Source of the DNA: Candidatus Magasanikiibacteriota bacterium
GTDB taxonomy: Bacteria > Patescibacteriota > Patescibacteriia > Magasanikbacterales > UBA922
Direction of reading: 5' to 3'
Length of the DNA stretch: 64,000 nucleotides
Assembly: GCA_014729395.1 (NCBI GenBank)
Contig: WJJZ01000002.1
Span: 673 to 64,672 of the forward strand
Below, piece by piece: positions 1 through 64,000 of this stretch; within the stretch, counting starts at the first letter, position 1; each line of letters starts with the position of its first letter. Below the pieces are notes generated by a model. That model was not told the origin of the DNA. It was given only the letters and a program-made list of their open reading frames with translations, and searched no databases. The position numbers were made by a program, and so were the translations under genes.

Positions 1-266
1 TCAAATTTTACAAGATAATCAACATGTTCTACTATTTCATTTCTAAGCTCATTGATATCTTTCTTTGTCGCCATAGTTGAATGAGTATCATAAATGTCTG
101 TATGAATATTTTCAATATCGTTTTTGAGTTCTGTTCTTAATTCATTGATGTCATCTTTTGTAGTCATTCTACTGTTTATGCCTGCGATATCGTCTTGAGT
201 AGCTCCATTATTTTTGATGAAACTAACCACTTCCCAGATATCTTTTATTGTAGGTTCATTAGTCAT
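1..266 (-). CDS. Coiled-coil repeat protein, paralog 1 (3' end cut off by the window edge)
   Basis: The minus-strand ATG is the complement of 264-266. It translates MTNEPTIKDIWEVVSFIKNNGATQDDIAG...DINELRNEIVEHVDYLVKF. This closely matches the N- and C-terminal blocks of the ORFs at 3594-4004 and 12332-12661. There is no stop before position 1. Confidence 0.6.
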   Translation of the reverse strand, partial: MTNEPTIKDIWEVVSFIKNNGATQDDIAGINSRMTTKDDINELRTELKNDIENIHTDIYDTHSTMATKKDINELRNEIVEHVDYLVKF

Positions 267-600
267 AAAACCATGTTATTAGTAAATAAATTATATTAAT
301 TATAATAACATAAGTCAAACAGAATTTAGTTAAAAAAAGATAAAATCGGTATAAAAAAATTATAAAATTTGGTCTGCTGTTGAACTTTGGACTCAATTGG
401 TTAACTCTTAAGAGTTAATTGTCAAAAGTTGAGTGTGAAGTTTGATGGCTAGAGCTATCTTGAACATTAAAATTGGAATTTAAAATATTGAATTTAGAAT
501 TTCGATTGAATTACAAATTTTTAAATTTATAAATTTAAAATTGATTCATAATTCGAAATTTGAAATTCAAAATTAAAACACGTACTTTCTTCCTCATTAT

Positions 601-720
601 TTTTTACTTGCGTATTTGTCATTCCCGCGAAGGCGGGAATCCAGTAAGCGGTATATGAGCCATGGATGACAATTTCCTGGATTCCCGATCAAGTCGGGAA
701 TGACATTTGAAAAAGTAAGA
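601..720. repeat. GC-rich REP/MITE-like palindromic element, copy 1
   Basis: Two perfect hairpins, ATTCCCGC-GAAG-GCGGGAAT and ATTCCCGA-TCAAG-TCGGGAAT, sit in inverted arms GTCATTCCCG...CGGGAATGAC. They are flanked by an imperfect outer inverted repeat ttactt.../...aagtaaga. The same 10-mers recur at 51138-51250. Confidence 0.7.
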
Positions 721-1010
721 AGTAGTGAGGAAGAAACAGGGGATTCTGCGCCAGCCAGCGCGGGACGGTAGATTGTTCAAGTGGTATTCCGACGGGGGTC
801 GGAAGAGCAATTTATTGACATAACCACGACTCCAACCCCTTCCCGCTTTAGCTCTAACAGTCTAAAAATATAGACGATGACGGAGCAGGGCTTAGGAAGA
901 TAAGGTTGGGGGAAATTGTATCCCCAGCAAACCAACGGCCGAGATATCCGTTTCGGCCAGAGACCAAAGGTCGGGATGGAAACCGACCGAACACAGAAAA
1001 GGATTGAGAC

Positions 1011-1853
1011 ATGAACAAGCACAACATAGAAGTGGTGTTCGAATACGGCAAGACGGTAGAGGGCGAGCAGAACATGCAGCCCAACACCATCTACATCGAC
1101 GGCTCCTTCCGGGGGCCGGCGATCCGGAACGACATCCGGACGTACAGCTTCGACCACCACGCGGGTTGCTCGCGGTTCGCCACCCTGGCGACCTGCGAGC
1201 AGGTGCTGCTCGCCATGGATCTCGGCCTGGACGTGTCGGGGATGACGGTCGTGATGAACGACCTCGATGCTGATGGCAGTCTCAGCCTGTGGCTCCTCCG
1301 CAACCCTAAGAAGTCGCAGACCCCCGAGATCCGCGCCATCGTCAAGGAGATCGGCTTCGTCGATGCGCACGGTCCCGTGCGTACCCCGGCCAAGCTCCAC
1401 AAGAGCCTGAGCCGCAACCCCCGCGTCCCGCAGACGATCGACATGCTCTGGGACGACCAGGGCAAGATCGACGCGTGGTACGAGAGGGGTGACGAGGCGC
1501 TCTCCGAGCCGTTCAGCTTCCCGCCCGCGCCGGCTTTCGGGCTGACGCAGGAGGGCGAGCTGGTGGAGCTCGAGAGCGCCGCCGACTTCGCCGAGGTCTA
1601 CGCCGCCGGCTGCGTCGCCGCCGTGATGGTACCCGAGGGCCCCGAGGGAACCAAGGGTTACACGATCGGCAAGCGCAGCGACTTCGTGAGCTACGACGTG
1701 CAGGCCTTCCTGGCCAGCATGAACGAGCTCGAGAAGGGCTGGGGCGGAGGGTCCACCATCGGTGGTGCCCCCCGTCTCGACGGTGGCAAGCGGTCGAGCC
1801 TGCCGGTGGAGACGGTCAAGTCCGTCTTCCTGGCGATCGCCCGCGGCGAGTAG
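1011..1853 (+). CDS. Hypothetical protein, 280 aa, GC-rich (contains FDHHAGC and DLDADGS motifs)
   Basis: An AAGGA sequence lies 6 nt upstream of the ATG. GC3 codon bias is high and uniform across the ORF. The full-length antisense ORF at 777..1865 is treated as a GC artefact. No confident family assignment could be made. A DHH-like tripeptide is present, but the order of motifs does not fit the DHH family. Confidence 0.55.
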   Translation: MNKHNIEVVFEYGKTVEGEQNMQPNTIYIDGSFRGPAIRNDIRTYSFDHHAGCSRFATLATCEQVLLAMDLGLDVSGMTVVMNDLDADGSLSLWLLRNPKKSQTPEIRAIVKEIGFVDAHGPVRTPAKLHKSLSRNPRVPQTIDMLWDDQGKIDAWYERGDEALSEPFSFPPAPAFGLTQEGELVELESAADFAEVYAAGCVAAVMVPEGPEGTKGYTIGKRSDFVSYDVQAFLASMNELEKGWGGGSTIGGAPRLDGGKRSSLPVETVKSVFLAIARGE

Positions 1854-2103
1854 CACAAGTCGCAATCACGCGACAAACCTCCCCAGCGTCACAGGGTACG
1901 CTGGAATAGGGAGGTTTACTAACCCTAAGCTAGTTGGCTAGAAAGGAGATAGTGTTATGGCTACACTACCAACTTTCAACTGGCAGTCCCGACCGTTTGG
2001 GACAAGGTGCTTCGCAGCCTTAAATGCGGCGGCAGACCCTACCCTTCGCGAGGGTAAGGCAGAGTCTGCGACGGAAGCCATCCCTCGCAAAAAAATTCAA
2101 ACG

Positions 2104-2484
2104 GCGTCTAACCCCAAAACAAAAGAGTAACCTGTGGGCGAGGGCGCAAGAGCTGATTTCTAGTGGAGTTCTTTCACATTAGCTCGAAACGAGTTGACCG
2201 CTCTATTCTGAGTAGGGTCAACAGCACTTGGGATAGGAAGTAGACGCACGCACATGCAACACTACTTCCTACCCGTCACATCTTACTTAAAGTTTAGGTG
2301 AGAGGTGATGGGGGAAAGGCTGAAAAAGCTTGAAAAGCTGGAAAGGCTTAAAAGGCTCGAGATTGGGTATTTGTGATTAGTGATTGAAGTTGTAATAGTT
2401 GTAAGAGTGGAAGATTAAGATTAAAACAGTAAATTGTAAGTAGTAACTAGTAATTAGCTTTTTGCTTGGTCTAGTTTAAAATTT
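2104..2484 (+). repeat. Direct repeat copy A
   Basis: Positions 2268-2484 are near-identical to 3290-3501. Upstream of that, conserved islands (CTAACCCCAA, GGGCGAGGGCGCAAGAGCTG, CTCTATTCTGA, GTTGACC, GGATAGGAAG...CTTCCTACCCGTCACATCTTACT) are separated by diverged spacers. Some stems carry compensatory changes (GGAAGTAG/CTACTTCC versus GGAAGAC/ATCTTCC). The repeat has three parts: a structured GC-rich segment, a micro-ORF and AT-rich iteron-like pseudo-repeats. Confidence 0.8.
2308..2376 (+). CDS. Conserved micro-ORF, 22 aa (MGERLKKLEKLERLKRLEIGYL), copy A
   Basis: GAGAGG lies 4 nt upstream of the ATG. The stop is TGA. An identical peptide is encoded at 3325-3393. The peptide has heptad-like K/L periodicity. 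Translation is not proven. Confidence 0.35.
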   Translation: MGERLKKLEKLERLKRLEIGYL

Positions 2485-2496
2485 ACAGATTTCTCT

Positions 2497-2582
2497 CTAT
2501 TAATAAACTTTGTCCAAAAAACAGAGTTTGGCAATAGAGAGAAATCTCGAACCGGTTTCTCCACCCCCGGTGGGTGGAGAAC
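2497..2582 (+). promoter_or_regulatory. Long inverted repeat plus GC hairpin directly upstream of the mCpol-like gene
   Basis: GATTTCTCTCTATT (2497-2510) pairs with AATAGAGAGAAATC (2535-2548). The loop itself contains aaactttg/cagagttt. This is followed by TCTCCACCC-ccggt-GGGTGGAGA at 2558-2580. Confidence 0.5.
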
Positions 2583-2630
2583 GCAAGCCGCCATAGGAGC
2601 GGACCGGTAAAGAATAAAATGAGGGCCGAC

Positions 2631-3080
2631 ATGCTATATCTAGCATTTGATGGCGATAACGTCGGCTCTCAACTCTCTCAGCTCATTGAGCTGGGCGAGG
2701 ATCGAGAGCTGGCGGCATACGCCGCCGGAGTGCAAGAAGAAATGTTCGAGACGGCGCGAGCTGCCGAGCGCATTGGGGCTACGGTCCTAATGTGTTCGGG
2801 GGACAGTTTGCTGTTCCGTCTCGAACATAAGAGTCAGGCGGAGCGTATCTTATATACGTTCCGCCATAGAAAGAAAAGGTTCGTCACCCATTCTGTGGGC
2901 GTGGGGCGGACCGTTCAGGAAGCCCACAAGAAATTGATGCATGCAAAGCTTGCCGGTAAAAACCGGGTGTGCTGGTATTACGAGCCAGCTCCTCTCGGGA
3001 GGCTTGTAATAGAGTCACTATTGCACCCGTTAGTGGCTCTAAAAAACTTTCACTTCAAAGGTTTTTTTCTTTGGAAGTGA
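2631..3080 (+). CDS. mCpol-like minimal palm-domain nucleotide cyclase (predicted), about 149 aa
   Basis: GAGGG lies 5 nt upstream of the ATG at 2631. LYLAFDGDNVG (strand 1, acidic pair) and LMCSGDSLLF (a hairpin equivalent to GGDD or GGDEF) are the hallmark motifs of RRM-like palm cyclases (Cas10 Palm, GGDEF, class III cyclases). The small size fits the minimal CRISPR polymerase family. Alternative starts at 2574 and 2619 are less likely. Confidence 0.6.
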   Translation: MLYLAFDGDNVGSQLSQLIELGEDRELAAYAAGVQEEMFETARAAERIGATVLMCSGDSLLFRLEHKSQAERILYTFRHRKKRFVTHSVGVGRTVQEAHKKLMHAKLAGKNRVCWYYEPAPLGRLVIESLLHPLVALKNFHFKGFFLWK

Positions 3081-3101
3081 AAGTTTCACCCACGTCAGAT
3101 G

Positions 3102-3501
3102 GCGCCTAACCCCAATAACATAACCACTTCTGGGGTGAGGGCGCAAGAGCTGCAAATTCTAAGCGAGATTCTCTCGTGGCAGCTCGAGACATGGTCGGCT
3201 TTACTCTATTCTGAAGCTAAAGTTGACCACACACCGTGAATCTATCCGGTTCACGGGCACTCGGATAGGAAGACAGCACATCTTCCTACCCGTCACATCT
3301 TACTGAGTTTATCAGTGGGAGGTGATGGGGGAAAGGCTGAAAAAGCTTGAAAAGCTGGAAAGGCTTAAAAGGCTCGAGATTGGGTATTTGTGATTAGTGA
3401 TTGAAGTTTTAATAGTTGTAAGAGTAGAAGATTAAGATTAAAACAGTAAATTGTAAGTAGTAATTAGCAATTAGCTTTTTGCTTGGTCTAGTTTAAAATT
3501 T
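3102..3501 (+). repeat. Direct repeat copy B
   Basis: See copy A. This copy contains the B-specific hairpin CCGTGAA-tctatcc-GGTTCACGG. Confidence 0.8.
3325..3393 (+). CDS. Conserved micro-ORF, 22 aa, copy B (peptide identical to copy A)
   Basis: GGGAGG lies 4 nt upstream of the ATG. The 69 nt are identical in both copies apart from their flanks. Confidence 0.35.
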   Translation: MGERLKKLEKLERLKRLEIGYL

Positions 3502-3593
3502 TGCTAATTTCTATTTACAAATTACCATTTACTGATTACTTTTTTGCTGAAGTCTGCCTGTCCGCCTCTGGCGGAATAGCCGAGAGCTGATTG

Positions 3594-4004
3594 CTAATTG
3601 ATCGGATTATTTTTCTTTATAACAAGATCCAGCTTTTTGTCAGTTCGGTCTTGTCTAAGAGAAAGAGTGTTATCGTTTTTTACCAGAAAATCAACATGTT
3701 CAGTTATTTCGAGTCTAAGTTCATTTAAATCCATTCTTGTAGCCATGGTATTATGAATTTCATCAAGTTCCCGATGAATTGACGCAATATCATCCTTGGT
3801 AGCCATATCACGACGAACGTCTGCAATATCAGTTTTAAGTTCACCCCTCAATTCATAAATGTCAGTCTTGAGTTCAGTTCTTAATTTGTCTATGTCAGTC
3901 TTGAGTTCAGTTTTGAGTTTACTAAAGTCATCTTTGGTAGATCCATTATCCTTGATAAAGTTAATGACCTCATAGACGTCTTTGATTGTAGGATCTTTTT
4001 TCAT
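3594..4004 (-). CDS. Coiled-coil repeat protein, paralog 2 (about 136 aa; repeats LKTELKTDIxxLR x3 and ATKDDI)
   Basis: The start is taken at MKKDPTIKDVYEV. The longer ORF-track start at 4055 translates AT-rich upstream DNA. An in-frame 33-bp tandem DNA repeat lies at 3850-3930. AT-rich composition contrasts with the GC-rich blocks on both sides. Confidence 0.7.
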   Translation of the reverse strand: MKKDPTIKDVYEVINFIKDNGSTKDDFSKLKTELKTDIDKLRTELKTDIYELRGELKTDIADVRRDMATKDDIASIHRELDEIHNTMATRMDLNELRLEITEHVDFLVKNDNTLSLRQDRTDKKLDLVIKKNNPIN

Positions 4005-4159
4005 AGTAATGTCACTTATTAAATAAATTATATAAATTATAATATCAAAAAGCAAATAAAATTATGATAAAAAAATTATTAAATTTATATAAACAAATTT
4101 TGAATCAATATTGAATTAGTAAATTTTAAATTAATAATTCAATCGAAATTCAAAATTTA

Positions 4160-4260
4160 AAATCAATCTAACCACCACGAATAACCACCACACACAAAGA
4201 GGGTTCTAGCTAGACCTCTTTGGGAGATATTTTTCTGTGGTGGTTAGATATCGACCAAAA
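4160..4260. repeat. Nested palindrome at the AT/GC junction
   Basis: Outer inverted repeat ATCTAACCACCAC (4166-4178) pairs with GTGGTGGTTAGAT (4238-4250). The inner hairpin CAAAGAGG-gttctagctaga-CCTCTTTG has a loop UUCUAGCUA that resembles the preQ1-I aptamer loop. Confidence 0.6.
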
Positions 4261-4265
4261 GGTCT

Positions 4266-4305
4266 AAAAAAGAGTCTTCTTGATCTGAGAAGGCTCTTTT
4301 TGTTT
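4266..4305 (+). terminator. Intrinsic terminator-like hairpin 20 nt before the GNAT RBS (possible attenuator)
   Basis: AAAAGAGTCTTCT-tgatctg-AGAAGGCTCTTTT is followed by TTTTTGTTT. The AAGGAGG RBS and the ATG at 4327 follow immediately. Confidence 0.55.
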
Positions 4306-4326
4306 AAAAAAAAGGAGGAAAAAAAA

Positions 4327-4743
4327 ATGACCGAGATTATTGACATGAACAGGTTGGCCCGTTTCGTATCTGGGCTGAAGCCATCGGCGCACGTCGCTAT
4401 TCTCTTCACTGGAGACCGACTGGCTTGCTGCGATGAAGCGGTGACTTTGCGAGTTGGGTGCGAGATTGTTGGCGTGGCCACGATTGCTCCCGAAGGGGAA
4501 GAGTATACGGGTCAGCCGACGATTGTGGCTCTATATATAGAGCCCGGGTATCGTCGACGCGGCCATGGCACTACCCTCATGAAGTCGGCGCTTGAGCGCT
4601 GCCGGGAACGTGGCTTTGAGACTGTCCGAGTTGATGTCATGTCCGACCATGTTATGAAAATCATCCGTAGTTTGCCGGCTGAACTGGCGACCATCTTGGA
4701 TGTCCATGATATGGGGGCCATGATGGACTCATTTCGAGGATAG
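4327..4743 (+). CDS. GNAT family N-acetyltransferase (138 aa)
   Basis: AAGGAGG RBS. The acetyl-CoA motif A, IEPGYRRRGHGTTLMKSALERCRERG, has the form Q/R-x-x-G-x-G/A. Confidence 0.8.
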   Translation: MTEIIDMNRLARFVSGLKPSAHVAILFTGDRLACCDEAVTLRVGCEIVGVATIAPEGEEYTGQPTIVALYIEPGYRRRGHGTTLMKSALERCRERGFETVRVDVMSDHVMKIIRSLPAELATILDVHDMGAMMDSFRG

Positions 4744-4845
4744 ATTATTTAAAAGGAGGATTCAAGGAGGAATCTTCCTCAGTTTTTAAAATATTTGAAG
4801 ATTGAGGAAGCATCACGAATGGGTCGTGATGCAAAAGGTTTTAAA

Positions 4846-4949
4846 AACCAAGGCCCGGTCTACCTGTGGTGGATGTCGCGTCGCTTGAATCAACAAGCGA
4901 TCCCGAAATTACTCGGGAGGAGCTACACTGGTTTTTGAAGGAGGAAGAG
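4846..4949 (+). promoter_or_regulatory. Conserved structured 5' leader element, type 1, copy 1
   Basis: AACCAAGGCCCGG...GTCGCTTG-aatcaa-CAAGCGAT, then CCCGA-aattac-TCGGG, then GAGGAGCTACACTGGTTTTT, then GAAGGAGG-N6-ATG. Also at 10027, 19850 and 21459. Confidence 0.7.
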
Positions 4950-5183
4950 ATGAAAAGAAAGATGGGCCTATGGCCCATGTGTATTTGCGGAGTAGAGCTC
5001 GCCGACGGGCACGAACTGTGTCCTGAGTGCGAGCAGGTGGAGGCCGACGGCCGCTGTTTGGGCTGCCGTCGGCCTGTCGAGGATGGACACCGAAGTCAGA
5101 TCGGGTTGTGCCCGGTCTGTACTGAATTGGTTCTTGACGGCGTGGAAGAGGCACGCCGCGAGACCATGTCTATCCCCGACTAA
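4950..5183 (+). CDS. Small zinc-ribbon protein (77 aa; CxC, CPEC, CLGC, CPVC)
   Basis: A GGAGG RBS lies directly after the type-1 leader. Four Cys pairs are present. The terminator hairpin T1 follows. Confidence 0.5.
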   Translation: MKRKMGLWPMCICGVELADGHELCPECEQVEADGRCLGCRRPVEDGHRSQIGLCPVCTELVLDGVEEARRETMSIPD

Positions 5184-5220
5184 AAACCGGTCATTCTAGG
5201 TGATCGCATACGTTCTTTCA

Positions 5221-5262
5221 ACACACAGGCACACATCCTAGACCCTGTGTGCCTCTACTTTT
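5221..5262 (+). terminator. Conserved-loop terminator hairpin T1 (GGCACACA-TCCTAGACCC-TGTGTGCC plus a T-rich tail)
   Basis: Member of a family of 5-6 hairpins. The loop TCCTAGACCCTG is invariant and the stems show compensatory changes. A conserved block TTCTGAAAGCG lies at 5285-5295. Confidence 0.65.
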
Positions 5263-5535
5263 AGAGATTGTAAATATTTATGATTTCTGAAAGCGTTTTG
5301 ATTTTGAAAAAATTGAAGCGTGTGATCGTTTTAAAAAAACCGTCTGACAAGGGCGGATGAAAATATAGAGAAAAGAGACCTTGGGCAGCCCTGCCCGGTT
5401 GGTTGTGTTACTAAACCTAAAAGTTATAGCGCACAGCAAGTCGATTTAGTTCGGCCGAGCAGGGTGGGTATGCCTCGACAGATGTCGGGGTAAGCGTTGC
5501 CGTAAGGCGCGCTACCGCTGCTTGAGGAGTCCAAG

Positions 5536-8500
5536 ATGACGAAGTCGAAAAAAAAGGGTTCCTGCAAGCCTTCGAGTGCGGGAATCAATGATTTGCCAAT
5601 CGTTGATTTTAAGGATGAGATCATGGGGAGTAGCGCCCCCTACATCATTGTCGAAGCCGAGACCGGCTCCGGCAAGTCGACTATGGTGCCCCAGTGGTTC
5701 CATGAGCTCGACATGTCGGTGCTCGTGACCGAGCCGTTGATTGAGACGGTAATCGGTACGAGCGAGTACGTGGCCCAGCTCATGGGCTGCGAGTTCGGCT
5801 CGACGGTCGGTTATCGTACGGGCAGTAGCCGGTGCGACAGCCGGGAGACTGATGTGCTTTTTTGCACGGACGGTCTTGCGCTCGTGCGCGAGTTGTCGGG
5901 ACACAATCGTTTCGACGTGCTCGTCATCGACGAGCTCCACGAGTGGAATACTAATCAGTCCACTCTGGAGGCCTGGGCGTGGAAGCATCTTCAGGCGGGC
6001 GATAGCCCGTTCCAAAAGATCGTGGTGCTGTCGGCCACTTTGAACTCGGACGAGCTCTCGCGCAAGCGGGGCAATGCTCCGGTGTTCAAGGTTCCCGGTC
6101 GACAGTTCCCGATCGAGGATCGGCGTGCCGGTTCGTCGATCGAGGCGGACGTGAAGTCGCTCGTCGCCGAGGGGCACGACGTCCTGGTCTTCCAGCCTGG
6201 GGCAAACGAGATCCGTGAGACCATCCAGACGCTCGAGCGTATGGAGGTCAATGCGGAGCTCATCCCGTTTTACGGGAAGCTCAGCCGGGAGGACAAGACC
6301 AGGGCGTACCGGTCGTACGGTCGTTCCAAGGTGGTGGTTTCGACCAACGCTTTGGAGACCGGCCGAACACTTGTGCCGTCACCCGGGCGCAAGCTCGCGG
6401 TCGTTGACTCCGGGCTCGAAAAGCGAGTGGAGCTCGACAATGATGGAATCGAGGGTTTGTACCTGGAGCCCATCGCCAAGGCTAAGGCCATGCAGCGTCG
6501 CGGTCGCACGGGTCGCGTTGGTGAGGGGATCTATATTGATCATTGTCCCTCCGCCGGCCGTCCGGCGTACCCCGTACCGGAAATTCTCCGGACGCGACTC
6601 GACCAGACCGTTTTGCGGTTGGCGTGTCATGGGTACGACGCGACCGAGCTTCCCTTCTTCCACGAGCTCGACATGAGCGTCATCGCGGAGGCCAAGCGGG
6701 CTCTGCAGGCGCTCGGAGCGATGCGGGAGGATGGAGACGTGACCAAGACGGGGCGTCTCATGTCCCGTCTGCCGGTCTCGGTCGGTCAGGCGCGGATGAT
6801 TATCGAGGCGGACAAGCGTGGTGTGGTGGACGATGTGATCACCATCGCCGCGATCTTGAACGTCAAGGGCATTTGTGACCGCACCGGAGCGTGGCGGGCG
6901 TACACCGTCGAGAAGCGTTCCGATGTTTTGGTCGAGCTGGACCTCTGGCAGGCCGCTCGTGGCAAGCGGAATCGCGAGCTGCGGGACATGGGGATCTTCG
7001 CCAAGGATTACCAACGAGCACGGCAGATCCGCCGCAAGCTCGTGGACGTCTTGCGACAGCATCGCGTGAAGCTGGGTTCGTCCGGCGATCGCGAAGAGAT
7101 CCTCAAGTCGGTTTGCGCCGGTATGGTCGACCACCTGTACAAGTTTTCTCATACAGACAGGATGGGGAACTGGTACGTAAATGGTGGGTCGTCCACTGCG
7201 CGGTTGCTTGGCAACCAGAGTGTGGTGGATGGCGGCCCGGACTGGCTGGTCGCGATTGGGTTCAATGTGCCGACCCGAAAGGGAGGCACACTCCCGATCG
7301 TCACGCAGGTGACGGCGGTTGAGCCCATGTGGCTCGCCGAGGTCGCTCCACAGCTGGTTGAGGTCAAAACCGGTCTCTCCCCCCGGTATGACCAGGAGAA
7401 GGACCTCGTGACTTCGGTCACCGAGATGTACTTCAACGGTCAGAAGGTGCGGGAAGAGAGGGTTGATGACCCGACTCATCCGGAGGCTGCGAGGCTTTTC
7501 GCCCAATATCTGGCAAGCCGTAACGATGTCGAGCCAATGTGTTCGAATTGTCGTCAGGCAAACCGGATGAAAGAGCTCAACATTCGGGCCGGCGAGGACA
7601 TCTTCCCGGTACCCGACATGGCGAGCTTCTACCAGGAGCGACTGAATGGTGCTCGTTCGATCCAAGAGATCGAGCCGGGTACCAGCCTCCGTTTGCCCAC
7701 CCTCGACGAGGAGCTCGTCAAGATGGTGATGGATGAAAATCCTGATACCATTCAACTCCTCGGAGAAGAGTTGACGGTGGAGTATCGGGCGCCATATTAT
7801 GGCCAGCCCAGAGCTCCGCGTGTGAAGCTCACGGATGAGCTCGTCAGCACGAATCGCTGGCTCGAGCTTCCGGACGAGGGAGTGTGGCTCCCGAGCGGTC
7901 GCTCAGTAGAGCTGGTGGTGTCCTTTGGGCACTACAATGAGCTCTCTGGGACCGACATCCCGAAGTTGAAGGTTGAGATGAGAGATTATCTCAACCGGAA
8001 GCAGTGGGATTCTTGGGTCAAGCCCGAGATCGAGATTCCGGATCTGTCGGCCGATGACGCCGTCGTCCCGTTTGTCACCAAGGTCTATGGGACCTGTGTT
8101 ACAACGGGTGACGAGCTCATGGCCTACGGTACAATAGCCGTGAACACGAGTCGCTGGTATGCAAGTGATCCGCTGTTCAAGGCCATGTGGTACCGCGATT
8201 TGATCGCGGCCCAGAACGCCGCCGACGCCTCCGCCGAGAAGCTCGTCGAGAAAAAAGATGAGCTGAAAGCGGCGAGGGCGCTCGAGCTGGCGAAGACCGA
8301 GGCTGAGGCCGCGCGCAAGGAGCTCCAAAATCTCAAGGGTCGTGAAGACTGGGAAGAGCTGGAGTACGACTTGCGGAGTCGAGTTAGCGACTTGCTCTAC
8401 CGCTCGTTGCCGCGCTCCATCGATGAACTTCGAGAGGATATTGAATCCACCAAGGCACTGATTGCCGAAGTGGAGAGTGCACTCGAGAAGTTCGAGAACG

Positions 8501-9507
8501 AGCGTGAGGCGGAAGAACAGCGCCTGCTCGAGGCCGAGGAGCGCGGAGAAATCCTGCGCGACTTCGAAGCCTGGCATCGCCGGGGCGGTATGACCGGCAA
8601 CGGAGACGGCTGGGTGATACGGCCGGACGGCAGCCTCCGCGACCGTGACAGTGATACAGTGCCACGCTACAAGCACGATGGCCAGTATCACTGGGACATG
8701 GTCAAGCCGGAGGAGCTGGCTCTCAGCTGGCGCTGCAGCACCAGGCGCGACGTCGACGGCACGAGCGACTTTAAAGTCGTGAAGGTGCCTGTCGACGGTG
8801 TGACGTCGGAGCAACTGCGCCGGGTGGAGGAGATCGAAGACGGTATCGGTGCAAGCCGTGGCGCTTTCGGCCTCCACGCCGAGATCACCCGCCGCAACGA
8901 GGAGCGTCTCGAGGCCTGCCGTGAGGCAGCTCTCAATGCTCGGGTGCGCGGTTCCCAGATCCTACGGAAGTTGCCGGAGACCTTCAGCTGGTTGAAGCTT
9001 GCCGGTGACGGCGTTCTCAACCTTGAGCACTATGTGGAGGACAGGAATGTCTTCCGCTACGTCAACTGGGCAGCAGAGTACGTGGGAGTCTGCGACAACC
9101 GCGACGCCTTTCTTCTCTTCGAGACAACCGCGGCCGATGGCAAGTTGCAGTTCGTCGTATATGAAAAATACGGCTCGAGCGACAACCTGGCTGTCCGCTG
9201 GCGGGAATTCACGGAAGAGGAGCTCGCTCAGCAGGCCGAGCATGAGACGCCCCAAGGCGACGGCCATTTCGTCGAGCGCTCCACCCGCCATTTCGCTTGC
9301 GATTGTGGTGGAACGACTCGGATAACCAAGTCCGAGTGGAAGCGCTACCGGCGAGGTGAGGTGCTGGAGCTCACCTGCACCCACTGCGGAGCTACCGGCA
9401 CTGTCTGCAAGGAAGCGGACGAAGAGCCGGAGGCGAAGCAGAACGGGAACGGCTCGAGCGGAGGCGGCGCCTCGATGGCCGATCTCATGGCCAAGTTCAA
9501 TCGCTGA
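5536..9507 (+). CDS. DEAH-box (HrpA/HrpB-like) ATP-dependent helicase with HA2 domain and long C-terminal extension, 1323 aa
   Basis: Walker A AETGSGKST, the DEAH box VIDELHEW, SATL, TNALETG, QRRGRTGR and an HA2-like block RLMSRLPVSVGQARMII...IAAILN are all present. The C-terminal roughly 600 aa has predicted coiled coil (residues about 890-1010) and a CxC...CxxC zinc knuckle near the end. It is not the DUF3418 tail found in E. coli HrpA. Confidence 0.85.
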   Translation: MTKSKKKGSCKPSSAGINDLPIVDFKDEIMGSSAPYIIVEAETGSGKSTMVPQWFHELDMSVLVTEPLIETVIGTSEYVAQLMGCEFGSTVGYRTGSSRCDSRETDVLFCTDGLALVRELSGHNRFDVLVIDELHEWNTNQSTLEAWAWKHLQAGDSPFQKIVVLSATLNSDELSRKRGNAPVFKVPGRQFPIEDRRAGSSIEADVKSLVAEGHDVLVFQPGANEIRETIQTLERMEVNAELIPFYGKLSREDKTRAYRSYGRSKVVVSTNALETGRTLVPSPGRKLAVVDSGLEKRVELDNDGIEGLYLEPIAKAKAMQRRGRTGRVGEGIYIDHCPSAGRPAYPVPEILRTRLDQTVLRLACHGYDATELPFFHELDMSVIAEAKRALQALGAMREDGDVTKTGRLMSRLPVSVGQARMIIEADKRGVVDDVITIAAILNVKGICDRTGAWRAYTVEKRSDVLVELDLWQAARGKRNRELRDMGIFAKDYQRARQIRRKLVDVLRQHRVKLGSSGDREEILKSVCAGMVDHLYKFSHTDRMGNWYVNGGSSTARLLGNQSVVDGGPDWLVAIGFNVPTRKGGTLPIVTQVTAVEPMWLAEVAPQLVEVKTGLSPRYDQEKDLVTSVTEMYFNGQKVREERVDDPTHPEAARLFAQYLASRNDVEPMCSNCRQANRMKELNIRAGEDIFPVPDMASFYQERLNGARSIQEIEPGTSLRLPTLDEELVKMVMDENPDTIQLLGEELTVEYRAPYYGQPRAPRVKLTDELVSTNRWLELPDEGVWLPSGRSVELVVSFGHYNELSGTDIPKLKVEMRDYLNRKQWDSWVKPEIEIPDLSADDAVVPFVTKVYGTCVTTGDELMAYGTIAVNTSRWYASDPLFKAMWYRDLIAAQNAADASAEKLVEKKDELKAARALELAKTEAEAARKELQNLKGREDWEELEYDLRSRVSDLLYRSLPRSIDELREDIESTKALIAEVESALEKFENEREAEEQRLLEAEERGEILRDFEAWHRRGGMTGNGDGWVIRPDGSLRDRDSDTVPRYKHDGQYHWDMVKPEELALSWRCSTRRDVDGTSDFKVVKVPVDGVTSEQLRRVEEIEDGIGASRGAFGLHAEITRRNEERLEACREAALNARVRGSQILRKLPETFSWLKLAGDGVLNLEHYVEDRNVFRYVNWAAEYVGVCDNRDAFLLFETTAADGKLQFVVYEKYGSSDNLAVRWREFTEEELAQQAEHETPQGDGHFVERSTRHFACDCGGTTRITKSEWKRYRRGEVLELTCTHCGATGTVCKEADEEPEAKQNGNGSSGGGASMADLMAKFNR

Positions 9508-9635
9508 CAATTCAACCGGCCTGACCACAAGAAAACAGGGCCGGATAAAAAATAATATGTTTTCTGCGGAAAAACCGGCGGCCGTCCCAATAGGGAATAG
9601 AGCCGGTTTACATATATGTTCTTTTTTGGTAATTT

Positions 9636-9665
9636 TGGGGACAGGACTGAACATCCTAGTCCCCA
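9636..9665 (+). terminator. Variant of the conserved-loop hairpin (TGGGGA...ACATCCTAG-TCCCCA), T6
   Basis: It shares ATCCTAG with the T1-T5 loop. It lies 130 nt downstream of the helicase stop. At 9574-9612, an AAACCGGC/GCCGGTTT hairpin and a T-run precede it. Confidence 0.35.
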
Positions 9666-9737
9666 CCCTTCACTACTTATTTAAAATTTAGATAAGTGTT
9701 GAAGGGAAATTGGTTCCCTTCAGCAGAGGGAGGTGTC

Positions 9738-10016
9738 ATGAAAAGAGAGATAGTTGTCGCGGACAGGGACTTTGAAGTGTACCGACCGGAGCGCCGGTAC
9801 TACCGCCTAGATCGTAGGCACTGGGATCTGGAGCCTGGTACCCGGGTGACCGTGAAGGTGTGGCGGAAAAAAGGTCGCTACAAGATTCTGAGTGCGGTCG
9901 TTGTTGAATTTTTTTACTGGTGTCAGTGTGGGGTTTGTGACCCCACCTATTTCAAGGCCGCTATGCTGAACCGCCATTTCGACGGTAAGCTGAAGCGAAA
10001 GGATACAGACTATTAG
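9738..10016 (+). CDS. Hypothetical small protein, 92 aa
   Basis: GGGAGG lies 5 nt upstream of the ATG. GC-rich. Contains CQCGVCD. Confidence 0.4.
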   Translation: MKREIVVADRDFEVYRPERRYYRLDRRHWDLEPGTRVTVKVWRKKGRYKILSAVVVEFFYWCQCGVCDPTYFKAAMLNRHFDGKLKRKDTDY

Positions 10017-10026
10017 AAAACAAAAA

Positions 10027-10157
10027 AACCAAGGCCCGACTTGCCTGTCTGCTTTACAAAGTGGTGAAGAGATTGGCAGGTGTCGTGTTGCCTGAATCAA
10101 CAGGCAAGCTTGGGATTTTCCCAGGTGGAGCTACACTGGTTTTGAAAGGGGTAAGAG
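10027..10157 (+). promoter_or_regulatory. Type-1 leader element, diverged copy 2
   Basis: The same architecture is kept with compensatory stems: TTGCCTG-aatcaa-CAGGCAA and TGGGA-ttt-TCCCA. GAGCTACACTGGTTTT is conserved. An RBS and the ATG at 10158 follow. Confidence 0.65.
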
Positions 10158-10640
10158 ATGAAGAAAATCACGGACGCTTGTAACGAGCAGAGCTCAGTGG
10201 TCATCCAGGTGGCCGGAGGGTACATGAAGTGGTACCCGGCAGATGAGCAGAGGAGAGTGGAGTTCTACCTCCAGGGAATCGAAATCGATCCCCGGGTTCA
10301 GGCGGTGGATTTGCTCCTTGCCATGAACCAAGACGATGACATGGTGTTATGTAGCATCAATTGTCCGTCATTGGTACTTCCAATGGAAGTGATCGAGGAG
10401 AACGAACTCCTCATCGCCGATGGTGCTGTCTGGTTCAGGCGACCGTCCAGTGAAGGTGGTGAGCGCTACCCCGAGCCACCATCGAGATTGCGGTACACGG
10501 TCAAGGCACCTGGGGGATTTTCTCCGTGGGGTACGACCAACTGCCTCGAAGAGGCGCAGAGAATCCAACAAAAAGCTCTTGAGGAGGGTGTTGAGGACAT
10601 CGGTATCCGGGAAAATTCGAGTGGCAAATATCTAGGGTAA
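10158..10640 (+). CDS. Hypothetical protein, 160 aa
   Basis: Preceded by the type-1 leader and followed by T2. GC-rich. Confidence 0.5.
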   Translation: MKKITDACNEQSSVVIQVAGGYMKWYPADEQRRVEFYLQGIEIDPRVQAVDLLLAMNQDDDMVLCSINCPSLVLPMEVIEENELLIADGAVWFRRPSSEGGERYPEPPSRLRYTVKAPGGFSPWGTTNCLEEAQRIQQKALEEGVEDIGIRENSSGKYLG

Positions 10641-10669
10641 TGAATGTCGTTAGAAAAATTTTTAACCTC

Positions 10670-10712
10670 CGGGCACACATCCTAGACCCTGTGTGTCCAT
10701 TCTTTCAAAGAT
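10670..10712 (+). terminator. Conserved-loop terminator hairpin T2
   Basis: GGCACACA-TCCTAGACCC-TGTGTGTCC plus TTCTTTC. A TTGAAAGCAC block follows at about 10731. Confidence 0.65.
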
Positions 10713-10863
10713 CATAATAATTTGTGGTTTTTGAAAGCACCGTCTACTTGTGTTAGGCGGTGCAAGAAGCTTTGTTAAAAATATCTTTGCAGCCTCTAAT
10801 TATTTGATAATTAGAATCTCTCTCCGCTGCAATCTATATTTTTGATAAAAGCAAAAAATAAAA

Positions 10864-10900
10864 TCCCGCTTTGGCTCTAGTCCACAGCGGGGTTTTGTTT
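10864..10900 (+). terminator. Intrinsic terminator at the right edge of GC island A
   Basis: CCCGCT...AGCGGG stem plus TTTTGTTTT. Composition switches to AT-rich immediately after. Confidence 0.5.
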
Positions 10901-10964
10901 TCATATTTATTTTGCTATTATTAAACTAATCTTATTTTGATCAATTTATATTAAATTATAAAAT

Positions 10965-12305
10965 ATGAGAGAAGATGTTACATTAAACAAATCAGCAGCA
11001 AGATTTAATTCTGATATTCCGGAAATTGATAATGACAGAGAAAACTATCTGCAGGAAGTAAAAAATAATAGGAAAATATTAATCAGAGATATGGCAGCTG
11101 ATGATGAACTTTCCGACATTAATCCGGACAAAATGCTAGCTAAACTTCAAACTGATTGGCTTGAGAAAATTAGCAAAGAACAAAAAGATTTGATAGCCGG
11201 TCATGTTGATTTGGATTTTATTGAAAAAAGCGTTTTTAGTTATGATTACGAAGAACTTGTTTTGCATGTTTTGCTTTTAAATCAACTGGCAAAGGAATTT
11301 TATATTATCAGACCGTTTTCATGGAAAAGTGAGGAACTTGGTTTGTTTGATGAAGAGCTTGAAGAATATAATGAAAAAAGAGAAGGGATTTCAAGTAAAT
11401 TTTATGAGATCAAAGAAATAGTATTGGCCAAAGCTTGTCAGCTGGCATCTTTTCAGGCCCCTGAATTTAGCTATGGTTTGGATGAGGATGGTGGTACTCC
11501 TATTTTATATTTTGATTTACCGGGTTATGGTCAGTTTAGTTTTCACATGCCAAATATTAACCAACCTTATAGATCTAATGAACATATTGCAAAACTCTAT
11601 AAAATTCTTGATATACCCAAGTATCATGGAGACTGGAAACAAAGAAATAAACGGCCTATATCTCGAATGACAACAGAAAAAGCCGAAGAAATAATTGCTG
11701 AAGGGGAACATATTGTGTCATTGGAAGATATTGAGCAGTATCTCAGTGAAAGAGAAGATATTAACCCCAAAAAAGCACACGATTTATATTTTAGGGCAAT
11801 GGCCCATCCGGATTTCCATAAAAATAAAGAGAAAATTGATGAATTACTTTTCAAACATGCGCCCACTGTTCCCGGAGCTTTGTCCCAAGCCTATCTAGAT
11901 GGTTTTGATTTGCCCTATAAGTATTATTCAAAAAAAATTAAGAAACGTGAACCATGGATGGATCATCTATATCCAACTTATCATGATATAATTTTTTATA
12001 TTGAAGAGTTAGATGCCTTGTTGGATTTTGCACAAAAAAATCAACCAAACGAAGAGTTAAAAGAGTCGACATTTTATGATCTTGAAGAATTGGAGCAACA
12101 AAAAACAAAAGTAGAGACTGATACGAATTTGGTGAAACAAAAATTAAACAGAATATTAAAACCGGCCTTACTTTTTTATCTGGAAGACGATAATCGTTAT
12201 GACGTCCCTCTGAGAAGAAAGATATACAACAAATTAGAAAAATTACTGGAAAGGTTTAATATGGAATTAGGCGATTACTTGACCGGGGATCAATTTGTCG
12301 GTTAA
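10965..12305 (+). CDS. Hypothetical acidic protein, 446 aa (AT-rich, host-like codon usage)
   Basis: Long uninterrupted ORF with no recognisable motifs. Confidence 0.6.
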   Translation: MREDVTLNKSAARFNSDIPEIDNDRENYLQEVKNNRKILIRDMAADDELSDINPDKMLAKLQTDWLEKISKEQKDLIAGHVDLDFIEKSVFSYDYEELVLHVLLLNQLAKEFYIIRPFSWKSEELGLFDEELEEYNEKREGISSKFYEIKEIVLAKACQLASFQAPEFSYGLDEDGGTPILYFDLPGYGQFSFHMPNINQPYRSNEHIAKLYKILDIPKYHGDWKQRNKRPISRMTTEKAEEIIAEGEHIVSLEDIEQYLSEREDINPKKAHDLYFRAMAHPDFHKNKEKIDELLFKHAPTVPGALSQAYLDGFDLPYKYYSKKIKKREPWMDHLYPTYHDIIFYIEELDALLDFAQKNQPNEELKESTFYDLEELEQQKTKVETDTNLVKQKLNRILKPALLFYLEDDNRYDVPLRRKIYNKLEKLLERFNMELGDYLTGDQFVG

Positions 12306-12331
12306 TAAATGGTAGGTTCCAAGAGTTTTTT

Positions 12332-12661
12332 TTAGTTCAGCTTCAAATTATTTTTTCTAATAATCAAATCCAATTTTTTTTCAGTTTTGTCTTGTCTAAG
12401 AGCAAGAGCGGTATCATTTTTTACCAGAAAATCAACATGCTCAGTTATTTCAAGCCTAAGTTCATTTAAATCCCTTCTGGTAGCCATGGTATTGTGAATT
12501 TCATCAAGTTCTCGGTGAATTGACGCAATATCGTCTTTAGTAGCCATGTTCTTGATATCGTCTTTAGTAGCCATGTTTGCCAGGTCATCTTTGTTAGCGG
12601 CATTTTCACTCATAAATTGAATGATCTCATAGACGTCTTTGATTGTAGGATCTTTTTTCAT
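12332..12661 (-). CDS. Coiled-coil repeat protein, paralog 3 (about 109 aa; NMATKDDI repeats)
   Basis: N- and C-terminal blocks near-identical to paralog 2. An in-frame 27-bp tandem repeat lies at 12521-12575. The upstream promoter region is shared with the other copies. Confidence 0.7.
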   Translation of the reverse strand: MKKDPTIKDVYEIIQFMSENAANKDDLANMATKDDIKNMATKDDIASIHRELDEIHNTMATRRDLNELRLEITEHVDFLVKNDTALALRQDKTEKKLDLIIRKNNLKLN

Positions 12662-12744
12662 AATAAAATTATTTATCAAATAAATTATATTAATTATCAT
12701 ATCAAAAAGCAAATGAAGTTTTGATAAAAAAATTATAAAATTTA

Positions 12745-12787
12745 TGTGAGTAAAAAATTAAACAAACCCCATATAAGAGGTTTGTTT
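12745..12787 (-). terminator. recA intrinsic terminator (minus strand)
   Basis: AAACAAACC-ccatataaga-GGTTTGTTT, followed on the minus strand by a T-run. Confidence 0.6.
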
Positions 12788-12820
12788 GAAGTAATAAATT
12801 TTTGATTACTTATTGCAGTA

Positions 12821-13885
12821 TTATTTATCAACCGTTTCTTTTTCTCCAGGCTTACCCTTTTCCTCTTCAGGTGCTTCACCTCTTTCAACGGCTTCCCAAA
12901 TTTTCTTTTCAATTTTTTTCATCATTTTTGGGTGTTCTCTTAGAAATAGTTTTGCTTTTTCTCTACCAACGCCGAGTTTTTCTTCTCCAAAACTATATGT
13001 ATTACCCGATTTATTGACGACCTTGTGTTCAATTCCGGAATCAAGCAAATCACCTGATATGGAAATTCCTTCATTGTACATGATATCAAATACGGTTGTT
13101 CTAAATGGTGCAGCCACCTTGTTTTTTACCACTTTTACTTTTACGCGATTCCCAATTACCCGGTCACCTTGTTTTATTTGGGCAGAGCGACGGACTTCTA
13201 TCCTAACAGAAGAATAAAATTTCAGAGCATTACCACCGGTAGTGGTTTCGGGGTTGCCAAAAAACACCCCTATCTTATGTCTGGTTTGATTTATGAAGAC
13301 TACCGAAGTCTTGGTCTTACTGACAATGCCGGCCAGTTTTCGAAGAGCTTGACTCATAAGACGAGCTTGCAGGCCCATGTGAGAATCTCCCATCTCACCT
13401 TCGATTTCAGCCTTAGGGACAAGCGCAGCCACTGAATCTATCACGACCACATCCACAGCATTTGACCTAACCAGAGTTTCCAGGATTTCCAAGGCCTGTT
13501 CACCGGTGTCGGGTTGGGATATTAGCAAGTTATCTACATCCACACCGATTTTTCTGGCATAATCCGGATCAAGAGCATGCTCGGCATCAATAAAAGCGGC
13601 AATGCCATCTTTTTTTTGAACTTCTGCGATAATATGTTGGGCCAATGTGGTTTTACCACTGGATTCTGGGCCAAATACCTCAATAATTCTACCTCTTGGT
13701 ACACCTTTTACACCAAGGGCGATGTCAAGCGAGATTGAACCGGTAGAGACCGCTTCCACTTGCATGGCGCGGGCCTCGGAGAATTTCATAATTGAACCAT
13801 CACCGTATTTTTGTTTAATTTGACCAATGGCGGTTTCAGCCGCTTTAAATTTGGCTTTTTGTTCATCGGTTTGTTTTTTGGGCAT
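12821..13885 (-). CDS. recA: Recombinase RecA
   Basis: Walker [10 protein letters not shown] and canonical RecA blocks across 354 aa. Confidence 0.97.
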
Positions 13886-13955
13886 AGTGATCTTGAATTA
13901 ATGTATAATTTTTTATTATCTAAATTAGAGATTGGTGATTAGAGGTCAGAAATTA

Positions 13956-14348
13956 TTAGTTTCTAATTTTATTAATAAAGGAATTAAGTTTTTTCGTCAG
14001 CTTTTTGTACTCTTGATCAAGATTTTTAAATTCCTCCTCACTTGTATATTTATTACCAAATGCGACTGATAAGTGGCTGCGTGTTTCCATTATTTCACCT
14101 CTTGCAATGTAAAATACTCTGACTTTATCTTTATAAAAATAACGTCCATGAGCTTCGGCAATATTAGCTATTATGGAATTAGCTGACCTTGTTATTTGAC
14201 TTTTTAGGGAATATTTTTCAAATTCTGGAAAAGTAGCGGATAATTTATAAATTTTCATTAATAAATTATATCCTTCTTTCCAAATTTCCAACTCATGGAA
14301 TTCTTTGTACATTTTTTGTTTGTTAAATTGGCAATTATAATGGGTCAA
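13956..14348 (-). CDS. Four-helix-bundle protein (23S rRNA IVS-type, TIGR02436-like)
   Basis: LEIWKEGYNL...RSANSIIANIAEAHGR...ARGEIMETRSHL. Confidence 0.8.
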   Translation of the reverse strand: MTHYNCQFNKQKMYKEFHELEIWKEGYNLLMKIYKLSATFPEFEKYSLKSQITRSANSIIANIAEAHGRYFYKDKVRVFYIARGEIMETRSHLSVAFGNKYTSEEEFKNLDQEYKKLTKKLNSFINKIRN

Positions 14349-14451
14349 TCTCCAGTCTCAAATCTCTAATTTTTATTCTTCACTCTTTCTTTTTATTTTC
14401 AATCACTACAACTCTATCACAAACCACATAAAATTTCCCTAAAATTAATAT

Positions 14452-14486
14452 AAAGGACCAAAAAAGAGGGGATTGCGCCCTCTCTT
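14452..14486 (-). terminator. Intrinsic terminator downstream of the 14565..15251 gene (minus strand)
   Basis: AGAGGGG-attgc-GCCCTCTC hairpin, with a T-run on the minus strand. Confidence 0.5.
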
Positions 14487-14564
14487 AGTGATATATTACT
14501 TTTTTTAAAAAATGGTGTCAAATAAATTCAATAATAATTCTCACAAATTAAAATACAAAATGAT

Positions 14565-15251
14565 TTATTTTAACAAGCCGAATTCTACATTGTCTTTTAA
14601 TATAATATGCCTTGTAATATTAGTTGTTTTACCGTGTTTTTTTTGTGCTTTAATCGTTAGTGTATTGACGCCCGGAGTTAGGTCTACAAATTCTTTAAAT
14701 TCTCCGTTGTCACTCATTGATATCTCTTGTCCGTTTACCGAAACACTTACTTCAGATTCTGTTTTTCCGTGAATTAAGATAGAGTTGCCTTCTGTAATAT
14801 AGCCTTCCTCCGGAGAAAAGATTTGTATCTGTGGTGGTTGGACTATATTTTTGACTTGGGCACCCAAATAAACAACAAGAATGACAACTACCGAGGCAAA
14901 CCCAATGTATTTTAGGATATTTGGTAGATTGCTCAAGGGATTTTGCTTGAGTATTTTTTTTGGATGTTCTATTTTTTTATCGGTTGTTTCTTCTTCGGAA
15001 AATTGTTTTAGGAAAGGCTCCGGTTTCACTCCCAGAGCTTTAAGATAGCATTTGATAAAGTTTTTTTGATACACATGCGCATCGGGTAAAGCTTCAAAAC
15101 GACAATCTTCAATTGCCTTTAGATATTTTTTATCCAGCTTTGTTTTTTGAACCAATTCTTCCAAACTGACTCTTTTTGTCTGGCGTAAATTTTTTAAACG
15201 TAAACAAATACGTTTGCTGCGGATAAGTTTTTTCTTCTTAAAAGTGGACAT
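14565..15251 (-). CDS. RodZ-like protein (N-terminal XRE-type HTH, one TM helix, C-terminal beta-rich domain)
   Basis: HTH block LEELVQKTKLDKKYLKAIE, a hydrophobic helix FASVVVILVVYLGA and a C-terminal domain. Confidence 0.55.
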   Translation of the reverse strand: MSTFKKKKLIRSKRICLRLKNLRQTKRVSLEELVQKTKLDKKYLKAIEDCRFEALPDAHVYQKNFIKCYLKALGVKPEPFLKQFSEEETTDKKIEHPKKILKQNPLSNLPNILKYIGFASVVVILVVYLGAQVKNIVQPPQIQIFSPEEGYITEGNSILIHGKTESEVSVSVNGQEISMSDNGEFKEFVDLTPGVNTLTIKAQKKHGKTTNITRHIILKDNVEFGLLK

Positions 15252-15323
15252 ATTTTATAATCCTAACGTTCATCGAACCTTGGCAACGAAATAATGACAG
15301 AATTAATAGATAAAAATTAACAA

Positions 15324-17768
15324 TTATTTTCTATACTCATCTTCTTCCTCATCCTCCTCATCAAAATCCTCGTCTTCCAAATCCTCGTCTTCATCGCCAT
15401 AACCAATTTTTTCTTCACTGTCATCATAGTCATCATCTTCAATATTATCATTGTTTTCTTCATAATCTTCTTCTTCGTCTTCGTAATCATTATCAAGGTT
15501 ATCATCATAATTATCGTTTTCTTCATCATCGCTAAATACGTTTTGTTCCCCTCCGGCTCCCATCGATGTTTCAATATCATCCAGTGTCATAAGCACTTCT
15601 CTGGGTTTTGACCCATCTTGTGGTCCGACCACACCGGCTTTTTCCAATTCATCCATAATGCGGGCAGCTCTATTATAACCTATTTTGAGTTTTCTTTGTA
15701 AATAGGATGTGCTACCTTTGCCGGCTTTGATACAAGCGATCTTTGCCTGTTCAAATAATTCATCACGATCATCATTACCACCAAACATATTTGTAGAACT
15801 TTCGTTATCACCGGTTACAATGGATTCGTCATATTCGGGTTTTTCATCCGCTTTCAGGTAACGAACAATTCTTTTTACTTCTTCTTCTGATATAAAGGAG
15901 GCCTGTATTCTTACCGGTTTGGAAAGTTCTGCGGTTTGAAAAAGCATATCTCCTCGACCCATTAGTTTTTCCGCACCCGGGGAATCCAAAATTGTCCTTG
16001 AGTCGGTAAGAGAGGCAACCGAAAAGGCGATTCTAGCCGGAATATTGGCTTTCATGAGTCCTGTTATTACGTCAACGCTCGGTCTTTGGGTAGCAACAAT
16101 CAAATGAATACCTACTGCTCTTGCCATTTGAGCTATGCGGATAATACCGGCTTCCACTTCACCTGCGGCTGTTGCCATTAGATCGGCCAATTCATCGATA
16201 ATAAAGACTATGTGCGGGAGTTTATCGTTTTTATATTTTTTGTTGTATGAGCTTATGTCGCGGCAACCCGCTTTGGCGAGTAAATCAAAACGTCTATCCA
16301 TTTCGCTAATCGTCCATTTTAATGCGTTTACGGTTTTTTGGGTGTTGGTGATTACGGGAGCAAGCAGATGGGGAATATTATTATACAAAGTCAACTCCAC
16401 TCTTTTTGGGTCAACCATGATAAGTCTTAGGGTTTCGGCTGTATTTTGATAAAGCAAACTCATCAAAATTGTATTGATGCAGACGGTTTTACCCGAACCG
16501 GTGGCTCCGGCAATCAAGAGGTGCGGCATTTTTGGCAAGTCGGCAAACCAAACTCGGCCGGCAACATCTTTTCCAAGAGCAATCATCATATCGTGGGCTC
16601 TGGTTTTAAAAGTCTTACTCTCGAGAATTTCTTTAAAAGAGACCATGGCCGCTTTTTGGTTTGGTACTTCAATTCCAACCAATGATTTACCCGGTATGGG
16701 TGCTTCTATTCTGATTGGATGAGCGGCCAAAGAAAGTGCCAGGTCATTGGAAAGCGAGGTAATCCTGGTCAGTTTAATGCCTTTGGAAGGTTTTAGCGAG
16801 TACTGGGTTACTGTTGGACCAACTCGAACGTCTCCCATACTTACATCAATATTAAATTGAGCCAAGGTATCTTTTATAATTTCAGCATTGGCTTTTATGT
16901 CACCGCTTGTAGGTTTCCCCCTTTTATCAGAGAGTAGTTTTACGGAAGGAATAGGTTTTATAATTATCTTTTTGGACCAGGGTCCTTCATCAACTTTGAC
17001 AGAAGCTACTTTTTGTCTAATCGGTGTCGAACTCTCATTTCTCTCAAATTCCTCTTCCATGTCTTCTTCGTCTTCATCCTCCTCCTCTTCTTCTTCATTG
17101 CGTTCATTTAGGCGTCTTGAAAAAAACCTTCTTTTTTTCATGGGTTCTTCTTCATCATATTCATATTCATCTTCATAATCAGTCGGTTCTTGGCTGTTTG
17201 TTTTTACAAATAAAGATTTTATCGTTTTATAAAAAGCCTTTCCAAGCCAACCCAGACCGGCAAAAAGTTTTTTGTTTATAATTACAAAATGCACGAGAGA
17301 TGTATTGAAGATAAAAAGGATACCAACAGCTACAAAACCGGCCAGGATTACAATTCCGGCAACATTACCCAAATAGTTCTTTATGGGCCAAGCCAGCATG
17401 CCAAATATACCGCCACCGTTGCCTTCGAGAGCCTCCCGCCACATTTCATTGGTTTCAAAACCAATATGCATGATACTGGAAGCAGCCAGAAAAAATAAAA
17501 AAGCTCCTACCAAATGGGTCGGCCTATATTTATAACGAATATCTTTTATCAGAAACCAAGCCAATATTACTATCACAAACGGGACTGCATAACGCATCTT
17601 ACCAAACAAGAAGCTTAGTATGTATTTATCGAGCATCACTCCGACTGCGCCGGCCATGTCAAAAAAAGATAAAGCTATTATAATAGCTGATATGATTAGT
17701 ACAATTGCAATTATACCGCGCGATAGCGTAGGATTAAGAATGCTATTTCGTTTTTTACGTTTAGCCAT
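15324..17768 (-). CDS. ftsK: DNA translocase FtsK/SpoIIIE with highly acidic C-terminal tail
   Basis: N-terminal TM helices, Walker A GATGSGKT, a gamma winged-helix domain STSYLQRKLKIGYNRAARIMDELE, and a DE-rich tail. Confidence 0.95.
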   Translation of the reverse strand: MAKRKKRNSILNPTLSRGIIAIVLIISAIIIALSFFDMAGAVGVMLDKYILSFLFGKMRYAVPFVIVILAWFLIKDIRYKYRPTHLVGAFLFFLAASSIMHIGFETNEMWREALEGNGGGIFGMLAWPIKNYLGNVAGIVILAGFVAVGILFIFNTSLVHFVIINKKLFAGLGWLGKAFYKTIKSLFVKTNSQEPTDYEDEYEYDEEEPMKKRRFFSRRLNERNEEEEEEDEDEEDMEEEFERNESSTPIRQKVASVKVDEGPWSKKIIIKPIPSVKLLSDKRGKPTSGDIKANAEIIKDTLAQFNIDVSMGDVRVGPTVTQYSLKPSKGIKLTRITSLSNDLALSLAAHPIRIEAPIPGKSLVGIEVPNQKAAMVSFKEILESKTFKTRAHDMMIALGKDVAGRVWFADLPKMPHLLIAGATGSGKTVCINTILMSLLYQNTAETLRLIMVDPKRVELTLYNNIPHLLAPVITNTQKTVNALKWTISEMDRRFDLLAKAGCRDISSYNKKYKNDKLPHIVFIIDELADLMATAAGEVEAGIIRIAQMARAVGIHLIVATQRPSVDVITGLMKANIPARIAFSVASLTDSRTILDSPGAEKLMGRGDMLFQTAELSKPVRIQASFISEEEVKRIVRYLKADEKPEYDESIVTGDNESSTNMFGGNDDRDELFEQAKIACIKAGKGSTSYLQRKLKIGYNRAARIMDELEKAGVVGPQDGSKPREVLMTLDDIETSMGAGGEQNVFSDDEENDNYDDNLDNDYEDEEEDYEENNDNIEDDDYDDSEEKIGYGDEDEDLEDEDFDEEDEEEDEYRK

Positions 17769-17984
17769 AGTGCGTATATTGTATCATATTAGTTTGGTAC
17801 TGAAAATAGGAAAACAGCGTTGTTTTTTGCGGGGGGAAAGTATATAATATTAGGGATTGAAGATTATTGACTGGTGATTGGAAAATAATAGTCTGGAATA
17901 GCGATCGAGAATAATTTAAAAACCAACAATCACTAATCTCCGGCCTCTAATAATCAATATTTAAAAATAATCTAAAAAATACAT

Positions 17985-18752
17985 ATGCAACGTTGGAATA
18001 ACTATCTACAATCACTGGGTCTTTCGGAAAATGAAGCTAAAATTTATCTACACACTTTAAAAAAAGGCCAGCAGACTGTTCAACAGATTTCCACGGGAAC
18101 AAACTTGTCACGAGTAACAGTTTATGCGGCAATTGACACTCTAATCGAAATGGGGCTTATCAGCAGTGTGCAAAAAGGAAAAAGAAAATTGTTTTCCGCC
18201 GAACCGCCGGAGAGGATAGTGTCGGTTGCTGAGACAAAAGTAAAAAAAATGGAAAACATGATAAATGAGATGTCTTCTCACCTACAGGAATTAAAATTGG
18301 CTCAAAGCGGTGACAAACCGGTGGTTAAGTTTTTTGAAGGACCGGAGGCATACAGGATTGTTAACGAAGATTTAATTGAAACTAAACCAAAGGAAATATA
18401 TGAATTCGGGAACATTGAAGAGCTTCAGAGGATTTATAGTGGAGAGGATAAAAAAATATCTGAAGAAATTATAGATAAGTTAGATCAGTTTTTTAAAGGG
18501 TCTGATATTAAGAGAAGGAGTATCCATGTTGGTAGTCATGATCCAGAAAGATTTGTTGATAAAGGAGACGTTCAGAGAGTTTTTTTGGATAAGAATAAAT
18601 ATAAGTTTTACGGTGATATTTTTTTATATAAAAATAAAATATGGCTGTCCAGTTTTAGGGGCAAACAGATTTCAATTTTAATTGAAAGTGGATTACTATA
18701 TGATACCCTTAAAGCATTATTTGATATTTCTTGGCGTTCATTAAAAAAATAA
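17985..18752 (+). CDS. TrmB-family transcriptional regulator (HTH)
   Basis: N-terminal wHTH LSENEAKIYLHTLKKGQQTVQQIS...VTVYAAIDTLIEMGLI. A paralog lies at 51428-52192. Confidence 0.7.
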   Translation: MQRWNNYLQSLGLSENEAKIYLHTLKKGQQTVQQISTGTNLSRVTVYAAIDTLIEMGLISSVQKGKRKLFSAEPPERIVSVAETKVKKMENMINEMSSHLQELKLAQSGDKPVVKFFEGPEAYRIVNEDLIETKPKEIYEFGNIEELQRIYSGEDKKISEEIIDKLDQFFKGSDIKRRSIHVGSHDPERFVDKGDVQRVFLDKNKYKFYGDIFLYKNKIWLSSFRGKQISILIESGLLYDTLKALFDISWRSLKK

Positions 18753-18800
18753 GACCCAAGCCACATTGTAAAATATGACTCGGGTCTGTCGAACTGGCTA

Positions 18801-19250
18801 CTAGTCAGTCGGGATGGGTCCGCCGACCCAATCCTCTGCGCTTTCGCCTCGCTTTTTTAATAGTGTGCATATTCTCATACTCCCATTTCTCCTTCTCCTT
18901 TCGGGTCGGTTTAAAGACCCTTGCTTATTGAAACCCCATTGTTTTTGGGTTTCCACCAAAAAAGGATATTGGGAGTATGCGATCGATCCTCTCCTTGTGA
19001 GAGGTTTTTTTGGTCTATCACCATCCTTTTGTGGATATGGCAGAATGACCAAAAAAAATATTTTCGATCCTTGGTTGCCGAGATTGAAGTTCCCGGCAAA
19101 TTTGGCCACCGCACTTCGGTGGTTATGTTTCGCATCCTCCATTTTTATCCCTCCTTTTTGAAGGGGAAACCATATCTCATCTACCACATGCAAGATGAGA
19201 TTTACATATTTGGAAAACCGAGGGGTCTTTTCCGATCTTCCAAATAACAT
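18801..19250 (-). CDS. Hypothetical ORF of atypical composition (could be non-coding)
   Basis: Open frame only. Several frames are open on both strands here. No motif found. Confidence 0.25.
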   Translation of the reverse strand: MLFGRSEKTPRFSKYVNLILHVVDEIWFPLQKGGIKMEDAKHNHRSAVAKFAGNFNLGNQGSKIFFLVILPYPQKDGDRPKKPLTRRGSIAYSQYPFLVETQKQWGFNKQGSLNRPERRRRNGSMRICTLLKKRGESAEDWVGGPIPTD

Positions 19251-19401
19251 ATAATAATACCATAAAAAACTTAATTTGTCAAGGATAGCTTTACAATTTA
19301 AATTCCTAGTTTAAATATAAGTGTTTAATCTTGCTTTACATATAAATTTAGCTAAATTCAGCTAAATTTCATTATTTTACAAAAAAACAGTAAAGCAGCT
19401 C

Positions 19402-19430
19402 TTGACAAAATTATTAAAGTATGCTATTAT
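19402..19430 (+). promoter_or_regulatory. Near-consensus sigma70-type promoter (TTGACA-17-TATTAT)
   Basis: Exact -35 hexamer, 17-nt spacer, and a -10 matching 5 of 6 positions. Confidence 0.6.
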
Positions 19431-19434
19431 TATA

Positions 19435-19453
19435 TGTTCATCAAATATGAACA
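19435..19453 (+). promoter_or_regulatory. Operator-like perfect palindrome TGTTCAT-caaat-ATGAACA overlapping the predicted +1
   Basis: 7-bp perfect inverted repeat placed 5-8 nt after the -10. Confidence 0.5.
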
Positions 19454-19849
19454 GAATCATTCAAGAATTTATTTCTTGGAATCAGGCCCGGAAAAGCGAG
19501 CATACTCGATGGGACAAATTCATTTTCAGCCCAGAAAGAGCAGCTCAATATTTCGGCTCTTAAAAAACTGTAAATCCTGTAATTTTGACGCCTAAAAGGA
19601 TAAACAAGCTTTGGCAAGTTTATTCATGTCAATTCCTTACTTTATTTACGGTTTCTTGCCACCCGGGCTTTGTTCCAAGAAGTAATTATCATGCTTGTCG
19701 TGAATATGGAATTTATTATTACAATGTATATATTTTTCGTCTTGGCTTGCAGTACTCTAGTAAGAGTATAAAGAGCCCGATTACTGCCCCTTTCTTATTG
19801 ATTTGTTTTAAATGTCGATATGAATGGGACAGTAATTTCAACCAAAAAA

Positions 19850-19953
19850 AATCAAGGCCCGGTTCGCTGACATGCGGACGACGCGTCGCTTGAATCAACA
19901 AGCGATCCCGAAATTACTCGGGAGGAGCTACACTGGTTTTTAAAGGAGGAAAG
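19850..19953 (+). promoter_or_regulatory. Type-1 leader element, copy 3
   Basis: ATCAAGGCCCGG...GTCGCTTGAATCAACAAGCGATCCCGAAATTACTCGGGAGGAGCTACACTGGTTTTT then AAAGGAGGAAAG then ATG. Confidence 0.7.
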
Positions 19954-20070
19954 ATGGAAAGAACTAATATTCGGGACGAGACCGTGATGTTCGAAGAGAC
20001 CATCACCGGCGCTTGCCTCGTGGCAGGTGCATGGGGGGCGTTTCTCGCCCTCGTTTTCCTGGTCTTCTAG
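19954..20070 (+). CDS. Small ORF, 38 aa, with C-terminal hydrophobic helix
   Basis: AGGAGG RBS directly after the type-1 leader. It was absent from the ORF track because it is shorter than 60 aa. Confidence 0.4.
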   Translation: MERTNIRDETVMFEETITGACLVAGAWGAFLALVFLVF

Positions 20071-20236
20071 GCCGGGGGAACCTTGTCCCAAAAAACCCCC
20101 GACGGACTTTACATCCGATCGGGGACATTACTGAAATCCGGATTAGTCCGGGTTTGAGTAATGACACAGACAAATCGATCATCTGTTAACGGAGGGGTGA
20201 TCGGTTTTTTAATTGCCAAAACAAAAAGGAGAGGAC

Positions 20237-20581
20237 ATGAGCGAAAAAAGTTTTACCTGCCCAATCTGCAAGTTTTCGACAACGATCGAAAAAGCTTGGG
20301 TACCGAGCTTTGATTTCATCTCCAGTCAAACCGGTAAGAATCCGGTGAGGCTGGGGGATCTGAAGTGTTTCGCGGTTTGTCGTCGCTGTGCGGGAGACCT
20401 GCGTCGGGAACTGAAGATGAGATATTACCGCTTCAGTGATTCAGCGGAGCGGATTCGGAAAAGAGAAGTTAGACAGAGGGCGACACGGCGCAAGAAGCGC
20501 CAAAAACGTACCGCAACAAAGTTCAAGGATTTATTCTGTGCCAAGGATGGCAAGATAATTCCAATTCAGAAAACCTCATGA
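20237..20581 (+). CDS. Small zinc-ribbon protein with basic C-terminus (114 aa)
   Basis: RBS AAAAAGGAGAGGAC-ATG. The same RBS context serves the next gene. Contains CPICKF...C...CRRC. Confidence 0.55.
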   Translation: MSEKSFTCPICKFSTTIEKAWVPSFDFISSQTGKNPVRLGDLKCFAVCRRCAGDLRRELKMRYYRFSDSAERIRKREVRQRATRRKKRQKRTATKFKDLFCAKDGKIIPIQKTS

Positions 20582-20597
20582 CAAAAAAGGAGAGGAC

Positions 20598-20876
20598 ATG
20601 TCTAGGACATGGCGCAGCACCTATGCAAAGCCGGGGGTGTCAAAAAAAACCGGCCAGCGTAAACTCGACAATGATCGCCGACGGCAGCTAAATAAACGTT
20701 GCCCAGAGTGCGAGGCAAGGCAATGTATATGCCAAATATTGAGTCGGCAAAATGTTGATATAGACGTAATTAATGATTGTTGGTATTTTGATGGGTTTGA
20801 AGAGACGGCCGAAATTGATTATGAAATCGACTGGAGTCGATTCGATGAAATATTCGAATTCATAAAGAAAAGTTGA
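20598..20876 (+). CDS. Small Cys-rich protein (92 aa), paralogous to the N-terminus of 22404-22892
   Basis: MSRTWRS...NDRRRQLNKRCPECEARQCIC compares with MSRTRRW...NEKRRADRKWAVRNPSCPDCGRFRCEC. Confidence 0.55.
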   Translation: MSRTWRSTYAKPGVSKKTGQRKLDNDRRRQLNKRCPECEARQCICQILSRQNVDIDVINDCWYFDGFEETAEIDYEIDWSRFDEIFEFIKKS

Positions 20877-20892
20877 GAACGCGCAAATATTG

Positions 20893-20984
20893 GGGGGAGC
20901 TCTGAAATTATCAGGGCGCCTTTTCTTGGAGCGTTTCTATAAGCGAGCCAAGATAAGGCATAAACAAACAAAAAGGAGGAAAAA
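20893..20984 (+). promoter_or_regulatory. Type-2 leader element, copy 1
   Basis: GGGGGAGCTCTGAAATTATCAGGGCGCCTTTTCTTGGAGCGTTT...AAGGAGG-ATG. A second copy lies at 22910-23003. Confidence 0.55.
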
Positions 20985-21326
20985 ATGGAAGAAAAACGCA
21001 AGGCAGGTCTGGCACGTCTTAAAAAAGAATCGATGAAGAGATTGATTGATAAATTTGATGATGAGAAGTTTATCGAAAAAATTGCAAAGTCTTTGGCTTT
21101 TTCTCATCATAATAAATTGAGACAAAAGCAATATGGAAGAATAAGGTTTTTAAGAGGTGTTATTGATAAGCCAACCGAGCGAATTCGCCGATATAATAGG
21201 CATCGATTCCATTATTCAATATATGAGATAGATGCCAATGATATTGAATATTTCGGACGCCGATTATGGGCCGAATGTCTACGCTTGCGTTTAGCACGCA
21301 AGCAGGAATGGCTTGCAAAGCAGTGA
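20985..21326 (+). CDS. Hypothetical basic protein, 113 aa
   Basis: Preceded by the type-2 leader and followed by T3. Confidence 0.55.
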   Translation: MEEKRKAGLARLKKESMKRLIDKFDDEKFIEKIAKSLAFSHHNKLRQKQYGRIRFLRGVIDKPTERIRRYNRHRFHYSIYEIDANDIEYFGRRLWAECLRLRLARKQEWLAKQ

Positions 21327-21353
21327 TATAATAATTTCTAGGGATAAAACAAT

Positions 21354-21392
21354 TGGTATATATCCTAGACCCTGTATACTTTTTCTTTCAGA
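21354..21392 (+). terminator. Conserved-loop terminator hairpin T3
   Basis: GGTATATA-TCCTAGACCC-TGTATACT plus TTTTTCTTTC. An ATTCTGAAAGCAC block follows at 21411. Confidence 0.6.
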
Positions 21393-21458
21393 GCGTATGA
21401 ATTTATTCATGTATTCTGAAAGCACCATGAATGCATCGTGGTGTGGAAGAGAAACTCT

Positions 21459-21567
21459 AATACCGAGGCCCGGTTCGCTGATCGGCGAATGTCGCGTCGC
21501 TTGAATCAACAAGCGATCCCGAAATTACTCGGGAGGAGCTACACTGGTAAAAAGTTTTAGGAGGGTT
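21459..21567 (+). promoter_or_regulatory. Type-1 leader element, copy 4
   Basis: Same sequence as copy 3 up to CTACACTGG, then AGGAGGG RBS and ATG at 21568. Confidence 0.7.
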
Positions 21568-21933
21568 ATGAACAAGCATAATAACGAACAGTGCACATTA
21601 GAGGAAGTCGTGGTGGATTTTTTGGATGCATTTACAAAAATGACAGAGATAGATTTTTTGTTGGACTATCTATGGGCCGTAGTAGAGAAAAACGGCGATC
21701 AAAACCGCGATGAACCAATTATAATCAGTCTAAGCTGTGATAATTGGTTTGGTGAAGAAGTCTGCGATGAATATGATGGTATTGATTTGGCAAATGACAT
21801 ATTGGGATTATATTATTTAATTTCAACTCTGCCCAACAATATTTTAAAGCATTTTCCGCGTCATGTTGATCTGACAAAAGTTGCGGAAGAGAATTGGACG
21901 ACTTTGCATAAGTGGGCGATGTATTCAAGATGA
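21568..21933 (+). CDS. Hypothetical acidic protein, 121 aa
   Basis: Preceded by the type-1 leader. Confidence 0.55.
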   Translation: MNKHNNEQCTLEEVVVDFLDAFTKMTEIDFLLDYLWAVVEKNGDQNRDEPIIISLSCDNWFGEEVCDEYDGIDLANDILGLYYLISTLPNNILKHFPRHVDLTKVAEENWTTLHKWAMYSR

Positions 21934-22072
21934 AAATGCTTTGGTGAGAAATATTTTTTGGAGATTGGTTTTCAGAAACGTAATCAATCTCCGGTCTAAT
22001 TTGTCTTTATTATTTATAATGAAGACAAGGAGACATTTTCACAACTGTCCTTAACATAAAGGAGGATTCGCT

Positions 22073-22234
22073 ATGAATAAAGAAAAAATAAAAGAAATTC
22101 GGAGACTGCTTAGAAAAGCAAATGAAGAGAGAAGACTGGAACTCGAGAATTTTGATGATGATGCATTTGAAGTAAATGAATATGGTGAATTTGTTAATTT
22201 GGAAGAAGACGAATCGAGCAGTGAAGAGGATTGA
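22073..22234 (+). CDS. Small acidic ORF, 53 aa (MNKEKIKEIRRLLRKANEERRLELENFDDDAFEV...)
   Basis: AAGGAGG lies 7 nt upstream of the ATG. Preferred over the low-complexity antisense ORF at 22051..22299. T4 follows. Confidence 0.4.
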   Translation: MNKEKIKEIRRLLRKANEERRLELENFDDDAFEVNEYGEFVNLEEDESSSEED

Positions 22235-22294
22235 TTTGTTATGCGGGGGTTGATAATGACTACAATCCCGGCGTTATTTGTTGTGAGTTTTTCT

Positions 22295-22332
22295 GGCAAG
22301 TATTTCAGACCCTGCTTGCCTCTTCTTTCAAG
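22295..22332 (+). terminator. Conserved-loop terminator hairpin T4
   Basis: GGCAAG-tatttCAGACCCTG-CTTGCC plus TCTTCTTTC. Loop variant TTCAGACCCTG. Confidence 0.5.
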
Positions 22333-22403
22333 CTAATAATCATAAGTTTTTGATTTGAAAGAAGGATATCCGTTTTTTAAAAACTCAAAAAAAAGGAGTT
22401 GCC

Positions 22404-22892
22404 ATGAGTCGGACGAGAAGGTGGTCGAATGAGGACCACATAGACGCAATGGATGGGGTCAATCAAAAAAGATTGGCCAATGAAAAGCGCCGGGCAGACC
22501 GGAAATGGGCGGTCCGTAATCCGAGCTGTCCGGATTGCGGTCGGTTCCGCTGTGAATGTAATACAATTTATTTTATTGATGAGATGTTAATAAATAATTC
22601 TGATGATGAATTTCTGCAAAGGGAATTTTTAGCGACCGTATTTGCCGTGGTCCCGTTGCATGCGGGTCCTGATAATAGATCTGATGAAGATGTACCGGAT
22701 AATGTTATTTTTTTTGAGCATCATTTATTTAAATTGGATGATAGGCTGTTAAGTATGTTCGTCACTGACACGACCTGTCAATGTTGTGGCAGAGATGACT
22801 GCGGCTATTTTGTCGGCAATGGCAATTCCGCCTGTTTGGGTCTTTGGTTAAAAATAGACCTTCGAACAGGCGAGCTGATCACTGCGATGTGA
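22404..22892 (+). CDS. Cys-rich protein, 162 aa (two zinc-knuckle clusters)
   Basis: AAGGAG RBS. Contains CPDCGRFRCEC and CQCCGRDDCGYF. GC content along the ORF is mosaic. Confidence 0.55.
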   Translation: MSRTRRWSNEDHIDAMDGVNQKRLANEKRRADRKWAVRNPSCPDCGRFRCECNTIYFIDEMLINNSDDEFLQREFLATVFAVVPLHAGPDNRSDEDVPDNVIFFEHHLFKLDDRLLSMFVTDTTCQCCGRDDCGYFVGNGNSACLGLWLKIDLRTGELITAM

Positions 22893-22909
22893 TCAGCCAA
22901 ATGAAAATT

Positions 22910-23003
22910 TAGGGGGAGCTCTGAAATTATCAGGGCGCTTTTTCTTGGAGCGTTTTCAAAGCGAATCAAGACAAGGCACAGATAAACAAAACAAGGAGGA
23001 AGC
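22910..23003 (+). promoter_or_regulatory. Type-2 leader element, copy 2
   Basis: AGGGGGAGCTCTGAAATTATCAGGGCGCTTTTTCTTGGAGCGTTTT...CAAGGAGG-ATG. Confidence 0.55.
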
Positions 23004-23573
23004 ATGAGCGCAGAAACAGAAATCAGATTTTTTCGTATGAACAACGGGCAGATTTGGGCCGCAGTAGTCAGAGGGGGTATGACCTGCGACGAAGAATACG
23101 GCCGTTGTCTCAGTATTATTTTTGCTGGAAGTTACGACAAGGTCAAAGCATGGTACGGTCGACAGTCCAAAATGGACAAGTTTGATCCGGACTATGTTTG
23201 GACCGAGCATGGCGGGCGTCTTCCCAGCCAGTCAGAGCTTCAAGAAAAACCTGTTTCTTTTATCGGCAGCGAGGTCTGGCTAGAACTGGACAACGGCAAT
23301 CCATTTCCCGATTGTCGCGACCTCAAGCGGCCAATTTGGCGGGTTTTTGAGACTGACTTGGCCATCGAGTGTCGAGTTCTGGGGGAATCTCTTTACTTTG
23401 CGGAAGCTTGGAACTTGGCGCAAACGTATGCCATGCAGCAACCCGGAGATTGTAGGCTGCGGTTACCGGAGCGGTTTTACAGACCGGCTTCCGAAAAGCG
23501 TAGGGCGGAGACCTTGGAAGGACAGGAGATCGCCATGCCCAAGAATTTGCCGGATGGCTTGGACTGGGCGTAA
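23004..23573 (+). CDS. Hypothetical protein, 189 aa
   Basis: Preceded by the type-2 leader and followed by T5. Confidence 0.55.
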   Translation: MSAETEIRFFRMNNGQIWAAVVRGGMTCDEEYGRCLSIIFAGSYDKVKAWYGRQSKMDKFDPDYVWTEHGGRLPSQSELQEKPVSFIGSEVWLELDNGNPFPDCRDLKRPIWRVFETDLAIECRVLGESLYFAEAWNLAQTYAMQQPGDCRLRLPERFYRPASEKRRAETLEGQEIAMPKNLPDGLDWA

Positions 23574-23616
23574 AGGCCAATAAATTCTAGATAATAGCAA
23601 CATCTTTCAACCCACG

Positions 23617-23652
23617 ATAAGTATTCTAGACCCTGCTTATCAAATCTTTCTG
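23617..23652 (+). terminator. Conserved-loop terminator hairpin T5
   Basis: GATAAG-TATTCTAGACCCTG-CTTATC plus AAATCTTTC. Confidence 0.55.
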
Positions 23653-23872
23653 AGTTCAGGATATATATCATGAACTTTGAAGGGTCGTGAGTATTTTTTG
23701 ATATAAAAAATCATTGCAACTTAAATCATATTAATCAAGATGAAATCAAGGAAAATCTTCGGTTTGTAAAAAGATTCATACCAGGCAATGACTTGCTTGG
23801 TTGTTCTTTATAAAGGTTTGTGTCAATGCCAAGCAAGCCTGGTATGAGTTCTTTTGCTATAATAGGAGGGAT

Positions 23873-24022
23873 ATGAAAAAAGGATCAAAAAAACATTACA
23901 CCCGTCGTCGTCCTGCTCATCCGGATGACGCTCACACAAAATCAAAAAGATTCTTCAAAAGAAAAGGCCGTAAGCGTGTACGGCGGTATCTAAAGGAGAG
24001 TTTGAGAAAAAAAGGAGAATAA
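23873..24022 (+). CDS. Very basic small ORF, 49 aa
   Basis: AGGAGGG lies 4 nt upstream of the ATG. A long hairpin, CCAGGC..CTTGCTTGG / CCAAGCAAGCCTGG, lies at 23776-23850. Confidence 0.4.
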   Translation: MKKGSKKHYTRRRPAHPDDAHTKSKRFFKRKGRKRVRRYLKESLRKKGE

Positions 24023-24034
24023 AAATTCGGATAT

Positions 24035-24500
24035 GCTGATAATGCGGATTTACGGATAGTTTAATCCTAAATTCAAACATCATGTACTTTTATATCCGAT
24101 TTTTTTATACATACTTGTGTTTAGTATTCTTTTAATGGTAAGTTTTTTTATAGTGGATATTTTCTTTTTTTAGTTTTGCCTCCAAGGCATCACCATACTG
24201 TTTTTCATTACATAATCTGCCAAGCTCATTGTGAATTTTAAATAAAAGCCCCCTGATTTTGTAGGTTAAATTTTCGTAGATTAATTTATTCTCCATAACA
24301 ATACATATTTATTTAATTTAAGTTTTTTAAATTTTAACATAATATCAATGAACTAAAAGTAAATTTTTTGTATTAAAAAAATAAAAAAATAATAAAGTAT
24401 TTCTTGTAGCAAAATATTCATTATACGCATCAATAAAACTTTCTTATTTATTAATAATTTATTGAACTAAAATAATCCTATCCGAAAATCCGCATTATCC
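24035..24500. mobile_element. MITE-like element bounded by 23-bp inverted repeats, carrying a truncated GxxExxY-family ORF
   Basis: Left inverted repeat GATAATGCGGATTTACGGATAG (24038-24059). The right inverted repeat at 24478-24499 is its reverse complement with one mismatch. Confidence 0.5.
24132..24296 (-). pseudogene. GxxExxY-family protein fragment (54 aa; full-length members are about 125 aa)
   Basis: MENKLIYENLTYKIRGLLFKIHNELGRLCNEKQYGDALEAKL matches the N-terminal half of GxxExxY proteins (ENELTYKIIG..IEVHKELG). Confidence 0.45.
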
Positions 24501-24556
24501 CTGCCTGCCGGCAGGCAGGCGTATATCTGCATTATAGGCGTATATCTGCATTATAA
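24501..24556. repeat. 20-bp perfect palindrome CCTGCCTGCCGGCAGGCAGG followed by tandem 18-mer GGCGTATATCTGCATTATA x2
   Basis: Read directly from the sequence. Confidence 0.7.
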
Positions 24557-24589
24557 AAAACACCCCGGAATAAACCGGAGTGTTTTTTG
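24553..24589. terminator. Bidirectional intrinsic terminator
   Basis: AAAAAA-CACCCCGG-aataaa-CCGGAGTG-TTTTTT. Confidence 0.55.
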
Positions 24590-26120
24590 TTTCAGATACC
24601 TTCCTCGGCACAGTTTTAGAAAAAACCTCTTTGGGAGGACCAAAACAAATGTGTCGTTCGAGTATCTTATCCCGAAAATCGGGATTATGGTATATTTTAA
24701 ATTTCACCACCTCACAAAGATTTGCGAGTGGAAGGTTATAAGCGATTTTTTCTCTTACAATCTTCCGAATTTATACTATACTTTTAATTTGAAATTTTGA
24801 TGTTTCAGAAAAATATTATCTTTTCCAAACCCTCTACCGAGCCGCTTAGACACTAGGCCTAAGAAACTCAGTAGAAGGTAGGGCGATAGAGATTAAGGGG
24901 AATTTGGGGGGAAAATAATGAATCTTGGGTGGGTTCTGTTGCAGATTCTTTAGGTGAGATCTCTATCGCCCTGGGGTGGAATATATAATATTAATTCCCT
25001 CCTCACAAACTCTTATGGCTTTTATTAAGGATTTGTGAGGAAGGAGGGGATAGTCTTTTTGCACTTCGGGCCCAGTATAGGCCGTCAGTATGAGAACAAG
25101 ACTACCCCCTTTGACAAATAAACCGGTGGGACGATTTTTGAACCGTGAGCTAGCATCACAATTTTTTAATCGATTGGTTTATTTGTCCGGAAATTTTTTT
25201 ACCTTCTCATAGCAAGAATCTACAAGAAGATTTGTGCTAAACAACTTTTTGGGTAAAGTGTTTGAGCTTCTCTGCCATTAAACAGACAGAGCCTTAGGAT
25301 GGGTTCGCGCGTCGCGTTTTTTTTGCTTTGGCGTTAGCCAAAGCCGCTAGTGTAACTAATAAACACTTCGCTTCCCCTTCCGCGCCAAAATGACGCGTGT
25401 TGTGGCAGGAGACCGTTTTGAGCGGTACCTGCAGTTCACTAAAGAACAGATAATTATAGCACAAAAAAAGGATCTTGTCAAGTGTTTATAATAAGATTGA
25501 TTATTTTTTCAAATTTTTTTTAATTTTTTTTTGTGGATAAACTGTGAAATGCAGTTAATAAAATTCAATTTTTTAGCTAAATTTAGCACAAAATAATTAT
25601 CCCCCTTGACAAACATTTATCCACCTGTTCCATTTGACAAAACTCTAAAAATAGGTTATTATTGTAGCGTTAGCTAAATTATTGACAATATTGCCTTTGT
25701 TTAGCAAAATTTTCAGATAACAAAGCCAATGTTGTTAAATTTGACACTTTTTTAATCACGTCCGCTGTTAATTTGTACGAGTCCTTCCCCGATTAAAATC
25801 GGGTTTAGAAATCAAAAAAAGGCCGCAGTTAACCGCGATTACGTGCGCCCCAAAGGTAAAACTGAAAATCAATGTGTCTGAATCGGTTTTCTTGAGGAAC
25901 TTTCTCAAGAAGGAAAGACTTTTGGTGTGCTGGTAATAGGCAAACCATGCACAACAAAAAAAATAAAAATTAATTTCTGAAAAACTCTTATTTAAGAGTA
26001 ATTTTTGTATTGTAAATTAATTCATGAAGTAAATAGAGCTAGTAAACAGTAAAGAGAAATTGAGCAATATTAGTAAAAAACTGTTTACTGTTTACTATTC
26101 ACTATTTACTGTGTATATTT

Positions 26121-29100
26121 ATGCCTATTTATAAACGTCAACCAAGCAAGGAAAAGACAAGAAAATTTTTTACAGACAATCGTGAAGCTATGCCCAGTCC
26201 TGATTTGATAGCTTTGCAAAAAAATTCCTATGATTGGTTTTTTAAAGAGGGGATTAAAGAGCTTTTTGATGAAGTATCTCCAATTACGGATTTTACCGGT
26301 CGTGATTTGGAGCTTTATCTGGAAGACTATTATATTGATGAGCCGAAATTTGATGAAGTTACCTGTCGCAATAAAAATACAACCTACGAAGCTCCGATTA
26401 GAGTTATTGCCAAACTGGTAAACAAAAGAACCGACACCAGCGAATCTCAAGAAATATATTTGGGAGAAATCCCTGTCATGACCGACAGAGGCACTTTTGT
26501 GGTTAATGGAATAGAGAGAGTTGTGGTTTCTCAGCTTATCCGCAGTCCGGGTGCATTTTTTACAGCTAATAATGTTAGAGGTAGAAGATATTACGGAGCC
26601 AAGATCATTCCCAATCGTGGAGCTTGGATTGAGGTAGAGACAGATCAAAACAATGTTATTTGGGTAAAAGTGGATCGAAAACGTAAAGTGGCTGCAACTT
26701 CACTTTTACGAGCTTTTGGCTACAGTACGGATGAGGAAATATATAAATTATTCGAGGATGTAAATACTCATGAAAGTATAGATTATATTGAATCAACTCT
26801 AAAAAAAGATGCCGCAAAAAATGAAGACGAAGGATTGATTGAGGTATATAAAAGAATCAGACCGGGAGACTTGGCAACAGCTGACAATGCCAAAGGTTTA
26901 ATCCATGCCATGTTTTTCAATTTTGACAGATATGATTTAGGCAGGGTCGGAGTCTATAAGTTCAATACCAAATTTGAAATGGATCTTAAAAAGGAAGAAT
27001 ATGATGAAAAGGAAAACAGGGTTTTATCTCCGGAAAAGTTATTAAGAGTTTTGAAAGAAATTGTAAGGTTAAATATCACACAAGAGGAACCGGATGATAT
27101 TGATCACTTTGGCAACCGCAGACTAAGAGCGGTTGGCGAATTGGTACAGAATCGATTTAGAGTTGGTCTGGCAAGAATGGAACGAATTATTAAAGATAGA
27201 ATGAGTACTTATGAACTTGAAGGCTTGTCTCCGAATAAATTGATAAATGCAAGACCAGTAATCGGAGCGGTAAGGGAATTCTTTATGAGTTCTCAGCTTT
27301 CACAATTCATGGATCAGGTAAATCCTTTGGCAGAGCTTGAACATAAACGACGTGTGAGTGCGCTTGGTCCGGGCGGTTTGTCCAGGGATAGGGCAGGTTT
27401 CGAGGTGAGAGATGTACATACTACTCACTATGGACGTGTTTGTCCGATTGCCACGCCGGAAGGACCGAATATCGGTTTGGTGGGACATTTGGCCAGTTAT
27501 GCAAAAATTAATGATTTCGGTTTTCTTGAAACACCATATAGAAAAGTTATAAAAGAGGTACCAAATGAAGCACGATTCACAACCGGAGAAGTGGCTCGGG
27601 AGACGGTAAAGGGAGTGGTAAAAGCAGGTGAAGAAATTACAGATGCAAAGGCAAAAAAACTTGAAAAGAAAAAAGAAGTAAAAAAAATAAAAGTAAAACC
27701 GCGAGCCGGTTCAGAAATTATTTACCTTAATTCGTTTGAAGAAGAAAGAGTGGTTACCACCAGTGCAACAGCACCAGTTGACGAAAAAGGCTTCTTCACC
27801 GAGGAAAGAGTTGCTGCTCGAGACCAAGGTGAACCGACAATCGTACCGGTTGAAGATATTGATTATATGGATGTGGCATCAAATCAGATTTTATCGGTTG
27901 CAACAAGCTTGATTCCTTTCTTAGAGCATGATGACGCCACTCGAGCACTTATGGGTACAAACATGCAAAGACAGTCAGTACCGTGTATTATTACCGATGC
28001 TCCGCTTGTGGGAACCGGTATGGAAAAAACCGCAGCTGAAAACAGCGGACACCTGGTATTGGCGGAAGATGATGGGGAGATCACTGCCGTTGACGGATCA
28101 ATGATAGAATTGACAACAAAAAAAGGCAAAGTATTAAAATATCAATTAAACAAATACGTTAGATCAAACGCATCCAGTTGTATTAATCAAAGACCGATTG
28201 TTTCTTTGGGGCAAAAAGTTAAAAAAGGCGATGTATTGTGTGACGGACCTTCTACTGACCAAGGTGAGCTTGCTCTTGGTAAAAATGTCTTAGTAGCTTA
28301 TATGGTTTGGGATGGTTATAATTATGAAGATGCGGTAATTATATCGGAGAGATTGGTACAAAAAGATGTTTATACATCGGTACATATAGAAGATTACAGT
28401 ACTGATGTTCGTGAAACGAAATTGGGTTCGGAAGTGGTGACGTCAGATATACCAAACGTAAGTGAAGAAAAATTAAAAAATTTAGATTCAGAAGGAATCA
28501 TAAGAATCGGCGCCGAAGTTCAGTCCGGTGATATTTTAGTGGGTAAAATTACTCCAAAAGGAGAAACGGAATTATCCCCCGAAGAAAGGTTGTTGCGTGC
28601 CATTTTCGGCGAGAAAGCCAGAGATGTACGTGACTCATCTTTGTATTTGGAACACGGAGAACACGGCAAGGTTACTGATGTAAAGGTTTTTTCTGCAGAC
28701 GAAGGAGATAAATTACAACCGGGTGTCAGTAAGCAGGTTCAGGTAACAGTGGCTGACATGCGTAAAATACAAGTGGGTGATAAAATGGCCGGTCGGCATG
28801 GTAACAAGGGTGTTATTTCAAAAATTGTACCTGCCGAAGACATGCCATTTTTAGAAGACGGTACTCCGGTGGATATTATATTGTCTCCATTAGGGGTCAT
28901 ATCTCGTATGAATTTAGGACAGCTTTTGGAAACTCATCTCGGTTTAGCTGCCAATGCTTTGGGTTACAAAGCAGCTACGCCAACTTTGAACGGTATTACT
29001 GACGAACAAATAAAAGAAGAATTGGAAAAAGCCGGATTTCCGGTAGATGGACAGCTTACATTATTTGACGGTAGAACCGGAGAAGCTTTTGATAACAAGG

Positions 29101-29558
29101 TAACTGTTGGCTACAACTATATGTTGAAGTTGAACCACATGATTGAAGACAAAATGCACCAGAGATCTATTGGTCCGTACAGCCTTATAACTCAGCAGCC
29201 ATTGGGAGGAAAAGCTCAATTCGGCGGGCAGAGGTTTGGAGAAATGGAAGTTTGGGCATTAGAGGCCTATGGTGCGGCTCATATTTTACAAGAAATATTA
29301 ACCATAAAATCAGATGATGTTCCCGGACGATCAAAAGCTTACGAAGCCATTATAAAGGGCGAGAAAATTAAGCGCGTAAATATCCCCGAATCATTTAATG
29401 TTTTGGTGCGCGAGATGAAAGGTCTGGCTCTCGATGTTGAACTTTTGCGGGAAAATATTCCGGTTGATGAATTGGAAGAAGAAACGGAAGAAGCTGATAA
29501 AGAAAATGAAAACGAAGATAAAGATGATGAAGACAAAGATGGTGAAGAAAAGAAATAG
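26121..29558 (+). CDS. rpoB: DNA-directed RNA polymerase subunit beta
   Basis: 1145 aa. Conserved RpoB blocks include [11 protein letters not shown] and the NMQRQ region. The C-terminus is acidic. Confidence 0.98.
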
Positions 29559-29599
29559 AACATTAAATTAATTATTATCAATTACTATAAAAAATAAAT

Positions 29600-32500
29600 A
29601 TGTTACGTGATCAAATTAATTTAAAAGATTTTGATTCCTTGCGGCTAAAAGTGGCTTCACCTGATATTATCAGGGACTGGTCATTCGGCGAGGTAACAAA
29701 ACCGGAAACCATTAATTATCGCACACAAAAGCCGGAAAAAGGCGGATTGTTTGCCGAGGAAATATTCGGTCCCACCAAAGACTGGGAGTGCTATTGCGGC
29801 AAATACAAAAAAATTCGTTACAAAGGCATTGTTTGCGATAAGTGTGGGGTTGAAGTTACGCATTCTTTGGTCAGAAGAGAGCGTATGGGTCATATTGCTT
29901 TGGCGTCCCCTGTAACCCATATTTGGTTTTTACGATCAATACCTTCGAAGATCGGACTGGTATTGGATTTATCTATTCAGGCGCTAGAAAAAGTGATCTA
30001 CTTTGCTTCATTTATCATTACCAAAGTGGACAAAAATGCAATAAAGGAAACTCATAAAGCTCTAAAGAAAGAATACAAGTCAAAGAAAAAACAAATCGAA
30101 AATGAATTTAAGCAAAAGTTGGAAAAAGCCAATAAAGAGAAAGCCGGACGTAGTGAAATAAAAAAGTTACAAGATGAACAAGAAGAAAAATTAGCCAATT
30201 TAAAAGAAGATTTTGATGAAGCCGAAAGCCAGTTGAAAGAAATAAAAATGATGAATATTATTTCAGAGAATGATTATCAAGAAATGGCTTTACGTTATGG
30301 ACATCTTTTTGAAGCAAGTATTGGTGCGGGTGCGGTGCGTTCACTTCTTGAAAAACTCGATCTGGATAAAACAATTGATAATTTGGAAACCGAATTGGAG
30401 AAAAGCAAAGGGGCAAAAAGAGAAAGATTGATAAGAAGAATAAAACTTTTGAAAAGTTTGAGACAAAATCAGATAAGGCCTGAGTGGATGGTATTAACCG
30501 TAATTCCGGTAGTACCACCGGATTTAAGGCCTATGGTCGCATTGGACGGAGGCAGATTTGCCACGTCAGATCTAAATGATTTATACCGTCGTGTTATTAA
30601 TAGAAATAATCGATTGAAAAGACTGGTTGATTTGAATGCCCCGGAGGTAATTTGTCGTAACGAAAAGAGGATGCTGCAGGAGGCGGTTGATGCTTTGATT
30701 GACAACAATGCCCGAGCATCGAAAACCGTAACAGCTTCGACCGGTCAAAAAAGACAACTAAGATCTCTGGCGGATATTTTAAAAGGCAAACAAGGAAGAT
30801 TCAGACAAAATCTCTTGGGAAAAAGAGTTGATTATTCCGGTCGTTCGGTGATCGTGGTCGGTCCAAAATTAAAAATAAACGAATGCGGAATTCCAAAAAG
30901 AATGGCACTTGAGCTTTTCAAGCCTTTTGTAATGTCAGAGATTATTAAGCAAGAATTAGCACATAATGTGAGAAGCGCATCCCGCTTTATTGAAAGTAAC
31001 GCTCCTGAAGTTTGGGATATTTTAGAAGAATTAACCAAGAAAACAAGAGTGCTGTTAAATAGAGCGCCGACTTTGCATAGGTTGGGAATTCAAGCTTTCA
31101 GACCTCAATTAATTGAAGGTAAAGCAATTCAACTCCACCCACTGGTTTGTTCCGGTTTTAATGCGGACTTTGACGGAGACCAGATGGCTGTCCATCTTCC
31201 TTTGACAGAAGAGGCAAAGTGGGAAGCGGAGAATTTAATGGCATCAGAGAAAAATCTTTTAAAGCCCGCCACCGGCACTCCGGTAGTAACCCCGGCTCAG
31301 GATATTGCGTTGGGCTGCTATTATATCACCAGATATAATCAGGATGATGAAGGACAGGTAAAAAAGTTTTTCTCAAGCATCAAAGAAGCTAAGTATGCCT
31401 ATCAAAGTAGAAAAATTACTTTAAAAGAGAGAGTACAAATAAGATTTGATGATCTGAGTAAGTTCCCCGAAGGTGAAGGGCCGCTTATCGAAACTTCAAT
31501 TGGGCGAGTTTTCTTTAACGAAGTTTTGCCTGAAAAATTACCGTTTTATAACGAAGCCATCACCAAAAAACATTTGAGTTCCATCATTCAATTGTTGCTG
31601 GAAATTTACGGCCAGGAGGAAACTGCTCATATCTTGGACAAACTAAAAAGAATCGGATTTAAATATGTAACCAAGTCAGGGTATTCTTTGGGTACGGATG
31701 ACTTTGGTCACATAGATGAAAAGCAAGGCATAGTTGATGAAGGGGATGCCAAGGTTTTGCAAGCGCAGGAGCAATACAATGAAGGTTTGTTAACCGACTC
31801 TGAAAGGCATTCCAAAACTTTGGAGATTTGGTCGGATGTAAAAGACAGAGTTTTGTCTTTTAATAAGCAAGCTCTCGACAAAGATGGACCGGTATTTGCT
31901 ATGATTGATTCGGGAGCTCGCGGTTCTTGGGGTCAGCTGGGTCAGGTTATCGGAATGAAGGGCTTGGTTGCTTCTCCAAGCGGTGAGATTATTGAGTTGC
32001 CGGTAAAAGGCAACTTCAAAGAAGGTTTTGATGTCTTGGAGTTTTTCATTTCATCCCATGGTACCAGAAAGGGTTTGTCAGATACGGCTTTGCGTACAGC
32101 CAACGCCGGATATTTGACCAGACGCTTGGTTGATGTGGCTCAGGATGTGGTGGTAATTGAAGACGATTGTAAAGATAAAGACGGAGAAGTGTTTACAAAG
32201 GAAAACTCAGAAGCAATGGGAGAAAAATTATCGGATAGAGTCATGGGACGTTTTGTTATAAAAGATGTAAAATCCGGTAACAAAAAGATTGTTAAAGCAG
32301 GTGAAGTGGTAACCGAAGAAGCGGCCAGACAAATTGAAAAACTTGGAGTGGATGAAGTTCATGTTCGTTCGGTTTTGCAATGTAAATTACCTAAAGGCAT
32401 TTGTGTGAAATGTTATGGCTTTGATTTGGGCAATAACAACATATCTGAAAAAGGCACTGCAGCCGGAATTATTGCCGCTCAGTCTATCGGTGAACCGGGA

Positions 32501-33484
32501 ACACAATTAACAATGAGAACATTTCACTTGGGTGGTGTAGCCGGAGGTGGTGATATTACCCAGGGTTTACCTAGAGTTGAGGAGTTATTTGAAGCCAGGA
32601 ATCCAAAGAGAAAAGCTATTTTGACTGAAGTGGGCGGTAGTATTGAAATAGAAGATGCTGATGGAAAAGTGATAACCAGTTCGACCGGTCGCAAGATTTT
32701 TGAAGGAAGACGCGGTCAGAAAATTATTAAAGTTCACTTTGAAGGAATGGATGAGTTGAAAATAAAAGTAAGAAAAGTGGACGAGTTGAATGTGGAAGAA
32801 GGTCAAAAAGTTAAAAAAGGCGACGTTTTGTTAACCAGAGGTTCTTCCGGAGAAAAAATAAAAGCCAAATATACCGGTAATGTAACAATAGATGGAAAAA
32901 ATTTAATATTGAAATATACCGGCAAACACACCAAAGATTATATAGTACCAATCGGTTATAAATTATGGGTGAAAAATGGCGACACGGTTGAAAAAGGAGA
33001 TCAGCTGACTGAGGGCAGTGTAAATTTACAAGAACTTTTTGAATTAAAAGGCAGAGATGCGGTACAGAGATATATATTGAGTGAAATTCAGGCAATTTAT
33101 GCCGGTCAAGGACAGAGATTGAATGACAAGCATATTGAAATTATAATTAAACAAATGTTCAGTCGAGTGTACGTTGAGGATCCGGGTGAAACGGATTTAT
33201 TACCGGGTGAGGTTGTAGAAAAAGCTCAATTGATGGTGGCCAATGCCGAGGCAAAAGAAGAAAAAAAGAAACCGGCCGTAGGTCGAGAACTTTTCCTTGG
33301 GATTTCAAAGGTATCCTTGTCGACACAATCTTTCTTGTCAGCGGCTTCTTTCCAAGAAACTGCCAGAGTTTTGATCAATGCTGCTATCACCGGAAAGAAA
33401 GATAGTTTGTCAGGTTTGAAAGAAAACGTAATAATAGGACGATTGATACCGGTGGGTACAGGATTCGAGGAAAAAGATGATTAA
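29600..33484 (+). CDS. rpoC: DNA-directed RNA polymerase subunit beta'
   Basis: 1294 aa. Zinc finger [19 protein letters not shown] and the catalytic NADFDGD motif. Confidence 0.98.
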
Positions 33485-33495
33485 TAAGAAATAAA

Positions 33496-33526
33496 TAAAA
33501 TCCCGATTAATATCGGGATTTTTTAA
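33496..33526. terminator. Intrinsic terminator after rpoC
   Basis: AATCCCGAT-taat-ATCGGGATT plus TTTTT. Confidence 0.6.
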
Positions 33527-33540
33527 TAGTAAAATTATTT

Positions 33541-35124
33541 TTAATAAAGTTCAATTTGTTTTGCTTGATTGTAGTAATAATCTGCTTTTTCTTCATCACC
33601 GAGAGCTTTGTAAATATCACCGAGACGTTTGTATGAGAAAAAGAAATTATGATTCAATTCAATACTGCGCATTAAATGAGATATCGCTTTTTTGTAATTA
33701 CCTTCATTCAGATAGATGTTGGCTATATTATAATGAACCTCTGCGTGACTATCATTAACTCTAATTGCTTTTAAATAATATTTTTTTGCTTGGCTGAATT
33801 CTTCTTTTTTTGTATAAGCCATGGCCAGATTATTCAGGACTCTTGAACTTCCTGTCTCATAGCTTAGGATATAATTGTAAAAAGTGATGGGATTTTTCCA
33901 TTTTGAGTTTGTTTCCAAAGTAATTGCCATTAGAATAATGACGACCAGGCATGTACCGGCAATTAAATAAAATCTATATTTGGAATTAAAAAAGTAACGG
34001 TAAATTAAAGTGGATATGACAATAAAAAAACCCAGCGATGATGCATATAGCCAATGCTCCATTATGAAAGCGTTTAATGGGATTATACCGCTTATAGGTA
34101 GCATTGTGACTAGCATCCATAATATGCCAAAAGTAATTAATTTATCCGGCTTTTTAATAGCTTTGTATAAAATTAAAGCAATTACGGACAGTATTATAAG
34201 AGAAAAAAGTACCGGTAAATTAAAAGGGCTTACAAATACCGGAAAACTTCTTTCCATGTGTAAACCGAAAGGCATGATCAAGAAGGAAAAATATTCCGGA
34301 ATAGTTGCAATAAAAGTAAGAATGCGCACAAAGATACTTTCCGTATAGATGTTGGCCGATTTATAAAAATTTAAACTTCCTTCAAAGTTTAACAAAGTTA
34401 GTCTAAATATGGCGAAGGTTATTAAAATGACAAAATAAGGTAAAGAATATGAAACAATCTTTTTTATTTTTTTTGAAAAAAATACTGATTCAGTCAGTAT
34501 TATCAAAAGTGGAAAAACCAAGTAACTCTCTTTGCTTATTAAAACAAAAACAAAACAAAGTATTGAAATAATAAAAAAAATTATATTGTTTTTTTTTCTG
34601 TATATTGTATAGCAAACTAATGAAAGCAAAGAGAAGAAAAATGCCAAAGGGTCTGCAGTTCCGCTAATATAGGTTACAGCTTCGGTATGAATAGGATGAA
34701 CCACCCAAAAAACAGAGGATAAAAAAGATATTACTTTGTTTTTTGAAAGTTTATATAAAATTAAGAAAATAAGTAGAGCGTTGGCAAGGTGAAGAGATAT
34801 GTTTAGCAAATGATATGGCCATGGCTCCAGGTTGAATTTTTTATATATTAGTGAATAAGCCGTTAGCTGAATGGGTCGATAAAATTTATCCATTCTACCG
34901 GCACCGGCACCGATTGGGTTGGTGAGAATTTTTTTTATTTCAAAATTATGTACATACTGATTTTTTTCCAGTAAAAATTCGTCATCCCATAGAAGTTCAT
35001 TATTATAAACATTGATATATGCAGTAAAGCCAATAATGAAGATCGTTAATATTAAAAAAATATTTTCATATTTAAAGAAATATCTTTTAAAAATATTAAT
35101 ATATTTTGTCTGTTTAGAAGTCAT
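33541..35124 (-). CDS. Polytopic membrane protein with C-terminal TPR repeats (PMT/ArnT-like glycosyltransferase fold suspected)
   Basis: More than 10 hydrophobic helices. C-terminal TPR-like repeats AEVHYNIANIYLNEGNYKKAISHL...YKRLGDIYKALGDEEKA. Confidence 0.6.
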   Translation of the reverse strand: MTSKQTKYINIFKRYFFKYENIFLILTIFIIGFTAYINVYNNELLWDDEFLLEKNQYVHNFEIKKILTNPIGAGAGRMDKFYRPIQLTAYSLIYKKFNLEPWPYHLLNISLHLANALLIFLILYKLSKNKVISFLSSVFWVVHPIHTEAVTYISGTADPLAFFFSLLSLVCYTIYRKKNNIIFFIISILCFVFVLISKESYLVFPLLIILTESVFFSKKIKKIVSYSLPYFVILITFAIFRLTLLNFEGSLNFYKSANIYTESIFVRILTFIATIPEYFSFLIMPFGLHMERSFPVFVSPFNLPVLFSLIILSVIALILYKAIKKPDKLITFGILWMLVTMLPISGIIPLNAFIMEHWLYASSLGFFIVISTLIYRYFFNSKYRFYLIAGTCLVVIILMAITLETNSKWKNPITFYNYILSYETGSSRVLNNLAMAYTKKEEFSQAKKYYLKAIRVNDSHAEVHYNIANIYLNEGNYKKAISHLMRSIELNHNFFFSYKRLGDIYKALGDEEKADYYYNQAKQIELY

Positions 35125-35773
35125 CGAAATCCAATACAGTTTTTGTCAAATGCCGTTTATAGTTGTCGGCAATTTTTTCTTTTTTTGTCAGTTTTCGCCA
35201 ATTTTTTACACCTTTTATCCCTTTTTTTGTGAAAAGGATCCTGTAATCCAGACATGAATTTCTCTTTTCACCAATATTTTTTGTTGAAAATATATAAATT
35301 CTTTTTTTTCTTTCTATCAGCACATATTCTTTTTCTTTTTCATATATTTTTTTTAAATATTCAATTTTTTTGATTTTTTTATATTTAATTTTAAAACCGG
35401 GATGGCATCTTTTTATTTCAGATATAATGTTTTTAATTTTATAACCTGCGGAGCTTTTCGGAATAAAGTGCATATGGGCGTGATTTATACTCTGTCCCCA
35501 TACACCATATTCAATTAAGATCGGTCGCGAAAATTTTGTTTCAATTTCTTTTATTAATTTGGTTTTAAGTTTATCGTATTCTTTTAAAAGGTTAACCGGC
35601 ATGGCTCCGAAGCAGGAATAATGTTTTTTTGGAATAATCATTACATGACCGGCTGCTATTATAGCAAAACCAACTTTTATTATAAAATTTTTATCTTCAT
35701 AAATTATTCCTTCGTTAATATTTTCTTTTTTGCAAAATACACAATCTGTTTTTTTTGGATTTTTTTTAGGCAT
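35114..35773 (-). CDS. HIT-family hydrolase/transferase
   Basis: Histidine triad HAHMHFIP. An N-terminal CVFCK zinc motif. Confidence 0.75.
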   Translation of the reverse strand: MPKKNPKKTDCVFCKKENINEGIIYEDKNFIIKVGFAIIAAGHVMIIPKKHYSCFGAMPVNLLKEYDKLKTKLIKEIETKFSRPILIEYGVWGQSINHAHMHFIPKSSAGYKIKNIISEIKRCHPGFKIKYKKIKKIEYLKKIYEKEKEYVLIERKKRIYIFSTKNIGEKRNSCLDYRILFTKKGIKGVKNWRKLTKKEKIADNYKRHLTKTVLDFDDF

Positions 35774-36020
35774 TTTTTTTATTTATATATACAAAAAAAG
35801 AGTCGCCTGAATGGCGACAATTCATTATTTATTTTGTTTTTTACTTTGTATTGCGGCAATACACATCAGAACAAAAATCAAGCTGCTCTTGGCAAGAACA
35901 AAGTATTCCAAATAATAGTCAGGTTCCAGCCCTTTTGCAATATCGTGAATAGCAGCAAAATCAAGGAGTAATAAAACAATTATTATTATCACTGCAGAAA
36001 TGATCTTTATTTTTTTCATA

Positions 36021-37106
36021 TTAATCATTCTTCTTGGTGGAGAAATTTATTATCTGCCAGTCCGGAGATGAAAAGTAAATATCACTGGCACCGGCTTCGG
36101 TATTATTAACGTCTAATCCACTATAGGCTGTTTCAGCACCGGTCCAAAAATCCAAACCGGCCTGAACAACCGCAGTTCCTGTAATTTTTATCCTAGCTTC
36201 AACTTTTAAGTATTCTGCTTTTGGTGATACCCAGCTTCTTTTGGAGCCCCACCAATGCCATACCCATTCTTTGTATTGATGCGGATAAAAACTGAAATAT
36301 CCCTCGCGATTGGTTGTGATAATCATTGGATTTTTAAATTTTTTTTCATCAAAGAAAAAAGGATACCTTTTGTAAAGACGTCCGTTTGAGAAAGCAAAAG
36401 TTGAAGAAGTTCCGTAATTATATTCATTGGCCAGTAGAATTTCTTCTTCACCATTTTTGAATACTTGGTATAAACGTACATAATCAACTTCAATTTTAGC
36501 GGTGTCATTATTTTCTCCGGTAAAAAGGGCTTGCAACCAGGGCATGGCGTGAGTAAAGCCTTCCGGCGGTGTTTCGTATTGTACGTATTTTTTTATGCGT
36601 ACCATTTCAGAGGGGATTCGATCATCAATTTCAATTTGATTGTCTTCTTTGTATTTTACAGTTGTATCAACCAGGCTTAAATTAAAACCGACTCCATTAT
36701 ATTTATTTACATGATTTAAGTAATATTCATTAAGGGTTGTACCGTTTAGATTGACATTACCCGCATAAATTCCTTTTTCAGAAGCAACCCATTCCAACCT
36801 TTCGTGATCTTGGTTGGTTGTAGCCAAGATATTGAATTGGTAGTCACCTTCCGGTTTGTAGCCTTCATATGTATATACATAATCATTTTTCTTTTCCATC
36901 TTTTCCACTTTTATTTTTCCGTCAAAGTTATGATAAATTTCAACTTTTTCAGCATAAGGGTGGCGTAATCTGACGATTAGTGAAACATCCACTTTTCTGC
37001 TTCTAATGACAGCCGGTATCAAAAAAACCATGACAGCCCCTAAAATTGTCAGAAAAAATAATACTAATAATATTTTTAAACGTGTATTTTTTTGTTCTTT
37101 AGTCAT
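36021..37106 (-). CDS. Hypothetical membrane-anchored protein, 361 aa
   Basis: A single N-terminal TM helix, then an Asn/Tyr-rich extracytoplasmic domain. Confidence 0.5.
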   Translation of the reverse strand: MTKEQKNTRLKILLVLFFLTILGAVMVFLIPAVIRSRKVDVSLIVRLRHPYAEKVEIYHNFDGKIKVEKMEKKNDYVYTYEGYKPEGDYQFNILATTNQDHERLEWVASEKGIYAGNVNLNGTTLNEYYLNHVNKYNGVGFNLSLVDTTVKYKEDNQIEIDDRIPSEMVRIKKYVQYETPPEGFTHAMPWLQALFTGENNDTAKIEVDYVRLYQVFKNGEEEILLANEYNYGTSSTFAFSNGRLYKRYPFFFDEKKFKNPMIITTNREGYFSFYPHQYKEWVWHWWGSKRSWVSPKAEYLKVEARIKITGTAVVQAGLDFWTGAETAYSGLDVNNTEAGASDIYFSSPDWQIINFSTKKND

Positions 37107-37163
37107 TCTATTTTTTTAAAAATTATCAGGGCCATGATTATTTTGGCCCGATTATTATTTTTT

Positions 37164-37778
37164 TTAATCTTCCATGGCCCTTACCCTCTTAAGAATTTTT
37201 ACAATCAAGTTCCTAAAGTTAAATTCATGCAGTGGTGATGTGTATTCCATAAGCTCAGATCTTTTTGCTTTCATATTACTTTTCTGTTTAGAGAAACCCA
37301 TAGCCCTAAACATGAATTTTGCCACAATTCGGCATTCATCTTTATTGATCGGAACCAGGTCATGGGGGCGTGTTTTAAAAACATCTTCATATTTGTCACA
37401 AGGTTGACTTGTCACCAAAAAATGACGGCAAGCAAGAGGTCTGTATTCATATACAGCACATTCTTTTTCAACTAAAAAGGGGCATTTTGGGTTGTTCTCC
37501 ATTCCTAGAACATTCGCCATTATCCGTCTTAGTGTATCCGGATCGAGTGATTCGCATATAAAATTCTGTATAGCAGTAAACTCTATTTCAAGAATGGGTA
37601 TTATGGGGTTTAGACAACATGCATAACAACCCCTTTTACAAACAATCTCCGGCAGTTCAGTGTTAGTTTTGTGTCTACTAACAGATCTTTCCGTTATTTT
37701 ATCCGCTTCAAGAATAGCTTTTTTTAGCCAAAATTGACTAATTTTTGAGGAATTATCTTTGTTTCCACCTTTTTTCAC
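37164..37778 (-). CDS. YkgJ/UPF0153-family Cys-cluster protein (putative Fe-S or Zn binding)
   Basis: CKRGCYACCLNP...CPFL...CAVYEYRPLACRHF. Confidence 0.7.
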   Translation of the reverse strand: MKKGGNKDNSSKISQFWLKKAILEADKITERSVSRHKTNTELPEIVCKRGCYACCLNPIIPILEIEFTAIQNFICESLDPDTLRRIMANVLGMENNPKCPFLVEKECAVYEYRPLACRHFLVTSQPCDKYEDVFKTRPHDLVPINKDECRIVAKFMFRAMGFSKQKSNMKAKRSELMEYTSPLHEFNFRNLIVKILKRVRAMED

Positions 37779-37947
37779 CTTTCCCTCCTTTTTTGATTGT
37801 AAAATATGGGTATATTTTATACAAAAAATAGTTAAAAATCAAGTTTTTCTCTAAAATTAGGCTTTTTAACTTGACAGTGTCTGTAAATTGTGTTAAAAAA
37901 AGGTGTTCTAGATAAAATTAACAAAAAGAAAAAAAAGGAGAAAAAAG

Positions 37948-38157
37948 ATGGGATCTTTAAAAAAAGCTTTCGCAAGACCGAAAATAATCATTGCCGCGCT
38001 TATTGCCGGTACTTTGGCGGCAGTTATTGCCGACCTCATCAAAATGGAGACGGGATCAATTTTATCCGGATTTATGGTTTTTATGTTACTGATTATTCCG
38101 TTTACTGTGCTGTCGGTATTGATCGTTAATATTTTCTTTGTGAAAAAAAATGAATGA
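37948..38157 (+). CDS. Small membrane protein, 69 aa
   Basis: AAGGAG RBS and two hydrophobic helices. A terminator follows at 38160-38197. Confidence 0.35.
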   Translation: MGSLKKAFARPKIIIAALIAGTLAAVIADLIKMETGSILSGFMVFMLLIIPFTVLSVLIVNIFFVKKNE

Positions 38158-38272
38158 GGGGCAGCCCTGTTGAAATTTCAACCGGGTTTTTTTATGCTTG
38201 AATTTTTAAATACTACCTGATAAATTATACTTATTGGAAATCTATAAGATAAATCAAAATTAATCCGGTTCT

Positions 38273-39004
38273 ATGAGCGGACATTCCAAGTGGCATAAAA
38301 TACAACATAAAAAAGGCAAAGCTGATGCAGCCAGAAGCAATGTCTTCACCAAGCTAACCAGAGCTATCACCGTAGCTGCACAAGAAGGCGGCGGCGATCC
38401 TGAGATGAATTTTTCATTGCGTTTGGCAATAGAAAAAGCCAAATCGGCTAATGTACCCAAAGATAATATTGAAAGAGCGGTTAAAAAAGGCACTGGTGAA
38501 TTGAAAAGTGAAGACAAGTTGAAGAAAGTGGTTTATGAGGGTTTTGGACCCGGAGGCGTAGCCATTGTTATAGAAAGCGTTACCGATAATACTAACAGAA
38601 CGGTAGCTGAGGTAAAGCATGTGTTGAATAAATTCGACGGTTCTTTGGGTGGGCCGGGTTCAGTGTTGTGGCAGTTTGAACAGAAAGGAGTGGTAAGGTT
38701 TGTTATTGATAAAAAAGATAAAATTGAAAATTGGGAAGAAGCCCAATTGAAATTTATGGATGCAGGTATAGAGGATATAAGAGAAAGTGATGATGGGGTT
38801 GAGCTCATCACCAATAAAGATAATTTTCAAAAAATGATAGAAGTTGTTTCAGAGCTTGAGATTGAACCGGATGATTCAGGTCTGCAATGGGTAGCAAAGG
38901 AGGAGATAGAGATTGACGATGAGATAAGCAAAAAAATGGAAGCACTTTATGATGAGTTGGAAGAGTTGGATGATGTGAAAGAGGTTTATACAAATGAGAA
39001 GTAG
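38273..39004 (+). CDS. yebC: YebC/PmpR-family transcriptional regulator
   Basis: MSGHSKWHKIQHKKGKADAARSNVFTKL... is canonical. Confidence 0.95.
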   Translation: MSGHSKWHKIQHKKGKADAARSNVFTKLTRAITVAAQEGGGDPEMNFSLRLAIEKAKSANVPKDNIERAVKKGTGELKSEDKLKKVVYEGFGPGGVAIVIESVTDNTNRTVAEVKHVLNKFDGSLGGPGSVLWQFEQKGVVRFVIDKKDKIENWEEAQLKFMDAGIEDIRESDDGVELITNKDNFQKMIEVVSELEIEPDDSGLQWVAKEEIEIDDEISKKMEALYDELEELDDVKEVYTNEK

Positions 39005-39098
39005 TAAGACCTGTAAAGGCTAATAGATTAGGAGGAGTATTGCAGATAAATAATTCGCAATTTACTATTTACGACTTACAACTAACTCTTTATTTTTT

Positions 39099-39614
39099 GT
39101 GAATTCATCTCCGGATACAACACGAATTTTGGGTATTGACCCCGGTTTTGGCCGGGTTGGTTTTGCAGTGATTGAAGACATTGGTAATGAATGGAAAACA
39201 CTTTCATACGGTTGTATAGAAACGGCAAAAAATACCAGATTTGTCGATAGGTTGGACAAGTTAAATAAGAGTTTGACAAAGATTATCGATAAATATAATC
39301 CCAATCTGGCGGCGGTCGAAGATTTGTTTTTTTATAAAAATGTCAAGACAGCTATAAAAGTCGGTCAGGCGAGAGGGGTGATTTTGTTGACTTTGCGACA
39401 GGCAAAAATTGAAATTGATGAGTTTACACCCCTTCAAATCAAGCAGGCAGTTACCGGCTATGGGCATGCCAAAAAAAAGCAAATCCAATACATGGTAGCA
39501 ATCCAGCTCGGTTTAAAAACAGTTCCAAAGCAGGACGATGCAGCCGATGCCTTAGCGGTTGCGCTAACGTGTGCACATTCCATGAAGTTAAAAAAAATAA
39601 TGAACATTCAGTAA
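39099..39614 (+). CDS. ruvC: Holliday junction resolvase RuvC
   Basis: ILGIDPGFGRVGFAVIE and the downstream catalytic D/E residues. Operon partner of yebC. Confidence 0.9.
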   Translation: MNSSPDTTRILGIDPGFGRVGFAVIEDIGNEWKTLSYGCIETAKNTRFVDRLDKLNKSLTKIIDKYNPNLAAVEDLFFYKNVKTAIKVGQARGVILLTLRQAKIEIDEFTPLQIKQAVTGYGHAKKKQIQYMVAIQLGLKTVPKQDDAADALAVALTCAHSMKLKKIMNIQ

Positions 39615-39714
39615 AAAGTGGTATTTTTAATTTACGACGATTTGTAAATAAATTTTTTTTATAGTAAATTAAACTAGTTTTCCTATTAAACATTTTACCA
39701 ACAAGGAGGTAAAA

Positions 39715-41088
39715 ATGGCAGAAGTTTGTATTCTCGGTACAGGATACGTTGGTCTAGTTACGGGGGTGGGTTTGGCGCATCTGGGTCACCAGGTCGTATG
39801 CGTTGATATTGATGAAAAAAAAATCGATACACTCTCTGCTGGGAGACTTCCTTTTTATGAGGATGGCTTGTTGGAACTAGTCCAAAATGGAATCTACAAT
39901 GGGAGGTTGTCCTTTACAACGTCTTTGTCCAAAGGTTTGAGGAAGGCGGATTATGTATTTGTGGCAGTAGCAACTCCGCCAAAAGAATCCGGTGAACCGG
40001 ACTTGAGTCAACTATTTTCTGCAGTTGAAGAAATTGCAGAATTATCTAATGGCCAACTTGTCGTGATAATCAAATCGACTGTGCCAGTAGGTTGTTTCAA
40101 AGAGTTGGGTACTATCCTCTCCCAAGAGGAGTTGACTTTAGTTTGTTGTCCTGAGTTTTTGGCAGAGGGGGCAGCTGTGCAAGATTTTTTTCACCCCTCT
40201 CGTACTATTGTTGGTGCCGATGATGAAAAAGTCGCTAGACAAGTGGTGGCGCTTTTTGATGGGGTGACTGGCCCCAGGATTTATTGTGATATTGAAACGG
40301 CTCAGCTCATAAAATATGCAAGCAACTCTTTTTTAGCTTCTCGAATCGCGTTCATTAATGAGTTGTCACGCATGTGTGAATATTTTGGTGTTGATGTGAG
40401 GAACGTCGAAAGCGGGATTCTTCTTGATCCTAGGTTCGGTAACACTTATCTGCAGTCTGGGATAGGTTTCGCTGGCCCTTGTTTACCAAAAGATCTGGCA
40501 GCCTTGGTTCATACGGCTAAGACCGTAGGTCATGATGCTATTGTGTGTAAGGCCATCGAAGCACAGAATCAACAACAACTTGATCATGCTGTCAAGCAGA
40601 TCTGTAGTTTAGTTGAAACGGGAGACAAGATAGCTGTCTTTGGAATTTCTTTCAAGGCTGGTACAAGTGACGTTAGAAATTCATTTTCAGTAGAGATAAT
40701 TAAAAGACTTGAAGCCAGAGGTTATAACGTGGTTGCGAGTGATCCTGTTGCAAATGATTATGCGGCAGACTATTTAAAGCAACTGGGTATACAGGTCATG
40801 GAAAATCCTTGGTCAACAGCCAGGGGAAGTGCAGCACAAATATTTTTGACAGGTTGGCCACAATACCGTGCGTTGGATATGAACCGATTGTTCAAAGTGG
40901 TAAAAAGTCCACGTATTTTTGATGGACCGGGTATTTTTGACCAGAAGGTGGTAGAAGAGATAGGATTCCAATACCTTGGCATTGGACGTGTTGGAACATC
41001 GAGGAGGTTGGTCATAGTGGAGAAAAAAAATAAGTTCACTGAAATGGCAGTGGGGGGGGTAAAGAGAGTCAAATATTTTGTAGTTTGA
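39715..41088 (+). CDS. ugd: UDP-glucose/GDP-mannose 6-dehydrogenase family enzyme
   Basis: GTGYVGLVTGVGLA Rossmann motif and catalytic Cys in GFAGPCLPKD. GC is higher than in neighbouring genes. Confidence 0.85.
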   Translation: MAEVCILGTGYVGLVTGVGLAHLGHQVVCVDIDEKKIDTLSAGRLPFYEDGLLELVQNGIYNGRLSFTTSLSKGLRKADYVFVAVATPPKESGEPDLSQLFSAVEEIAELSNGQLVVIIKSTVPVGCFKELGTILSQEELTLVCCPEFLAEGAAVQDFFHPSRTIVGADDEKVARQVVALFDGVTGPRIYCDIETAQLIKYASNSFLASRIAFINELSRMCEYFGVDVRNVESGILLDPRFGNTYLQSGIGFAGPCLPKDLAALVHTAKTVGHDAIVCKAIEAQNQQQLDHAVKQICSLVETGDKIAVFGISFKAGTSDVRNSFSVEIIKRLEARGYNVVASDPVANDYAADYLKQLGIQVMENPWSTARGSAAQIFLTGWPQYRALDMNRLFKVVKSPRIFDGPGIFDQKVVEEIGFQYLGIGRVGTSRRLVIVEKKNKFTEMAVGGVKRVKYFVV

Positions 41089-41093
41089 CTCTT

Positions 41094-41900
41094 TTATTTT
41101 TTAAATGTATACGATAATTTATCGATGTTTAAGGTAGTGTCAACAGCTAATTCGATTTTTGATTTTTTGTATGAAACAGGGATAATCAAGGAACTGTCAA
41201 AATTAAATTTTTTTGCCAAGTATAGTCCCATCTCAAATGGTGATTGTTTTTTTTCTGCAACATGAATTATACCTTTTAAATTCTGATCAATAAGTTTCCA
41301 AACAATCTTTGCAAGTTTTTCCACTTTTATTGTAGAACGTTTTATATCATCAAAGCGTTCTATTTTTTGATTCTTTTTAAGACAGTTTAATACTTCTAAT
41401 GATCTTTTATCAAAATTTTTTTTGTCTCTACCTAATATATATCCAGTTCTAATTATTAAGAAATTATCAGAAAATTGTTTTATCATTTGTTCAGCAGAGA
41501 GTTTGGCTTTGCCGTAATCGGTTTTCGGATTTGTTTTATCATTTTCTTTGTAATTACCCTTTTCACCATCAAAGACAGCGTCGGAGGAAAAGTAAATTAA
41601 TTTTGTTTTTGGTGCATTTAATAATTGGACCAATTTTTTAGTATAAATTTTAATTTTTTTTGGATTTGAGTCATGTGGGTAAATACGCGAGGCATAAATC
41701 ACAATTTTTGGTTTTGAAATTTTTAGAGCTTTTTTAATACTGATTGTATCAGTCAAGTCAATTTTTATGTGGTGTATTTTCGTGTTATCCATTGTATTTC
41801 TATGGGCTTTCCAAACACAAAATTTTTTTGGTGAACATTCAAAAATTTTTGAACCCAAAAAACCGGAAGATCCGATTAACAATATATTTTGTTTGTTCAT
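41094..41900 (-). CDS. NAD(P)-dependent sugar reductase/epimerase, RmlD-like (dTDP-4-dehydrorhamnose reductase family)
   Basis: LLIGSSGFLGSKI Rossmann motif plus Yxxx(K) family architecture. Confidence 0.7.
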   Translation of the reverse strand: MNKQNILLIGSSGFLGSKIFECSPKKFCVWKAHRNTMDNTKIHHIKIDLTDTISIKKALKISKPKIVIYASRIYPHDSNPKKIKIYTKKLVQLLNAPKTKLIYFSSDAVFDGEKGNYKENDKTNPKTDYGKAKLSAEQMIKQFSDNFLIIRTGYILGRDKKNFDKRSLEVLNCLKKNQKIERFDDIKRSTIKVEKLAKIVWKLIDQNLKGIIHVAEKKQSPFEMGLYLAKKFNFDSSLIIPVSYKKSKIELAVDTTLNIDKLSYTFKK

Positions 41901-41982
41901 ATTTTTTCTTATTAAATCTAATTTATATCCTCAATTTTTTGTTGTCAAGAAAAAAGACCTCATTAAGAGGTCTATAATACAT

Positions 41983-43344
41983 TTAAAGCACCTTCAGTCT
42001 TGGATCAGATCTTTTCGAGGATTGTTGTTCATTGTGATTTTTGACAAAATCCGCCAGACCATTTGCTAAGGATAAAAAATCCTTTTGATCCATATCAAGT
42101 ACAAATGAGCGTTCAAGAGATTGGTTCGCTGCCCAAGACCAGTCTGTATCTTCCTCATCCAGTAGACCGGCTTCGACTACTACTTGGTACATCGGAGTAC
42201 CAGGTAGGGGTGTAAACTTTGCCAGACTCACAAATGGCGGGCTAATTTCCTGGATGATATTTTTGGTTTCTTCCATACTAGATTGGGTTTCCTGCGGAAT
42301 CCCAATGATCATATATGCCGACCAGAATATTCCAGAACGGTTAAGTATGTTTGCAGCAGATTTTATTTACTCCTTGTTGATGCCTTTATTCATATACTTC
42401 AGGCTGTCGTTACTGCCTGATTCCACTCCAATTCGTATTGTTGAACAGCCGGCTTTTTGCATTAAATCAAGCAACTCTGAATCTACTGTATCAACCCGTG
42501 TTAGACATTCCCATTTTATATCTAAGCGTTCTTCTATGAGTCTGTGGCAGAAATCAATAGTCCGATTTCTATTTTGGGTAAAAGTACCATTACGGAAAGA
42601 GAAATATTTAGTACCGTAGCGTTCCATCCTCATTTTTATTTCAGTTATGGTTCGTGTAATGGAATGAAATCGGACTTTTTTACCCCAAATACTGGAGAGG
42701 CTGCAAAAACTACAGGAGTGTGGACAGCCACGTGCTGTAACCATAAGACCCATATCTATCGGTCTGTAGCTTTTTTCATTTTGTAGACACTTCAGGGCAG
42801 GTATGGGCAAAATATCCAATTCGCTGATTAGATGTCCGCTAATTACTTTGCGTGGACTTTCCTTATTTTCTAACTCCCGGACTAGTTTGAGTAAGGCAAG
42901 TTCGCCTTCACCACTTATTATATAATCCACATTTTTATGAAGTGCATCTTTCGGGCGGACTGTTACGTGCTCACCACCTAAGACCACTATTATTTTTTGA
43001 TTATATGATTTTGTTATGCTTGCAAGTTTAATTGCAGATGCTAGTTTAACGGTCAGAGCTGAAATTCCAACAATATTTGGTTTGAAATCAGCTAAGATTT
43101 TTGAGAATTCTTCCCAGACGGGGTGTGTATCATTTGTGAGAGCATTTAGATAATGTTGATGTCTAGAAGATGTTTCTTTCATGCTCGGGCTAATACATGA
43201 CGTGTCATGTTCTGCATCATAAATTATCACTTCATGACCGGATCTCTGGAGTGTGGCCGCTAGATATGAAAGCCCAAGTGGAAAGTAGAAGCGATAGAAT
43301 CCCATAAATCTTTGACAGGGTGGATCGACGAGTAGAATTTTCAT
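41983..43344 (-). pseudogene. B12-binding-domain radical SAM enzyme interrupted by a single in-frame TAA (at 42367-42369)
   Basis: N-terminal B12-like domain and CPHSCSFC. The reading frame continues unchanged across the stop: ...MNKGINKE*IKSAANILNRSGIFWSAYMIIGIPQETQ.... The C-terminal 109 aa belong to the same family. Confidence 0.7.
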
Positions 43345-43510
43345 GTCTTCTCCTTTTTAAGGATCGGTTTTTGAGTTCGGTATACCCATATAAACAGATT
43401 TTGATTTAATTTTCAAGTTTTTGAATAAAAGAATTTTTGATAAAACATTAGGATTTTGTTAATATCCCTTTATATGTTCTTTTCTATATCAGTCAAAAAG
43501 GAGGATTGTC

Positions 43511-44188
43511 TTGGAATGTAAGAAGAACACCGAGGCTAAACGCCTCTTTTTTCATATCACCCCTGCGGTCATTGCAATAATTTGCTTGCAGATTATTAGT
43601 ATATCCAAGGATACGGGGTGGTTGGTCTATGCGATATTGGCTTTTTTTGCTTTATCGCTTGATACTTTTCGGTTCGTTACATACCGAATAAGCTTGAAAA
43701 TTAAAAATTTAGATACCGCCTTTTGGCGTTGGTTTTTATCTAAAGAACAGTGGTTGGTTGAAAAAAATATTTTACGCCAAGAAGAAAGGTTGTGGCCATC
43801 TTCGATGATGACTTTTTCAATCGGATTAGGTGTTACTTATTGGTTTTTTCCGGATTACATTGTTGTGCCGGCAGTTATCATCCTGTCATTAGGTGATCCG
43901 GCTGCCCGTATTATCGGGGTTAACTTGCGCAGTTACAGATTTCCGAATGGCAAGACAATAGCCGGATTCTTGGGTTTTGTCACAGTCGCACTTTGCGGAG
44001 CGTTGGCTTTCAACGGGCTGTGCAAAATCTGGCCCATGTATCCGGATCACCATTCAATGGGAGAAATTTTTGGCGCTCAAATTGCCGGTGTATTCGGTGG
44101 AGCCGGGGTTGAGTTCGCTTTCAAACGGATGGACAACATGCTTATTGGTGTCGCATCCGCTATCGCCATGAGTCTGGTTTTGTTATAA
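43511..44188 (+). CDS. Integral membrane protein, possibly polyprenol/dolichol-kinase or CdsA-superfamily
   Basis: Six or more TM helices. Contains GDPAARIIG...GKTIAGFLG. Confidence 0.45.
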   Translation: MECKKNTEAKRLFFHITPAVIAIICLQIISISKDTGWLVYAILAFFALSLDTFRFVTYRISLKIKNLDTAFWRWFLSKEQWLVEKNILRQEERLWPSSMMTFSIGLGVTYWFFPDYIVVPAVIILSLGDPAARIIGVNLRSYRFPNGKTIAGFLGFVTVALCGALAFNGLCKIWPMYPDHHSMGEIFGAQIAGVFGGAGVEFAFKRMDNMLIGVASAIAMSLVLL

Positions 44189-44343
44189 CCTCCTTGTTAG
44201 GCTTGGAGGTTTTTTATTGGCAACCACTTGACAAATAGCCTTTTTTTGTATATAATCAGCATGTTAAAAACATTATTTTTTTAATCCAGCGGACCCGAGT
44301 TTTTCACATGCTGAACTTGAGGCCCGGTAACCACCAGGCATGT

Positions 44344-44685
44344 ATGTTAACAAAAGACCAAAAACAAAAGATAATTAAAAAGTATCAAACCCATGAAGGT
44401 GATACAGGTTCAACGGAAGTTCAGATAGCCATCTTATCGGCAGAAATAGATGAGCTTTCCGATCACTTAAAAGAACATCATAAAGATCATTCTTCAAGAA
44501 GGGGTTTATTAAGAAAAGTTGGCGAAAGAAGAAAACTTTTGAGATATTTGAAAAAAGAAAATGCCGCTTCGTATGAAGAGCTTGTAAAAAAATTAAAATT
44601 AAAACAAGCAAAGGTATTTGCCAATAAACCGGTTCAGGACGAGAAAAAAGAAGATAACAAAAAAGAAGATGAAAAAGGAAAATAA
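44344..44685 (+). CDS. rpsO: 30S ribosomal protein S15 with Lys-rich C-terminal tail
   Basis: [35 protein letters not shown]...[18 protein letters not shown]. The start codon is ambiguous (44308 versus 44344). Confidence 0.85.
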
Positions 44686-45238
44686 AACAACTAATCCTCT
44701 AAAGCACCCCGATCAACGTGTAGGGGTGTTTATTGATGTACAAAATTTATATTATAGTGCCAAAAATCTTTATGGAAAAAAAGTGAATTTTGGTAATATA
44801 GTAAAAGCGGCTGTAGAAGGTAGGAAATTAATACGATCCATCGCATATGTCGTTAGAACGGAATCACAAGATGAGCAGCCTTTTTTTGAAGCCCTATATA
44901 ATTTGGGGATAGAAACAAGAGAAAAAGATTTACAGATTTTCAATTCCGGAACCAAGAAAGCGGATTGGGATGTTGGATTGGCGGTTGATGCTATCAGATT
45001 ATCCCATAGTTTGGATGCGATCGTTTTGGTGTCCGGTGACGGTGATTATTTACCTTTACTGGATTATTTGCAAAAAAGTACCGGAAAGCAGGTTGAGGTG
45101 GTTGCTTTTGGTAAAACATCTTCAAATAGATTGGTTGAATCGGCTGATGATTTTTTGGATTTGGATGAGGATTTGGCAAATTTTTTGATAACTGATAATA
45201 GAAAAGGAAGATTGAGCACAAAAAAAAAAAGAAAATAA
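44669..45238 (+). CDS. NYN/LabA-like PIN-fold domain protein
   Basis: [12 protein letters not shown]...[13 protein letters not shown]. Overlaps the rpsO 3' end in another frame. Confidence 0.7.
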
Positions 45239-45323
45239 TTATTTAAAGAAGCTTGGTCCGGAGGAATCTAGGTCCAGATTAAAGGATCTATCTCATCCGG
45301 AACAACTTCATAAAAGACAATTT

Positions 45324-47573
45324 ATGTTAGAAACAAAAAAGTGGTCCATTGAGTGGGGTGGACGCGAACTTACCGTAGAGGTAGGAAAGTTGGCATTGCT
45401 TGCCAGCGCTTCTTGTACTGTGCAGTATGGTGATACAACCATAATGGCCACAGTAGTTAAAAGTAAAGAAGAAAGAGAGGGAATAGATTATTTTCCGCTG
45501 TCGGTAGAGTTTGAGGAAAAACTTTATGCTGCCGGTAAAATTAAAGGTTCTCGTTTTATAAAAAGAGAAGGTAGACCCAGTGATGATGCTATATTATCAG
45601 GTCGATTGGTCGATAGATCAATCAGACCTCTTTTTGATGACAAGGTCAGAAATGATGTTCAGGTTGTTTTAACAGCCCTGTCGGTTGATTGTGAAAATGA
45701 TGCGGCTATTACAGCATTGGTAGCTGCCAGTGTTGTGCTTTCAATTTCAACGATTGCTTGGGATGGACCTATTGCTGGTGCTAGAATCGGTAGAGATAAA
45801 AATGGTGAATTTATTTTAAATGTTACAACTACTCAATTGGAGCAAGAGAGTGACCTGGATTTGGTTGTCGCCGGTACACCGGAAAAATTGGTAATGGTGG
45901 AAGCGGCCAGTAAGGAAGTTCCCGAGGAAATCATGTATGACGCAATGAAGTGGGGATGTTCTCAACTTCAACCGGTAGTAGAGATGATTTCAAAAATTCA
46001 AAAAGAAATCGGAGTGCAAAAAGAATCATCACCAAATGTGGCTGATGATGTTGACGATGTCGATGATAATGTAGAAGAAAAAGTTCGACAATTAACAAAA
46101 AAATTCGTATCTGACAAAGCAGAAGATATGATATTTAATTCTGTAAAGATTAGTCGCCAAGAGCGTGTAGCAATGGTTGATAAGATTAAAGAAGCAGCCA
46201 AAGAAATGTTGACTGAAAAAGGCTTCGAAGAAGATGAACAAAAAGCCGGTCTTAATAGAATTAAAGAATATGTGGCTGCGGAAATAACAAAAAAAATATT
46301 AAACGAAGATGTTAGACTTGACGGGAGGAAATTGAATCAAATCAGAAATTTGGAAGTTGAAATAGACCTTTTACCGAGAGTGCACGGCAGCGCTATGTTT
46401 ATGCGTGGAGATACTCAAGTATTATCCGTGGTTACTTTGGGTGCGCCGGGTGATGTACAGACTCTGGATACGATGGAAGAAGATGGTACAAAAAGATATA
46501 TGCATCACTATAATGATGCACCATATACGTATGGAGAAACCGGCTGGATGCGTGGTCCGGGCAGAAGAGCAATCGGACACGGAGCATTGGCTGAAAAAGC
46601 TTTGGAGCCGGTACTTCCAACCGAAGAAGATTTTCCTTATGCAATCAGGGTTGTTTCAGAAGTTCTTGGCGCAAATGGTTCCAGTTCAATGGCATCAACT
46701 TGCGGATCAAGCTTGTCGCTTATGGCTGCCGGAGTACCAATAAAAAAGCCGATCGCAGGGATTGCAATGGGCTTGGCTTCAGATACGGATGGCCGCTGGA
46801 AAGTTTTGACAGACCTTCAAGATGTTGAAGACGGTAAAGGAGGTATGGATTTTAAAATAACCGGTTCAGAAGACGGAATTACCGCAATGCAGATGGACAC
46901 AAAAACGAATGGTTTAAACTGGGATATTGTTGATACAACTCTTAAACAAGCTTTTGAAGCCAGAAAAGAAATATTGAATACTATGGCCAAGACTATTCCC
47001 GATCCAAAATCTGAATTGTCAAAATATGCTCCGAGAATAGAGACACTGCGTATTGATCCGGAAAAAATAGGTGATGTTATTGGTCCGGCAGGAAAAACCA
47101 TAAAGAAAATAATTGAAGAAACCGAAGCGGCGATCGACATCGAACAGGACGGCAGAGTTTTGATCACAACCAATGACATGAAGGCGATGGACGCGGCAAA
47201 AAAGATGATAAGTGACCTAACCAAAGAAGTTGAAGTCGGAGAGATTTATGAAGGAGAGGTTGTAAGATTGGAAGATTTTGGTGCTTTTGTTCAGATACTT
47301 CCAAATAAAGATGGAATGGTCCATGTTAGTGAAATTGCTTGGGAAAGAACCAACAAACCGGGAGATGTACTGAATCTGGGTGATAAAGTAAAAGTGAAAG
47401 TAAAAGAAATTGATAATCTGGGAAGAGTAAACCTTACAATGAAAGAACTTTTACCAAGACCCGAAAGACCAAAGCGCGATGCAAGCCCAAGACAAGGTGC
47501 GGGGGGTCGAAGAGATTTCAAACGATCTCAAGACAAAAAGCCCAGAAGAGGATTTTTCAAGAAAAAAAGATAG
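45324..47573 (+). CDS. pnp: Polyribonucleotide nucleotidyltransferase (PNPase)
   Basis: Two RNase PH domains, then KH (IGDVIGPAGKTIKKI), then S1, then a basic tail. Confidence 0.97.
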   Translation: MLETKKWSIEWGGRELTVEVGKLALLASASCTVQYGDTTIMATVVKSKEEREGIDYFPLSVEFEEKLYAAGKIKGSRFIKREGRPSDDAILSGRLVDRSIRPLFDDKVRNDVQVVLTALSVDCENDAAITALVAASVVLSISTIAWDGPIAGARIGRDKNGEFILNVTTTQLEQESDLDLVVAGTPEKLVMVEAASKEVPEEIMYDAMKWGCSQLQPVVEMISKIQKEIGVQKESSPNVADDVDDVDDNVEEKVRQLTKKFVSDKAEDMIFNSVKISRQERVAMVDKIKEAAKEMLTEKGFEEDEQKAGLNRIKEYVAAEITKKILNEDVRLDGRKLNQIRNLEVEIDLLPRVHGSAMFMRGDTQVLSVVTLGAPGDVQTLDTMEEDGTKRYMHHYNDAPYTYGETGWMRGPGRRAIGHGALAEKALEPVLPTEEDFPYAIRVVSEVLGANGSSSMASTCGSSLSLMAAGVPIKKPIAGIAMGLASDTDGRWKVLTDLQDVEDGKGGMDFKITGSEDGITAMQMDTKTNGLNWDIVDTTLKQAFEARKEILNTMAKTIPDPKSELSKYAPRIETLRIDPEKIGDVIGPAGKTIKKIIEETEAAIDIEQDGRVLITTNDMKAMDAAKKMISDLTKEVEVGEIYEGEVVRLEDFGAFVQILPNKDGMVHVSEIAWERTNKPGDVLNLGDKVKVKVKEIDNLGRVNLTMKELLPRPERPKRDASPRQGAGGRRDFKRSQDKKPRRGFFKKKR

Positions 47574-47578
47574 ATTTA

Positions 47579-47606
47579 CAAACCGCCCTTGTGGCGGTTT
47601 TTCTTG
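47579..47606 (+). terminator. Intrinsic terminator after pnp
   Basis: AAACCGCC-cttgt-GGCGGTTT plus TTCTT. Confidence 0.55.
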
Positions 47607-47678
47607 GTTGACAGGCTTAGTTTTTTCTTCTATATTAAAATAACTTCGATAATATTTTTATTTAGAAATAAACAAATT

Positions 47679-49565
47679 ATGAAAAATTTATTTAAAAATT
47701 TTGCCATTATATTTTTAAGTTTATTTGTAATCGCTTCTATTCTCAGCTTTGCCAGTTTTGATGATGAAAATGTAGAAGAGGTGGGTTTAAATACTTTGGT
47801 TAGAGAGATAAATAATGAAAGTGTAGAAAAAATTGAAGTCAAAGGCGATACATTGGTTATCACTCAGATGGGTGAAAACGCTCCTATCCAAGAAGTAAAG
47901 AAAGAAATGAACCAGTCTTTTTCCGAGTTAATGGATAACTATGGCGTTGAACCGGAAAAATTACAGAATATAGAAGTTATAGTATCTGATGACAGGGGCG
48001 CCGGTTATTGGCTTGCCGCTTTGGCTCCATATCTGTTACCTTTTTTACTTATAATAGGACTTATTTATTTTATGAGTCGACAGGTAAAAGGGGTAAATAA
48101 TACAGCTATGGGATTTGGTCAGAGTTCAGCCAAACAAAACAAACCGGGAGAAAAAGAAAAAAAGACATTCGAGGATGTAGCCGGTGCCAAAGAGGCAAAA
48201 GAGGAATTGGAAGAAGTTGTAGAGTTTTTAAAACATCCTAAAAAATTTGCAGATATTGGCGCAAAAATTCCCAAAGGAGTACTGCTTATGGGGCAGCCGG
48301 GCACTGGTAAAACATTATTGGCAAAGGCAGTAGCAGGTCAAGCCGATGTGCCATTTTTTCATATAAGTGGATCTGAATTTGTAGAGATGTTTGTTGGTGT
48401 AGGTGCTTCCAGGGTTAGAGATTTATTTAATAAGGCCAAAAAAGCGGCTCCGGCGATTATTTTTATAGATGAAATAGATGCGGTTGGTAGAAAACGCGGT
48501 GCCGGTCTGGGAGGAAGTCATGATGAAAGAGAACAAACTTTAAATCAGATTTTGGTTGAAATGGATGGTTTTGAACCAAATTCAGGTGTTATTGTTGTCG
48601 CGGCAACCAATCGTCCGGATGTTTTGGATAAAGCCTTGCTTCGTCCCGGAAGATTTGATAGAAGGGTAATAATTGATATGCCTGATATTAATGACAGAGA
48701 AGCTATATTAAAAGTTCATGCCAAAAATAAACCGATTGACAAAAGCGTTTCTCTTAGAAATTTGGCTGAAAGAACTCCGGGTTTCTCGGGAGCTGATTTG
48801 GCCAATTTATTAAATGAGGCAGCTATATTGGCTGTTAGAAGAGGTAAAAAGAAAATATATGAGGAAGACGTTTTGGAAAGTATTGAGAAGGTTTTGCTTG
48901 GACCTCAGAAAAAATCCAGAATTATGACCGATAAAGAAAGGGAGATGACAGCTTATCATGAGGCCGGACATGCTATAGTCGGACATTTTTTAGCTCATTG
49001 CGATCCGGTGAGAAAAGTCTCTATAGTCGGTCGCGGTATGGCCGGAGGTTATACACTCAGTATGCCGGAAAAAGATATTCGTTACCAAACGATGTCAAAA
49101 TTTAATGATGACCTAGCCATGACATTAGGGGGTTATGTAACGGAAAGATTGGTTTATGGCGATAGTGAATTATCGACAGGGCCTTCCAATGATTTAAAAC
49201 AAGCAACGGGGATGGCTACTTCAATGGTTATGCGGTATGGAATGAGCGACAGATTGGGACCCAGGCAATATGGAGAAAAAGAGGAATTGATTTTTTTGGC
49301 GCAAGAGATACATGACAAGAAAAATTACAGTGAAAAGACGGCCGAATTGATAGATGCAGAAATTAATAGAATTTTAGAGGATGCTAAAGAAAGAGCAAAA
49401 TCAATTGTTGAAAAAAATAAAGATAAGATGGACAAATTGGTAGAAGTTCTATTAGACAAAGAAACGGTTGAACAAAAAGAATTCATAGAAATTGTCGGCC
49501 CAAAGGTAAAAAAAAGTGAAAATGAAGACAAAAAAGAGGCTGAAGTTGTAGTGGAGGAAGTTTAA
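47679..49565 (+). CDS. ftsH: ATP-dependent zinc metalloprotease FtsH
   Basis: Two TM helices, AAA+ ([21 protein letters not shown]), HEAGHAIV. A terminator lies at 49589-49619. Confidence 0.97.
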
Positions 49566-49627
49566 GAAAAATTTAAAATAATTTCAGGCAACCCCGGGTA
49601 TAATACTCGGGGTTTTTTGAATTTTTT

Positions 49628-50248
49628 ATGAAAAGATTATATAAAGGAAAATATAGAGTGGATACATTTAGATTAAGAGGGTGGGATTATAGCAGTAATG
49701 GTTATTATTTTATAACCATTTGTGTTAAGGATCGAAAAGAGGTGTTTGGAGGGGTTGTAAATGGGGTTATGGTTTTAAATAAAGTCGGTTTAATTGCCCA
49801 TAATTTTTGGTTAGAAATTCCAAACCATTTTTGTCATGTATTTTTGGATGAATTTGTCATTATGCCGGACCATGTTCATGGAATTATTTTGATTGATGGT
49901 GGACATGATAGCGGCGTTGCAATGCAACGTCGCCACAACAACCACAACAGTGCAATGCAACGTCGCCACAACAATGAGATACCATTGCAACATTATAACC
50001 AAACACAGAAAAATCAATATATGTCCAAAATTTCACCCAAACCAGGATCAATCCCAACAATTATCAGATCCTATAAATCAATTTGTACCAGAACCATTAA
50101 TAAATTAAATGGTGGTGCAGTGAATTTTTCCTGGCAATCCCTATACCATGATCATGTTATCAGAGATAAATTTGCATTAAACCAAATTCGGAAATATATT
50201 AGAGAAAATCCGATAAATTGGGGCAAGAAAAAACCCCACCGACGCTAA
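49628..50248 (+). CDS. REP-associated tyrosine transposase (IS200/IS605-like Y1 HuH, RAYT)
   Basis: YFITICVKDR, HuH motif MPDHVHGIIL, and a catalytic-Tyr region WQSLYHDHVIRD. An in-frame 27/30-bp tandem repeat lies at 49915-49980. Confidence 0.8.
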   Translation: MKRLYKGKYRVDTFRLRGWDYSSNGYYFITICVKDRKEVFGGVVNGVMVLNKVGLIAHNFWLEIPNHFCHVFLDEFVIMPDHVHGIILIDGGHDSGVAMQRRHNNHNSAMQRRHNNEIPLQHYNQTQKNQYMSKISPKPGSIPTIIRSYKSICTRTINKLNGGAVNFSWQSLYHDHVIRDKFALNQIRKYIRENPINWGKKKPHRR

Positions 50249-50267
50249 GCATCGATGGGGGTTTTGT

Positions 50268-50489
50268 TTATTCCTCCGCGTAAATGACCGTGGTCACAAT
50301 CCGCAAGACACCACACAGCATTGGTGTCGGCGAGGTGTAGGTGTGGCTTTGCCGCATTGCTATAATTTTTATATTGTTACTATTAGCCAACCATTGGTCC
50401 ATCTGCACATGTTTGTAACCCTCTTCCGGGTGTTTTTTTCTGGAGCTTGGGTCAATCTGGATACTCGCGTGAAAAACTTTTGTTTTCAT
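50268..50489 (-). CDS. Small protein (73 aa), paralog of 50486-50722
   Basis: MKTKVF... About 30 % identity with the upstream paralog. ATGA start/stop overlap. Confidence 0.4.
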   Translation of the reverse strand: MKTKVFHASIQIDPSSRKKHPEEGYKHVQMDQWLANSNNIKIIAMRQSHTYTSPTPMLCGVLRIVTTVIYAEE

Positions 50490-50722
50490 TCTTTCTCCTT
50501 GTAGGTGATAGTCGTCGCAATTTCAATCCAGTCAAGTATTATACCGGTCAGTGTGATTTGTGTTGGGTGGTATATGCTTTCTTGGTTTACTGAAATGACT
50601 GTTATCCTCGGATTATTTTTCAACCATTTTTTGGCTCGGTCCATGTAATCATAACTTTCCTTTGGGAAATGGTTATGACTTAGACGAGGTTGACATCTTT
50701 CACGGAAAATTTTTGTTTTCAT
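50486..50722 (-). CDS. Small protein (78 aa), paralog of 50268-50489
   Basis: Start taken at MKTKIF. ATGA overlap with the stop of 50719..51099. Confidence 0.4.
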   Translation of the reverse strand: MKTKIFRERCQPRLSHNHFPKESYDYMDRAKKWLKNNPRITVISVNQESIYHPTQITLTGIILDWIEIATTITYKEKE

Positions 50723-51099
50723 TTCTTTTCTTCCTTTCTCTCCAACTCTTCCAGCCATTTCTTGGCGTCTTCTTTGGATTCAATCTGTGCCAGTATATGG
50801 AAAACAAAGTGGTCGACTCCGACTGGCATTAAATCTCGCATAATTATTGTCTCCCGCCATGTTTTGGGCAGCATCACTTTCAGGGTCAAATAGATAGCGG
50901 GGAGGGGTCTTGGAAAGAAGTCTTCAGACCTTTCAATTACGGAGATTTTTTTAATTTGAATATAATATTTTTTTCTTCTCTTGGAGTATCCTTTAATATC
51001 CACATACTTGTATACGTTTTTTTCACTAGGGAGTGTCTTAAGTAAGGTAATCAGGTCGCTTGGCGAAGCACCGAGCTTCATTTCTGTGTAGTCTCGCAT
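50719..51099 (-). CDS. Hypothetical protein, 126 aa (first gene of a three-gene translationally coupled operon)
   Basis: Open frame. Overlapping stops and starts with the downstream small paralogs. Confidence 0.45.
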   Translation of the reverse strand: MRDYTEMKLGASPSDLITLLKTLPSEKNVYKYVDIKGYSKRRKKYYIQIKKISVIERSEDFFPRPLPAIYLTLKVMLPKTWRETIIMRDLMPVGVDHFVFHILAQIESKEDAKKWLEELERKEEKK

Positions 51100-51137
51100 T
51101 TCGTCCTCCTATGATATGGGTTCAAACATTTTTGTAG

Positions 51138-51250
51138 GGGCGTTTGTCATTCCCGTCCCCGTCTGCACGAGGATAAACTCCAGCGGGAATCCAGGAGAGA
51201 AGTTCGTTGTAATATGCTTGATTCCCGCCTTCGCGGGAATGACACGATGC
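51138..51250. repeat. GC-rich REP/MITE-like palindromic element, copy 2
   Basis: GTCATTCCCG...CGGGAATCCAG and ATTCCCGC-CTTC-GCGGGAAT. The latter is the exact reverse complement of the copy-1 hairpin. Confidence 0.7.
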
Positions 51251-51427
51251 TGTTCGATTTTATCCTCTAATACGGGGAGGAAAATGAAATTTAAAATGAT
51301 TTAAATATCTAAAAACAAAATAGCAAAAAAAAATTATTTTGTCCTAAATAATTGACATTCTAGCTAAATTTATTTTAATTACTTGTAAAATTTATTATAT
51401 TTTAGTATAATATTTTAAATATAAATT

Positions 51428-52192
51428 TTGTCAAAAAATATCAACAAAATGAGACCCACACCACAAATAATGGAAAATTTAGGTTTTGGAGAAAAAGAAT
51501 CAAAAGTATATTTAGCCTTGCTTGAATTGGGCGAAGCCGGGGTGCTTAGTATTGCCAAGCGAGCAAAATTAAAGCGAACTACAGTATATCCAATTTTGGA
51601 TAATTTAATTCATGAGGGTTTGGTCAGAAAAACAAAAAAGAAGAAAAAATATTATTATTTTGTTGAAGATGTAAATGATTTAAAAAAATCTTTGGAGCAA
51701 AAACAACGCGCTTTTGACTTGGTGTTACCTCAGTTGAAAGCCATGCATAACGTTATCCCAAGGAAACCAAAAATTTTTTATTATGAAGGATTGGGGGGGA
51801 TGCGGGAGTTTTATCTTAAAATTTTAAATAGTTTAAATGCCGGGAGTACCATATATGAATTTGTTGGTGCTGAAAATTTTGATCGCATTATTCCGGATGA
51901 GTTTATAAAGTTTTATCCCGAGGAAAGGGTTAGAAGAAAAATATCTATAAAAACCATCGCCTCCATATCCACCGCTTCAAAACAATGGTCCAAATATTCA
52001 GAAAAATATTTACGTAAAATTAAATATGCCAAAGGTGAGGATATGGATTTTGTTGCTAATATGCAAATATACAATAAAGGTGTTGGAATTATTTCTTACA
52101 AGGATGATTTTCTAGCAGTGATAATAGAAAGCAAAGATATCCAGAAAATGATGAAATCCGCTTTTAACCTGATGTGGAAATTTCTCGAATAA
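51428..52192 (+). CDS. TrmB-family transcriptional regulator (paralog of 17985-18752)
   Basis: wHTH SKVYLALLELGEAGVLSIAKRAKLKRTTVYPILDNLIHEGLV. Confidence 0.7.
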   Translation: MSKNINKMRPTPQIMENLGFGEKESKVYLALLELGEAGVLSIAKRAKLKRTTVYPILDNLIHEGLVRKTKKKKKYYYFVEDVNDLKKSLEQKQRAFDLVLPQLKAMHNVIPRKPKIFYYEGLGGMREFYLKILNSLNAGSTIYEFVGAENFDRIIPDEFIKFYPEERVRRKISIKTIASISTASKQWSKYSEKYLRKIKYAKGEDMDFVANMQIYNKGVGIISYKDDFLAVIIESKDIQKMMKSAFNLMWKFLE

Positions 52193-52270
52193 TTAGTCCG
52201 CATACTGTTATTATGCTATAATTAATATATTAATTAACTCAAGGAACTTGTTCATTTTTAAATAAAATTT

Positions 52271-53251
52271 ATGAAAGAACCTTTATATTCCACAGCTTTA
52301 AAGGAAAGTCTAAATTTGGCTTGGAACCATAAATTATTATGGCTTTTTGGAATTTTCGCCACTTTATTGGGGCAGATGGGTATTTTGGATATTTTGATTA
52401 AAACCGGTAAAGCCGGTTCGACCTTCGCTTTATATCCAAACTGGTTGGTATTACCAAAATTCATAATAAAATCACTCATACAGGCGATTAATAACGGTTC
52501 AGAGGTATTGTGGGTGATTTGTTTGATATTAATTATAGTCGGTTTAATAATCTTTTTTGTATTTTTAGCTGTTGTTTCGCAAGGAGCGATAATTCACTCG
52601 GCGGCTAAATATATTAAGAGCCGTAGCAACAAAATGCCTGACGTTGGTCAAGCCTGGCATGTTGGAGTCGAACATTTCTGGAGATTGTTTTTTATAAACT
52701 TACTAAAAAAAGCTATAATAATTTTAATGGCGGTAATGGTAGGCTGGGCTACTTTGAGTGTTTTAAATTCAGGTCAAGGGGTGGATGTACTTGTTTTTTT
52801 TGCAATATTTCTTATTGCTTCATTTATAGGATTTGTTTTATCATTTTGGAGCATATATGCGGCAGCTTATGTTGTTGTGGAAGAATTTGGATTATGGAAA
52901 GCAATAAAATCGTCTTGGAAATTATTTACTGATCATTGGTTGGTCTCAATTGAAGTTGCTCTGATTATTTTAGCATTAAATTTTATCCTTGCTCTCATTG
53001 TGTTACTTGGTTTTTTTGTGTTGTTTTTTCCTACTCTAGTGATATGGTTCATATCGGTTATGACCGTAAATATTGTATTGTATAATATTGGAATGTTTAT
53101 TGGCTTGGTATTGTTTACTGGTTTTATAATATTATTAGGGTCTTTTTTTACCGTATACACTACAACCGTATGGACTTATTTATTCATGAAAATGCATAAA
53201 AAAGGTATTGTAAGTAGAATTTTACATACTTTTTATCCTAAAATGAAGTAA
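52271..53251 (+). CDS. Polytopic membrane protein, unknown function
   Basis: About 8 hydrophobic helices. Immediately upstream of the pilus ATPase gene, with a 1-nt gap. Confidence 0.5.
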   Translation: MKEPLYSTALKESLNLAWNHKLLWLFGIFATLLGQMGILDILIKTGKAGSTFALYPNWLVLPKFIIKSLIQAINNGSEVLWVICLILIIVGLIIFFVFLAVVSQGAIIHSAAKYIKSRSNKMPDVGQAWHVGVEHFWRLFFINLLKKAIIILMAVMVGWATLSVLNSGQGVDVLVFFAIFLIASFIGFVLSFWSIYAAAYVVVEEFGLWKAIKSSWKLFTDHWLVSIEVALIILALNFILALIVLLGFFVLFFPTLVIWFISVMTVNIVLYNIGMFIGLVLFTGFIILLGSFFTVYTTTVWTYLFMKMHKKGIVSRILHTFYPKMK

Positions 53252-53252
53252 T

Positions 53253-54989
53253 ATGAGTGATTTTCCTTCAATTAGCGATTTGGTTTCCAACAATAAAAAA
53301 CAAAAAGTTCAGACTGATAAAGATAGTCAGTCTTTGGGTACTGCAAGTGCCAGCCAGAAGCTAAAAAAGAAAATGACTGAGGTTAAAGAAAAAGAAAGAG
53401 AAGTACAAACAATGAGGGAGGCAGCAAAAAAGGGATTTCCGCATATTGACTTGGAAAATTTTCCTATCAACCAAGAGGCTTTGCGACAGCTTCCAAAAGA
53501 AGAGGCGGAAAAATTGCAAGCGGTTTGTTTTTATGCCACGCCTGCAGAATTGAGAATAGGGGCAATTGATCCGACAGATAAAAAAGTTGAGGATTTGATG
53601 CATAGACTTCAAGAAAGAAATCATGCTCACGGAATAATATATGCAATATCGGAAGATTCTTTAAATAGAGTGCTGAAATTATATGAAAATCTTCCGGTTA
53701 TAAAACCGGTAAGTAAAGATATCCAGATAAAGGAAGAAGAGTTGGAAAAAGTAAAAGCCAATGTAAATGACTTTAGGAGTTTACAAGAATTATTAAATAA
53801 GAAAAGCGTAACTGATTTACTGGTGTTTTTATTAGGTGCGTCTTTGAAATTGGATGCTTCAGATCTTCATATAGAAGCTGAGGAGGAAGGAATAATAGTG
53901 CGACTAAGATTGGATGGAATTTTACACGACGCAGCTGAATTACCAAAAGATGCTTATAAAAAATTAATTTCAAGAATAAAATTGGTTTCATCACTGAAAA
54001 TTAATATAACTGATAAACCACAAGACGGTAGGTTTACAATAAAATTAAAAAACGGTGATGTGGATGTGCGTGTTTCCACTATTCCGACAATTTATGGAGA
54101 AAGTGTTGTTATGAGACTTTTGCGTCAAGACAGAAAAGGTTTAACTTTGGATAAATTGGGTATCAGTGGATCTGCTTTTGATAAGTTGATGGTTGAAATT
54201 CAAAGACCAAACGGAATGATTATAGCCACAGGTCCCACGGGTAGTGGTAAAACGACTACCCTTTATGCCATCATGCAGTTGCTAAATAAGCCCGGTGTAA
54301 AGATAATAACTTTGGAGGATCCGGTTGAATATAAAATCGAAGGAATCAATCAGAGTCAAATAGATCGAAGCAAAGAATATACTTTTGCCAGCGGTTTGAG
54401 ATCAATGCTGCGTCAAGATCCGGATATCGCTATGGTTGGAGAAATAAGAGATTTGGAGACCGCCGATATAGCTATCCAAGCTTCTTTAACCGGACATTTA
54501 ATGCTTTCGACTATTCATACCAATAATGCATCGGGAGCAATTCCCAGGTTTTTATCAATGGGTGTAAAACCTTTTTTATTAGCACCGGCCTTAAATTGCG
54601 TAATCGGTCAAAGATTGGTTCGAAAATTATGTGATGAATGCAAGAAAGAAACAAAATTATCAGAAAGCGATTTGAAAAGAGTAAATAAAATAATAGAATC
54701 AATGCCCGAGAAAGACAGAGCTGATCTAAATGAGAAAAATTTGACTTTCTATGAGCCGGGTGAATGTACAGAATGCAATAACATTGGTTATAGTGGTCGC
54801 GTTGGTATATATGAAATTTTTGTTATGATAAAAGAAATCGAAGAAATGGTTCTCTCAACAAAAGTATCCGAGACAGAGATTGAGGAAACAGCTATTAAAA
54901 ACGGAATGATGACAATGGTGCAAGATGGTATTAAAAAAGCGGCACAAGGTATAACCTCGGTATCGGAAGTATTTAGAGTAATTGAATAA
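53253..54989 (+). CDS. pilB: Type IV pilus / type II secretion assembly ATPase (PilB/GspE family)
   Basis: N-terminal GSPII_E_N-like region, Walker A ATGPTGSGKTTT, Asp and His boxes, and a tetracysteine CDECKKE...CTECNN. Confidence 0.9.
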   Translation: MSDFPSISDLVSNNKKQKVQTDKDSQSLGTASASQKLKKKMTEVKEKEREVQTMREAAKKGFPHIDLENFPINQEALRQLPKEEAEKLQAVCFYATPAELRIGAIDPTDKKVEDLMHRLQERNHAHGIIYAISEDSLNRVLKLYENLPVIKPVSKDIQIKEEELEKVKANVNDFRSLQELLNKKSVTDLLVFLLGASLKLDASDLHIEAEEEGIIVRLRLDGILHDAAELPKDAYKKLISRIKLVSSLKINITDKPQDGRFTIKLKNGDVDVRVSTIPTIYGESVVMRLLRQDRKGLTLDKLGISGSAFDKLMVEIQRPNGMIIATGPTGSGKTTTLYAIMQLLNKPGVKIITLEDPVEYKIEGINQSQIDRSKEYTFASGLRSMLRQDPDIAMVGEIRDLETADIAIQASLTGHLMLSTIHTNNASGAIPRFLSMGVKPFLLAPALNCVIGQRLVRKLCDECKKETKLSESDLKRVNKIIESMPEKDRADLNEKNLTFYEPGECTECNNIGYSGRVGIYEIFVMIKEIEEMVLSTKVSETEIEETAIKNGMMTMVQDGIKKAAQGITSVSEVFRVIE

Positions 54990-55011
54990 AAAAATAATAA
55001 AAAAATAATCT

Positions 55012-56154
55012 ATGACCCCTAGAAGACATGAAACTAAAATACCCGGTAATCAACCAATAAGATTTTATAAAATAGTTGCTCTTACTTTTTTATTGCTGAC
55101 AATTGGATTGTTTGCTGTTATTATTTTTATGTCTTCCAAGGAAGCTGAGATTATTGTGACTACGAAATCATCAGCTATAGAAATAAATCGGCAACTTGAG
55201 ATCGGCGAGTCTTCGGCACCAAATAGTATAGACGGTATTGTTACTTCCACTGAAATAACAATTACGGAAAAATTTTCACCAAGCGGAGAGAAGGAAGAAT
55301 TGGGTAAAGCGGGTGGTGTGGTAACAATTCACAATGAGAGTTCAAGTAATCAAATTCTGGTAGCTACAACAAGGTTGTTAACCCCGGAGGGTGTGCTTTT
55401 TAGATTGGATGATAGAGTAAGCATTCCGGCCGGTTCAACTGTAGAGGCAGTTGCTCATGCTGACCAAGAAGGTGAAATCGGTGAGGTCGGTCCTGTAGAA
55501 AGATTTTCCATACCCGGTTTGAGTGAATCCAGTCAAAAATTTATCTATGCCACGAGTAACGAAGCTATGACCGGCGGGGTTAAACAAGTTGGAGTACTTT
55601 CAGCAGAAGATATTAGAAAAGCGGAGAAAATTTTGTCGGATAAAGTTGAGTCGAGAGCGGAAGAAGAGTTCGCTAAATTATTTCCAAATAAGAATTTCAT
55701 TGTATCTATTTCAAACATCAAGCAAGTACAAAGTGACGTCGAAGTTGGAGAAAAAGTGTCTGAGTTTAATGTCACACTTGTTGCTGAGGTTGCCGGTGTA
55801 TTTTATGAAGCTGAGGACTTGGAAACTTGGGCCGTGAGCATGCTTATGAAAAGGGCTATTGATCAATCAGAAATAATTGAAGCATCCGAAGATCCACCGA
55901 CGGTTATTCTGGAGAGTTTAGATAATAAGAAGGCTGTGGTTAATGTAGTATATACCGGTCTTGCGTCCTTAAATCCAGAAGGCAAGCAGCTGCAAAAAAG
56001 TATTTTTTTCGGTAAAACAAAGGATGAAGCCAGACGTTATTTACTGTCATTGGATCATGTACATAGTGCTGAAGTGAAATTCAAACCGGCATGGATGCGT
56101 ACTATTCCTCATGTATCGGATAAGGTAACCATAGTTATAAAAAAAGTGGATTAA
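55012..56154 (+). CDS. Hypothetical membrane-anchored protein, 380 aa
   Basis: An N-terminal TM helix then a soluble domain. It sits in a cluster with the pilus ATPase. Confidence 0.5.
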   Translation: MTPRRHETKIPGNQPIRFYKIVALTFLLLTIGLFAVIIFMSSKEAEIIVTTKSSAIEINRQLEIGESSAPNSIDGIVTSTEITITEKFSPSGEKEELGKAGGVVTIHNESSSNQILVATTRLLTPEGVLFRLDDRVSIPAGSTVEAVAHADQEGEIGEVGPVERFSIPGLSESSQKFIYATSNEAMTGGVKQVGVLSAEDIRKAEKILSDKVESRAEEEFAKLFPNKNFIVSISNIKQVQSDVEVGEKVSEFNVTLVAEVAGVFYEAEDLETWAVSMLMKRAIDQSEIIEASEDPPTVILESLDNKKAVVNVVYTGLASLNPEGKQLQKSIFFGKTKDEARRYLLSLDHVHSAEVKFKPAWMRTIPHVSDKVTIVIKKVD

Positions 56155-56158
56155 ATAT

Positions 56159-56187
56159 TTGACAGTTTTTACATAATTAATTATATT
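56159..56187 (+). promoter_or_regulatory. Sigma70-type promoter of the thrS leader (TTGACA-17-TATATT)
   Basis: Exact -35 hexamer, 17-nt spacer. Confidence 0.5.
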
Positions 56188-56516
56188 ATTAATATTCCAA
56201 GTGATTGAAATGGCCACCAACCATTTATTCAGTGATGGATCTAATAGAAATATTAGCCAAGCTTGGAACAATTTATTAGAGATAAATTATCGGGTGGAAC
56301 CGTCTTTGAACATTGATTACACAGATTGGCACTGATTACACATATTTTATATCTGTGTAATCTGTGAATAATCTGTATAATCAATACAAGGACCCCGATG
56401 AGCATCTTTTTACAGGTGTTTATCGGGGTTTTTTAATTAACAATGAACAATTAACAAATTTTATCAATTTATATTTACGCAATATGATTTGCTAATTGTT
56501 AATTTTATAAATATTT

Positions 56517-58322
56517 ATGTCAAAAGATTCTTTAGATGTTAAACGTCACTCAGCGGCTCATATTTTGGCGGCCGCAGTTCAGGATTTATTTAAAGATGTT
56601 AAATTTGGAGTTGGACCTGTAGTCGAGAACGGTTTTTATTATGATATTGAATTTCCAAGCAACATCAGTGAAGAAAATTTACCCGGAATAGAGAAGAAAA
56701 TGAAAGAAATGATAAAGAAAAATTTAAATTTTGAGAAAGAAGAAATGAGTATTAAAGACGCAATTGAATATTTTGAAAAAGCAAAGCAGAATTACAAAGT
56801 GGAGCTCCTTAAAGATTTGGAGAAAAAAGGGACTACCAAGTTGAGCGATGAAGAGCTGCAGGAAGTGGGCGAAGCAGTCGATAAGGTTACAGTTTACAAA
56901 ACAGGTAATTTTGTCGACCTTTGTCGCGGACCACATGTTGACTCAAGCAATAAAATCAATCCAAAAGCTTTTAAATTAACAAAATTGGCCGGGGCTTATT
57001 GGCGAGGTGATGAAAACAATAAGATGATAACCAGAATTTACGGTGTATTGTTTGACACAAAAGATGAACTTAATGACTATCTGGAGCTTTTGGAAGAGGC
57101 CAAGATGCTGGATCATAGAAAACTTGGTAAAGAGTTGGATTTGTTTACTTTTTCGGATTTGGTTGGTAAAGGTTTACCTCTTTGGACGGAAAAAGGGGCT
57201 ACTATAAGACGTGAGCTTGAAAATTTTGTTATTGAAGAAGAAATAAAAAGAGGTTACAAACATGTAGTTACTCCGGAGCTTGCCAAAGTAGATTTGTATA
57301 GAAAATCGGGTCATTATCCATATTACAAAGATACCATGTATCCGCCAATGGAAATCGATGACGAAGAGCTCATTTTGCGACCAATGACCTGTCCGCATCA
57401 TTTTATGCTCTACAGCGATAAAAAGAGGTCATATCGTGAATTACCGATGCGTATTGCCGAGCTGGCAAGACTTTTTCGCTATGAAAAATCCGGAGAATTA
57501 ACGGGCATGCTTAGAGTTAGAAGTTTTTGTTTGGCAGATGCTCATATTGTTTGTATGGAAGAGCAAGCTAAAGAGGAAATTAAACAGGTAATAGAATTAA
57601 TAGATTATATATCCGGTGTCCTTGGTCTTGAAAAAGGAAAAGATTATTCTTATAGATTATCTCTTGGTGATAGGGAGGATGAAAAAAAATATTATAAAGA
57701 TGATAAGGCTTGGGATTGTGCGGAAAAAATATTGCGTGAGACCTTGGGTGAAATAAAGGCCCCTTTTGAAGAAGCCAAAGGCGATGCCGCTTTTTATGGT
57801 CCAAAGATTGATATTCAGATGAAGAATGTCTTGGGAAAAGAAGATACGGCTTTTACTATTCAATATGATTTTTGTATGCCTGAGAGGTTTGAAATGACTT
57901 ATGTAGATAAAGACGGTGAGGAAAAAAGACCAATCGTTATTCATCGTTCATCAATCGGAGCGATTGAGAGAACTTTTGCATTTTTGATTGAAAAATACGC
58001 CGGTGCTTTTCCGCTTTGGCTTTCACCTATTCAGGTTCATTTTGTTCCTGTGTCGGAAAAACATATTGTAGGAACAAGAGAATTGGCGGATCGTTTCAAA
58101 GAGGCCGGTATCAGAATTGAGATTGACGAAGCTGATGAGACGGTTGGAAATAAAGTCCGTAAAGCTGTTGGTCAAAAAATTCCTTATATCGTGGTGGTAG
58201 GTGACGATGAATTATCAGGGGGTGAATTAAAAGTTAGGGTGAGAGGTCGGAACGATCAGATACAGACCAAAAGAGATGAATTCATAGAAAGATTAAAAAA
58301 AGAAATCAAAGAAAAAAAATAA
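56517..58322 (+). CDS. thrS: Threonine--tRNA ligase (no N-terminal TGS domain)
   Basis: Editing-domain HSAAHIL, class II motifs, and a C-terminal anticodon-binding domain. A terminator lies at 58326-58354. Confidence 0.95.
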   Translation: MSKDSLDVKRHSAAHILAAAVQDLFKDVKFGVGPVVENGFYYDIEFPSNISEENLPGIEKKMKEMIKKNLNFEKEEMSIKDAIEYFEKAKQNYKVELLKDLEKKGTTKLSDEELQEVGEAVDKVTVYKTGNFVDLCRGPHVDSSNKINPKAFKLTKLAGAYWRGDENNKMITRIYGVLFDTKDELNDYLELLEEAKMLDHRKLGKELDLFTFSDLVGKGLPLWTEKGATIRRELENFVIEEEIKRGYKHVVTPELAKVDLYRKSGHYPYYKDTMYPPMEIDDEELILRPMTCPHHFMLYSDKKRSYRELPMRIAELARLFRYEKSGELTGMLRVRSFCLADAHIVCMEEQAKEEIKQVIELIDYISGVLGLEKGKDYSYRLSLGDREDEKKYYKDDKAWDCAEKILRETLGEIKAPFEEAKGDAAFYGPKIDIQMKNVLGKEDTAFTIQYDFCMPERFEMTYVDKDGEEKRPIVIHRSSIGAIERTFAFLIEKYAGAFPLWLSPIQVHFVPVSEKHIVGTRELADRFKEAGIRIEIDEADETVGNKVRKAVGQKIPYIVVVGDDELSGGELKVRVRGRNDQIQTKRDEFIERLKKEIKEKK

Positions 58323-58415
58323 ATTAAAAAATCGGGCATCTGCCCGATTTTGAATTCAACATGATTTATATGCTATACTGATATCGGCCTAAAATCAAAG
58401 CTAAGGAGGTGCAAC

Positions 58416-58697
58416 ATGCAGGTAAATCTCAAAAAAAAGGAAACTAAAATCGCCGGAATTGATTATGAAATTTTGCATTATTGTAGGTGGTATATAGAAA
58501 ATGGTGTATTGTATTTGATCTTTGAAGAAGATGACTACAATATGGTCGGGATAATGTATGCTTTGGATAACTTGGAGAGGGGTCTTAGGAGTCAAAATTT
58601 GCTTGCAAATGAAAATGTCATAAAGTTGTCTTTTGGAAAAAAGGAGGGGGATGAAAATGAGATTTTTATGAGAGCGCACATTGCCTTAAAGGTTTGA
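58416..58697 (+). CDS. Hypothetical protein, 93 aa
   Basis: AAGGAGG RBS. Confidence 0.35.
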   Translation: MQVNLKKKETKIAGIDYEILHYCRWYIENGVLYLIFEEDDYNMVGIMYALDNLERGLRSQNLLANENVIKLSFGKKEGDENEIFMRAHIALKV

Positions 58698-58729
58698 TAT
58701 GTAAGACAGAATTTTTCATATAATTCCAA

Positions 58730-58766
58730 TAAAAAATCCGCCCTAATTAGGCGGATCTTTTTTTGT
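58730..58766. terminator. Bidirectional terminator
   Basis: ATCCGCC-ctaatta-GGCGGAT with A- and T-runs on the two sides. Confidence 0.55.
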
Positions 58767-58771
58767 TAATT

Positions 58772-59269
58772 TTAGGCTGCTTTTTTGAACTCTTCGTCCA
58801 AAGTGTGTAATTTTTCTTTAATTGCTATAACTTTTGACTTGCTTTGGTCAGCTTCTGCATAAACAGCATCCCTAATTTGTTCAATATCTTCTAGCGCTTT
58901 GTTAAATTCATGTTCTTCTTCTGCTTTTTTTTCTAGTTCTCGAACTATCATATCCAATCTTTCCCAAACTTTTGTTTCAACGTCATTTTTTACTTCTTTT
59001 GATATAGATTTTAGATCCTCCATTGCTTTATTAAATTCTTCCATATGTCTTGCTCTGTTATCACTCGCCTCTACTATTGTATCCAATTTATTCATAACTC
59101 TGTTTGCCAGTTCCGGATCTTCTATGATTACGGCTTCTTCTGTTAAATCCGGAATTTCCGGAGGGGTGGCCGGCTCTAAAACATCGGCCAATTCGCCGCC
59201 TTTTTGTTTGATTTCCCCTTCCATTTTTTGCAGGTCTTCGTGAATTTGTCTGGGAGTTTCTCCACGCAT
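58772..59269 (-). CDS. Coiled-coil protein, 165 aa
   Basis: Heptad-rich, acidic sequence. Confidence 0.5.
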   Translation of the reverse strand: MRGETPRQIHEDLQKMEGEIKQKGGELADVLEPATPPEIPDLTEEAVIIEDPELANRVMNKLDTIVEASDNRARHMEEFNKAMEDLKSISKEVKNDVETKVWERLDMIVRELEKKAEEEHEFNKALEDIEQIRDAVYAEADQSKSKVIAIKEKLHTLDEEFKKAA

Positions 59270-59370
59270 ATTATTTGTATATTAATTATATAAATTATTA
59301 TAATATATCATGCTATCGGTACTAGGTCCTTCGACTTAAAACTTTACAACTTATCATTTTTAATCGGATG

Positions 59371-60045
59371 TTACTTTTTTCCTCTCAATCGATCCCATAT
59401 TTTTTTAAAACTACCTTTGGTTTCAGATTCTTTAATGGTTTCAGATTCTTTAATTCCGGTTTCTTTTGAGTATTCATCTTGTGTAATCAAGTGCACCGCT
59501 CCGCTTTCATCCGGAACACCATATTTATCTCTATCCACTATTTTTTTATATTCTTTTGATTTTTTCACACCTTGTCTTTCGGTATCAATGGATTTTTCCA
59601 TTTCTTTTCTATGTTCTTTAGATAATTCCGGAATCATAGCCTGTAAACCGGCTTCCATGCTACCACCCGATTTAGCTTTCGCTTTTATGGCATCCCTTAC
59701 TCTTGCTATTTTTTCTCTTTCAATTCTTGCAATATCTTCGGGATTTACCGCTTTTTCATTTGATAGTGGGTTTTTCACATAACCCGAACTGGGTTCGGGC
59801 TTGCCTTTTTTTGGTTCTCTTCCGTAAATCGGGGCCTCTTCGGTGGGAGCTCTCTCATGATTTTTTTTTGTCAGCTCTGAACCGGGTACAGTATCAGCCA
59901 ATTGTTCATTTTCAGGTGTAAAACCGGGACGTGTTTTTTCCAAATCTCCATTTTTTGGAAGAACATTTATAGTTTTTTCTTCTATGGGTGTGTGATTTCC
60001 ATCTTCTCGCATATTTTTTATTATATATTTATTATAATATAGCAT
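59371..60045 (-). CDS. Hypothetical Lys/Glu-rich protein, 224 aa
   Basis: A 21-bp in-frame tandem duplication at 59417-59458 gives IKESETIKESET. Confidence 0.5.
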   Translation of the reverse strand: MLYYNKYIIKNMREDGNHTPIEEKTINVLPKNGDLEKTRPGFTPENEQLADTVPGSELTKKNHERAPTEEAPIYGREPKKGKPEPSSGYVKNPLSNEKAVNPEDIARIEREKIARVRDAIKAKAKSGGSMEAGLQAMIPELSKEHRKEMEKSIDTERQGVKKSKEYKKIVDRDKYGVPDESGAVHLITQDEYSKETGIKESETIKESETKGSFKKIWDRLRGKK

Positions 60046-60253
60046 ATTTTAGTAAATAATAATAGCATTTTTTATCCTTTTTGTCAATTATATTATGTAT
60101 CGATGTAATAAAAGTTTTTTGTAATTTTGCTAAATTAATAGTAAAAATTGGCTTGACTATTGACATTTTTATTAATATGGCTTATTTTACCTATATATAG
60201 TCCTTTTTCACAAACAAAAAGGCAAAAGCCTTTTTAACATATATAGGTGCAAC

Positions 60254-60724
60254 ATGTTCGGATTTTTCAATTCGGGAGATGACGGGTCGAACAAAGATGA
60301 TCAACCGCGGTCACCGGAAATGAGGCAATACAATGGTGAAAAGTTGTGTGCAGGAATAAGGGAACTGCCGGGCTATAAACCGCCCGGAATGGAGATGCTT
60401 GCAGAACTGGAAAGAGAAAGACAAACTATCAAGGAAATGCCTGCTTTTGAAGAAGCTTGGGAATTTCAGGATATATTCGGTGAGTTGATTGCCGTCCCGC
60501 CGGGTACGGAAGTTCGTACGGGTAATGCTTCAATAGTGGTGTTTATTTCAGAACCTTATGGTAGAGAAAGCTTTGACGAAGACGATATTTTGAATACTGT
60601 GGGGGATATAAAAGATTGTCTCATGAAAAAAAACGTACTCGCCGATATAGGCGAGCCAATATCCATACCAGGGGGGTGGAGCGTTGCATTCCATCTGAAA
60701 AGATGGATGATGCTTCTAAAATGA
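60254..60724 (+). CDS. Hypothetical protein, 156 aa
   Basis: Open frame. A terminator lies at 60736-60768. Confidence 0.45.
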   Translation: MFGFFNSGDDGSNKDDQPRSPEMRQYNGEKLCAGIRELPGYKPPGMEMLAELERERQTIKEMPAFEEAWEFQDIFGELIAVPPGTEVRTGNASIVVFISEPYGRESFDEDDILNTVGDIKDCLMKKNVLADIGEPISIPGGWSVAFHLKRWMMLLK

Positions 60725-60830
60725 ACATGTTATTCAAAAGCGGTGTTTTTTTAACCGCTTTTTCTTATCTTGACATTTTTTTATAGTTGTTATACTATGG
60801 TATGTTATCGATTAAAAAAAGGAGGATTAA

Positions 60831-61121
60831 ATGAAAGAAAAAGAAACCGTTTGGGTTCCGATTGAGCTGTGGGGTCAGACTTTTTTTGTACCGCAAGGTA
60901 CTATAACAAACATAATTGAAAAATATTTTATAATAGTTTCACCGCCACACGTGACAGAGATTGAAGTAAAGGTTATGTCAGAAGCTTTTCTGGAATTTTT
61001 TAGAGCCAGAAAAATGTTGCTCAATGAGGGGGGTATGACAAAGAGACCGGATGGTAAAATACAGAGATCTTTTATAATAAATCCTACAGTTTTGGTAGGA
61101 AATTTTTCCGAGGGTGATTGA
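60831..61121 (+). CDS. Hypothetical protein, 96 aa
   Basis: AAGGAGG RBS. Confidence 0.4.
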   Translation: MKEKETVWVPIELWGQTFFVPQGTITNIIEKYFIIVSPPHVTEIEVKVMSEAFLEFFRARKMLLNEGGMTKRPDGKIQRSFIINPTVLVGNFSEGD

Positions 61122-61205
61122 TATTATCGCCCTTTTTTTATTTGCTTTTTTATTTAATTTATAATAGTATTTTAAATACTAATTAGGAGCGATTTAGCAT
61201 GAATT

Positions 61206-62531
61206 ATGAAGCAATATAATTATCACATTATTACCTTTGGTTGTCAGATGAACAAGAGTGATTCCGAGAGAATAGAGACAGTATTGCAAAATATGGGTCT
61301 TGAAGCTGTCAATAATTCTGAAAAAGCTGATGTAGTTATAATAAACACTTGTTCTGTTAGGCAGTCTGCTGAAGACAGGGTTTTTGGTTTAAATAGAAAT
61401 TTTTTAAAATTAAAAAAAGTTGGAGCCAAACCTATAGTAGTTGTTACGGGCTGTATGGCCGGACGTGATAAAGACGAAAAGATAAGAAAAAAATTACAAG
61501 GGGTTGACTTATTTTTTCCCACTGAAGAGCTGGTCAAGCTGCCATATTTATTGCGAGAAATAAATCCGGATCTGCCTGCTTTGGATTTGGGTTCTGACTA
61601 CCTGCGAATAAGACCTAATTACAAAGACAGTCATAAAGCCTTTGTTACTATACAGACCGGTTGCAATCAGTTTTGTACTTATTGTGTGGTTCCCTTTGCA
61701 CGTGGTACGGAAGGTAATCGTTCTCTCAAACAAATCCTTGAAGAAGTATCAGGATTGGCAGAGACAGGTTGTCTGGAAATAACTTTACTTGGTCAAATAG
61801 TTAATCACTATAAAGCACCTGATCCGGAATACTTTTCAAAAAAAAATCCTTACAAAAAAAATGATTTTGCAAAACTTTTATGGGAAATAAATAAAATGAC
61901 CGGGATTGAAAGAATTCATTGGACAGCACCACATCCTTTGTATATGGACGATGAAGTTATTGATGCGCTCGCCCTGGATAAACAAATAAATTATCTGCAT
62001 TTGCCGGTTCAGTCCGGTAATGATGAAATTTTAAAAAAGATGAATCGCAAACATGATAGGGATTATTTTATAGATAGAATTAAAAAAATTAAATTAAAAA
62101 AACCCGGTATTTCAATCGGTACTGATTTAATTGTAGGTTTTTGCGGTGAGAATGACAAACAATTTGCCGATACAGTTAGTTTGTATAAGACTTGTAATTT
62201 TGATATATCATATAACGCTCAATATTCTGTTAGATCTGGGACCGGTGCCGCTAAATTATTTCGTGATGACGTACCGAAAGAAATTAAAAAGAAAAGATGG
62301 CATAAATTACAGGCTTTGATGGAGGACATCGTATATAAAAAGAATCAAAAATTTATAGGAAAAACAGTTCAAGTATTGGTAGATAATTATAAAAACGGAG
62401 TCTGTAGTGGTTATTCGGAGAATATGAAGCTGGTTCAGTTTCCAGGAACTGAAAAAATGATTGCTAGTATTCAACCGGCTAAGATAAAAAAAGCTAAAGA
62501 ATGGGTCTTGTATGCTGATCCGATAAAATAA
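61206..62531 (+). CDS. miaB: tRNA-2-methylthio-N6-dimethylallyladenosine synthase (MiaB-like methylthiotransferase)
   Basis: MTTase N-terminal Cys triad (C..C..C), radical SAM CNQFCTYC and a TRAM-like C-terminus. Gene order miaB-miaA. Confidence 0.9.
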   Translation: MKQYNYHIITFGCQMNKSDSERIETVLQNMGLEAVNNSEKADVVIINTCSVRQSAEDRVFGLNRNFLKLKKVGAKPIVVVTGCMAGRDKDEKIRKKLQGVDLFFPTEELVKLPYLLREINPDLPALDLGSDYLRIRPNYKDSHKAFVTIQTGCNQFCTYCVVPFARGTEGNRSLKQILEEVSGLAETGCLEITLLGQIVNHYKAPDPEYFSKKNPYKKNDFAKLLWEINKMTGIERIHWTAPHPLYMDDEVIDALALDKQINYLHLPVQSGNDEILKKMNRKHDRDYFIDRIKKIKLKKPGISIGTDLIVGFCGENDKQFADTVSLYKTCNFDISYNAQYSVRSGTGAAKLFRDDVPKEIKKKRWHKLQALMEDIVYKKNQKFIGKTVQVLVDNYKNGVCSGYSENMKLVQFPGTEKMIASIQPAKIKKAKEWVLYADPIK

Positions 62532-62560
62532 AGAAAAAAAATGCTATACTAGGTAATATT

Positions 62561-63496
62561 ATGAGAGAAGAAAAAAAATTACCAAAATTAATTGTTATTT
62601 TAGGTCCTACAGCTTGCGGTAAAACAAGTTGGAGTTTGAAATTATCAAAAAAATTTAATGGCGAAGTTATATCCGCAGATTCCAGACAAATTTATAAAAA
62701 AATGGATATAGGTACTGCAAAAGAACCCGGAGAATGGAAACGAAACGGATTGAGAAAAACTTATTATATTGAAGGTATTCCTCATCACCTGCTTGATTTT
62801 TTAGATCCCGGAAAACGTTTTACTGTCGCTGAATTCAGAGACAAAGCTTTAAAATATGCTAAAATGGCACAAAAAAATGATCGAATTCCGATTATAGCGG
62901 GCGGCACAGGATTGTATATCCAATCTATTGTTGATAATTATAGAATTCCCAGAATTCCACCAAATAAAAAATTGAGACAGAGTTTGGAAGAAAAACAAAA
63001 CAAAGAGCTGGTTCGCCTGTTGGAAAAAATGGATCAAAAGGCAGCCAAACGAATTGACCGGAATAATAAGAGACGAATAATCAGAGCATTGGAAGTTTGT
63101 ATTTTGAGTGGAGAAAGTTTTTCTGAACAGAGGGAAAAAGGAGAACCTCTTTTTGAAACTTTGCAAATTGGCATAGATGTCCCCCGTGAAGTCTTATATG
63201 ATAGAATAAATATGAGAGTCGATGAAATGATGAAAATGGGACTATTGAAAGAAATTGAAGGTCTGTTAAAACAAAAATACAGTTGGTCTCTACCTAGCAT
63301 GAGCGGAATCGGTTATCGTCAATTCAAAGGTTATTTTGAAGGAGAAAAAAAATTGGAAGAATGTGTTAATCTACTCAAAAGAGATACCAGGCGTTATGCC
63401 AAAAGGCAGATTGCCTGGTTTAAAAGAGACCAAAGAATAAATTGGATGTCAGATTACGAAGAAGCTGAGAAATTGGTCAAGACTTTCTTAAAATAA
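62561..63496 (+). CDS. miaA: tRNA dimethylallyltransferase
   Basis: P-loop GPTACGKTS and the DSRQIYKKMDIGTAK motif. Confidence 0.92.
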   Translation: MREEKKLPKLIVILGPTACGKTSWSLKLSKKFNGEVISADSRQIYKKMDIGTAKEPGEWKRNGLRKTYYIEGIPHHLLDFLDPGKRFTVAEFRDKALKYAKMAQKNDRIPIIAGGTGLYIQSIVDNYRIPRIPPNKKLRQSLEEKQNKELVRLLEKMDQKAAKRIDRNNKRRIIRALEVCILSGESFSEQREKGEPLFETLQIGIDVPREVLYDRINMRVDEMMKMGLLKEIEGLLKQKYSWSLPSMSGIGYRQFKGYFEGEKKLEECVNLLKRDTRRYAKRQIAWFKRDQRINWMSDYEEAEKLVKTFLK

Positions 63497-63500
63497 TTTT

Positions 63501-64000
63501 ATGCCATCAAACAAGAATATCGGAAATATTAAAACTTCAGTTTCAAATTTTTCGAGACCTAATAAAGTCACCAGGGCTCAGGATATGTCAGTAACCAAAT
63601 TACAACAGCATGTTGAGCGAGGTAAAGCGGCTGTTTCATCTTCTCAAGCTGCACAGAAGAAAGAAGGAAAAAGATACGCCAAAACATCCATTGGCCGGGT
63701 TGGTTCTTTTTCAGAAGCAACTTCTTCTATCGCACATGCCAAAGAATCCGACAGATCAATCAAGAAACATGGTTATGAGTCGCTTTATGGTGAGGACGCT
63801 GACACCAGGCGTTATGAATATATTCGTCGAAAAATTAGGGCGAGACTGGCTAAAGAAAGAAAAAGGGGTGAGAAATTTTTTAAAGATTTAGTTTATAAAA
63901 CGACAAAGCAAAGCATAGCCGATGCCAAACCCAATTATCGTGACCGGATAAAAATGAAAGTGGATATTGATAAAGCAAAACAAAGAGGTACTATAAATAA
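63501..64000 (+). CDS. Hypothetical Lys-rich protein, 5' partial (runs off the window)
   Basis: 166 stop-free codons from the ATG at 63501. Preferred over the shorter alternative-frame ORF at 63610..63891. Confidence 0.4.
   Translation, partial: MPSNKNIGNIKTSVSNFSRPNKVTRAQDMSVTKLQQHVERGKAAVSSSQAAQKKEGKRYAKTSIGRVGSFSEATSSIAHAKESDRSIKKHGYESLYGEDADTRRYEYIRRKIRARLAKERKRGEKFFKDLVYKTTKQSIADAKPNYRDRIKMKVDIDKAKQRGTIN

What the first reader, a model, noticed from the sequence alone, without database searches (positions are those of the whole stretch)
4846..21567. Novel structured 5' leader motif (about 100 nt, four copies) with compensatory base changes, upstream of small cassette genes in both accessory regions
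Copies at 4846-4949, 19850-19953 and 21459-21567 are near-identical: AACCAAGGCCCGG, a spacer, hairpin GTCGCTTG-AATCAA-CAAGCGAT, hairpin CCCGA-AATTAC-TCGGG, GAGGAGCTACACTGGTTTT, a GGAGG RBS and the ATG. The copy at 10027-10157 keeps the architecture and the single-stranded parts (AATCAA loop, GAGCTACACTGG) but swaps both stems coordinately (TTGCCTG/CAGGCAA and TGGGA/TCCCA). This is strong covariation evidence for a functional hairpin structure. It shares no evident similarity with riboswitch classes I could recall. It could be a regulatory RNA leader (translational control of cassette genes), an antitermination or processing site, or an ssDNA-hairpin promoter of the kind seen in plasmid leading regions. 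An apparent 21-codon uORF (MSRRLNQQAIPKLLGRSYTGF) is not frame-conserved in the diverged copy, so the conserved unit is structural rather than coding.
Basis: seen in the sequence. Interest (0 to 1): 0.8.

Follow-up and report, generated by a model that had tools for sequence, protein, structure and literature searches.

The report
New four-stem RNA leader, CPR islands
Four copies of a previously undescribed ~95-120-nt RNA fold (a four-way junction) sit just upstream of the ribosome-binding sites of four unrelated small genes in foreign-DNA islands of an uncultivated Magasanikbacteria genome. The fold is real and under selection, but I found it in no other genome and its function is still a guess.

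Summary
There are exactly four copies, all on the + strand (4843-4936, 10025-10143, 19847-19941, 21461-21549). A covariance model scores them 93-111 bits; the next best hit in the window scores 12. The junction also has a closing helix P1, an invariant helix P1b and a variable hairpin P2. It has 33 pairs, 97% paired, and 10 pairs carry compensatory changes. All 14 G-U pairs lie on the sense strand, and the consensus fold comes out reliably only with RNA parameters, so the fold is most likely RNA. P1 ends 11-18 nt before the ATG and the Shine-Dalgarno stays exposed. Nothing in Rfam matches, and nothing was found in about 125 kb of related genomes or in exact-pattern scans of three public collections. 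Homologous leaders in two other assemblies (L003, L015) keep the upstream H2-H3 hairpins but lack the junction, so it is an optional module. Best reading (0.45): a modular cis-acting 5'-UTR RNA that sets translation or mRNA stability, probably through a trans factor. Rivals are a selfish small repeat, a new riboswitch or ribozyme, and an attC-like site. The ssDNA promoter, the uORF and known RNA families are not supported.

The parts
4843..4936 (+). Copy c1 of the four-way-junction (4WJ) RNA. P1 4843-4850/4929-4936; P1b 4852-4856/4919-4924 with bulged A4921; P2 4858-4874; J2/3 GTCGC 4875-4879; P3 4880-4901 (loop AATCAA 4888-4893); P4 4902-4917; internal loop ACAC 4925-4928.
   Evidence: (107 bits).
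4937..5183 (+). Shine-Dalgarno GGAGG (4940-4944), ATG 4950, and a 77-aa protein with four Cys pairs (zinc-ribbon-like), 59% GC.
   Evidence: (weak DZR match); SD mostly unpaired in context.
10025..10143 (+). Copy c2, the diverged copy. Same architecture with P3 and P4 swapped by compensatory changes and P2 extended by 25 nt. Starts 8 nt after the stop codon (10014-10016) of the 106-aa ORF 9696-10016, so it is intercistronic.
   Evidence: (93 bits).
10144..10640 (+). SD-like GGGG, ATG 10158, and a 160-aa ORFan, 54% GC.
   Evidence: only a self hit among 5.8 billion proteins; AlphaFold model unusable.
19847..19941 (+). Copy c3. It lies about 410 nt downstream of the best sigma-70-like promoter of the region (19402-19430) and directly after a long hairpin (19780-19838).
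   Evidence: (111 bits).
19942..20212 (+). SD GGAGG, ATG 19954, a 38-aa peptide with a hydrophobic C-terminus (to 20070), then a hairpin plus T-run at about 20176-20212, read by eye as terminator-like.
21461..21549 (+). Copy c4. P1 is shortened and changed to UACCG/UGGUA, with an A-U to U-A compensatory change relative to the other copies.
   Evidence: 105 bits.
21550..21933 (+). SD GGAGG (21560-21564), ATG 21568, and a 121-aa protein, 37% GC. Its homologue elsewhere (52% identity by BLASTP) lacks the 4WJ in its leader.
4774..4832 (+). H2-like hairpin (CTTCCTCA...TGAGGAAG) and H3 hairpin (GCATCACG-AATGGG-TCGTGATGC) directly upstream of c1.
21355..21446 (+). H1-H2-H3 module directly upstream of c4. 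H1 has the conserved loop TCCTAGACCC.
5228..5294 (+). H1-H2 module following the c1 gene.
10672..10766 (+). H1-H2-H3 module following the c2 gene. Its H1-H2 part is nearly identical to a module in relative L003.

Best explanation
The element is a self-contained RNA domain, a four-way junction, transcribed as part of the sense mRNA. It is an optional module inserted between an upstream hairpin (H3) or a preceding ORF and the Shine-Dalgarno of a single small island gene. P1 closes the domain 11-18 nt before the ATG and 3-10 nt before the SD, so the SD and AUG stay single-stranded. Several nucleotides are invariant: the L3 loop AAUCAA, J2/3 GUCG, the internal loop ACAC, and P1b GGCCC/GG-A-GCU. 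These would form a surface read by a trans-acting factor, which could be a protein, an RNA or a small ligand. I propose that folding or binding sets how well ribosomes load at the abutting SD, and/or protects the 5' end of the message after processing at the neighbouring AU-rich H2 hairpin. Shown here: the fold, the evidence of selection on it, the strand, the position, its modularity and its lack of known relatives. Inferred: that it is transcribed, that a factor binds it, and that it affects translation or stability.
For: The fold has 33 pairs, 97% paired, with 10 pairs changed on both sides against 3.0 +/- 1.4 in shuffles and 1-2 in slid registers. It is the MFE and centroid of c1-c3 as RNA, z -4.2 to -4.6. 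On the sense strand 14 cells are G-U; the antisense has none, where they become A-C mismatches. The antisense RNA fold is 8-12 kcal/mol weaker for c1-c3 and about equal for c4. DNA-parameter folds are weak (-16 to -22 kcal/mol), do not reproduce the junction, and do not differ between strands. Placement is constant: same orientation as the gene, with P1 ending 13, 14, 12 and 18 nt before the ATG and an SD in between. The SD is on average 48-61% unpaired in 215-240-nt contexts. Between the two lineages, unpaired columns change less (3 of 25) than paired ones (19 of 66), which is the pattern of a specific binding surface, although p = 0.11. The flanks are unrelated (22-38% identity), so it is a discrete unit. 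Homologous leaders with the same H2-H3 hairpins exist with the junction (c1, c4) and without it (L003 DUF3228 gene; L015 homologue of the c4 gene). The neighbouring modules H1 and H2 also show sense-strand covariation, so the islands carry a set of RNA-level intergenic modules.
Against: No expression platform was found: no terminator, no anti-SD, and no alternative pairing that hides the SD consistently. The four downstream genes are unrelated and three have no homologue, so gene content gives no clue to a signal. The homologue of the c4 gene does without the element, so it is dispensable for that gene family. It was found in one genome only. It is absent from about 125 kb around recA in relatives and from exact-pattern scans of genome, metagenome and viral collections. 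Three copies share a perfectly identical 55-nt block next to a 5' third that differs by 32-39%; a simple regulatory-leader model does not predict this. There are no transcript data. In c4 the junction is not the centroid fold, and in long context it is not the MFE for c2 and c4.
Confidence: 0.45

Rival explanations
1. It is a selfish or neutral small interspersed repeat (MITE-, REP- or ERIC-like) that recently spread into A-rich leaders of this genome. Its fold is what allows it to spread or be tolerated, and any effect on the adjacent gene is incidental.
For: It is short and multi-copy. Three copies are near-identical while their flanks are unrelated. 'Filled' and 'empty' homologous leaders exist. 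It is confined to one genome as far as could be searched. P1 looks like an 8-bp terminal inverted repeat. Bacterial MITEs are co-transcribed and their RNA hairpins modulate mRNA (PMC2229807).
Against: The defining MITE features are missing. There is no target-site duplication and no consistent TA termini. The element is 51% GC in a 35% GC genome. The 'inverted repeat' is 8 bp at most, and in c4 it changed sequence while keeping its pairing. The interior has three hairpins with compensatory changes and conserved loops, which a transposase substrate would not need. All four copies have one orientation and a fixed 11-18-nt distance to an ATG. No transposase gene was seen among the window ORFs scanned.
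Confidence: 0.22
2. It is a new class of ligand-sensing riboswitch or of self-cleaving ribozyme placed in front of island genes. This is a specific version of the RNA-leader reading.
For: It is a multi-stem junction with invariant junction and loop nucleotides, covarying stems and one variable-length peripheral hairpin, which is the usual anatomy of aptamers and small ribozymes. Small ribozymes often occur as several near-identical copies near mobile ORFans (my own knowledge). No known class matches.
Against: There is no expression platform. The downstream genes share no function. Distribution is extremely narrow, whereas riboswitch classes are usually broad. It is dispensable in a homologous leader. 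Nothing here tests cleavage or binding.
Confidence: 0.12
3. It is an attC-like, structure-specific single-stranded-DNA recombination site that marks cassette boundaries, in an integron-like capture system in a CPR bacterium.
For: It sits directly in front of a promoterless-looking ORF with only an SD in between. For c2 it sits directly after the previous ORF's stop. The downstream genes are small, co-oriented ORFans of foreign GC. The anatomy has a closing stem, an asymmetric internal loop, a bulged base and a branched terminal part, which recalls the R box, UCS, EHB and VTS of attC (PMC5027507). Copies within the genome are near-identical, as are the attC repeats of sedentary chromosomal integrons such as the Vibrio cholerae repeats (my own knowledge). 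The sharp identity break at J2/3 could be a recombination scar.
Against: The universally conserved AAC/GTT triplets are absent from c3 (AAT) and c4 (TAC/GTA). The wobble pairs favour the sense (top) strand, whereas attC works through the bottom strand. The DNA fold is weak and does not give the junction. Loop sequences are conserved, which attC does not require. Spacing is irregular: 5.2 kb and 1.6 kb with several ORFs between copies, and no copies after c4. No integrase was found among the window ORFs scanned.
Confidence: 0.07
4. It is a single-stranded-DNA hairpin promoter of the plasmid leading-region (Frpo) type, or alternatively a stand-alone small RNA gene, or a leader-peptide (uORF) attenuator.
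For: P1 ends in a U-run in three copies, which superficially resembles a terminator. A 21-codon ORF is present in c1 and c4.
Against: No -35/-10-like pair lies inside any copy. The DNA fold is poor. The context is a chromosome, with no conjugation genes seen. The U-run is paired with the 5' A-run and is replaced in c4, so it is a helix strand and not a terminator tail. The uORF lacks a start codon in c3 and shifts frame in c2.
Confidence: 0.04

Closest known systems
Orphan structured cis-regulatory mRNA leaders and riboswitch-like aptamer domains (the kind catalogued in Rfam)
   Same: About 100 nt, on the sense strand, in a 5' UTR or intercistronic position. A multi-helix junction with covarying stems, invariant junction and loop nucleotides and a variable peripheral hairpin. 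P1 abuts the ribosome-binding site.
   Different: It matches none of the 4227 Rfam families. No expression platform is recognisable. The downstream genes are unrelated ORFans. It is known from a single genome and is optional in homologous leaders.
PeSL regulatory cassettes of T4-type phages (promoter-early plus stem-loop motifs flanking ORFans in hyperplastic regions; PMC2839356, PMC4122927)
   Same: This applies to the setting rather than to the junction itself. Short conserved non-coding modules (H0, H1-H2-H3, the 4WJ) punctuate small ORFan genes in hypervariable regions. The modules are conserved between genomes while the genes between them differ. This suggests module-mediated shuffling.
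   Different: This is a bacterial (CPR) chromosome, not a phage. No sigma-70-type promoter is recognisable in H2 or H3. The 4WJ is a branched RNA domain, not a promoter or terminator. No mini-circles or recombination events have been shown.
Integron attC sites
   Same: Location directly upstream of the next ORF's SD. A folded imperfect palindrome with an internal loop, a bulge and a branched tip. Co-oriented small ORFan cargo of foreign composition.
   Different: The AAC/GTT core is not conserved. The wrong strand is favoured. Loops are conserved. Spacing is irregular. No integrase is in view.
Bacterial MITE-like repeats co-transcribed with genes (Correia/NEMIS, ERIC, RUP, BOX; PMC2229807)
   Same: Under 200 nt, multi-copy, intergenic, co-transcribed and able to fold. 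Filled and empty sites exist in related sequences.
   Different: No target duplication, no TA ends, not AT-rich, no real terminal inverted repeats. The interior is highly structured. Orientation and distance to the start codon are strict.
Phage T7 early-region RNase III processing hairpins and 5' stabiliser stem-loops of Gram-positive mRNAs (my own knowledge, not tested)
   Same: Conserved intercistronic hairpins in a run of small co-oriented genes. A stable structure at the 5' side of an exposed SD.
   Different: This is only a functional analogy. No cleavage sites or transcript ends are known here.

Membership tests
Any Rfam release 15 family (riboswitches, ribozymes, leaders, sRNAs) | Score at or above the family's gathering threshold in cmscan | tested here: not met
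   0 hits in the whole window at gathering thresholds. With E<=10 on 4780-5000 the only hits are chance-level, and the best is on the wrong strand at 23 bits against a threshold of 50. Nothing relevant in 19300-26100 or 4100-5600.
tRNA / tRNA-like cloverleaf | Detected as tRNA or tmRNA; 7-nt T and anticodon loops | tested here: not met
   ARAGORN finds 0 genes in the window. Loops are 6 nt (L3, L4), and L4 is 3 nt in c2.
Integron attC site | Conserved 5'-AAC-3'/5'-GTT-3' triplets within the R boxes RYYYAAC/GTTRRRY (PMC5027507) | tested here: not met
   c1 and c2 have AAC...GTT. c3 has AAT...GTT. c4 has TAC...GTA. The rest of the box is A/T runs, not YYY/RRR.
Integron attC site | The functional fold is on the bottom strand of ssDNA | tested here: not met
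   14 G-U(T) cells on the top (sense) strand and 0 on the bottom. DNA-parameter folds are weak, do not reproduce the junction and are equal between strands.
Integron attC site | Extrahelical bases, unpaired central spacer, variable terminal structure | tested here: inconclusive
   A bulged A in P1b, a 1x4 internal loop and a branched tip exist. However, the tip's L3 loop is sequence-conserved, unlike a VTS.
Integron attC site | Integron integrase nearby, or a regular array with one site per cassette | tested here: not met
   No Phage_integrase hit among the 40 larger window ORFs scanned. Spacings are 5.2 kb, 9.8 kb and 1.6 kb. The rest of the 150-kb contig could not be read.
Bacterial MITE | Terminal inverted repeats, TA termini, target-site duplication, A+T-rich (PMC2229807) | tested here: not met
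   Only 5-8 bp of terminal pairing, which changed sequence in c4. No duplication at the flanks. TA ends only in c4. GC is 0.49-0.53 against about 0.35 for the genome.
Bacterial MITE | Multi-copy, with filled and empty sites | tested here: met
   Four copies. Homologous H2-H3 leaders without it occur in L003 and L015.
Riboswitch (generic definition) | Conserved aptamer with covariation-supported stems | tested here: met
   (four sequences only).
Riboswitch (generic definition) | Expression platform (terminator or SD-sequestering alternative) and functionally coherent downstream genes | tested here: not met
   The SD is 48-61% unpaired and no consistent alternative helix exists. The downstream proteins are unrelated and lack any family match.
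Riboswitch / ribozyme | Ligand binding or self-cleavage | not testable with these tools
   Needs in-line probing and cleavage assays.
ssDNA (Frpo-type) promoter | A hairpin stem that reconstitutes -35 and -10 hexamers | tested here: not met
   No promoter-like pair overlaps any copy.
PeSL-type promoter-terminator cassette (for the H1-H2-H3 modules) | Strong sigma-70-like promoter next to a terminator stem-loop | tested here: inconclusive
   The stem-loops are real, with 25 pairs of which 11 have double changes. The scan finds a promoter-like pair (9 of 12) only in the 21353-21380 copy, and CPR promoter rules are not covered by the scan.

The most novel reading that the evidence does not exclude
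The junction is a new class of sensing or catalytic RNA, that is, a riboswitch for an unknown ligand or a self-cleaving ribozyme. It would work as a portable expression switch that a CPR bacterium attaches to newly captured foreign genes. Together with the H0 and H1-H2-H3 modules it would form a previously undescribed RNA-punctuated gene-capture and expression platform, an integron analogue that works without attC or IntI.
Probability: 0.1. Interest if true: 0.85.

Novelty: new member of a known kind. Interest (0 to 1): 0.5.

Why it matters
If it is functional, this is a new RNA family from the Candidate Phyla Radiation, where almost no cis-regulatory RNA has been described. It is also a portable 5'-UTR module placed in front of horizontally acquired ORFans. 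With the neighbouring conserved hairpin modules, it suggests that these reduced genomes express and shuffle foreign genes through a small set of reusable RNA or DNA punctuation elements. That idea can be tested directly with the source metagenome, metatranscriptomes and simple reporter or in-vitro assays. If it is only a lineage-specific selfish repeat, its value is limited to annotation.

Tried and rejected
1. Known RNA family. Rfam at gathering thresholds on the whole window, and at E<=10 or E<=1 on three sub-regions, gave nothing.
2. Homologues by DNA pattern. TGAATCAACA-N(10-40)-GAGCTACACTGG gave one hit each in genome contigs and metagenome contigs. Both are chance hits without the stems. 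It gave none in viral contigs. A looser three-block pattern in viral contigs gave two loci that the model rejects. These scans need exact matches to conserved blocks, so diverged relatives would be missed.
3. blastn against phages and plasmids: no match.
4. Homologues through neighbouring genes. RecA identified the organism and 120 relatives. Model R1 found nothing in the loci fetched through RecA relatives and island genes, about 125 kb in all (L003-L011, L014-L016).
5. Homologues through cargo genes. The 160-aa protein has only a self hit. The cargo clusters that are in the collection are singletons. There are no viral relatives of three cargo proteins. A concatenated query of 13 ORFans returned nothing, not even the known self hits, so I treat that result as a tool failure, not as evidence.
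6. Pfam, PHROGs, PADLOC and NCBIfam on the leader-associated proteins gave nothing except a weak double-zinc-ribbon hit. The AlphaFold model of the 160-aa protein had pLDDT 38.9 and was not used.
7. P2 as a gene-specific antisense. Duplex energies of each P2 with its own flanks are no better than with the flanks of other copies.
8. SD sequestration: not seen.
9. uORF: not conserved.
10. The window's own 150-kb contig could not be retrieved.

Full report
WHAT IS THERE. The 12-mer GAGCTACACTGG occurs exactly four times in 64 kb. A covariance model built from the four copies (R1) was run over both strands of the window with filters off. It returns only these four, at 111, 107, 105 and 93 bits, and the next hit scores 12 bits. 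The refined limits are 4843-4936 (c1), 10025-10143 (c2), 19847-19941 (c3) and 21461-21549 (c4).

ANATOMY. The rest of the motif is also paired. The 5' AAAAACCA pairs with the 3' UGGUUUUU to form P1. GGCCC pairs with GG-A-GCU to form P1b, which is invariant and has a bulged A. The 'spacer' is a third hairpin, P2, which differs in every copy and carries a 25-nt extension in c2. The whole is a four-way junction closed by P1 and P1b. As RNA it is the minimum-free-energy and centroid structure of c1-c3 (-35 to -51 kcal/mol, z -4.2 to -4.6). It is also the MFE of c4, but there the ensemble frequency is low (0.03), the centroid differs and z is -2.2. RNAalifold gives 33 pairs, 10 of them with changes on both sides. 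On my count 97% of cells are paired. Ten double-change pairs compare with 3.0 +/- 1.4 in 500 shuffles (0 of 500 reach 10) and with 1-2 when partners are slid by 1-3 columns. The sample is small, four sequences of which three are close, so this is good but not overwhelming evidence.

WHICH STRAND, WHICH MOLECULE. All 14 wobble cells are G-U on the + strand. On the complement they become A-C mismatches, and the complement gains no wobble pair of its own. The antisense RNA folds are 8-12 kcal/mol weaker for c1-c3 and about equal for c4. With DNA parameters both strands fold weakly (-14 to -22 kcal/mol). The consensus junction is not recovered, the ensemble frequency of the MFE is below 2%, and the strands do not differ. 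The + strand is the coding strand of every neighbouring island gene. It is also the G-rich strand, which is consistent with the leading strand, so orientation relative to transcription and to replication cannot be separated here. Taken together, the folded molecule is most likely the sense transcript.

POSITION. P1 ends 13, 14, 12 and 18 nt before the ATG of a single small ORF (77, 160, 38 and 121 aa). A GGAGG sits in between (GGGG in c2). In 215-240-nt contexts the SD is on average 48-61% unpaired, and no alternative helix hides it consistently. c2 begins 8 nt after the stop codon of the preceding ORF, so the element does not need to be at a transcript start. The 21-codon uORF is not conserved: c3 has ACG instead of ATG and c2 shifts frame. 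No sigma-70-like hexamer pair lies inside any copy.

CONTEXT. RecA (12821-13885, -) is 100% identical to a protein of a Candidatus Magasanikbacteria MAG (Patescibacteria/CPR) on a 150,102-bp contig. The cargo proteins carry accessions MBD3311014-MBD3311027. The window is otherwise an ordinary chromosome of about 35% GC, with rodZ, ftsK, rpoB, rpoC, pnp, ftsH, pilB, thrS and miaB. The copies lie in two islands of 37-64% GC. Island A (about 4160-10900) lies next to recA and island B (about 19760-24030) lies between ftsK and rpoB. In more distant relatives rpoB abuts ftsK, and recA abuts spoIID or lies within about 4 kb of it, with no islands (L004-L011). The closest relative (RecA 89%, GCA_964433095.1; L003/L016) has an island at the same recA site with different, also GC-rich, cargo: DUF3228, MoxR/VWA and a Csx3-like protein. 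The genes behind the junction match no family. The 160-aa protein has no homologue among 5.8 billion proteins. Island A also carries an HrpA-like DEAH RNA helicase of 60% GC.

A SET OF MODULES, OF WHICH THE JUNCTION IS AN OPTIONAL ONE. The islands contain other conserved non-coding units.
- H1 is an 8-bp stem with covarying sequence and an invariant 10-nt loop, UCCUAGACCC.
- H2 is an AU-rich hairpin of about 17 bp, CUUUCAGA...UCUGAAAG.
- H3 is an 8-bp hairpin with a loop that starts AAU.
These units occur at 5228, 10672, 21355, 22298 and 23619, and in part at 4774. In six copies 25 pairs are predicted, 11 with double changes. The same modules occur in L003 (9350-9470 and 10040-10130, minus strand) and in L015. 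A boundary hairpin H0 (4166-4300) is about 95% identical to its L003 counterpart over about 110 nt, while the GNAT genes behind it share only 29% of residues. Aligning four homologous leaders is informative. In L003 (DUF3228 gene) and L015 (a 52%-identical homologue of the c4 gene, from a 1.3-kb JGI contig), H3 runs straight into an A-rich tract, GGAGG and ATG. In c1 and c4 the junction is intercalated between H3 and the SD. The junction is therefore a discrete, dispensable module. Its flanks are unrelated between copies (22-38% identity).

AN UNEXPLAINED DETAIL. c1, c3 and c4 are identical over the 3' 55 nt, which covers the end of J2/3, P3, P4 and the 3' strands of P1b and P1. They differ at 12-15 of the 38 5' positions (Fisher p 2e-7 to 6.5e-6), and the P2 and P1 differences are compensated. 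Simple recent duplication does not predict this. Three explanations are open: gene conversion, a recombination breakpoint in J2/3, or a partner that demands an exact sequence. P2 shows no preferential complementarity to its own flanks.

HOW IT MOST LIKELY WORKS. I commit to a sense-strand, cis-acting 5'-UTR or intercistronic RNA domain. It presents an exposed SD immediately 3' of a closed junction. Its invariant single-stranded nucleotides (L3 AAUCAA, J2/3 GUCG, loop ACAC, P1b) are read by a trans factor. The outcome is control of ribosome loading and/or protection of the 5' end, possibly after processing at H2. My confidence is 0.45. The fold, the evidence of selection on it, the strand, the placement and the modularity are shown. 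Transcription, factor binding and the regulatory effect are inferred. Between c1 and c2, unpaired columns differ less (3 of 25) than paired ones (19 of 66). That is the pattern expected of a binding surface, but it is not significant on its own (p 0.11).

RIVALS.
- A selfish small repeat (0.22) fits the narrow distribution, the near-identical copies and the filled and empty sites. It lacks target duplications, TA ends, AT-richness and real terminal repeats (features as listed in PMC2229807). It also does not explain the structured interior, the single orientation or the fixed distance to the ATG.
- A new riboswitch or ribozyme (0.12) fits the anatomy. It has no expression platform, no coherent regulon and no breadth.
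- An attC-like recombination site (0.07) fits the position between cassettes and the general hairpin, bulge and branched-tip shape. It fails on the AAC/GTT core in c3 and c4, on strand, on DNA folding, on regular spacing and on an integrase in view.
- The ssDNA promoter, stand-alone sRNA and uORF readings are not supported (0.04 together).

COMPARISON WITH KNOWN SYSTEMS. In kind, the junction is an orphan structured mRNA leader, and it belongs to no Rfam family. The setting resembles the PeSL regulatory cassettes that flank ORFans and mediate shuffling in T4-type phages (PMC2839356; PMC4122927). It also loosely resembles integron arrays. However, neither a promoter in the modules nor a recombinase was found.

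LIMITS. I could not read the rest of the source contig. The pattern scans of the large collections required exact matches to two conserved blocks. One protein search failed technically. No expression data exist. The verdict 'found in one genome only' therefore means 'not found with these searches'.

VERDICT. The feature is real and the fold is real and most likely RNA. It is a new family of a known kind of element with unknown function and a very narrow known distribution. Interest is 0.5. It would rise sharply if more homologues, a ligand, cleavage activity or a role in cassette capture were shown.

Noticed in passing
window 5228-5294, 10672-10766, 21355-21446, 22298-22372, 23619-23692, partial at 4774-4832; L003 9350-9470(-) and 10040-10130(-); L015 195-262 and 622-705: H1-H2-H3 intergenic module family. 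H1 is an 8-bp covarying stem with the invariant loop TCCTAGACCC. H2 is an AU-rich hairpin of about 17 bp. H3 is an 8-bp hairpin whose loop starts AAT. In six copies 25 pairs are predicted, 11 with double changes. The modules are conserved between genomes while the genes between them differ.
   Followed up: partly
window 4166-4300; L003 10730-10850(-): Boundary hairpin 'H0', with outer stem ATCTAACCACCAC/GTGGTGGTTAGAT and inner stem CAAAGAGG/CCTCTTTG around GTTCTAGCTAGA. It is about 95% identical between two genomes over about 110 nt, although the GNAT genes that follow share only 29% of residues.
   Followed up: partly
window A2 columns 64-119 (for example 4875-4931) versus columns 1-63: The three close copies of the junction are identical over the 3' 55 nt but differ at 32-39% of the 5' 38 nt (Fisher p <= 6.5e-6). 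The differences are compensated in P2 and P1.
   Followed up: partly
window ~4160-10900 and ~19760-24030; also 1000-2000: Islands of 45-64% GC in a CPR chromosome of about 35% GC. They are filled with co-oriented ORFans, many of them small Cys-rich or Arg/Lys-rich proteins. They sit at sites (recA side, ftsK-rpoB) that are empty in more distant Magasanikbacteria.
   Followed up: partly
window 5536-9507 (+), leader 5295-5535: An HrpA-like DEAH-box RNA helicase (1323 aa, 60% GC) lies inside island A, between two junction copies. It is preceded by a GC-rich untranslated stretch of about 240 nt that looks structured.
   Followed up: partly
window 20885-20936 and 22904-22955: A 52-nt repeat, 92% identical, with a terminator-like hairpin GCTCTGA-AATTA-TCAGGGC plus a T-run. 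Each copy follows one of two weakly paralogous 'MSRT(W/R)R...CPxC' zinc-ribbon genes (20598-20876, 22404-22892). Its loop resembles the L4 loop of the junction.
   Followed up: partly
window 6-370, 3594-4108, 12332-12765: Three copies (82-87% identity for the two complete ones) of a small coiled-coil protein gene on the minus strand, each with its upstream region. They bracket the variable segments. L003/L016 has a repeat-rich homologue, with an assembly gap, at the same place.
   Followed up: partly
window 2257-2484 and 3274-3501; 2105-2165 and 3100-3165; 2487-2547: Further repeated non-coding modules around an mCpol-domain gene (2574-3080): a 228-nt direct repeat (93% identical), a second shared block (TAACCCCAA...GAGGGCGCAAGAGCTG), and a 27-bp inverted repeat that is also present in L016 near 6470-6530.
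   Followed up: no
window 19954-20212: The gene behind copy c3 encodes a 38-aa peptide with a hydrophobic C-terminal half. It is followed by a hairpin plus T-run that I read by eye as terminator-like. The unit looks like a type I toxin or a small membrane peptide.
   Followed up: no
window 24030-26100: About 2 kb with no convincing ORF upstream of rpoB. It contains a 22-bp inverted repeat (24038-24059 / 24478-24499, 95%) around 418 AT-rich nt, a GC palindrome (CCTGCCTGCCGGCAGGCAGG, ~24500) and several strong hairpins. There are no Rfam hits.
   Followed up: no
L016 5200-6640: A non-coding stretch in the relative's island with two tRNA T-arm-like segments (GGTTCGATTCC) and a 60-nt direct repeat (5878-5938 / 6357-6417). 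It may hold tRNA-like or other RNA genes.
   Followed up: no
P0127 (2507 aa) and P0128 (1170 aa), hits of window 21568-21933: The 121-aa protein behind copy c4 corresponds to a domain that recurs 5-7 times in two giant proteins of the representative library.
   Followed up: no

Follow-up and report, generated by a model that had tools for sequence, protein, structure and literature searches.

What separates the unrelated accessory genes of this locus, and why does a hairpin that recurs between them keep its loop more faithfully than its stem? CPR/Patescibacteria have tiny genomes, and both their gene regulation and their acquisition of accessory genes are little understood. The window, by which we mean the whole stretch of DNA analysed (64,000 nt of Candidatus Magasanikiibacteriota bacterium, assembly GCA_014729395.1, contig WJJZ01000002.1, positions 673–64,672, forward strand), contains seven copies of a module that we call H, five with clear hairpins and two weaker, all on the + strand and 23–128 nt downstream of a + strand stop codon. 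They are confined to two same-strand, GC-rich accessory islands (about 4.1–10.9 kb and 19.4–24.0 kb) in chromosomal surroundings that include recA, ftsK, rpoB, rpoC, pnp and ftsH; a covariance-model scan of the 40 kb of housekeeping sequence in the window gave no copies. The ORFs flanking the modules are mutually unrelated. Gene families of the islands comprise an HrpA-like helicase, DUF3228, GNAT, mCpol/Csx3, MoxR-VWA and zinc-ribbon ORFans, and the sole defence-model match reported by PADLOC is the mCpol gene.

Anatomy of the module

H is a unit of about 115 nt consisting of an upstream UUCUAGG motif, a first hairpin (HP1), a spacer of 1–4 nt, a second hairpin (HP2) and often a third (HP3) (Table 1). 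Across the five clear hairpins, HP1 has a covarying stem of 8–9 bp and a near-invariant 10-nt loop, YYCUAGACCC. A preliminary description of the window had given this loop as 12 nt, but the terminal UG of that 12-mer belongs to the stem. HP2 is a hairpin of 16–17 bp whose 5' arm is formed by the U-rich stretch that follows HP1; this tract would still be available during transcription before HP2 is made. The T-rich tail (UCUUUCARAG) and the TTCTGAAAGCRC block (5285, 10729 and 21414), previously listed as separate features, are the 5' and 3' arms of one hairpin. A CCGTCT...GGCGG block attributed to three copies occurs in only two (5340 and 10740), and in H2 it is part of HP3. In four of the five copies with the upstream motif, the left edge of the module keeps a fixed distance, about 8–11 nt, from the stop codon. 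As for the site at 9636, which had been called a degenerate case, its HP1 is a different hairpin with a loop containing ...ACAUCCUAG, and a good HP2 follows it.

The hairpin family itself is real, with five covarying-stem hairpins and a shared sequence far above expectation. The 12-mer TCCTAGACCCTG occurs exactly three times (5236, 10680 and 21363) and once with one mismatch (23624), always on the + strand, against a composition-based expectation of 0.001 exact copies per strand. AGACCCTG is present five times on the + strand and not at all on the − strand, with 0.45 expected. Rfam gave no matches in the whole window at gathering thresholds, and at E<=5 between 4000 and 24500 none aligned to a module as such, the only overlap being a chance-level match to mir-392 (E 4.2, 23637–23693).

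Table 1. Positions of the H modules and of their parts in the window
Feature	Position	Strand	Remarks
Divergent weak module 3' of GNAT gene	4761..4813	+	covariance model, 22 bits
Short hairpin with U-run, then HP2-like hairpin		+	parts of the 4761..4813 module
HP3 of the 4761 module	4812–4838	+	leader L1 next
H1 upstream motif AUUCUAGGU	5192..5200	+	9 nt past stop codon; complementary to 5' part of HP1 loop
H1 HP1	5227..5254	+	9-bp stem, loop UCCUAGACCC
H1 HP2	5258..5293	+	16 bp, A/U-rich; formed by 'T-rich tail' (5' arm) and 'TTCTGAAAGCG' block (3' arm)
Divergent module 3' of helicase gene	9634..9707	+	covariance model, 16.6 bits
HP1' and HP2' of the 9634 module	9636–9665 and 9666–9706	+	HP1' has a different loop containing AUCCUAG
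H2 HP1	10671..10698	+	9-bp stem, one G·U pair, loop UCCUAGACCC
H2 HP2	10702..10737	+	HP3 next
H2 HP3 GCACCGUCUA...UAGGCGGUGC	10738–10767	+	
H3 upstream motif UUUCUAGGG	21334..21342	+	8 nt past stop codon
H3 HP1	21355..21380	+	stem GGUAUAUA/UGUAUACU, two G·U pairs, loop UCCUAGACCC
H3 HP2	21385–21422	+	upstream of HP3
H3 HP3 GCACCAUGAAUGCAUCGUGGUGU	21423–21446	+	leads into leader element L4
H4 HP1	22295..22320	+	stem GGCAAGUA/UGCUUGCC, variant loop UUUCAGACCC
H4 HP2	22322..22364	+	
H5 upstream motif AUUCUAGA	23584..23591	+	covaries with H5 loop UUCUAGA
H5 HP1	23616..23641	+	stem GAUAAGUA/UGCUUAUC, loop UUCUAGACCC
H5 HP2	23646..23683	+	

Folding and loop conservation

The stems had been described as variable and compensating, which the alignment bears out: HP1 is 100% paired with four of its eight pairs changed on both sides, and in the module as a whole paired cells make up 92.5%, with compensatory changes in 11 of 25 pairs. 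In 500 shuffles, neither the share of paired cells nor the count of compensatory pairs nor the covariation score ever came up to the value observed, and slid controls were 33–52% paired. Because the six full copies, three of them closely related, come from two genomes, the covariation rests on few independent events. Fold z-scores of the modules range from −2.9 to −6.2, and the free energies of HP1 are −3.7 (H3), −5.1 (H5), −9.1, −11.8 and −12.8 kcal/mol. The modules fold on the + strand only, with a minimum free energy lower than that of the − strand by 3–15 kcal/mol in all ten modules (seven from the window and three from the related genome described below) and with 2–5 G·U pairs per module on the + strand versus 0–1 on the − strand. 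Both the G·U pairs and the folding energy point to the sense strand, favouring an RNA element; the asymmetry of G·U (or G·T) pairs would also be compatible with a hairpin in top-strand single-stranded DNA.

Pairwise identity in the loop is 83–88%, compared with 41–66% for the stems and HP2 interior overall; set against 88% for the loop, the HP1 stem has 66% and upper HP2 51%, in agreement with the earlier observation that loop rather than stem is conserved, from which it had been suggested that the loop is read. CTAG is under-represented in the window 3.5-fold (64 observed, 224 expected) and in the related genome 9-fold (5 observed, 45 expected), yet it is retained in the HP1 loop and the upstream motif despite this avoidance in both genomes. 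Since the loop is more constrained than the stems, some sequence-specific factor probably reads it. The CUAG of the loop would fit the YUNR U-turn pattern. A sense-strand search for a trans partner of the loop yielded only an 8-mer complement, no better than chance, at the start codon of ORF 20598, together with a 7-mer in the D1 repeats. Pairing of the upstream UCUAGG with the loop in a pseudoknot was considered and set aside: the sequences are complementary and covary at one position, but CCC alone would have to cross a helix of 6–7 bp, which is sterically doubtful.

Cassette differences between two genomes

A scan of species genomes found only one other public genome with the module, a MAG (L010/L032) whose RecA is 89% identical to that of the window and which is syntenic with it. 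Its H modules are 80–91% identical to those of the window, and the genes between them are unrelated: DUF3228 stands in place of the window's 77-aa zinc-ribbon ORF, and MoxR-VWA-453aa in place of the 1323-aa HrpA-like helicase. The three copies that the covariance model finds there lie, like all seven in the window, in sense orientation after a stop codon. Cassette content therefore does differ between the two genomes at these boundaries, and the modules are, as first proposed, discrete conserved units parting unrelated genes in both genomes. Non-coding modules of the locus share 80–97% nucleotide identity, as against 29–66% amino-acid identity for the flanking proteins common to the two.

One module of the relative combines flanks resembling those of H1 with a core resembling that of H2, suggestive of gene conversion between modules. 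A replacement breakpoint falls near 9475, about 130–160 nt upstream of the nearest hairpin, and spans the last nine helicase codons and the 3' UTR. Because this exchange breakpoint is outside the hairpins, the modules may merely occupy a generally recombinogenic region. A boundary for site-specific recombination, which had been offered as one role, is unlikely in view of that breakpoint, the absence of attC core sites, and the absence of any integrase or recombinase among the window ORFs scanned against Pfam and the genes called in L032.

Function and known counterparts

The reading we prefer, at a probability of roughly 0.45, is that H would act as an intercistronic RNA punctuation module with a loop read by a putative factor, and also as portable homology for cassette exchange. 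Each island is preceded by a single promoter-like site (candidates at 4111–4138 and 19402–19430), from which it would be transcribed as one polycistronic RNA; within the modules a consensus scan found no conserved + strand promoter-like site, the one + strand match (21353–21380) lying inside the HP1 hairpin of H3 and being absent from other copies. Modules would punctuate this RNA, with HP1 presenting its loop to a sequence-specific reader, either a protein or a complementary RNA. HP1 and HP2 together may attenuate read-through, or provide a double-stranded processing site and a block to 3' exonucleases, or both, so that expression and decay of adjacent cistrons would be uncoupled. Sites processed by RNase III are double-stranded RNA of some two helical turns, classically about 20 bp, which is longer than HP2 at 16–17 bp, and the window has no rnc gene. 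As the sole sequence common to otherwise unrelated cassettes, the module could act as portable homology at which general recombination would swap or gene-convert cassettes, as for the PeSL cassettes discussed below.

The preliminary description had framed the hairpins as terminators with a T-rich tail. On the most ordinary form of that idea, they would be Rho-independent terminators, alike only through recent duplication of cassettes with their 3' ends. Their position after stop codons fits this, as do the 4–7 U in the first 8 nt 3' of HP1 and the same stem in H1, H2 and a copy of the related genome; in PMC8355165, moreover, clusters of adjacent hairpins are proposed as bacterial terminators. 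However, an intrinsic terminator has an unpaired U-tract of 7–9 nt right behind its stem; here the U stretch is interrupted by C or A and is the 5' arm of the covarying HP2, though free until HP2 has been transcribed, and H is probably not a plain terminator of this kind. Intrinsic terminators have a stable G+C-rich stem and a loop of about 3–8 nt, as against 10 nt here, the HP1 hairpins of H3 and H5 are very weak, and a terminator scan called none of the five H hairpins. Further same-strand genes follow H1, H3, H4 and the 9634 copy, some just 32–39 nt away, with no promoter-like site between. Terminators of this genome's own look different and are present downstream of H2 and H5; such canonical terminators close the islands downstream (10864–10895, 125 nt past the end of the H2 module). 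Simple recent duplication is at odds with the unrelated flanking ORFs, and the excess of loop over stem identity, with compensated stem changes, also tells against this explanation, which we judge unlikely. We give hardly any credence to a minus-strand promoter of sigma-70 type (TTGAAA-N17/18-TAGGAT) driving antisense RNA into the upstream cassette gene. The consensus scan does call minus-strand sites at 10708–10679 (TTGAAA-18-TAGGAT), 5221–5193 (TTGAAA-17-TAGAAT) and 23643–23614, but the −35-like TTGAAA is found in just two of six copies (CTGAAA, CAGAAA or CTAAAA otherwise), the 5221 site is outside the hairpins, and the putative −10 does not take in AGACCC, the bases that vary least, and is itself variable (TAGGAT, TAGAAT, TGAAAT); covarying stems and G·U pairs on the + strand only would be left unexplained.

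A recombinase or an HUH (Y1) transposase might instead use the hairpins as single-stranded DNA sites, either attC-like or REP-like and mobilised by a RAYT-like gene of the window (49628–50248). This gene has HUH and YxDHxIR motifs and matches Pfam Y1_Tnp above the cut-off (28.8 bits) and NCBIfam REP_Tyr_transpos below it (60.3 bits, cut-off 80). Like attC sites, H modules are strand-specific hairpins, one per cassette at the ORF 3' end, between cassettes that vary from genome to genome; they tolerate G·T pairs, and their functional strand is the G-rich, leading-strand sequence. Unlike attC, they have no R''/R' core sites (RYYYAAC is absent from the modules, and GTTRRRY occurs once, in H2, outside the hairpins), no extrahelical bases and no fixed breakpoint position, the one near 9475 lying within a gene 3' end, and it is the loop rather than structure alone that is conserved; an integron platform (IntI, attI, Pc) did not turn up, with no recombinase among the 64-kb window ORFs scanned against Pfam or the genes called in L032. 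With REP/BIME elements H shares repeated extragenic hairpins past stop codons, within or ending operons, with compensated stem changes, and the REP/BIME-RAYT context has a counterpart in the RAYT-like gene. REPs, however, number hundreds genome-wide, form inverted pairs, flank their RAYT gene and are conserved at the stem foot (GTAG); copies of H in the window are few, in islands only and in a single orientation without inverted REPIN-type pairs, and are conserved in the loop. The RAYT-like gene is 26 kb from the nearest H, with ordinary terminators on its flanks, and the only covariance-model match within that distance is at chance level (10 bits, E 5.4) and inside the gene. Such a single-stranded DNA role is accordingly quite unlikely in our judgement. 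Very unlikely, too, is a selfish or neutral repeat of MITE, BOX or RUP type that spread through the islands and has no host function: the unit is discrete, multi-copy, intergenic and hairpin-forming, with homology edges sharp against unrelated flanks and a range limited to one narrow lineage, but its edges show neither terminal inverted repeats nor target duplications, all ten copies point the same way with respect to transcription, the left edge keeps its distance from the stop codon, and purifying selection on the loop together with compensated stems argues for a maintained structure.

H belongs with the intergenic hairpin cassettes already known, as a new relative restricted to its lineage. 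PeSL (promoter-early stem-loop) cassettes of T4-type phages are intergenic and lie in hypervariable regions, and their mini-circles and their promoter and terminator activity have been demonstrated experimentally (PMC2839356, PMC4122927). Like PeSL, H is a conserved motif of about 100 nt with a stem-loop, lying between ORFan genes of hypervariable regions; in either case the genes between motifs are inserted or replaced from one related genome to the next, and the motif serves as linker homology for recombination with transcription insulated, as it would for H. PeSL differs in its strong sigma-70 promoter, as H has no detectable + strand promoter, and in its phage setting, as H is in a bacterial chromosome near recA, ftsK and rpoB; H further differs in having two or three hairpins, with a loop that is conserved. 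It resembles the intercistronic RNase III processing hairpins of phage T7 early mRNA, and intrinsic terminators or attenuators, in placing sense-strand-specific hairpins between the cistrons of a polycistronic RNA, a predicted one in the case of H, and in the U-rich stretch after the first hairpin. It differs in HP2, which at 16–17 bp lacks the internal loop motif known for RNase III sites, and in HP1, with its conserved 10-nt loop and variable strength. REPs protect upstream mRNA against 3' exonucleases.

The locus matters for its non-coding modules, much better conserved than the surrounding genes and placed at sites of unrelated cargo in two related genomes. If they serve to punctuate expression and also as joints for recombination, the shuffling of conflict-system genes in these reduced genomes without integrases would be accounted for, and the loop-conserved hairpin with its long helper hairpin would be a new motif of structured RNA whose reader can be tested for; if they are only leaky terminators, the interest is local. 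A broader proposal, which we consider rather doubtful, is that Magasanikbacteria-type CPR carry integrase-free 'cassette arrays', in which a small set of conserved structured RNA elements (H, D19, the L leader and another leader with a CUAG loop) would part same-strand runs of unusually GC-rich conflict or accessory genes, a dedicated CUAGACC-loop reader would co-regulate or process the array, and the same elements would be the recombination joints through which cassettes pass from strain to strain.

A 20-base H pattern had 11 matches in 185,579 species genomes, of which one, in the related MAG, was real, and 12 matches in JGI metagenomes, none real; the L pattern had no matches in metagenomes. 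A phage origin was rejected: there was no nucleotide match among 50,697 phage records, all eight matches of the H and L patterns in IMG/VR were without a hairpin, ten island proteins compared with PHROG gave a weak generic DNA-helicase match as their sole match, and viral contigs held no relatives of the helicase. Loci with RecA homologues 85–89% identical (L033–L037) keep the ftsK-rodZ-recA synteny and have no islands and no H. At loci with homologues of the helicase (L038–L041), the same gene families come with analogous two-hairpin trailers from which the H sequence is absent, and islands with these gene families in other Patescibacteria contigs have a GC-rich hairpin and then a long AU-rich hairpin 3' of genes, in the order seen in H but with other conserved sequences.

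Structure and constraint of the H module

The intergenic hairpins belong to a larger module of about 115 nt, H, which lies on the sense strand directly after stop codons, is composed of two or three covarying hairpins, and is conserved across genomes while its neighbouring genes are replaced. The preliminary description of a hairpin family with a conserved loop and varying, compensated stems was confirmed for the first hairpin, HP1, whose pairing in a six-sequence alignment is 100%, with both sides changed in four of the eight pairs. The 12-mer TCCTAGACCCTG has three exact occurrences in the window and one more with a single mismatch, all on the plus strand, where 0.001 per strand is expected from composition; AGACCCTG occurs five times on the plus strand and never on the minus strand (0.45 expected). 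The motif forms the loop of stems of 8–9 bp (GGCACACA, GGGCACACA, GGUAUAUA, GGCAAGUA and GAUAAGUA). Together, the motif counts, the hairpins and the HP1 covariation establish H as a real, non-random and statistically solid feature. The loop proper, YYCUAGACCC, is 10 nt long instead of the supposed 12, the last UG of the 12-mer being base-paired in the stem.

In folds of each copy and of the alignment, the "T-rich tail" (UCUUUCARAG) is base-paired with the downstream "TTCTGAAAGCRC block", so that these are not separate features, as first described, but the two arms of a second hairpin, HP2. HP2 starts 1–4 nt past HP1 and has 16–17 bp and a 4-nt loop; its base is conserved, and its interior varies among copies yet remains paired, with compensatory changes in 7 of 17 pairs. 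Over the whole module, 92.5% of cells are paired, compared with 81% in shuffles and 33–52% when the partners are slid. A third hairpin, HP3 (GCAYCAYGAAU...UCGUGRUG; GCACCGUCUA...UAGGCGGUGC in copy H2), often lies directly 3' of HP2, and an upstream motif, UUCUAGG (UUCUAGA in H5), is found 8–11 nt past the stop codon in four of the five copies that bear it. A covariance model of the six full copies scored these at 70–84 bits and found two weaker modules (see table), while nothing in 40 kb of housekeeping sequence scored above 10 bits (E ~5 or worse).

The loop is conserved over the stem, as had been noticed: mean pairwise identity is 88% in the loop, 75% in the HP2 base, 66% in the HP1 stem and 51% in the HP2 interior (83%, 69%, 60% and 41%, respectively, among the four most divergent copies). 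Relative to H1, the stem of H3 carries C-to-T and G-to-A changes and its C-rich loop none. CTAG is strongly under-represented both in the window (64 observed, 224 expected) and in L032, a locus of a related metagenome-assembled genome (MAG) carrying H (5 observed, 45 expected), yet it is kept in the H loop and the upstream motif. The loop identity, the retained CTAG and a further CUAGACC hairpin in the GNAT leader (described below) make it likely that a sequence-specific factor reads the HP1 loop. Our search of the window for a complementary partner of this loop gave no convincing candidate.

Gene exchange between conserved modules

The window is chromosomal and belongs to an uncultured Candidatus Magasanikbacteria (Patescibacteria/CPR) MAG; ORFs 22404–22892, 12821–13885 and 5536–9507 match, at 100% identity, NCBI proteins encoded on a 150,102-bp contig of a Candidatus Magasanikbacteria MAG. 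Its housekeeping genes (recA, ftsK, rpoB, rpoC, pnp, ftsH, thrS, miaB and ruvC; GC ~33–43%) are interrupted by two islands, A and B, which hold every window copy of H. Most of the island genes are ORFans, and their GC content is 33–60% (52–60% in island A alone).

Features of the window and of the related loci L010/L032
Feature	Position	Description
Island A	~4.1–10.9 kb	same-strand genes; interrupts housekeeping background
Island B	~19.4–24.0 kb	same-strand genes; interrupts housekeeping background
Promoter-like site	4111–4138	single, upstream of island A
Promoter-like site	19402–19430	single, upstream of island B; 11/12 positions matched, with TG extension
H1–H5 (by HP1)	5227–5254, 10671–10698, 21355–21380, 22295–22320, 23616–23641	full copies
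Weaker H module	4761	covariance model, 22 bits
Weaker H module	9634	covariance model, 16.6 bits
Canonical terminator	10864–10895	after H2, closes island
Long hairpin with U-run	before 23873	after H5, closes island B
L element	4843–4932, 10071–10140, 19848–19937, 21459–21548	~100-nt structured leader, RBS of four cassette genes directly 3'
D19	20885–20936, 22904–22955	52-nt intercistronic piece, copies 92% identical
GNAT leader	4166–4301; L032 10690–10850, minus strand	three parts, fold z-score -5.6; window vs L010/L032, 93% over 100 nt (BLAST), ~97% in best-conserved stretch
Coiled-coil gene, minus strand		50% amino-acid identity, window vs L010/L032
H module of L010/L032		80% to H1 over 115 nt; 91% to H2 over 81 nt
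HP2/HP3 modules		conserved, window vs L010/L032
Trailer, 150 nt	9475–9624; L010 7409–7560	84% identity; last 9 codons plus 3' UTR
RAYT-like Y1 (IS200-type) transposase gene	49628–50248	206 aa; HUH (HVH) and YHDHVIR motifs

H has no match in Rfam. A 20-base pattern that covered the loop together with the two arms of HP2 gave 11 matches among 185,579 species genomes and 12 among JGI metagenomes, and the hairpin is present in only one of these matches, CAYSPW010000013.1, labelled "uncultured Gammaproteobacteria", whose RecA is 89% identical to that of the window, with the same synteny. More distant relatives (RecA 85–89% identity) keep ftsK-rodZ-recA and lack both the islands and H. The single true match and the relatives lacking H indicate a family confined to a narrow lineage, known from two genomes and absent from Rfam.

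The related loci L010 and L032, which represent this matching genome, are collinear with the window from 2 to 10.7 kb, and the genes between the conserved pieces are unrelated between the window and L010. The GNATs are 29% identical, a 77-aa zinc-ribbon ORF stands at the place of DUF3228, and a 1323-aa HrpA-like helicase at the place of MoxR, VWA and a 453-aa protein. Since the modules are conserved while the intervening genes are unrelated, they delimit exchangeable units, and the idea that they bound gene cassettes was thus borne out by comparing cassette content between relatives. Within the window, the near-identical intergenic pieces D19 and the L leader also join unrelated ORFs.

The right-hand homology begins inside coding sequence: the helicase gene and that of the unrelated 453-aa protein have their last nine codons, MADLMAKFN, in common. 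Helicases of this family carry the tail natively, which suggests that in L010 the helicase was replaced and its own 3' end left behind. We found no integrase among the window or L010/L032 genes examined, and attC core sites are absent from the H modules. These results, with the coding-region breakpoint, speak against a site-specific recombination boundary at the hairpin, one of the roles first proposed. The L010 module itself combines an H2-like core with flanks like those of H1, the mosaic expected from gene conversion among dispersed copies.

Molecule and possible mode of action

Each module has 2–5 G·U pairs on the plus strand and 0–1 on the minus strand, the plus strand folds better by 3–15 kcal/mol in 10 of 10 modules, and every copy is in the sense orientation relative to its flanking genes. 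These asymmetries point to an RNA element, a top-strand ssDNA element being formally possible. The minus strand of the modules does contain promoter-like matches, but its -35-like hexamer is TTGAAA in just two of six copies and the putative -10 does not include the invariant AGACCC, so a minus-strand promoter does not fit. A terminator scan called no H copy, and HP1 alone has a 10-nt loop and a folding energy of -12.8 to -3.7 kcal/mol. Same-strand genes lie 32–39 nt 3' of several copies with no promoter-like site between. These downstream genes without promoters of their own, and the terminators at island ends, make the modules look intercistronic; partial attenuation at HP1 is possible.

Less probable readings, besides the minus-strand promoter, are that the modules are plain terminators, ssDNA sites of recombination or transposition, or a selfish repeat. 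The window does encode a RAYT-like protein (Pfam Y1_Tnp, 28.8 bits; NCBIfam REP_Tyr_transpos, 60.3 bits, under the 80-bit cut-off), but its gene shows no association with H: ftsH is on one side of it and a minus-strand ORF on the other, ordinary terminators flank it, and the window showed no cognate repeats. In role H is similar to PeSL (promoter-early stem-loop) cassettes, REP and attC, each of which has one or more defining features that H lacks. It would best be called a new version of the "conserved intergenic hairpin cassettes", notable for its constrained loop and for the evidence of cassette swapping; its function is putative, and the family is small, with two known genomes.

Our model of H has three parts, in decreasing order of confidence. 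The islands would be polycistronic, with H between cistrons. The conserved H copies may then provide homology for cassette exchange or conversion by general recombination, as reported at the conserved motif of PeSL cassettes in T4-type phages (PMC2839356, PMC4122927). Lastly, HP1 may display its loop to a reader at the RNA level, and HP1 and HP2 may attenuate read-through and/or supply a processing site and 3'-end block, which would uncouple neighbouring cistrons.

Related leaders and islands

The L element shares an identical 54-nt stretch in three copies; the divergent copy keeps two hairpins by compensatory changes (GCUUG/CAAGC to GCCUG/CAGGC and CCCGA/UCGGG to CUUGGGA/UCCCAGG). Neither Rfam nor metagenome contigs gave a match to the element, which may be a riboswitch or attenuator. 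D19, which contains a hairpin (GCUCUGA-AAUUA-UCAGGGC) with a U-rich tail, begins at the stop codons of two zinc-ribbon ORFs that are weakly related to each other, and is followed by two unrelated ORFs. Zinc-ribbon ORFs of the islands lie at 4950–5183, 20213–20581, 20598–20876 and 22404–22892. In the GNAT leader, a long outer stem surrounds a hairpin (4195–4222) with the CUAG-rich loop GUUCUAGCUAGA, CUAGACC lying on the loop's 3' side; a small hairpin and then a strong terminator-like hairpin follow 3', just ahead of the RBS. Most CTAG sites of L032 lie in conserved non-coding hairpins. The helicase leader (5370–5535) is a GC-rich stretch of ~170 nt conserved in L038, another patescibacterial helicase contig (~9830–10000; helicases 60% identical), the common sequence being GCAGCCCUGC...AAGUCGAUU.AGUUCGGCC.AGCAGGGUGGGUA...CUACC.CUGCUUGAGGAG.

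HrpA-like helicase homologues are widespread in Patescibacteria, and on three further contigs (L038, L040 and L041) the helicase lies within GC-rich same-strand islands. DUF3228 occurs in the L038 island with GNAT and in the L041 island with Csx3, adjoining a TrmB regulator in both. In L041, genes are followed by a GC-rich hairpin and then a long AU-rich one, the order seen in H, but the conserved part is the stem foot (GGRCGA...UCGYCCGAU), not the loop. The two-hairpin architecture thus seems to go with this type of island, the invariant loop being the form it takes in one lineage. Cargo genes have a GC content of 52–69%, compared with 33–43% for housekeeping genes on the same contigs (window islands 4.3–10.6 kb and 20–23.6 kb; L032, L038, L040 and L041), a contrast seen in five independent assemblies. 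As helicases of this family occur throughout Patescibacteria, the cargo GC is not obviously explained by recent import from a high-GC donor.

Other repeats lie near the islands. Three paralogous coiled-coil genes (6–338, 3594–4108 and 12332–12765, minus strand) have conserved upstream regions (82–87% identity between two), and two of them bracket island A. Directly after island B, 22-nt inverted repeats (24038–24059 and 24478–24499, 95% complementary) surround a 418-bp AT-rich segment that could be MITE-like or invertible. Direct repeats of 228 nt (2257–2484 and 3274–3501, 93% identical), each containing a 22-codon leucine-zipper-like micro-ORF, lie either side of an mCpol (minimal CRISPR polymerase) gene (2574–3080); L010 has related sequence, and a Csx3-like gene occupies the corresponding end of that locus.

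Follow-up and report, generated by a model that had tools for sequence, protein, structure and literature searches.

What is a row of nine small, same-strand genes, separated by repeated sequence elements, in a genome in which most backbone genes lack Shine-Dalgarno (SD) sites? We analyzed such an array within a 64-kb stretch of DNA (64,000 nucleotides, hereafter the window) from an uncultured Candidatus Magasanikbacteria bacterium. A first-pass annotation of the window had described the array as integron-like or plasmid-leading-region-like. To judge from its sequence, the row appears instead to be a chromosomal, operon-like locus with a TrmB-family regulator gene on one side and rpoB on the other, and the three families of folded RNA elements that separate its genes are previously undescribed.

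Genes, promoters and conservation of the array

All nine ORFs that had been proposed were recovered on the plus strand, with lengths of 38-189 aa.

B1, 19954-20070, plus strand: 38 aa, hydrophobic C-terminus; core gene
B2, 20237-20581, plus strand: 114 aa, CxxC...CxxC, basic tail; core gene
B3, 20598-20876, plus strand: 92 aa, MSRTWR... CxxC...CxC; core gene
B4, 20985-21326, plus strand: 113 aa, basic; genome-specific
B5, 21568-21933, plus strand: 121 aa, acidic; genome-specific
B6, 22073-22234, plus strand: 53 aa, acidic; genome-specific
B7, 22404-22892, plus strand: 162 aa, Cys-rich ORFan, N-terminus similar to that of B3; genome-specific
B8, 23004-23573, plus strand: 189 aa, acidic; core gene
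B9, 23873-24022, plus strand: 49 aa, very basic; best-conserved array gene

The smallest of these, B1, is apparently uncalled in the NCBI annotation, judging from locus-tag numbering. None of the nine proteins matched a family in PHROGs, PADLOC or Pfam, B4 and B9 included; B9 also had no match in the PDB, and a search for phage or plasmid relatives of B2-B8 returned none. An exhaustive HMMER search with B7 against 1.84 billion representatives recovered only B7 itself and one marginal match (E = 9e-4), and B7 is a true ORFan. Structure predictions for B8 and for the acidic B5, which the first-pass annotation had listed as a candidate DNA mimic, reached a pLDDT of ~40 (B5 with AF2), and these models were unusable. 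The shared N-terminal Cys block reported for the ORFs at 20598 (B3) and 22404 (B7) is present as MSRT(W/R)R...CP(E/D)C...C(I/E)C, and BLASTP supports their paralogy (31% identity across 35 aa; E = 0.002, from a very small database). Because no Pfam zinc-ribbon model scored above threshold for any array ORF, the label "zinc ribbon" given to this family describes motifs only. The mosaic base composition noted within B7 was also seen, with GC fractions of 0.52, 0.55, 0.42, 0.28, 0.50, 0.28, 0.52 and 0.45 in successive 60-nt bins.

The closest available relative locus (L003, in which TrmB is 61% identical) has the order FtsK on the minus strand, TrmB on the plus strand, a noncoding gap in which the same promoters lie, an array of small ORFs on the plus strand, and RpoB. 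Five array genes have orthologs there in the same order: B1 (L003 4372-4488, 38 aa; pN<pS), B2 (4779-5099, 32-35% identity; pN<pS), B3 (7328-7588, 41% identity, dN/dS 0.23), B8 (7697-8293, 41% identity, E = 2e-40; pN 0.39 versus pS 0.79) and B9 (8554-8703, 88% identity, dN/dS 0.03). B2 and B3 keep their Cys positions there, and these substitution patterns indicate that all five genes are under purifying selection. Counterparts of B4-B7 were found in none of the fetched loci, L003-L011. These four genes form a 2-kb block flanked by two copies of one spacer (type 2, below), whereas in L003 a single spacer separates the neighboring genes B3 and B8. L003 holds five other ORFs of its own. Gene content 3' of the TrmB-linked promoter also varies by genome in L004/L005, L006/L007 and L010/L011, and L006 carries its own repeated, structured intergenic modules preceding unrelated ORFs. 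The first-pass annotation had suggested comparing strains for cassette turnover; gene content does turn over, in B4-B7 and in the five L003-specific ORFs, next to a stable five-gene core.

As had been claimed, strong SD sites distinguish the array from most backbone genes. All nine array ORFs match AAGGAGGTGA over 6-7 nt, and GGAGG occurs no more than 20 nt upstream of 8 of 13 island genes versus 2 of 27 backbone genes. The same dichotomy is found in L003, whose orthologous array also shares the higher GC content. Therefore, these features are an old property of the locus, already ancestral there, rather than evidence of recent import and amelioration.

The region upstream of B1 contains the following elements.

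19402-19430, plus strand: array promoter, sigma-70-type, near-consensus TTGACA-17-TATTAT with an extended -10 TG, 11/12 match
19346-19357, unstranded: TTTAGCTAAAT palindrome between two divergent promoters
19431-19846, plus strand: long 5' leader with a 22-bp long-range helix and then a CAUGCUUGUCGUG hairpin, both conserved
18745-19282, minus strand: divergent transcription unit, promoter 19282-19254, terminator 18787-18752

The array promoter, which bears out the strong promoter described earlier, is kept in L003 together with its surrounding sequence (3838-3866). The TTTAGCTAAAT box is likewise retained; the palindrome matches seven times in the window versus 2.1 expected, other matches among these lying upstream of rpoB and before the second TrmB paralog, and it is a candidate operator. 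In the leader, positions 19469-19491 pair with 19663-19685, and an alignment to L003 3867-4290 reveals that this helix is kept via compensatory changes. The divergent promoter also matches consensus at 11 of 12 positions, and its terminator has a 16-bp stem; between them lies a ~500-nt noncoding stretch that is strongly structured (MFE z = -9.6). Neither this stretch nor the long leader matched Rfam. The divergent-unit layout also adjoins TrmB in L003, L004, L006, L008 and L010.

Structured RNA modules between the genes

Three families of sense-strand module were delineated, none of which matched Rfam. Two of them, type 1 and the 3' element, recur in a GC-rich island at 1-10.7 kb of the window (island A).

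19847-19942, plus strand: type-1 module before B1, 111.5 bits
21458-21553, plus strand: type-1 module before B5, 107.6 bits
4843-4937, plus strand: type-1 module in island A before the Cys-rich ORF 4950-5183, 108.3 bits
10024-10145, plus strand: type-1 module in island A before ORF 10158-10640, 94.7 bits
20885-20984, plus strand: type-2 spacer copy 1, terminator-like hairpin GCUCUGAAAUUAUCAGGGC, second hairpin, then the B4 SD
22904-23003, plus strand: type-2 spacer copy 2 before B8, counterpart of the single L003 B3-to-B8 spacer
21329-21425, plus strand: 3' element after B4, UCUAGG box, hairpin A with loop AUCCUAGACCC, AU-rich hairpin B, 84.7 bits
22271-22365, plus strand: 3' element after B6, variant loop UAUUUCAGACCC, 77 bits
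23578-23686, plus strand: 3' element after B8, with an orthologous copy after the L003 B8 ortholog (8297-8402)
5187-5296, plus strand: 3' element in island A after ORF 4950-5183, 77.1 bits
10643-10740, plus strand: 3' element in island A after ORF 10158-10640, 75.5 bits
23768-23872, plus strand: B9 leader, long hairpin ACCAGGC...UUGCUUGG / CCAAGCAAGCCUGGU, read directly from sequence

The first-pass annotation had assigned repeated leaders to all array ORFs. The repeats are real, but only four of the nine ORFs use them: type 1 precedes those starting at 19954 and 21568 (and, in island A, 4950 and 10158), and type 2 precedes those at 20985 and 23004. In all three families the stems show compensatory changes. 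The modules are known from two genomes only (four copies of type 1, eight of the 3' element, three of type 2), so this covariation rests on few copies, many of them paralogous.

Type 1 is a cloverleaf of ~95 nt in which 98.4% of cells are paired and 9 of 31 pairs carry double-sided changes, most of the compensatory changes being held by the most divergent copy (10024-10145). None of 500 shuffles did equally well, and slid controls gave 33-45%. Two observations point to sense-strand folding: one G-U pair is invariant, and the reverse strand scores 9 bits versus 108. In every copy, the module stops 5-12 nt short of the SD of a downstream ORF, and these ORFs are unrelated. Type 1 was not detected upstream of the B1 ortholog in L003, which indicates that the module is not essential for B1.

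Type 2 is a two-hairpin spacer of ~100 nt, also a sense-strand structured RNA. Its two copies in the window are 92% identical and 2019 bp apart, and the differences between them are mosaic relative to L003, where both hairpins, the first of them terminator-like, are retained. The region of copy 2 at 22989-23061 matches L003 7683-7754. The 3' element is a double hairpin with a CUAG-containing loop, present in five copies in the window and three in L003, and it always starts within ~50 nt past a stop codon. Its hairpin A is 95.8% paired, with double changes in five of nine pairs across the eight copies from the two genomes. The B9 leader has 78% DNA identity to L003 8446-8553.

Explanations for the array and its modules

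On balance, we consider it probable that the array is a vertically inherited, lineage-specific small-protein operon in a variable slot, and that its portable RNA modules act as punctuation in the transcript while providing homology through which genes turn over. The array would be transcribed from the single conserved strong promoter; operon status, processing and termination of its RNA are read here from sequence features and so are predictions. The likeliest role of the modules is to punctuate the polycistronic RNA in cis. After an ORF, they could bring about partial termination or processing as well as 3' protection; before the next ORF, they could form a structured insulator that gives 5' protection and leaves a strong SD exposed. 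Such punctuation would allow translation of every ORF in a genome where SD sites are missing from most native genes. Since the modules are found repeatedly, at 81-92% identity, beside unrelated ORFs, they would also offer homology for the gain, loss and shuffling of small genes. The B4-B7 block may have entered via recombination at the spacer, either by a single crossover with a molecule bearing a spacer copy or by unequal exchange.

The same recurrence could have another origin. The modules may be REP-, ERIC- or MITE-type selfish repeats that spread through intergenic sequence in the lineage and are tolerated there, and it would be incidental that they lie close to SD sites and stop codons. 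We regard this as unlikely, although it is the strongest of the rivals. Paralogous copies are 81-92% identical while the adjoining ORFs are unrelated, and such identity could mean recent selfish spread rather than function; a loop signature is also genome-specific (GACCC in five of five window copies versus GAUUC or GACAC in L003). Together, these two features fit recent intragenomic spread or homogenization. The type-1 outer helix AAAACCA/UGGUUUU resembles short terminal inverted repeats, and there is a weak Y1/IS200-like ORF at 49628-50248, but modules do not flank that gene and no target-site duplications are visible. Moreover, 13 of 13 copies are in the sense orientation relative to flanking genes with fixed placement relative to stop or start codons, no copies were found elsewhere in the 64-kb backbone even with filters off, and the stems are kept by compensatory changes between orthologous copies of the two genomes as well. 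A regulatory role for type 1 is also unlikely, and ranks just behind: the cloverleaf would be a trans-regulated leader that co-regulates an accessory small-gene regulon in both islands, with a site for a ligand, an sRNA or a protein (e.g., basic B2/B9 or a regulon partner of the TrmB-like regulator). Its four-helix junction is conserved, as are an invariant unpaired AAUCAA loop, a GCUACAC internal loop and a AAGGCCCG segment; it lies immediately 5' of four translation starts in two islands, and the loop motif GAAAUUA is common to its P4 and this genome's type-2 hairpin. However, the four proteins encoded downstream are unrelated to one another, an unusual situation for riboswitches; no alternative pairing to hide the SD or form a terminator is apparent, none of 4227 Rfam families matched, and L003 lacks the type-1 motif.

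It is improbable that the array is mobile cargo, whether integron-like cassettes (a CALIN) or the early, leading or anti-defense region of an integrated plasmid, ICE or phage, and for the core genes this reading is largely refuted. Small, mostly unannotatable same-strand ORFs behind one promoter, content that differs between related genomes, direct repeats flanking B4-B7 as after single-crossover integration, and modules shared with a GC-rich island that holds the defense-type genes mCpol and a large DEAH helicase would all suit it. Nevertheless, no integrase, recombinase, relaxase or rep gene was found among the tested ORFs of the 64 kb (the earlier statement that the window lacks an integrase agrees with the absence of any integrase or recombinase Pfam match), and no attC-like sites or R''/R' pairs were found in the region. 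No matches were obtained in PHROGs, PADLOC, INPHARED, PLSDB or IMG/VR, nor any similarity to phage, plasmid, defense or anti-defense proteins that would sustain the suggested anti-defense or early-gene cargo, and the higher GC content and SD sites are ancestral to the locus. Conserved synteny, which the first-pass annotation itself had named as evidence against mobile cargo, is largely what we observe: five of nine genes have orthologs in L003 and are under purifying selection, and along with the promoter they are syntenic there between FtsK-TrmB and rpoB. With five genes shared in order with a relative, four genome-specific, and RNA elements between them, the locus is not an integron, plasmid or phage anti-defense island. 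Least probable, and very much so, is that B1 and its long structured leader form a type I toxin-antitoxin-like module with the remaining array as an unrelated neighbor. B1 is 38 aa long with a hydrophobic C-terminal half, its length and polarity are kept in L003, its ~500-nt structured 5' leader contains a long-range helix, and both genomes have a terminator-like hairpin 3' of B1. Yet opposite B1 neither an antisense promoter nor an antisense RNA was identified, its SD is unsequestered in predicted folds, the promoter serves the downstream array too, and the repeated modules would be left unexplained.

Comparison with known systems

The array resembles sedentary chromosomal integron arrays, such as the Vibrio superintegron with its homogeneous VCR attC repeats, and CALINs, which are clusters of attC sites without an integrase, in its same-strand, small, mostly ORFan genes behind one upstream promoter, its conserved ~100-nt repeats between unrelated ORFs, its variable content among relatives and its one block with direct repeats of an intergenic site. 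Unlike those arrays, it has neither IntI nor attI, and its repeats show neither the R''-L''/L'-R' imperfect palindrome nor the RYYYAAC/GTTRRRY cores. Some junctions are repeat-free, three repeat families occupy fixed 5' or 3' positions, and five genes are stably syntenic with a distant relative.

There is also a likeness to Rsr/Ro60-Y RNA loci (YrlA/YrlB). In the more distant relatives L004/L005, the TrmB-linked promoter region leads to a TROVE/Ro60 gene and structured noncoding sequence, and the window's plus-strand leader has a long 5'-3' closing helix. However, the window and L003 lack a Ro60 gene, and no locus examined matched Rfam Y-RNA or YrlA.

Like REP/BIME, ERIC/IRU, Correia and BOX/RUP repeats, which influence mRNA stability, termination and processing, the modules are short, structured and intergenic or 3'-proximal in operons. 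They differ in being strictly sense and limited to two accessory islands, in having one family built as a four-helix cloverleaf joined to a translation initiation region, and in that no RAYT or transposase association and no target-site duplications were found. With a cloverleaf-shaped junction between cistrons, they recall the tRNA-like punctuation of polycistronic RNAs (processing being our proposal here), but they have no tRNA or tRNA-like match by ARAGORN or Rfam and no T-loop or D-loop consensus. With a structured element directly 5' of an exposed SD, they are similar to the 5' stabilizer or insulator stem-loops of ompA, ermC and aprE.

The small-gene array and its counterpart in a related genome

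From comparison of its sequence with related genomes, we interpret the locus as a conserved, lineage-specific small-protein operon that occupies a variable chromosomal slot and carries a genome-specific insertion of four genes. The window is chromosomal and derives from a MAG of a Candidatus Magasanikbacteria bacterium (locus tags GF349_008xx). The array has recA, ftsK, the gene for a TrmB-family regulator (trmB, 17985-18752), rpoB, and rpoC as neighbors, and ordinary housekeeping genes are found farther along the window. Backbone GC content is ~35%, and two stretches are raised above this value, namely the array (19.3-24.0 kb) and a region at ~1-10.7 kb that we call island A. The nine plus-strand ORFs proposed by the first-pass annotation (B1 to B9) were all recovered, as was the strong promoter proposed ahead of them, which is an 11/12 match with an extended -10 at 19402-19430.

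Small ORFs of the array
B1, 19954-20070, plus strand, 38 aa
B2, 20237-20581, plus strand, 114 aa
B3, 20598-20876, plus strand, 92 aa
B4, 20985-21326, plus strand, 113 aa
B5, 21568-21933, plus strand, 121 aa
B6, 22073-22234, plus strand, 53 aa
B7, 22404-22892, plus strand, 162 aa
B8, 23004-23573, plus strand, 189 aa
B9, 23873-24022, plus strand, 49 aa

Related loci were reached through homologs of the TrmB-family protein. In the closest relative (L003, GCA_964433095.1; TrmB 61% identical), the order is that of the window: minus-strand ftsK, plus-strand trmB, a noncoding gap of ~1.1 kb, small plus-strand ORFs, and rpoB. Both divergent promoters and the TTTAGCTAAAT box recur within this gap, and orthologs of B1, B2, B3, B8, and B9 (five of the nine array ORFs) follow in unchanged order. 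These genes are under purifying selection between the two genomes, with B9 at 88% identity and a dN/dS of 0.03, B3 at a dN/dS of 0.23, and pN well below pS in B1, B2, and B8. The earlier proposal that the array is mobile cargo, which predicted that relatives would lack conserved and syntenic copies of its genes, is largely contradicted by these five orthologs. The L003 locus also has ORFs of its own, of which three separate B2 from B3 and two come after B9, and those at 5892-6482 and 6641-7225 (L003 coordinates, both between B2 and B3) look like a paralogous pair. Note that a word-index search with B8 recovered B8 alone and missed the L003 ortholog (41%). Because this type of search is insensitive, we apply the term ORFan to B7 only, which was searched exhaustively.

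The genes of the array and island A differ sharply from the backbone in their ribosome-binding sites. A match to the Shine-Dalgarno (SD) consensus of 4-7 nt precedes all 13 island genes, and the match spans 6-7 nt in 11 of these and in all nine of B1 to B9, whereas most backbone genes lack an SD match altogether. The assertion that strong GGAGG sites distinguish these genes proved right and quantitatively striking, given that GGAGG is found upstream of 8 of 13 island genes versus 2 of 27 backbone genes. It seems that a small accessory gene set is initiated selectively through SD sites in an SD-poor organism. The same division is evident in L003, where the array ORFs have SD sites and ftsK, trmB, and rpoB do not, and where the GC content of the array exceeds that of the neighboring trmB. 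The presence of raised GC and SD sites in the orthologous array argues that both are old properties of the locus rather than traces of recent import. B7 is indeed mosaic in GC content, as had been noted.

Searches of B1 to B9 against PHROGs, PADLOC, Pfam, and NCBIfam gave zero matches, and sequence searches of the PDB found nothing. For the acidic B5 and B8, which may be DNA mimics or have another anti-defense fold, AF2 models built from single sequences (mean pLDDT of 40.7 and 39.9, respectively) were too poor for a fold search. CxxC-type motifs are present in B2, B3, B7, and the island A ORF at 4950, and are kept in the orthologs of B2 and B3. The suggested family of Cys-rich zinc-ribbon proteins survives in part: B3 and B7 do have an N-terminal motif in common, but all curated zinc-ribbon models scored below threshold.

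Several features lie between the array and rpoB. A 54-aa fragment of a PD-(D/E)XK nuclease (PDDEXK_3; 24132-24296, minus strand) appears to be a gene remnant; a 169-aa ORF occupies the corresponding place in L003. The fragment is adjoined by CCTGCCTGCCGGCAGGCAGG, a perfect palindrome of 20 nt, and by tandem copies of GCGTATATCTGCATTATA (24495-24560). The ~2 kb upstream of rpoB (24800-25860; L003 9895-10944) includes GC-rich, hairpin-rich sequence and is devoid of a convincing ORF, and its blocks at 24826-24878 and 25568-25857 are conserved with L003. This region may hold a further noncoding RNA or regulatory DNA.

Structured RNA modules between the genes

The sequences that the first-pass annotation called leaders are structured RNA modules. 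Together with a third family that it did not name, they make up three module families in the array, and none of the three matches a described family.

Module families in the window
Type 1, ~95-nt four-helix junction (cloverleaf), four copies ending at 4937, 10145, 19942, and 21553
Type 2, terminator-like hairpin followed by a second hairpin, 20885-20984 and 22904-23003
3' element, five copies at 5187, 10643, 21329, 22271, and 23578

Each type 1 copy ends 5-12 nt ahead of the SD sequence of an unrelated ORF. The covariation figures for these modules are based on few copies, some of them paralogous, and for the four copies of type 1 they amount to 98.4% of cells paired and changes on both sides in 9 of 31 pairs; none of 500 shuffles performed as well, and slid controls were paired at 33-45%. 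We conclude that type 1 folds as the sense strand because it has an invariant G-U pair and because the reverse strand scores 9 bits versus 108. A covariation-supported structure is what would be expected of a riboswitch or other cis-acting leader. The downstream ORFs are unrelated and so do not form a coherent gene set, and the predicted folds offer neither an SD-sequestering nor a terminator alternative.

The two type 2 copies are 92% identical, and both hairpins are retained in the orthologous spacer of L003. The 3' element begins no more than ~50 nt from a stop codon and consists of a UCUAGG box, hairpin A with a AUCCUAGACCC-type loop, and a long AU-rich hairpin B. In addition to the five copies of the window, there are three in L003, where one copy follows each of the L003-specific ORFs 5335-5736 and 5892-6482, both located between B2 and B3. 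Hairpin A is 95.8% paired, with changes on both sides in five of nine pairs. Pairing of the UCUAGG box with the loop (82.6% paired, one compensatory change) is plausible but weakly supported.

The hairpin A loops are genome-specific, with GACCC in all five window copies and GAUUC or GACAC in L003, and a GAAAUUA loop is common to type 1 P4 and a type 2 hairpin in the window only. Such loops may reflect concerted evolution or coevolution with a factor that acts in trans.

Rfam (release 15) gave zero matches in the window at gathering score, with only chance-level matches in 18600-24300 at E<5-10, and nothing but tRNAs in the loci of relatives. ARAGORN predicted no tRNA or tmRNA in the window. 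The ideas that the cloverleaf and the two long RNAs are tRNA-like, Y-RNA, RNase P, or ribozyme molecules were unsupported by ARAGORN and Rfam. An exact type 1 pattern, TGAATCAAC-N-GGAGCTACACTGG, which is overly strict, yielded one chance match in genome and metagenome contig collections, within a coding gene of Roseivirgaceae. In IMG/VR, the type 1 pattern had no matches, and none of 27 matches to the 3'-element pattern was confirmed by a covariance model.

Gene turnover at the slot and its noncoding surroundings

The four-gene insertion is delimited by the modules themselves. In L003, the B8 ortholog directly follows the B3 ortholog with a single type 2 spacer between them, whereas in the window a 2,019-bp block containing B4 to B7 lies between the two 92%-identical spacer copies. 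No counterparts of B4 to B7 were found in L003 or the other fetched loci, and an exhaustive HMMER search with B7 returned B7 and one marginal match. To judge from the sequences, this arrangement would be the footprint expected of recombination at the spacer. The block may have entered by a single crossover with a spacer-carrying molecule or by unequal exchange; set against L003, the differences between the spacer copies form a mosaic that favors neither route. B7 and B3 are alike at the level of protein motifs only, and their first codons differ, so the insertion cannot be explained simply as B3 duplicated recently in tandem.

In more distant relatives, trmB is again followed by a gap with both promoters, and the genes after the plus-strand promoter vary between genomes.

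Genes downstream of the plus-strand promoter in more distant relatives
L004 and L005, a 26-aa ORF, then Ro60/TROVE and small ORFs
L006 and L007, a 33-aa homologous ORF, then DUF6847 and four small ORFs

By this comparison, the group has what behaves like a variable slot after the TrmB-linked promoter. In L004 (10751-14166) and L005 (1740-5060), ~0.6 kb of structured noncoding sequence lies between the 26-aa ORF and the TROVE/Ro60 gene. The region may encode a Y-RNA-like partner; it had zero Rfam matches to Y RNA or YrlA. In L006, a structured intergenic region is repeated (13480-13920 and 15336-15790). It includes hairpins that recur and a block of 113 nt with 92% identity, and ~400 nt of surrounding sequence are alike by eye. 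The repeated region is GC-rich, has CUAG boxes, and stands ahead of unrelated ORFs. Repeated RNA modules between small genes are thus not unique to the window genome.

On the minus strand, a TTGACA-17-TGnTAnnnT promoter is located directly downstream of the TrmB-family gene in all fetched relatives. It points back toward the trmB terminator, across a GC-rich stretch of 230-500 nt that contains no genes.

Minus-strand RNA stretches
Window, 18745-19282
L003, 3282-3665
L004, 10800-11250
L006, 10800-11275
L008, 10810-11075
L010, 10875-11190

Folding of this stretch relative to shuffled sequences gave z = -9.6 in the window and z values of -4 to -7 in five of six genomes, and we regard it as a candidate new noncoding RNA linked to trmB across the group. 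It has zero Rfam matches in the window and relatives, and the window and L003 copies have diverged too far for an alignment of the two to be useful. At the end of most copies are an SD sequence and a tiny ORF (MGGR*, MGGQ*, MGAG*, or MGC*). The sequence GGGUCUU is present in the stretch in both the window and L003; pairing of the CUAG loop with this neighboring RNA was rejected, as the L003 loops do not covary with GGGUCUU by eye.

The motif TAGCTAAAW occurs seven times in the window versus 2.1 expected. It is found in the gap that separates the divergent promoters, in the region before rpoB, and ahead of a second TrmB paralog (51428-52192), with sites at 19346-19357, 25571-25582, 25671-25679, 51361-51369, and 11465-11473; those at 19346 and 25571 form the palindrome TTTAGCTAAAT. 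The TrmB-family regulators may use this box as an operator.

In a genome of 35% GC, island A (1000-10700) rises to 60-64%. Among its gene products are an mCpol-domain protein (Pfam E=2e-14; weak PADLOC match to CARF_HEPN_mCpol), a GNAT protein, and a 1323-aa DEAH/HA2 helicase. It also has small ORFs, of which 4950-5183 and 10158-10640 carry the same type 1 and 3' modules as the array. An AT-rich segment of ~0.4-0.5 kb is present in three direct copies (6-370, 3606-4108, and 12347-12765; 69-87% identical) that bracket both halves of the island, resembling the spacer duplication around B4 to B7. On the minus strand of the latter two copies are coiled-coil ORFs (3594-4055 and 12332-12712) that are paralogs. 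A 228-nt direct repeat (2257-2484 and 3274-3501, 93% identical) flanks the mCpol-domain gene (2574-3080); a template/variable repeat pair of a DGR was ruled out since the mismatches are not adenine-specific.

Proposed mechanism and competing readings

We propose that the array would be transcribed from the promoter at 19402-19430 as one or a few units, probably under the control of the palindromic box between the divergent promoters. After an ORF, the type 2 hairpin and the 3' element would act in cis in partial termination, processing, or 3' protection, and before the next ORF the stable 5' structure of the cloverleaf would prevent the strong SD sequence from pairing with upstream sequence. 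With modules and SD together, each small ORF would be open to translation on its own, in a genome where SD sites are otherwise hardly used. Near-identical modules beside unrelated ORFs in two islands would also offer homology for the insertion, loss, and shuffling of small genes, and the B4-B7 block may be a worked example of such module-borne turnover.

The modules may instead be selfish repeats without function, of the MITE or REP type. They do recur beside unrelated ORFs; however, no target-site duplications were seen, and every copy within the 64 kb and 13 kb surveyed has sense orientation and belongs to one of the two islands. A RAYT/REP relationship was rejected given that the Y1-like ORF at 49628-50248 has no flanking modules. 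The Y1 transposase domain of that ORF is a weak IS200-like match (E=1.5e-6); a tandem duplication (repeated GCAATGCAACGTCGCCACAACAA) interrupts the ORF, and terminator-like hairpins bound it. The type 1 leader may also be regulated in trans and so define a regulon. We consider it quite improbable that the 5' cloverleaf-plus-SD and 3' CUAG-loop modules are the ends of a new integrase-independent cassette system, in which portable RNA-level expression units recognized by a lineage-specific trans factor would serve in ORFan capture, SD-driven expression, and exchange at a TrmB-controlled hot spot, and of which the adjacent ~500-nt RNA would be a part. If true, this would be a previously unrecognized system of Candidatus Magasanikbacteria, which belong to the candidate phyla radiation (CPR).

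The first-pass annotation had likened the array to an integron, to a plasmid leading region, or to an anti-defense island. A common promoter followed by promoterless ORFs in one orientation (matches inside the array are weak only) is indeed what an integron or CALIN would have. As that annotation had observed, no integrase was found: the tested ORFs of the 64-kb window, taken from a 150,102-bp contig, gave no integrase or recombinase Pfam match. A search by regular expression and complementarity for attC-like R'' (RYYYAAC)/R' (GTTRRRY) pairs, with attC defined as imperfect palindromes of 57-141 nt at cassette junctions, found zero on both strands of 19300-24100 (shuffles, mean 0.28). Nor is the gene content unrelated to that of relatives, as would be expected of mobile cassettes: five of nine ORFs are syntenic in L003 and only B4 to B7 are genome-specific. 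A plasmid leading region or phage early island is opposed by the neighbors, which are recA, ftsK, the TrmB-family gene, rpoB, and rpoC and not oriT, relaxase, rep, or phage structural or integration genes, and by the conserved position in L003. Searches of B2 to B8 by tblastn against INPHARED phages and PLSDB plasmids returned nothing, and profile scans of IMG/VR with B8 and B9 found no relatives. With no attC, integrase, or homology to phage, plasmid, or defense proteins, and with a syntenic core, these proposals go mostly unsupported; they are unlikely for the core genes and weakly possible for B4 to B7.

On our preferred reading of a conserved operon at a variable slot, even a tiny CPR genome would keep a place for changing sets of small uncharacterized proteins, CPR bacteria being known for such genomes. 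The genes of this slot are set apart from the rest of the genome by strong ribosome-binding sites, raised GC, and intervening RNA structures outside described families. The locus supplies at least three new structured RNA motifs for experiment and a concrete case of ORFan gain beside conserved genes. It also corrects a tempting misreading, in that small Cys-rich ORFs arrayed with repeats between them need not form an integron or anti-defense island. Whereas an integron attC site folds as one long bulged hairpin, the repeats of this array adopt either a cloverleaf or a pair of separate hairpins.
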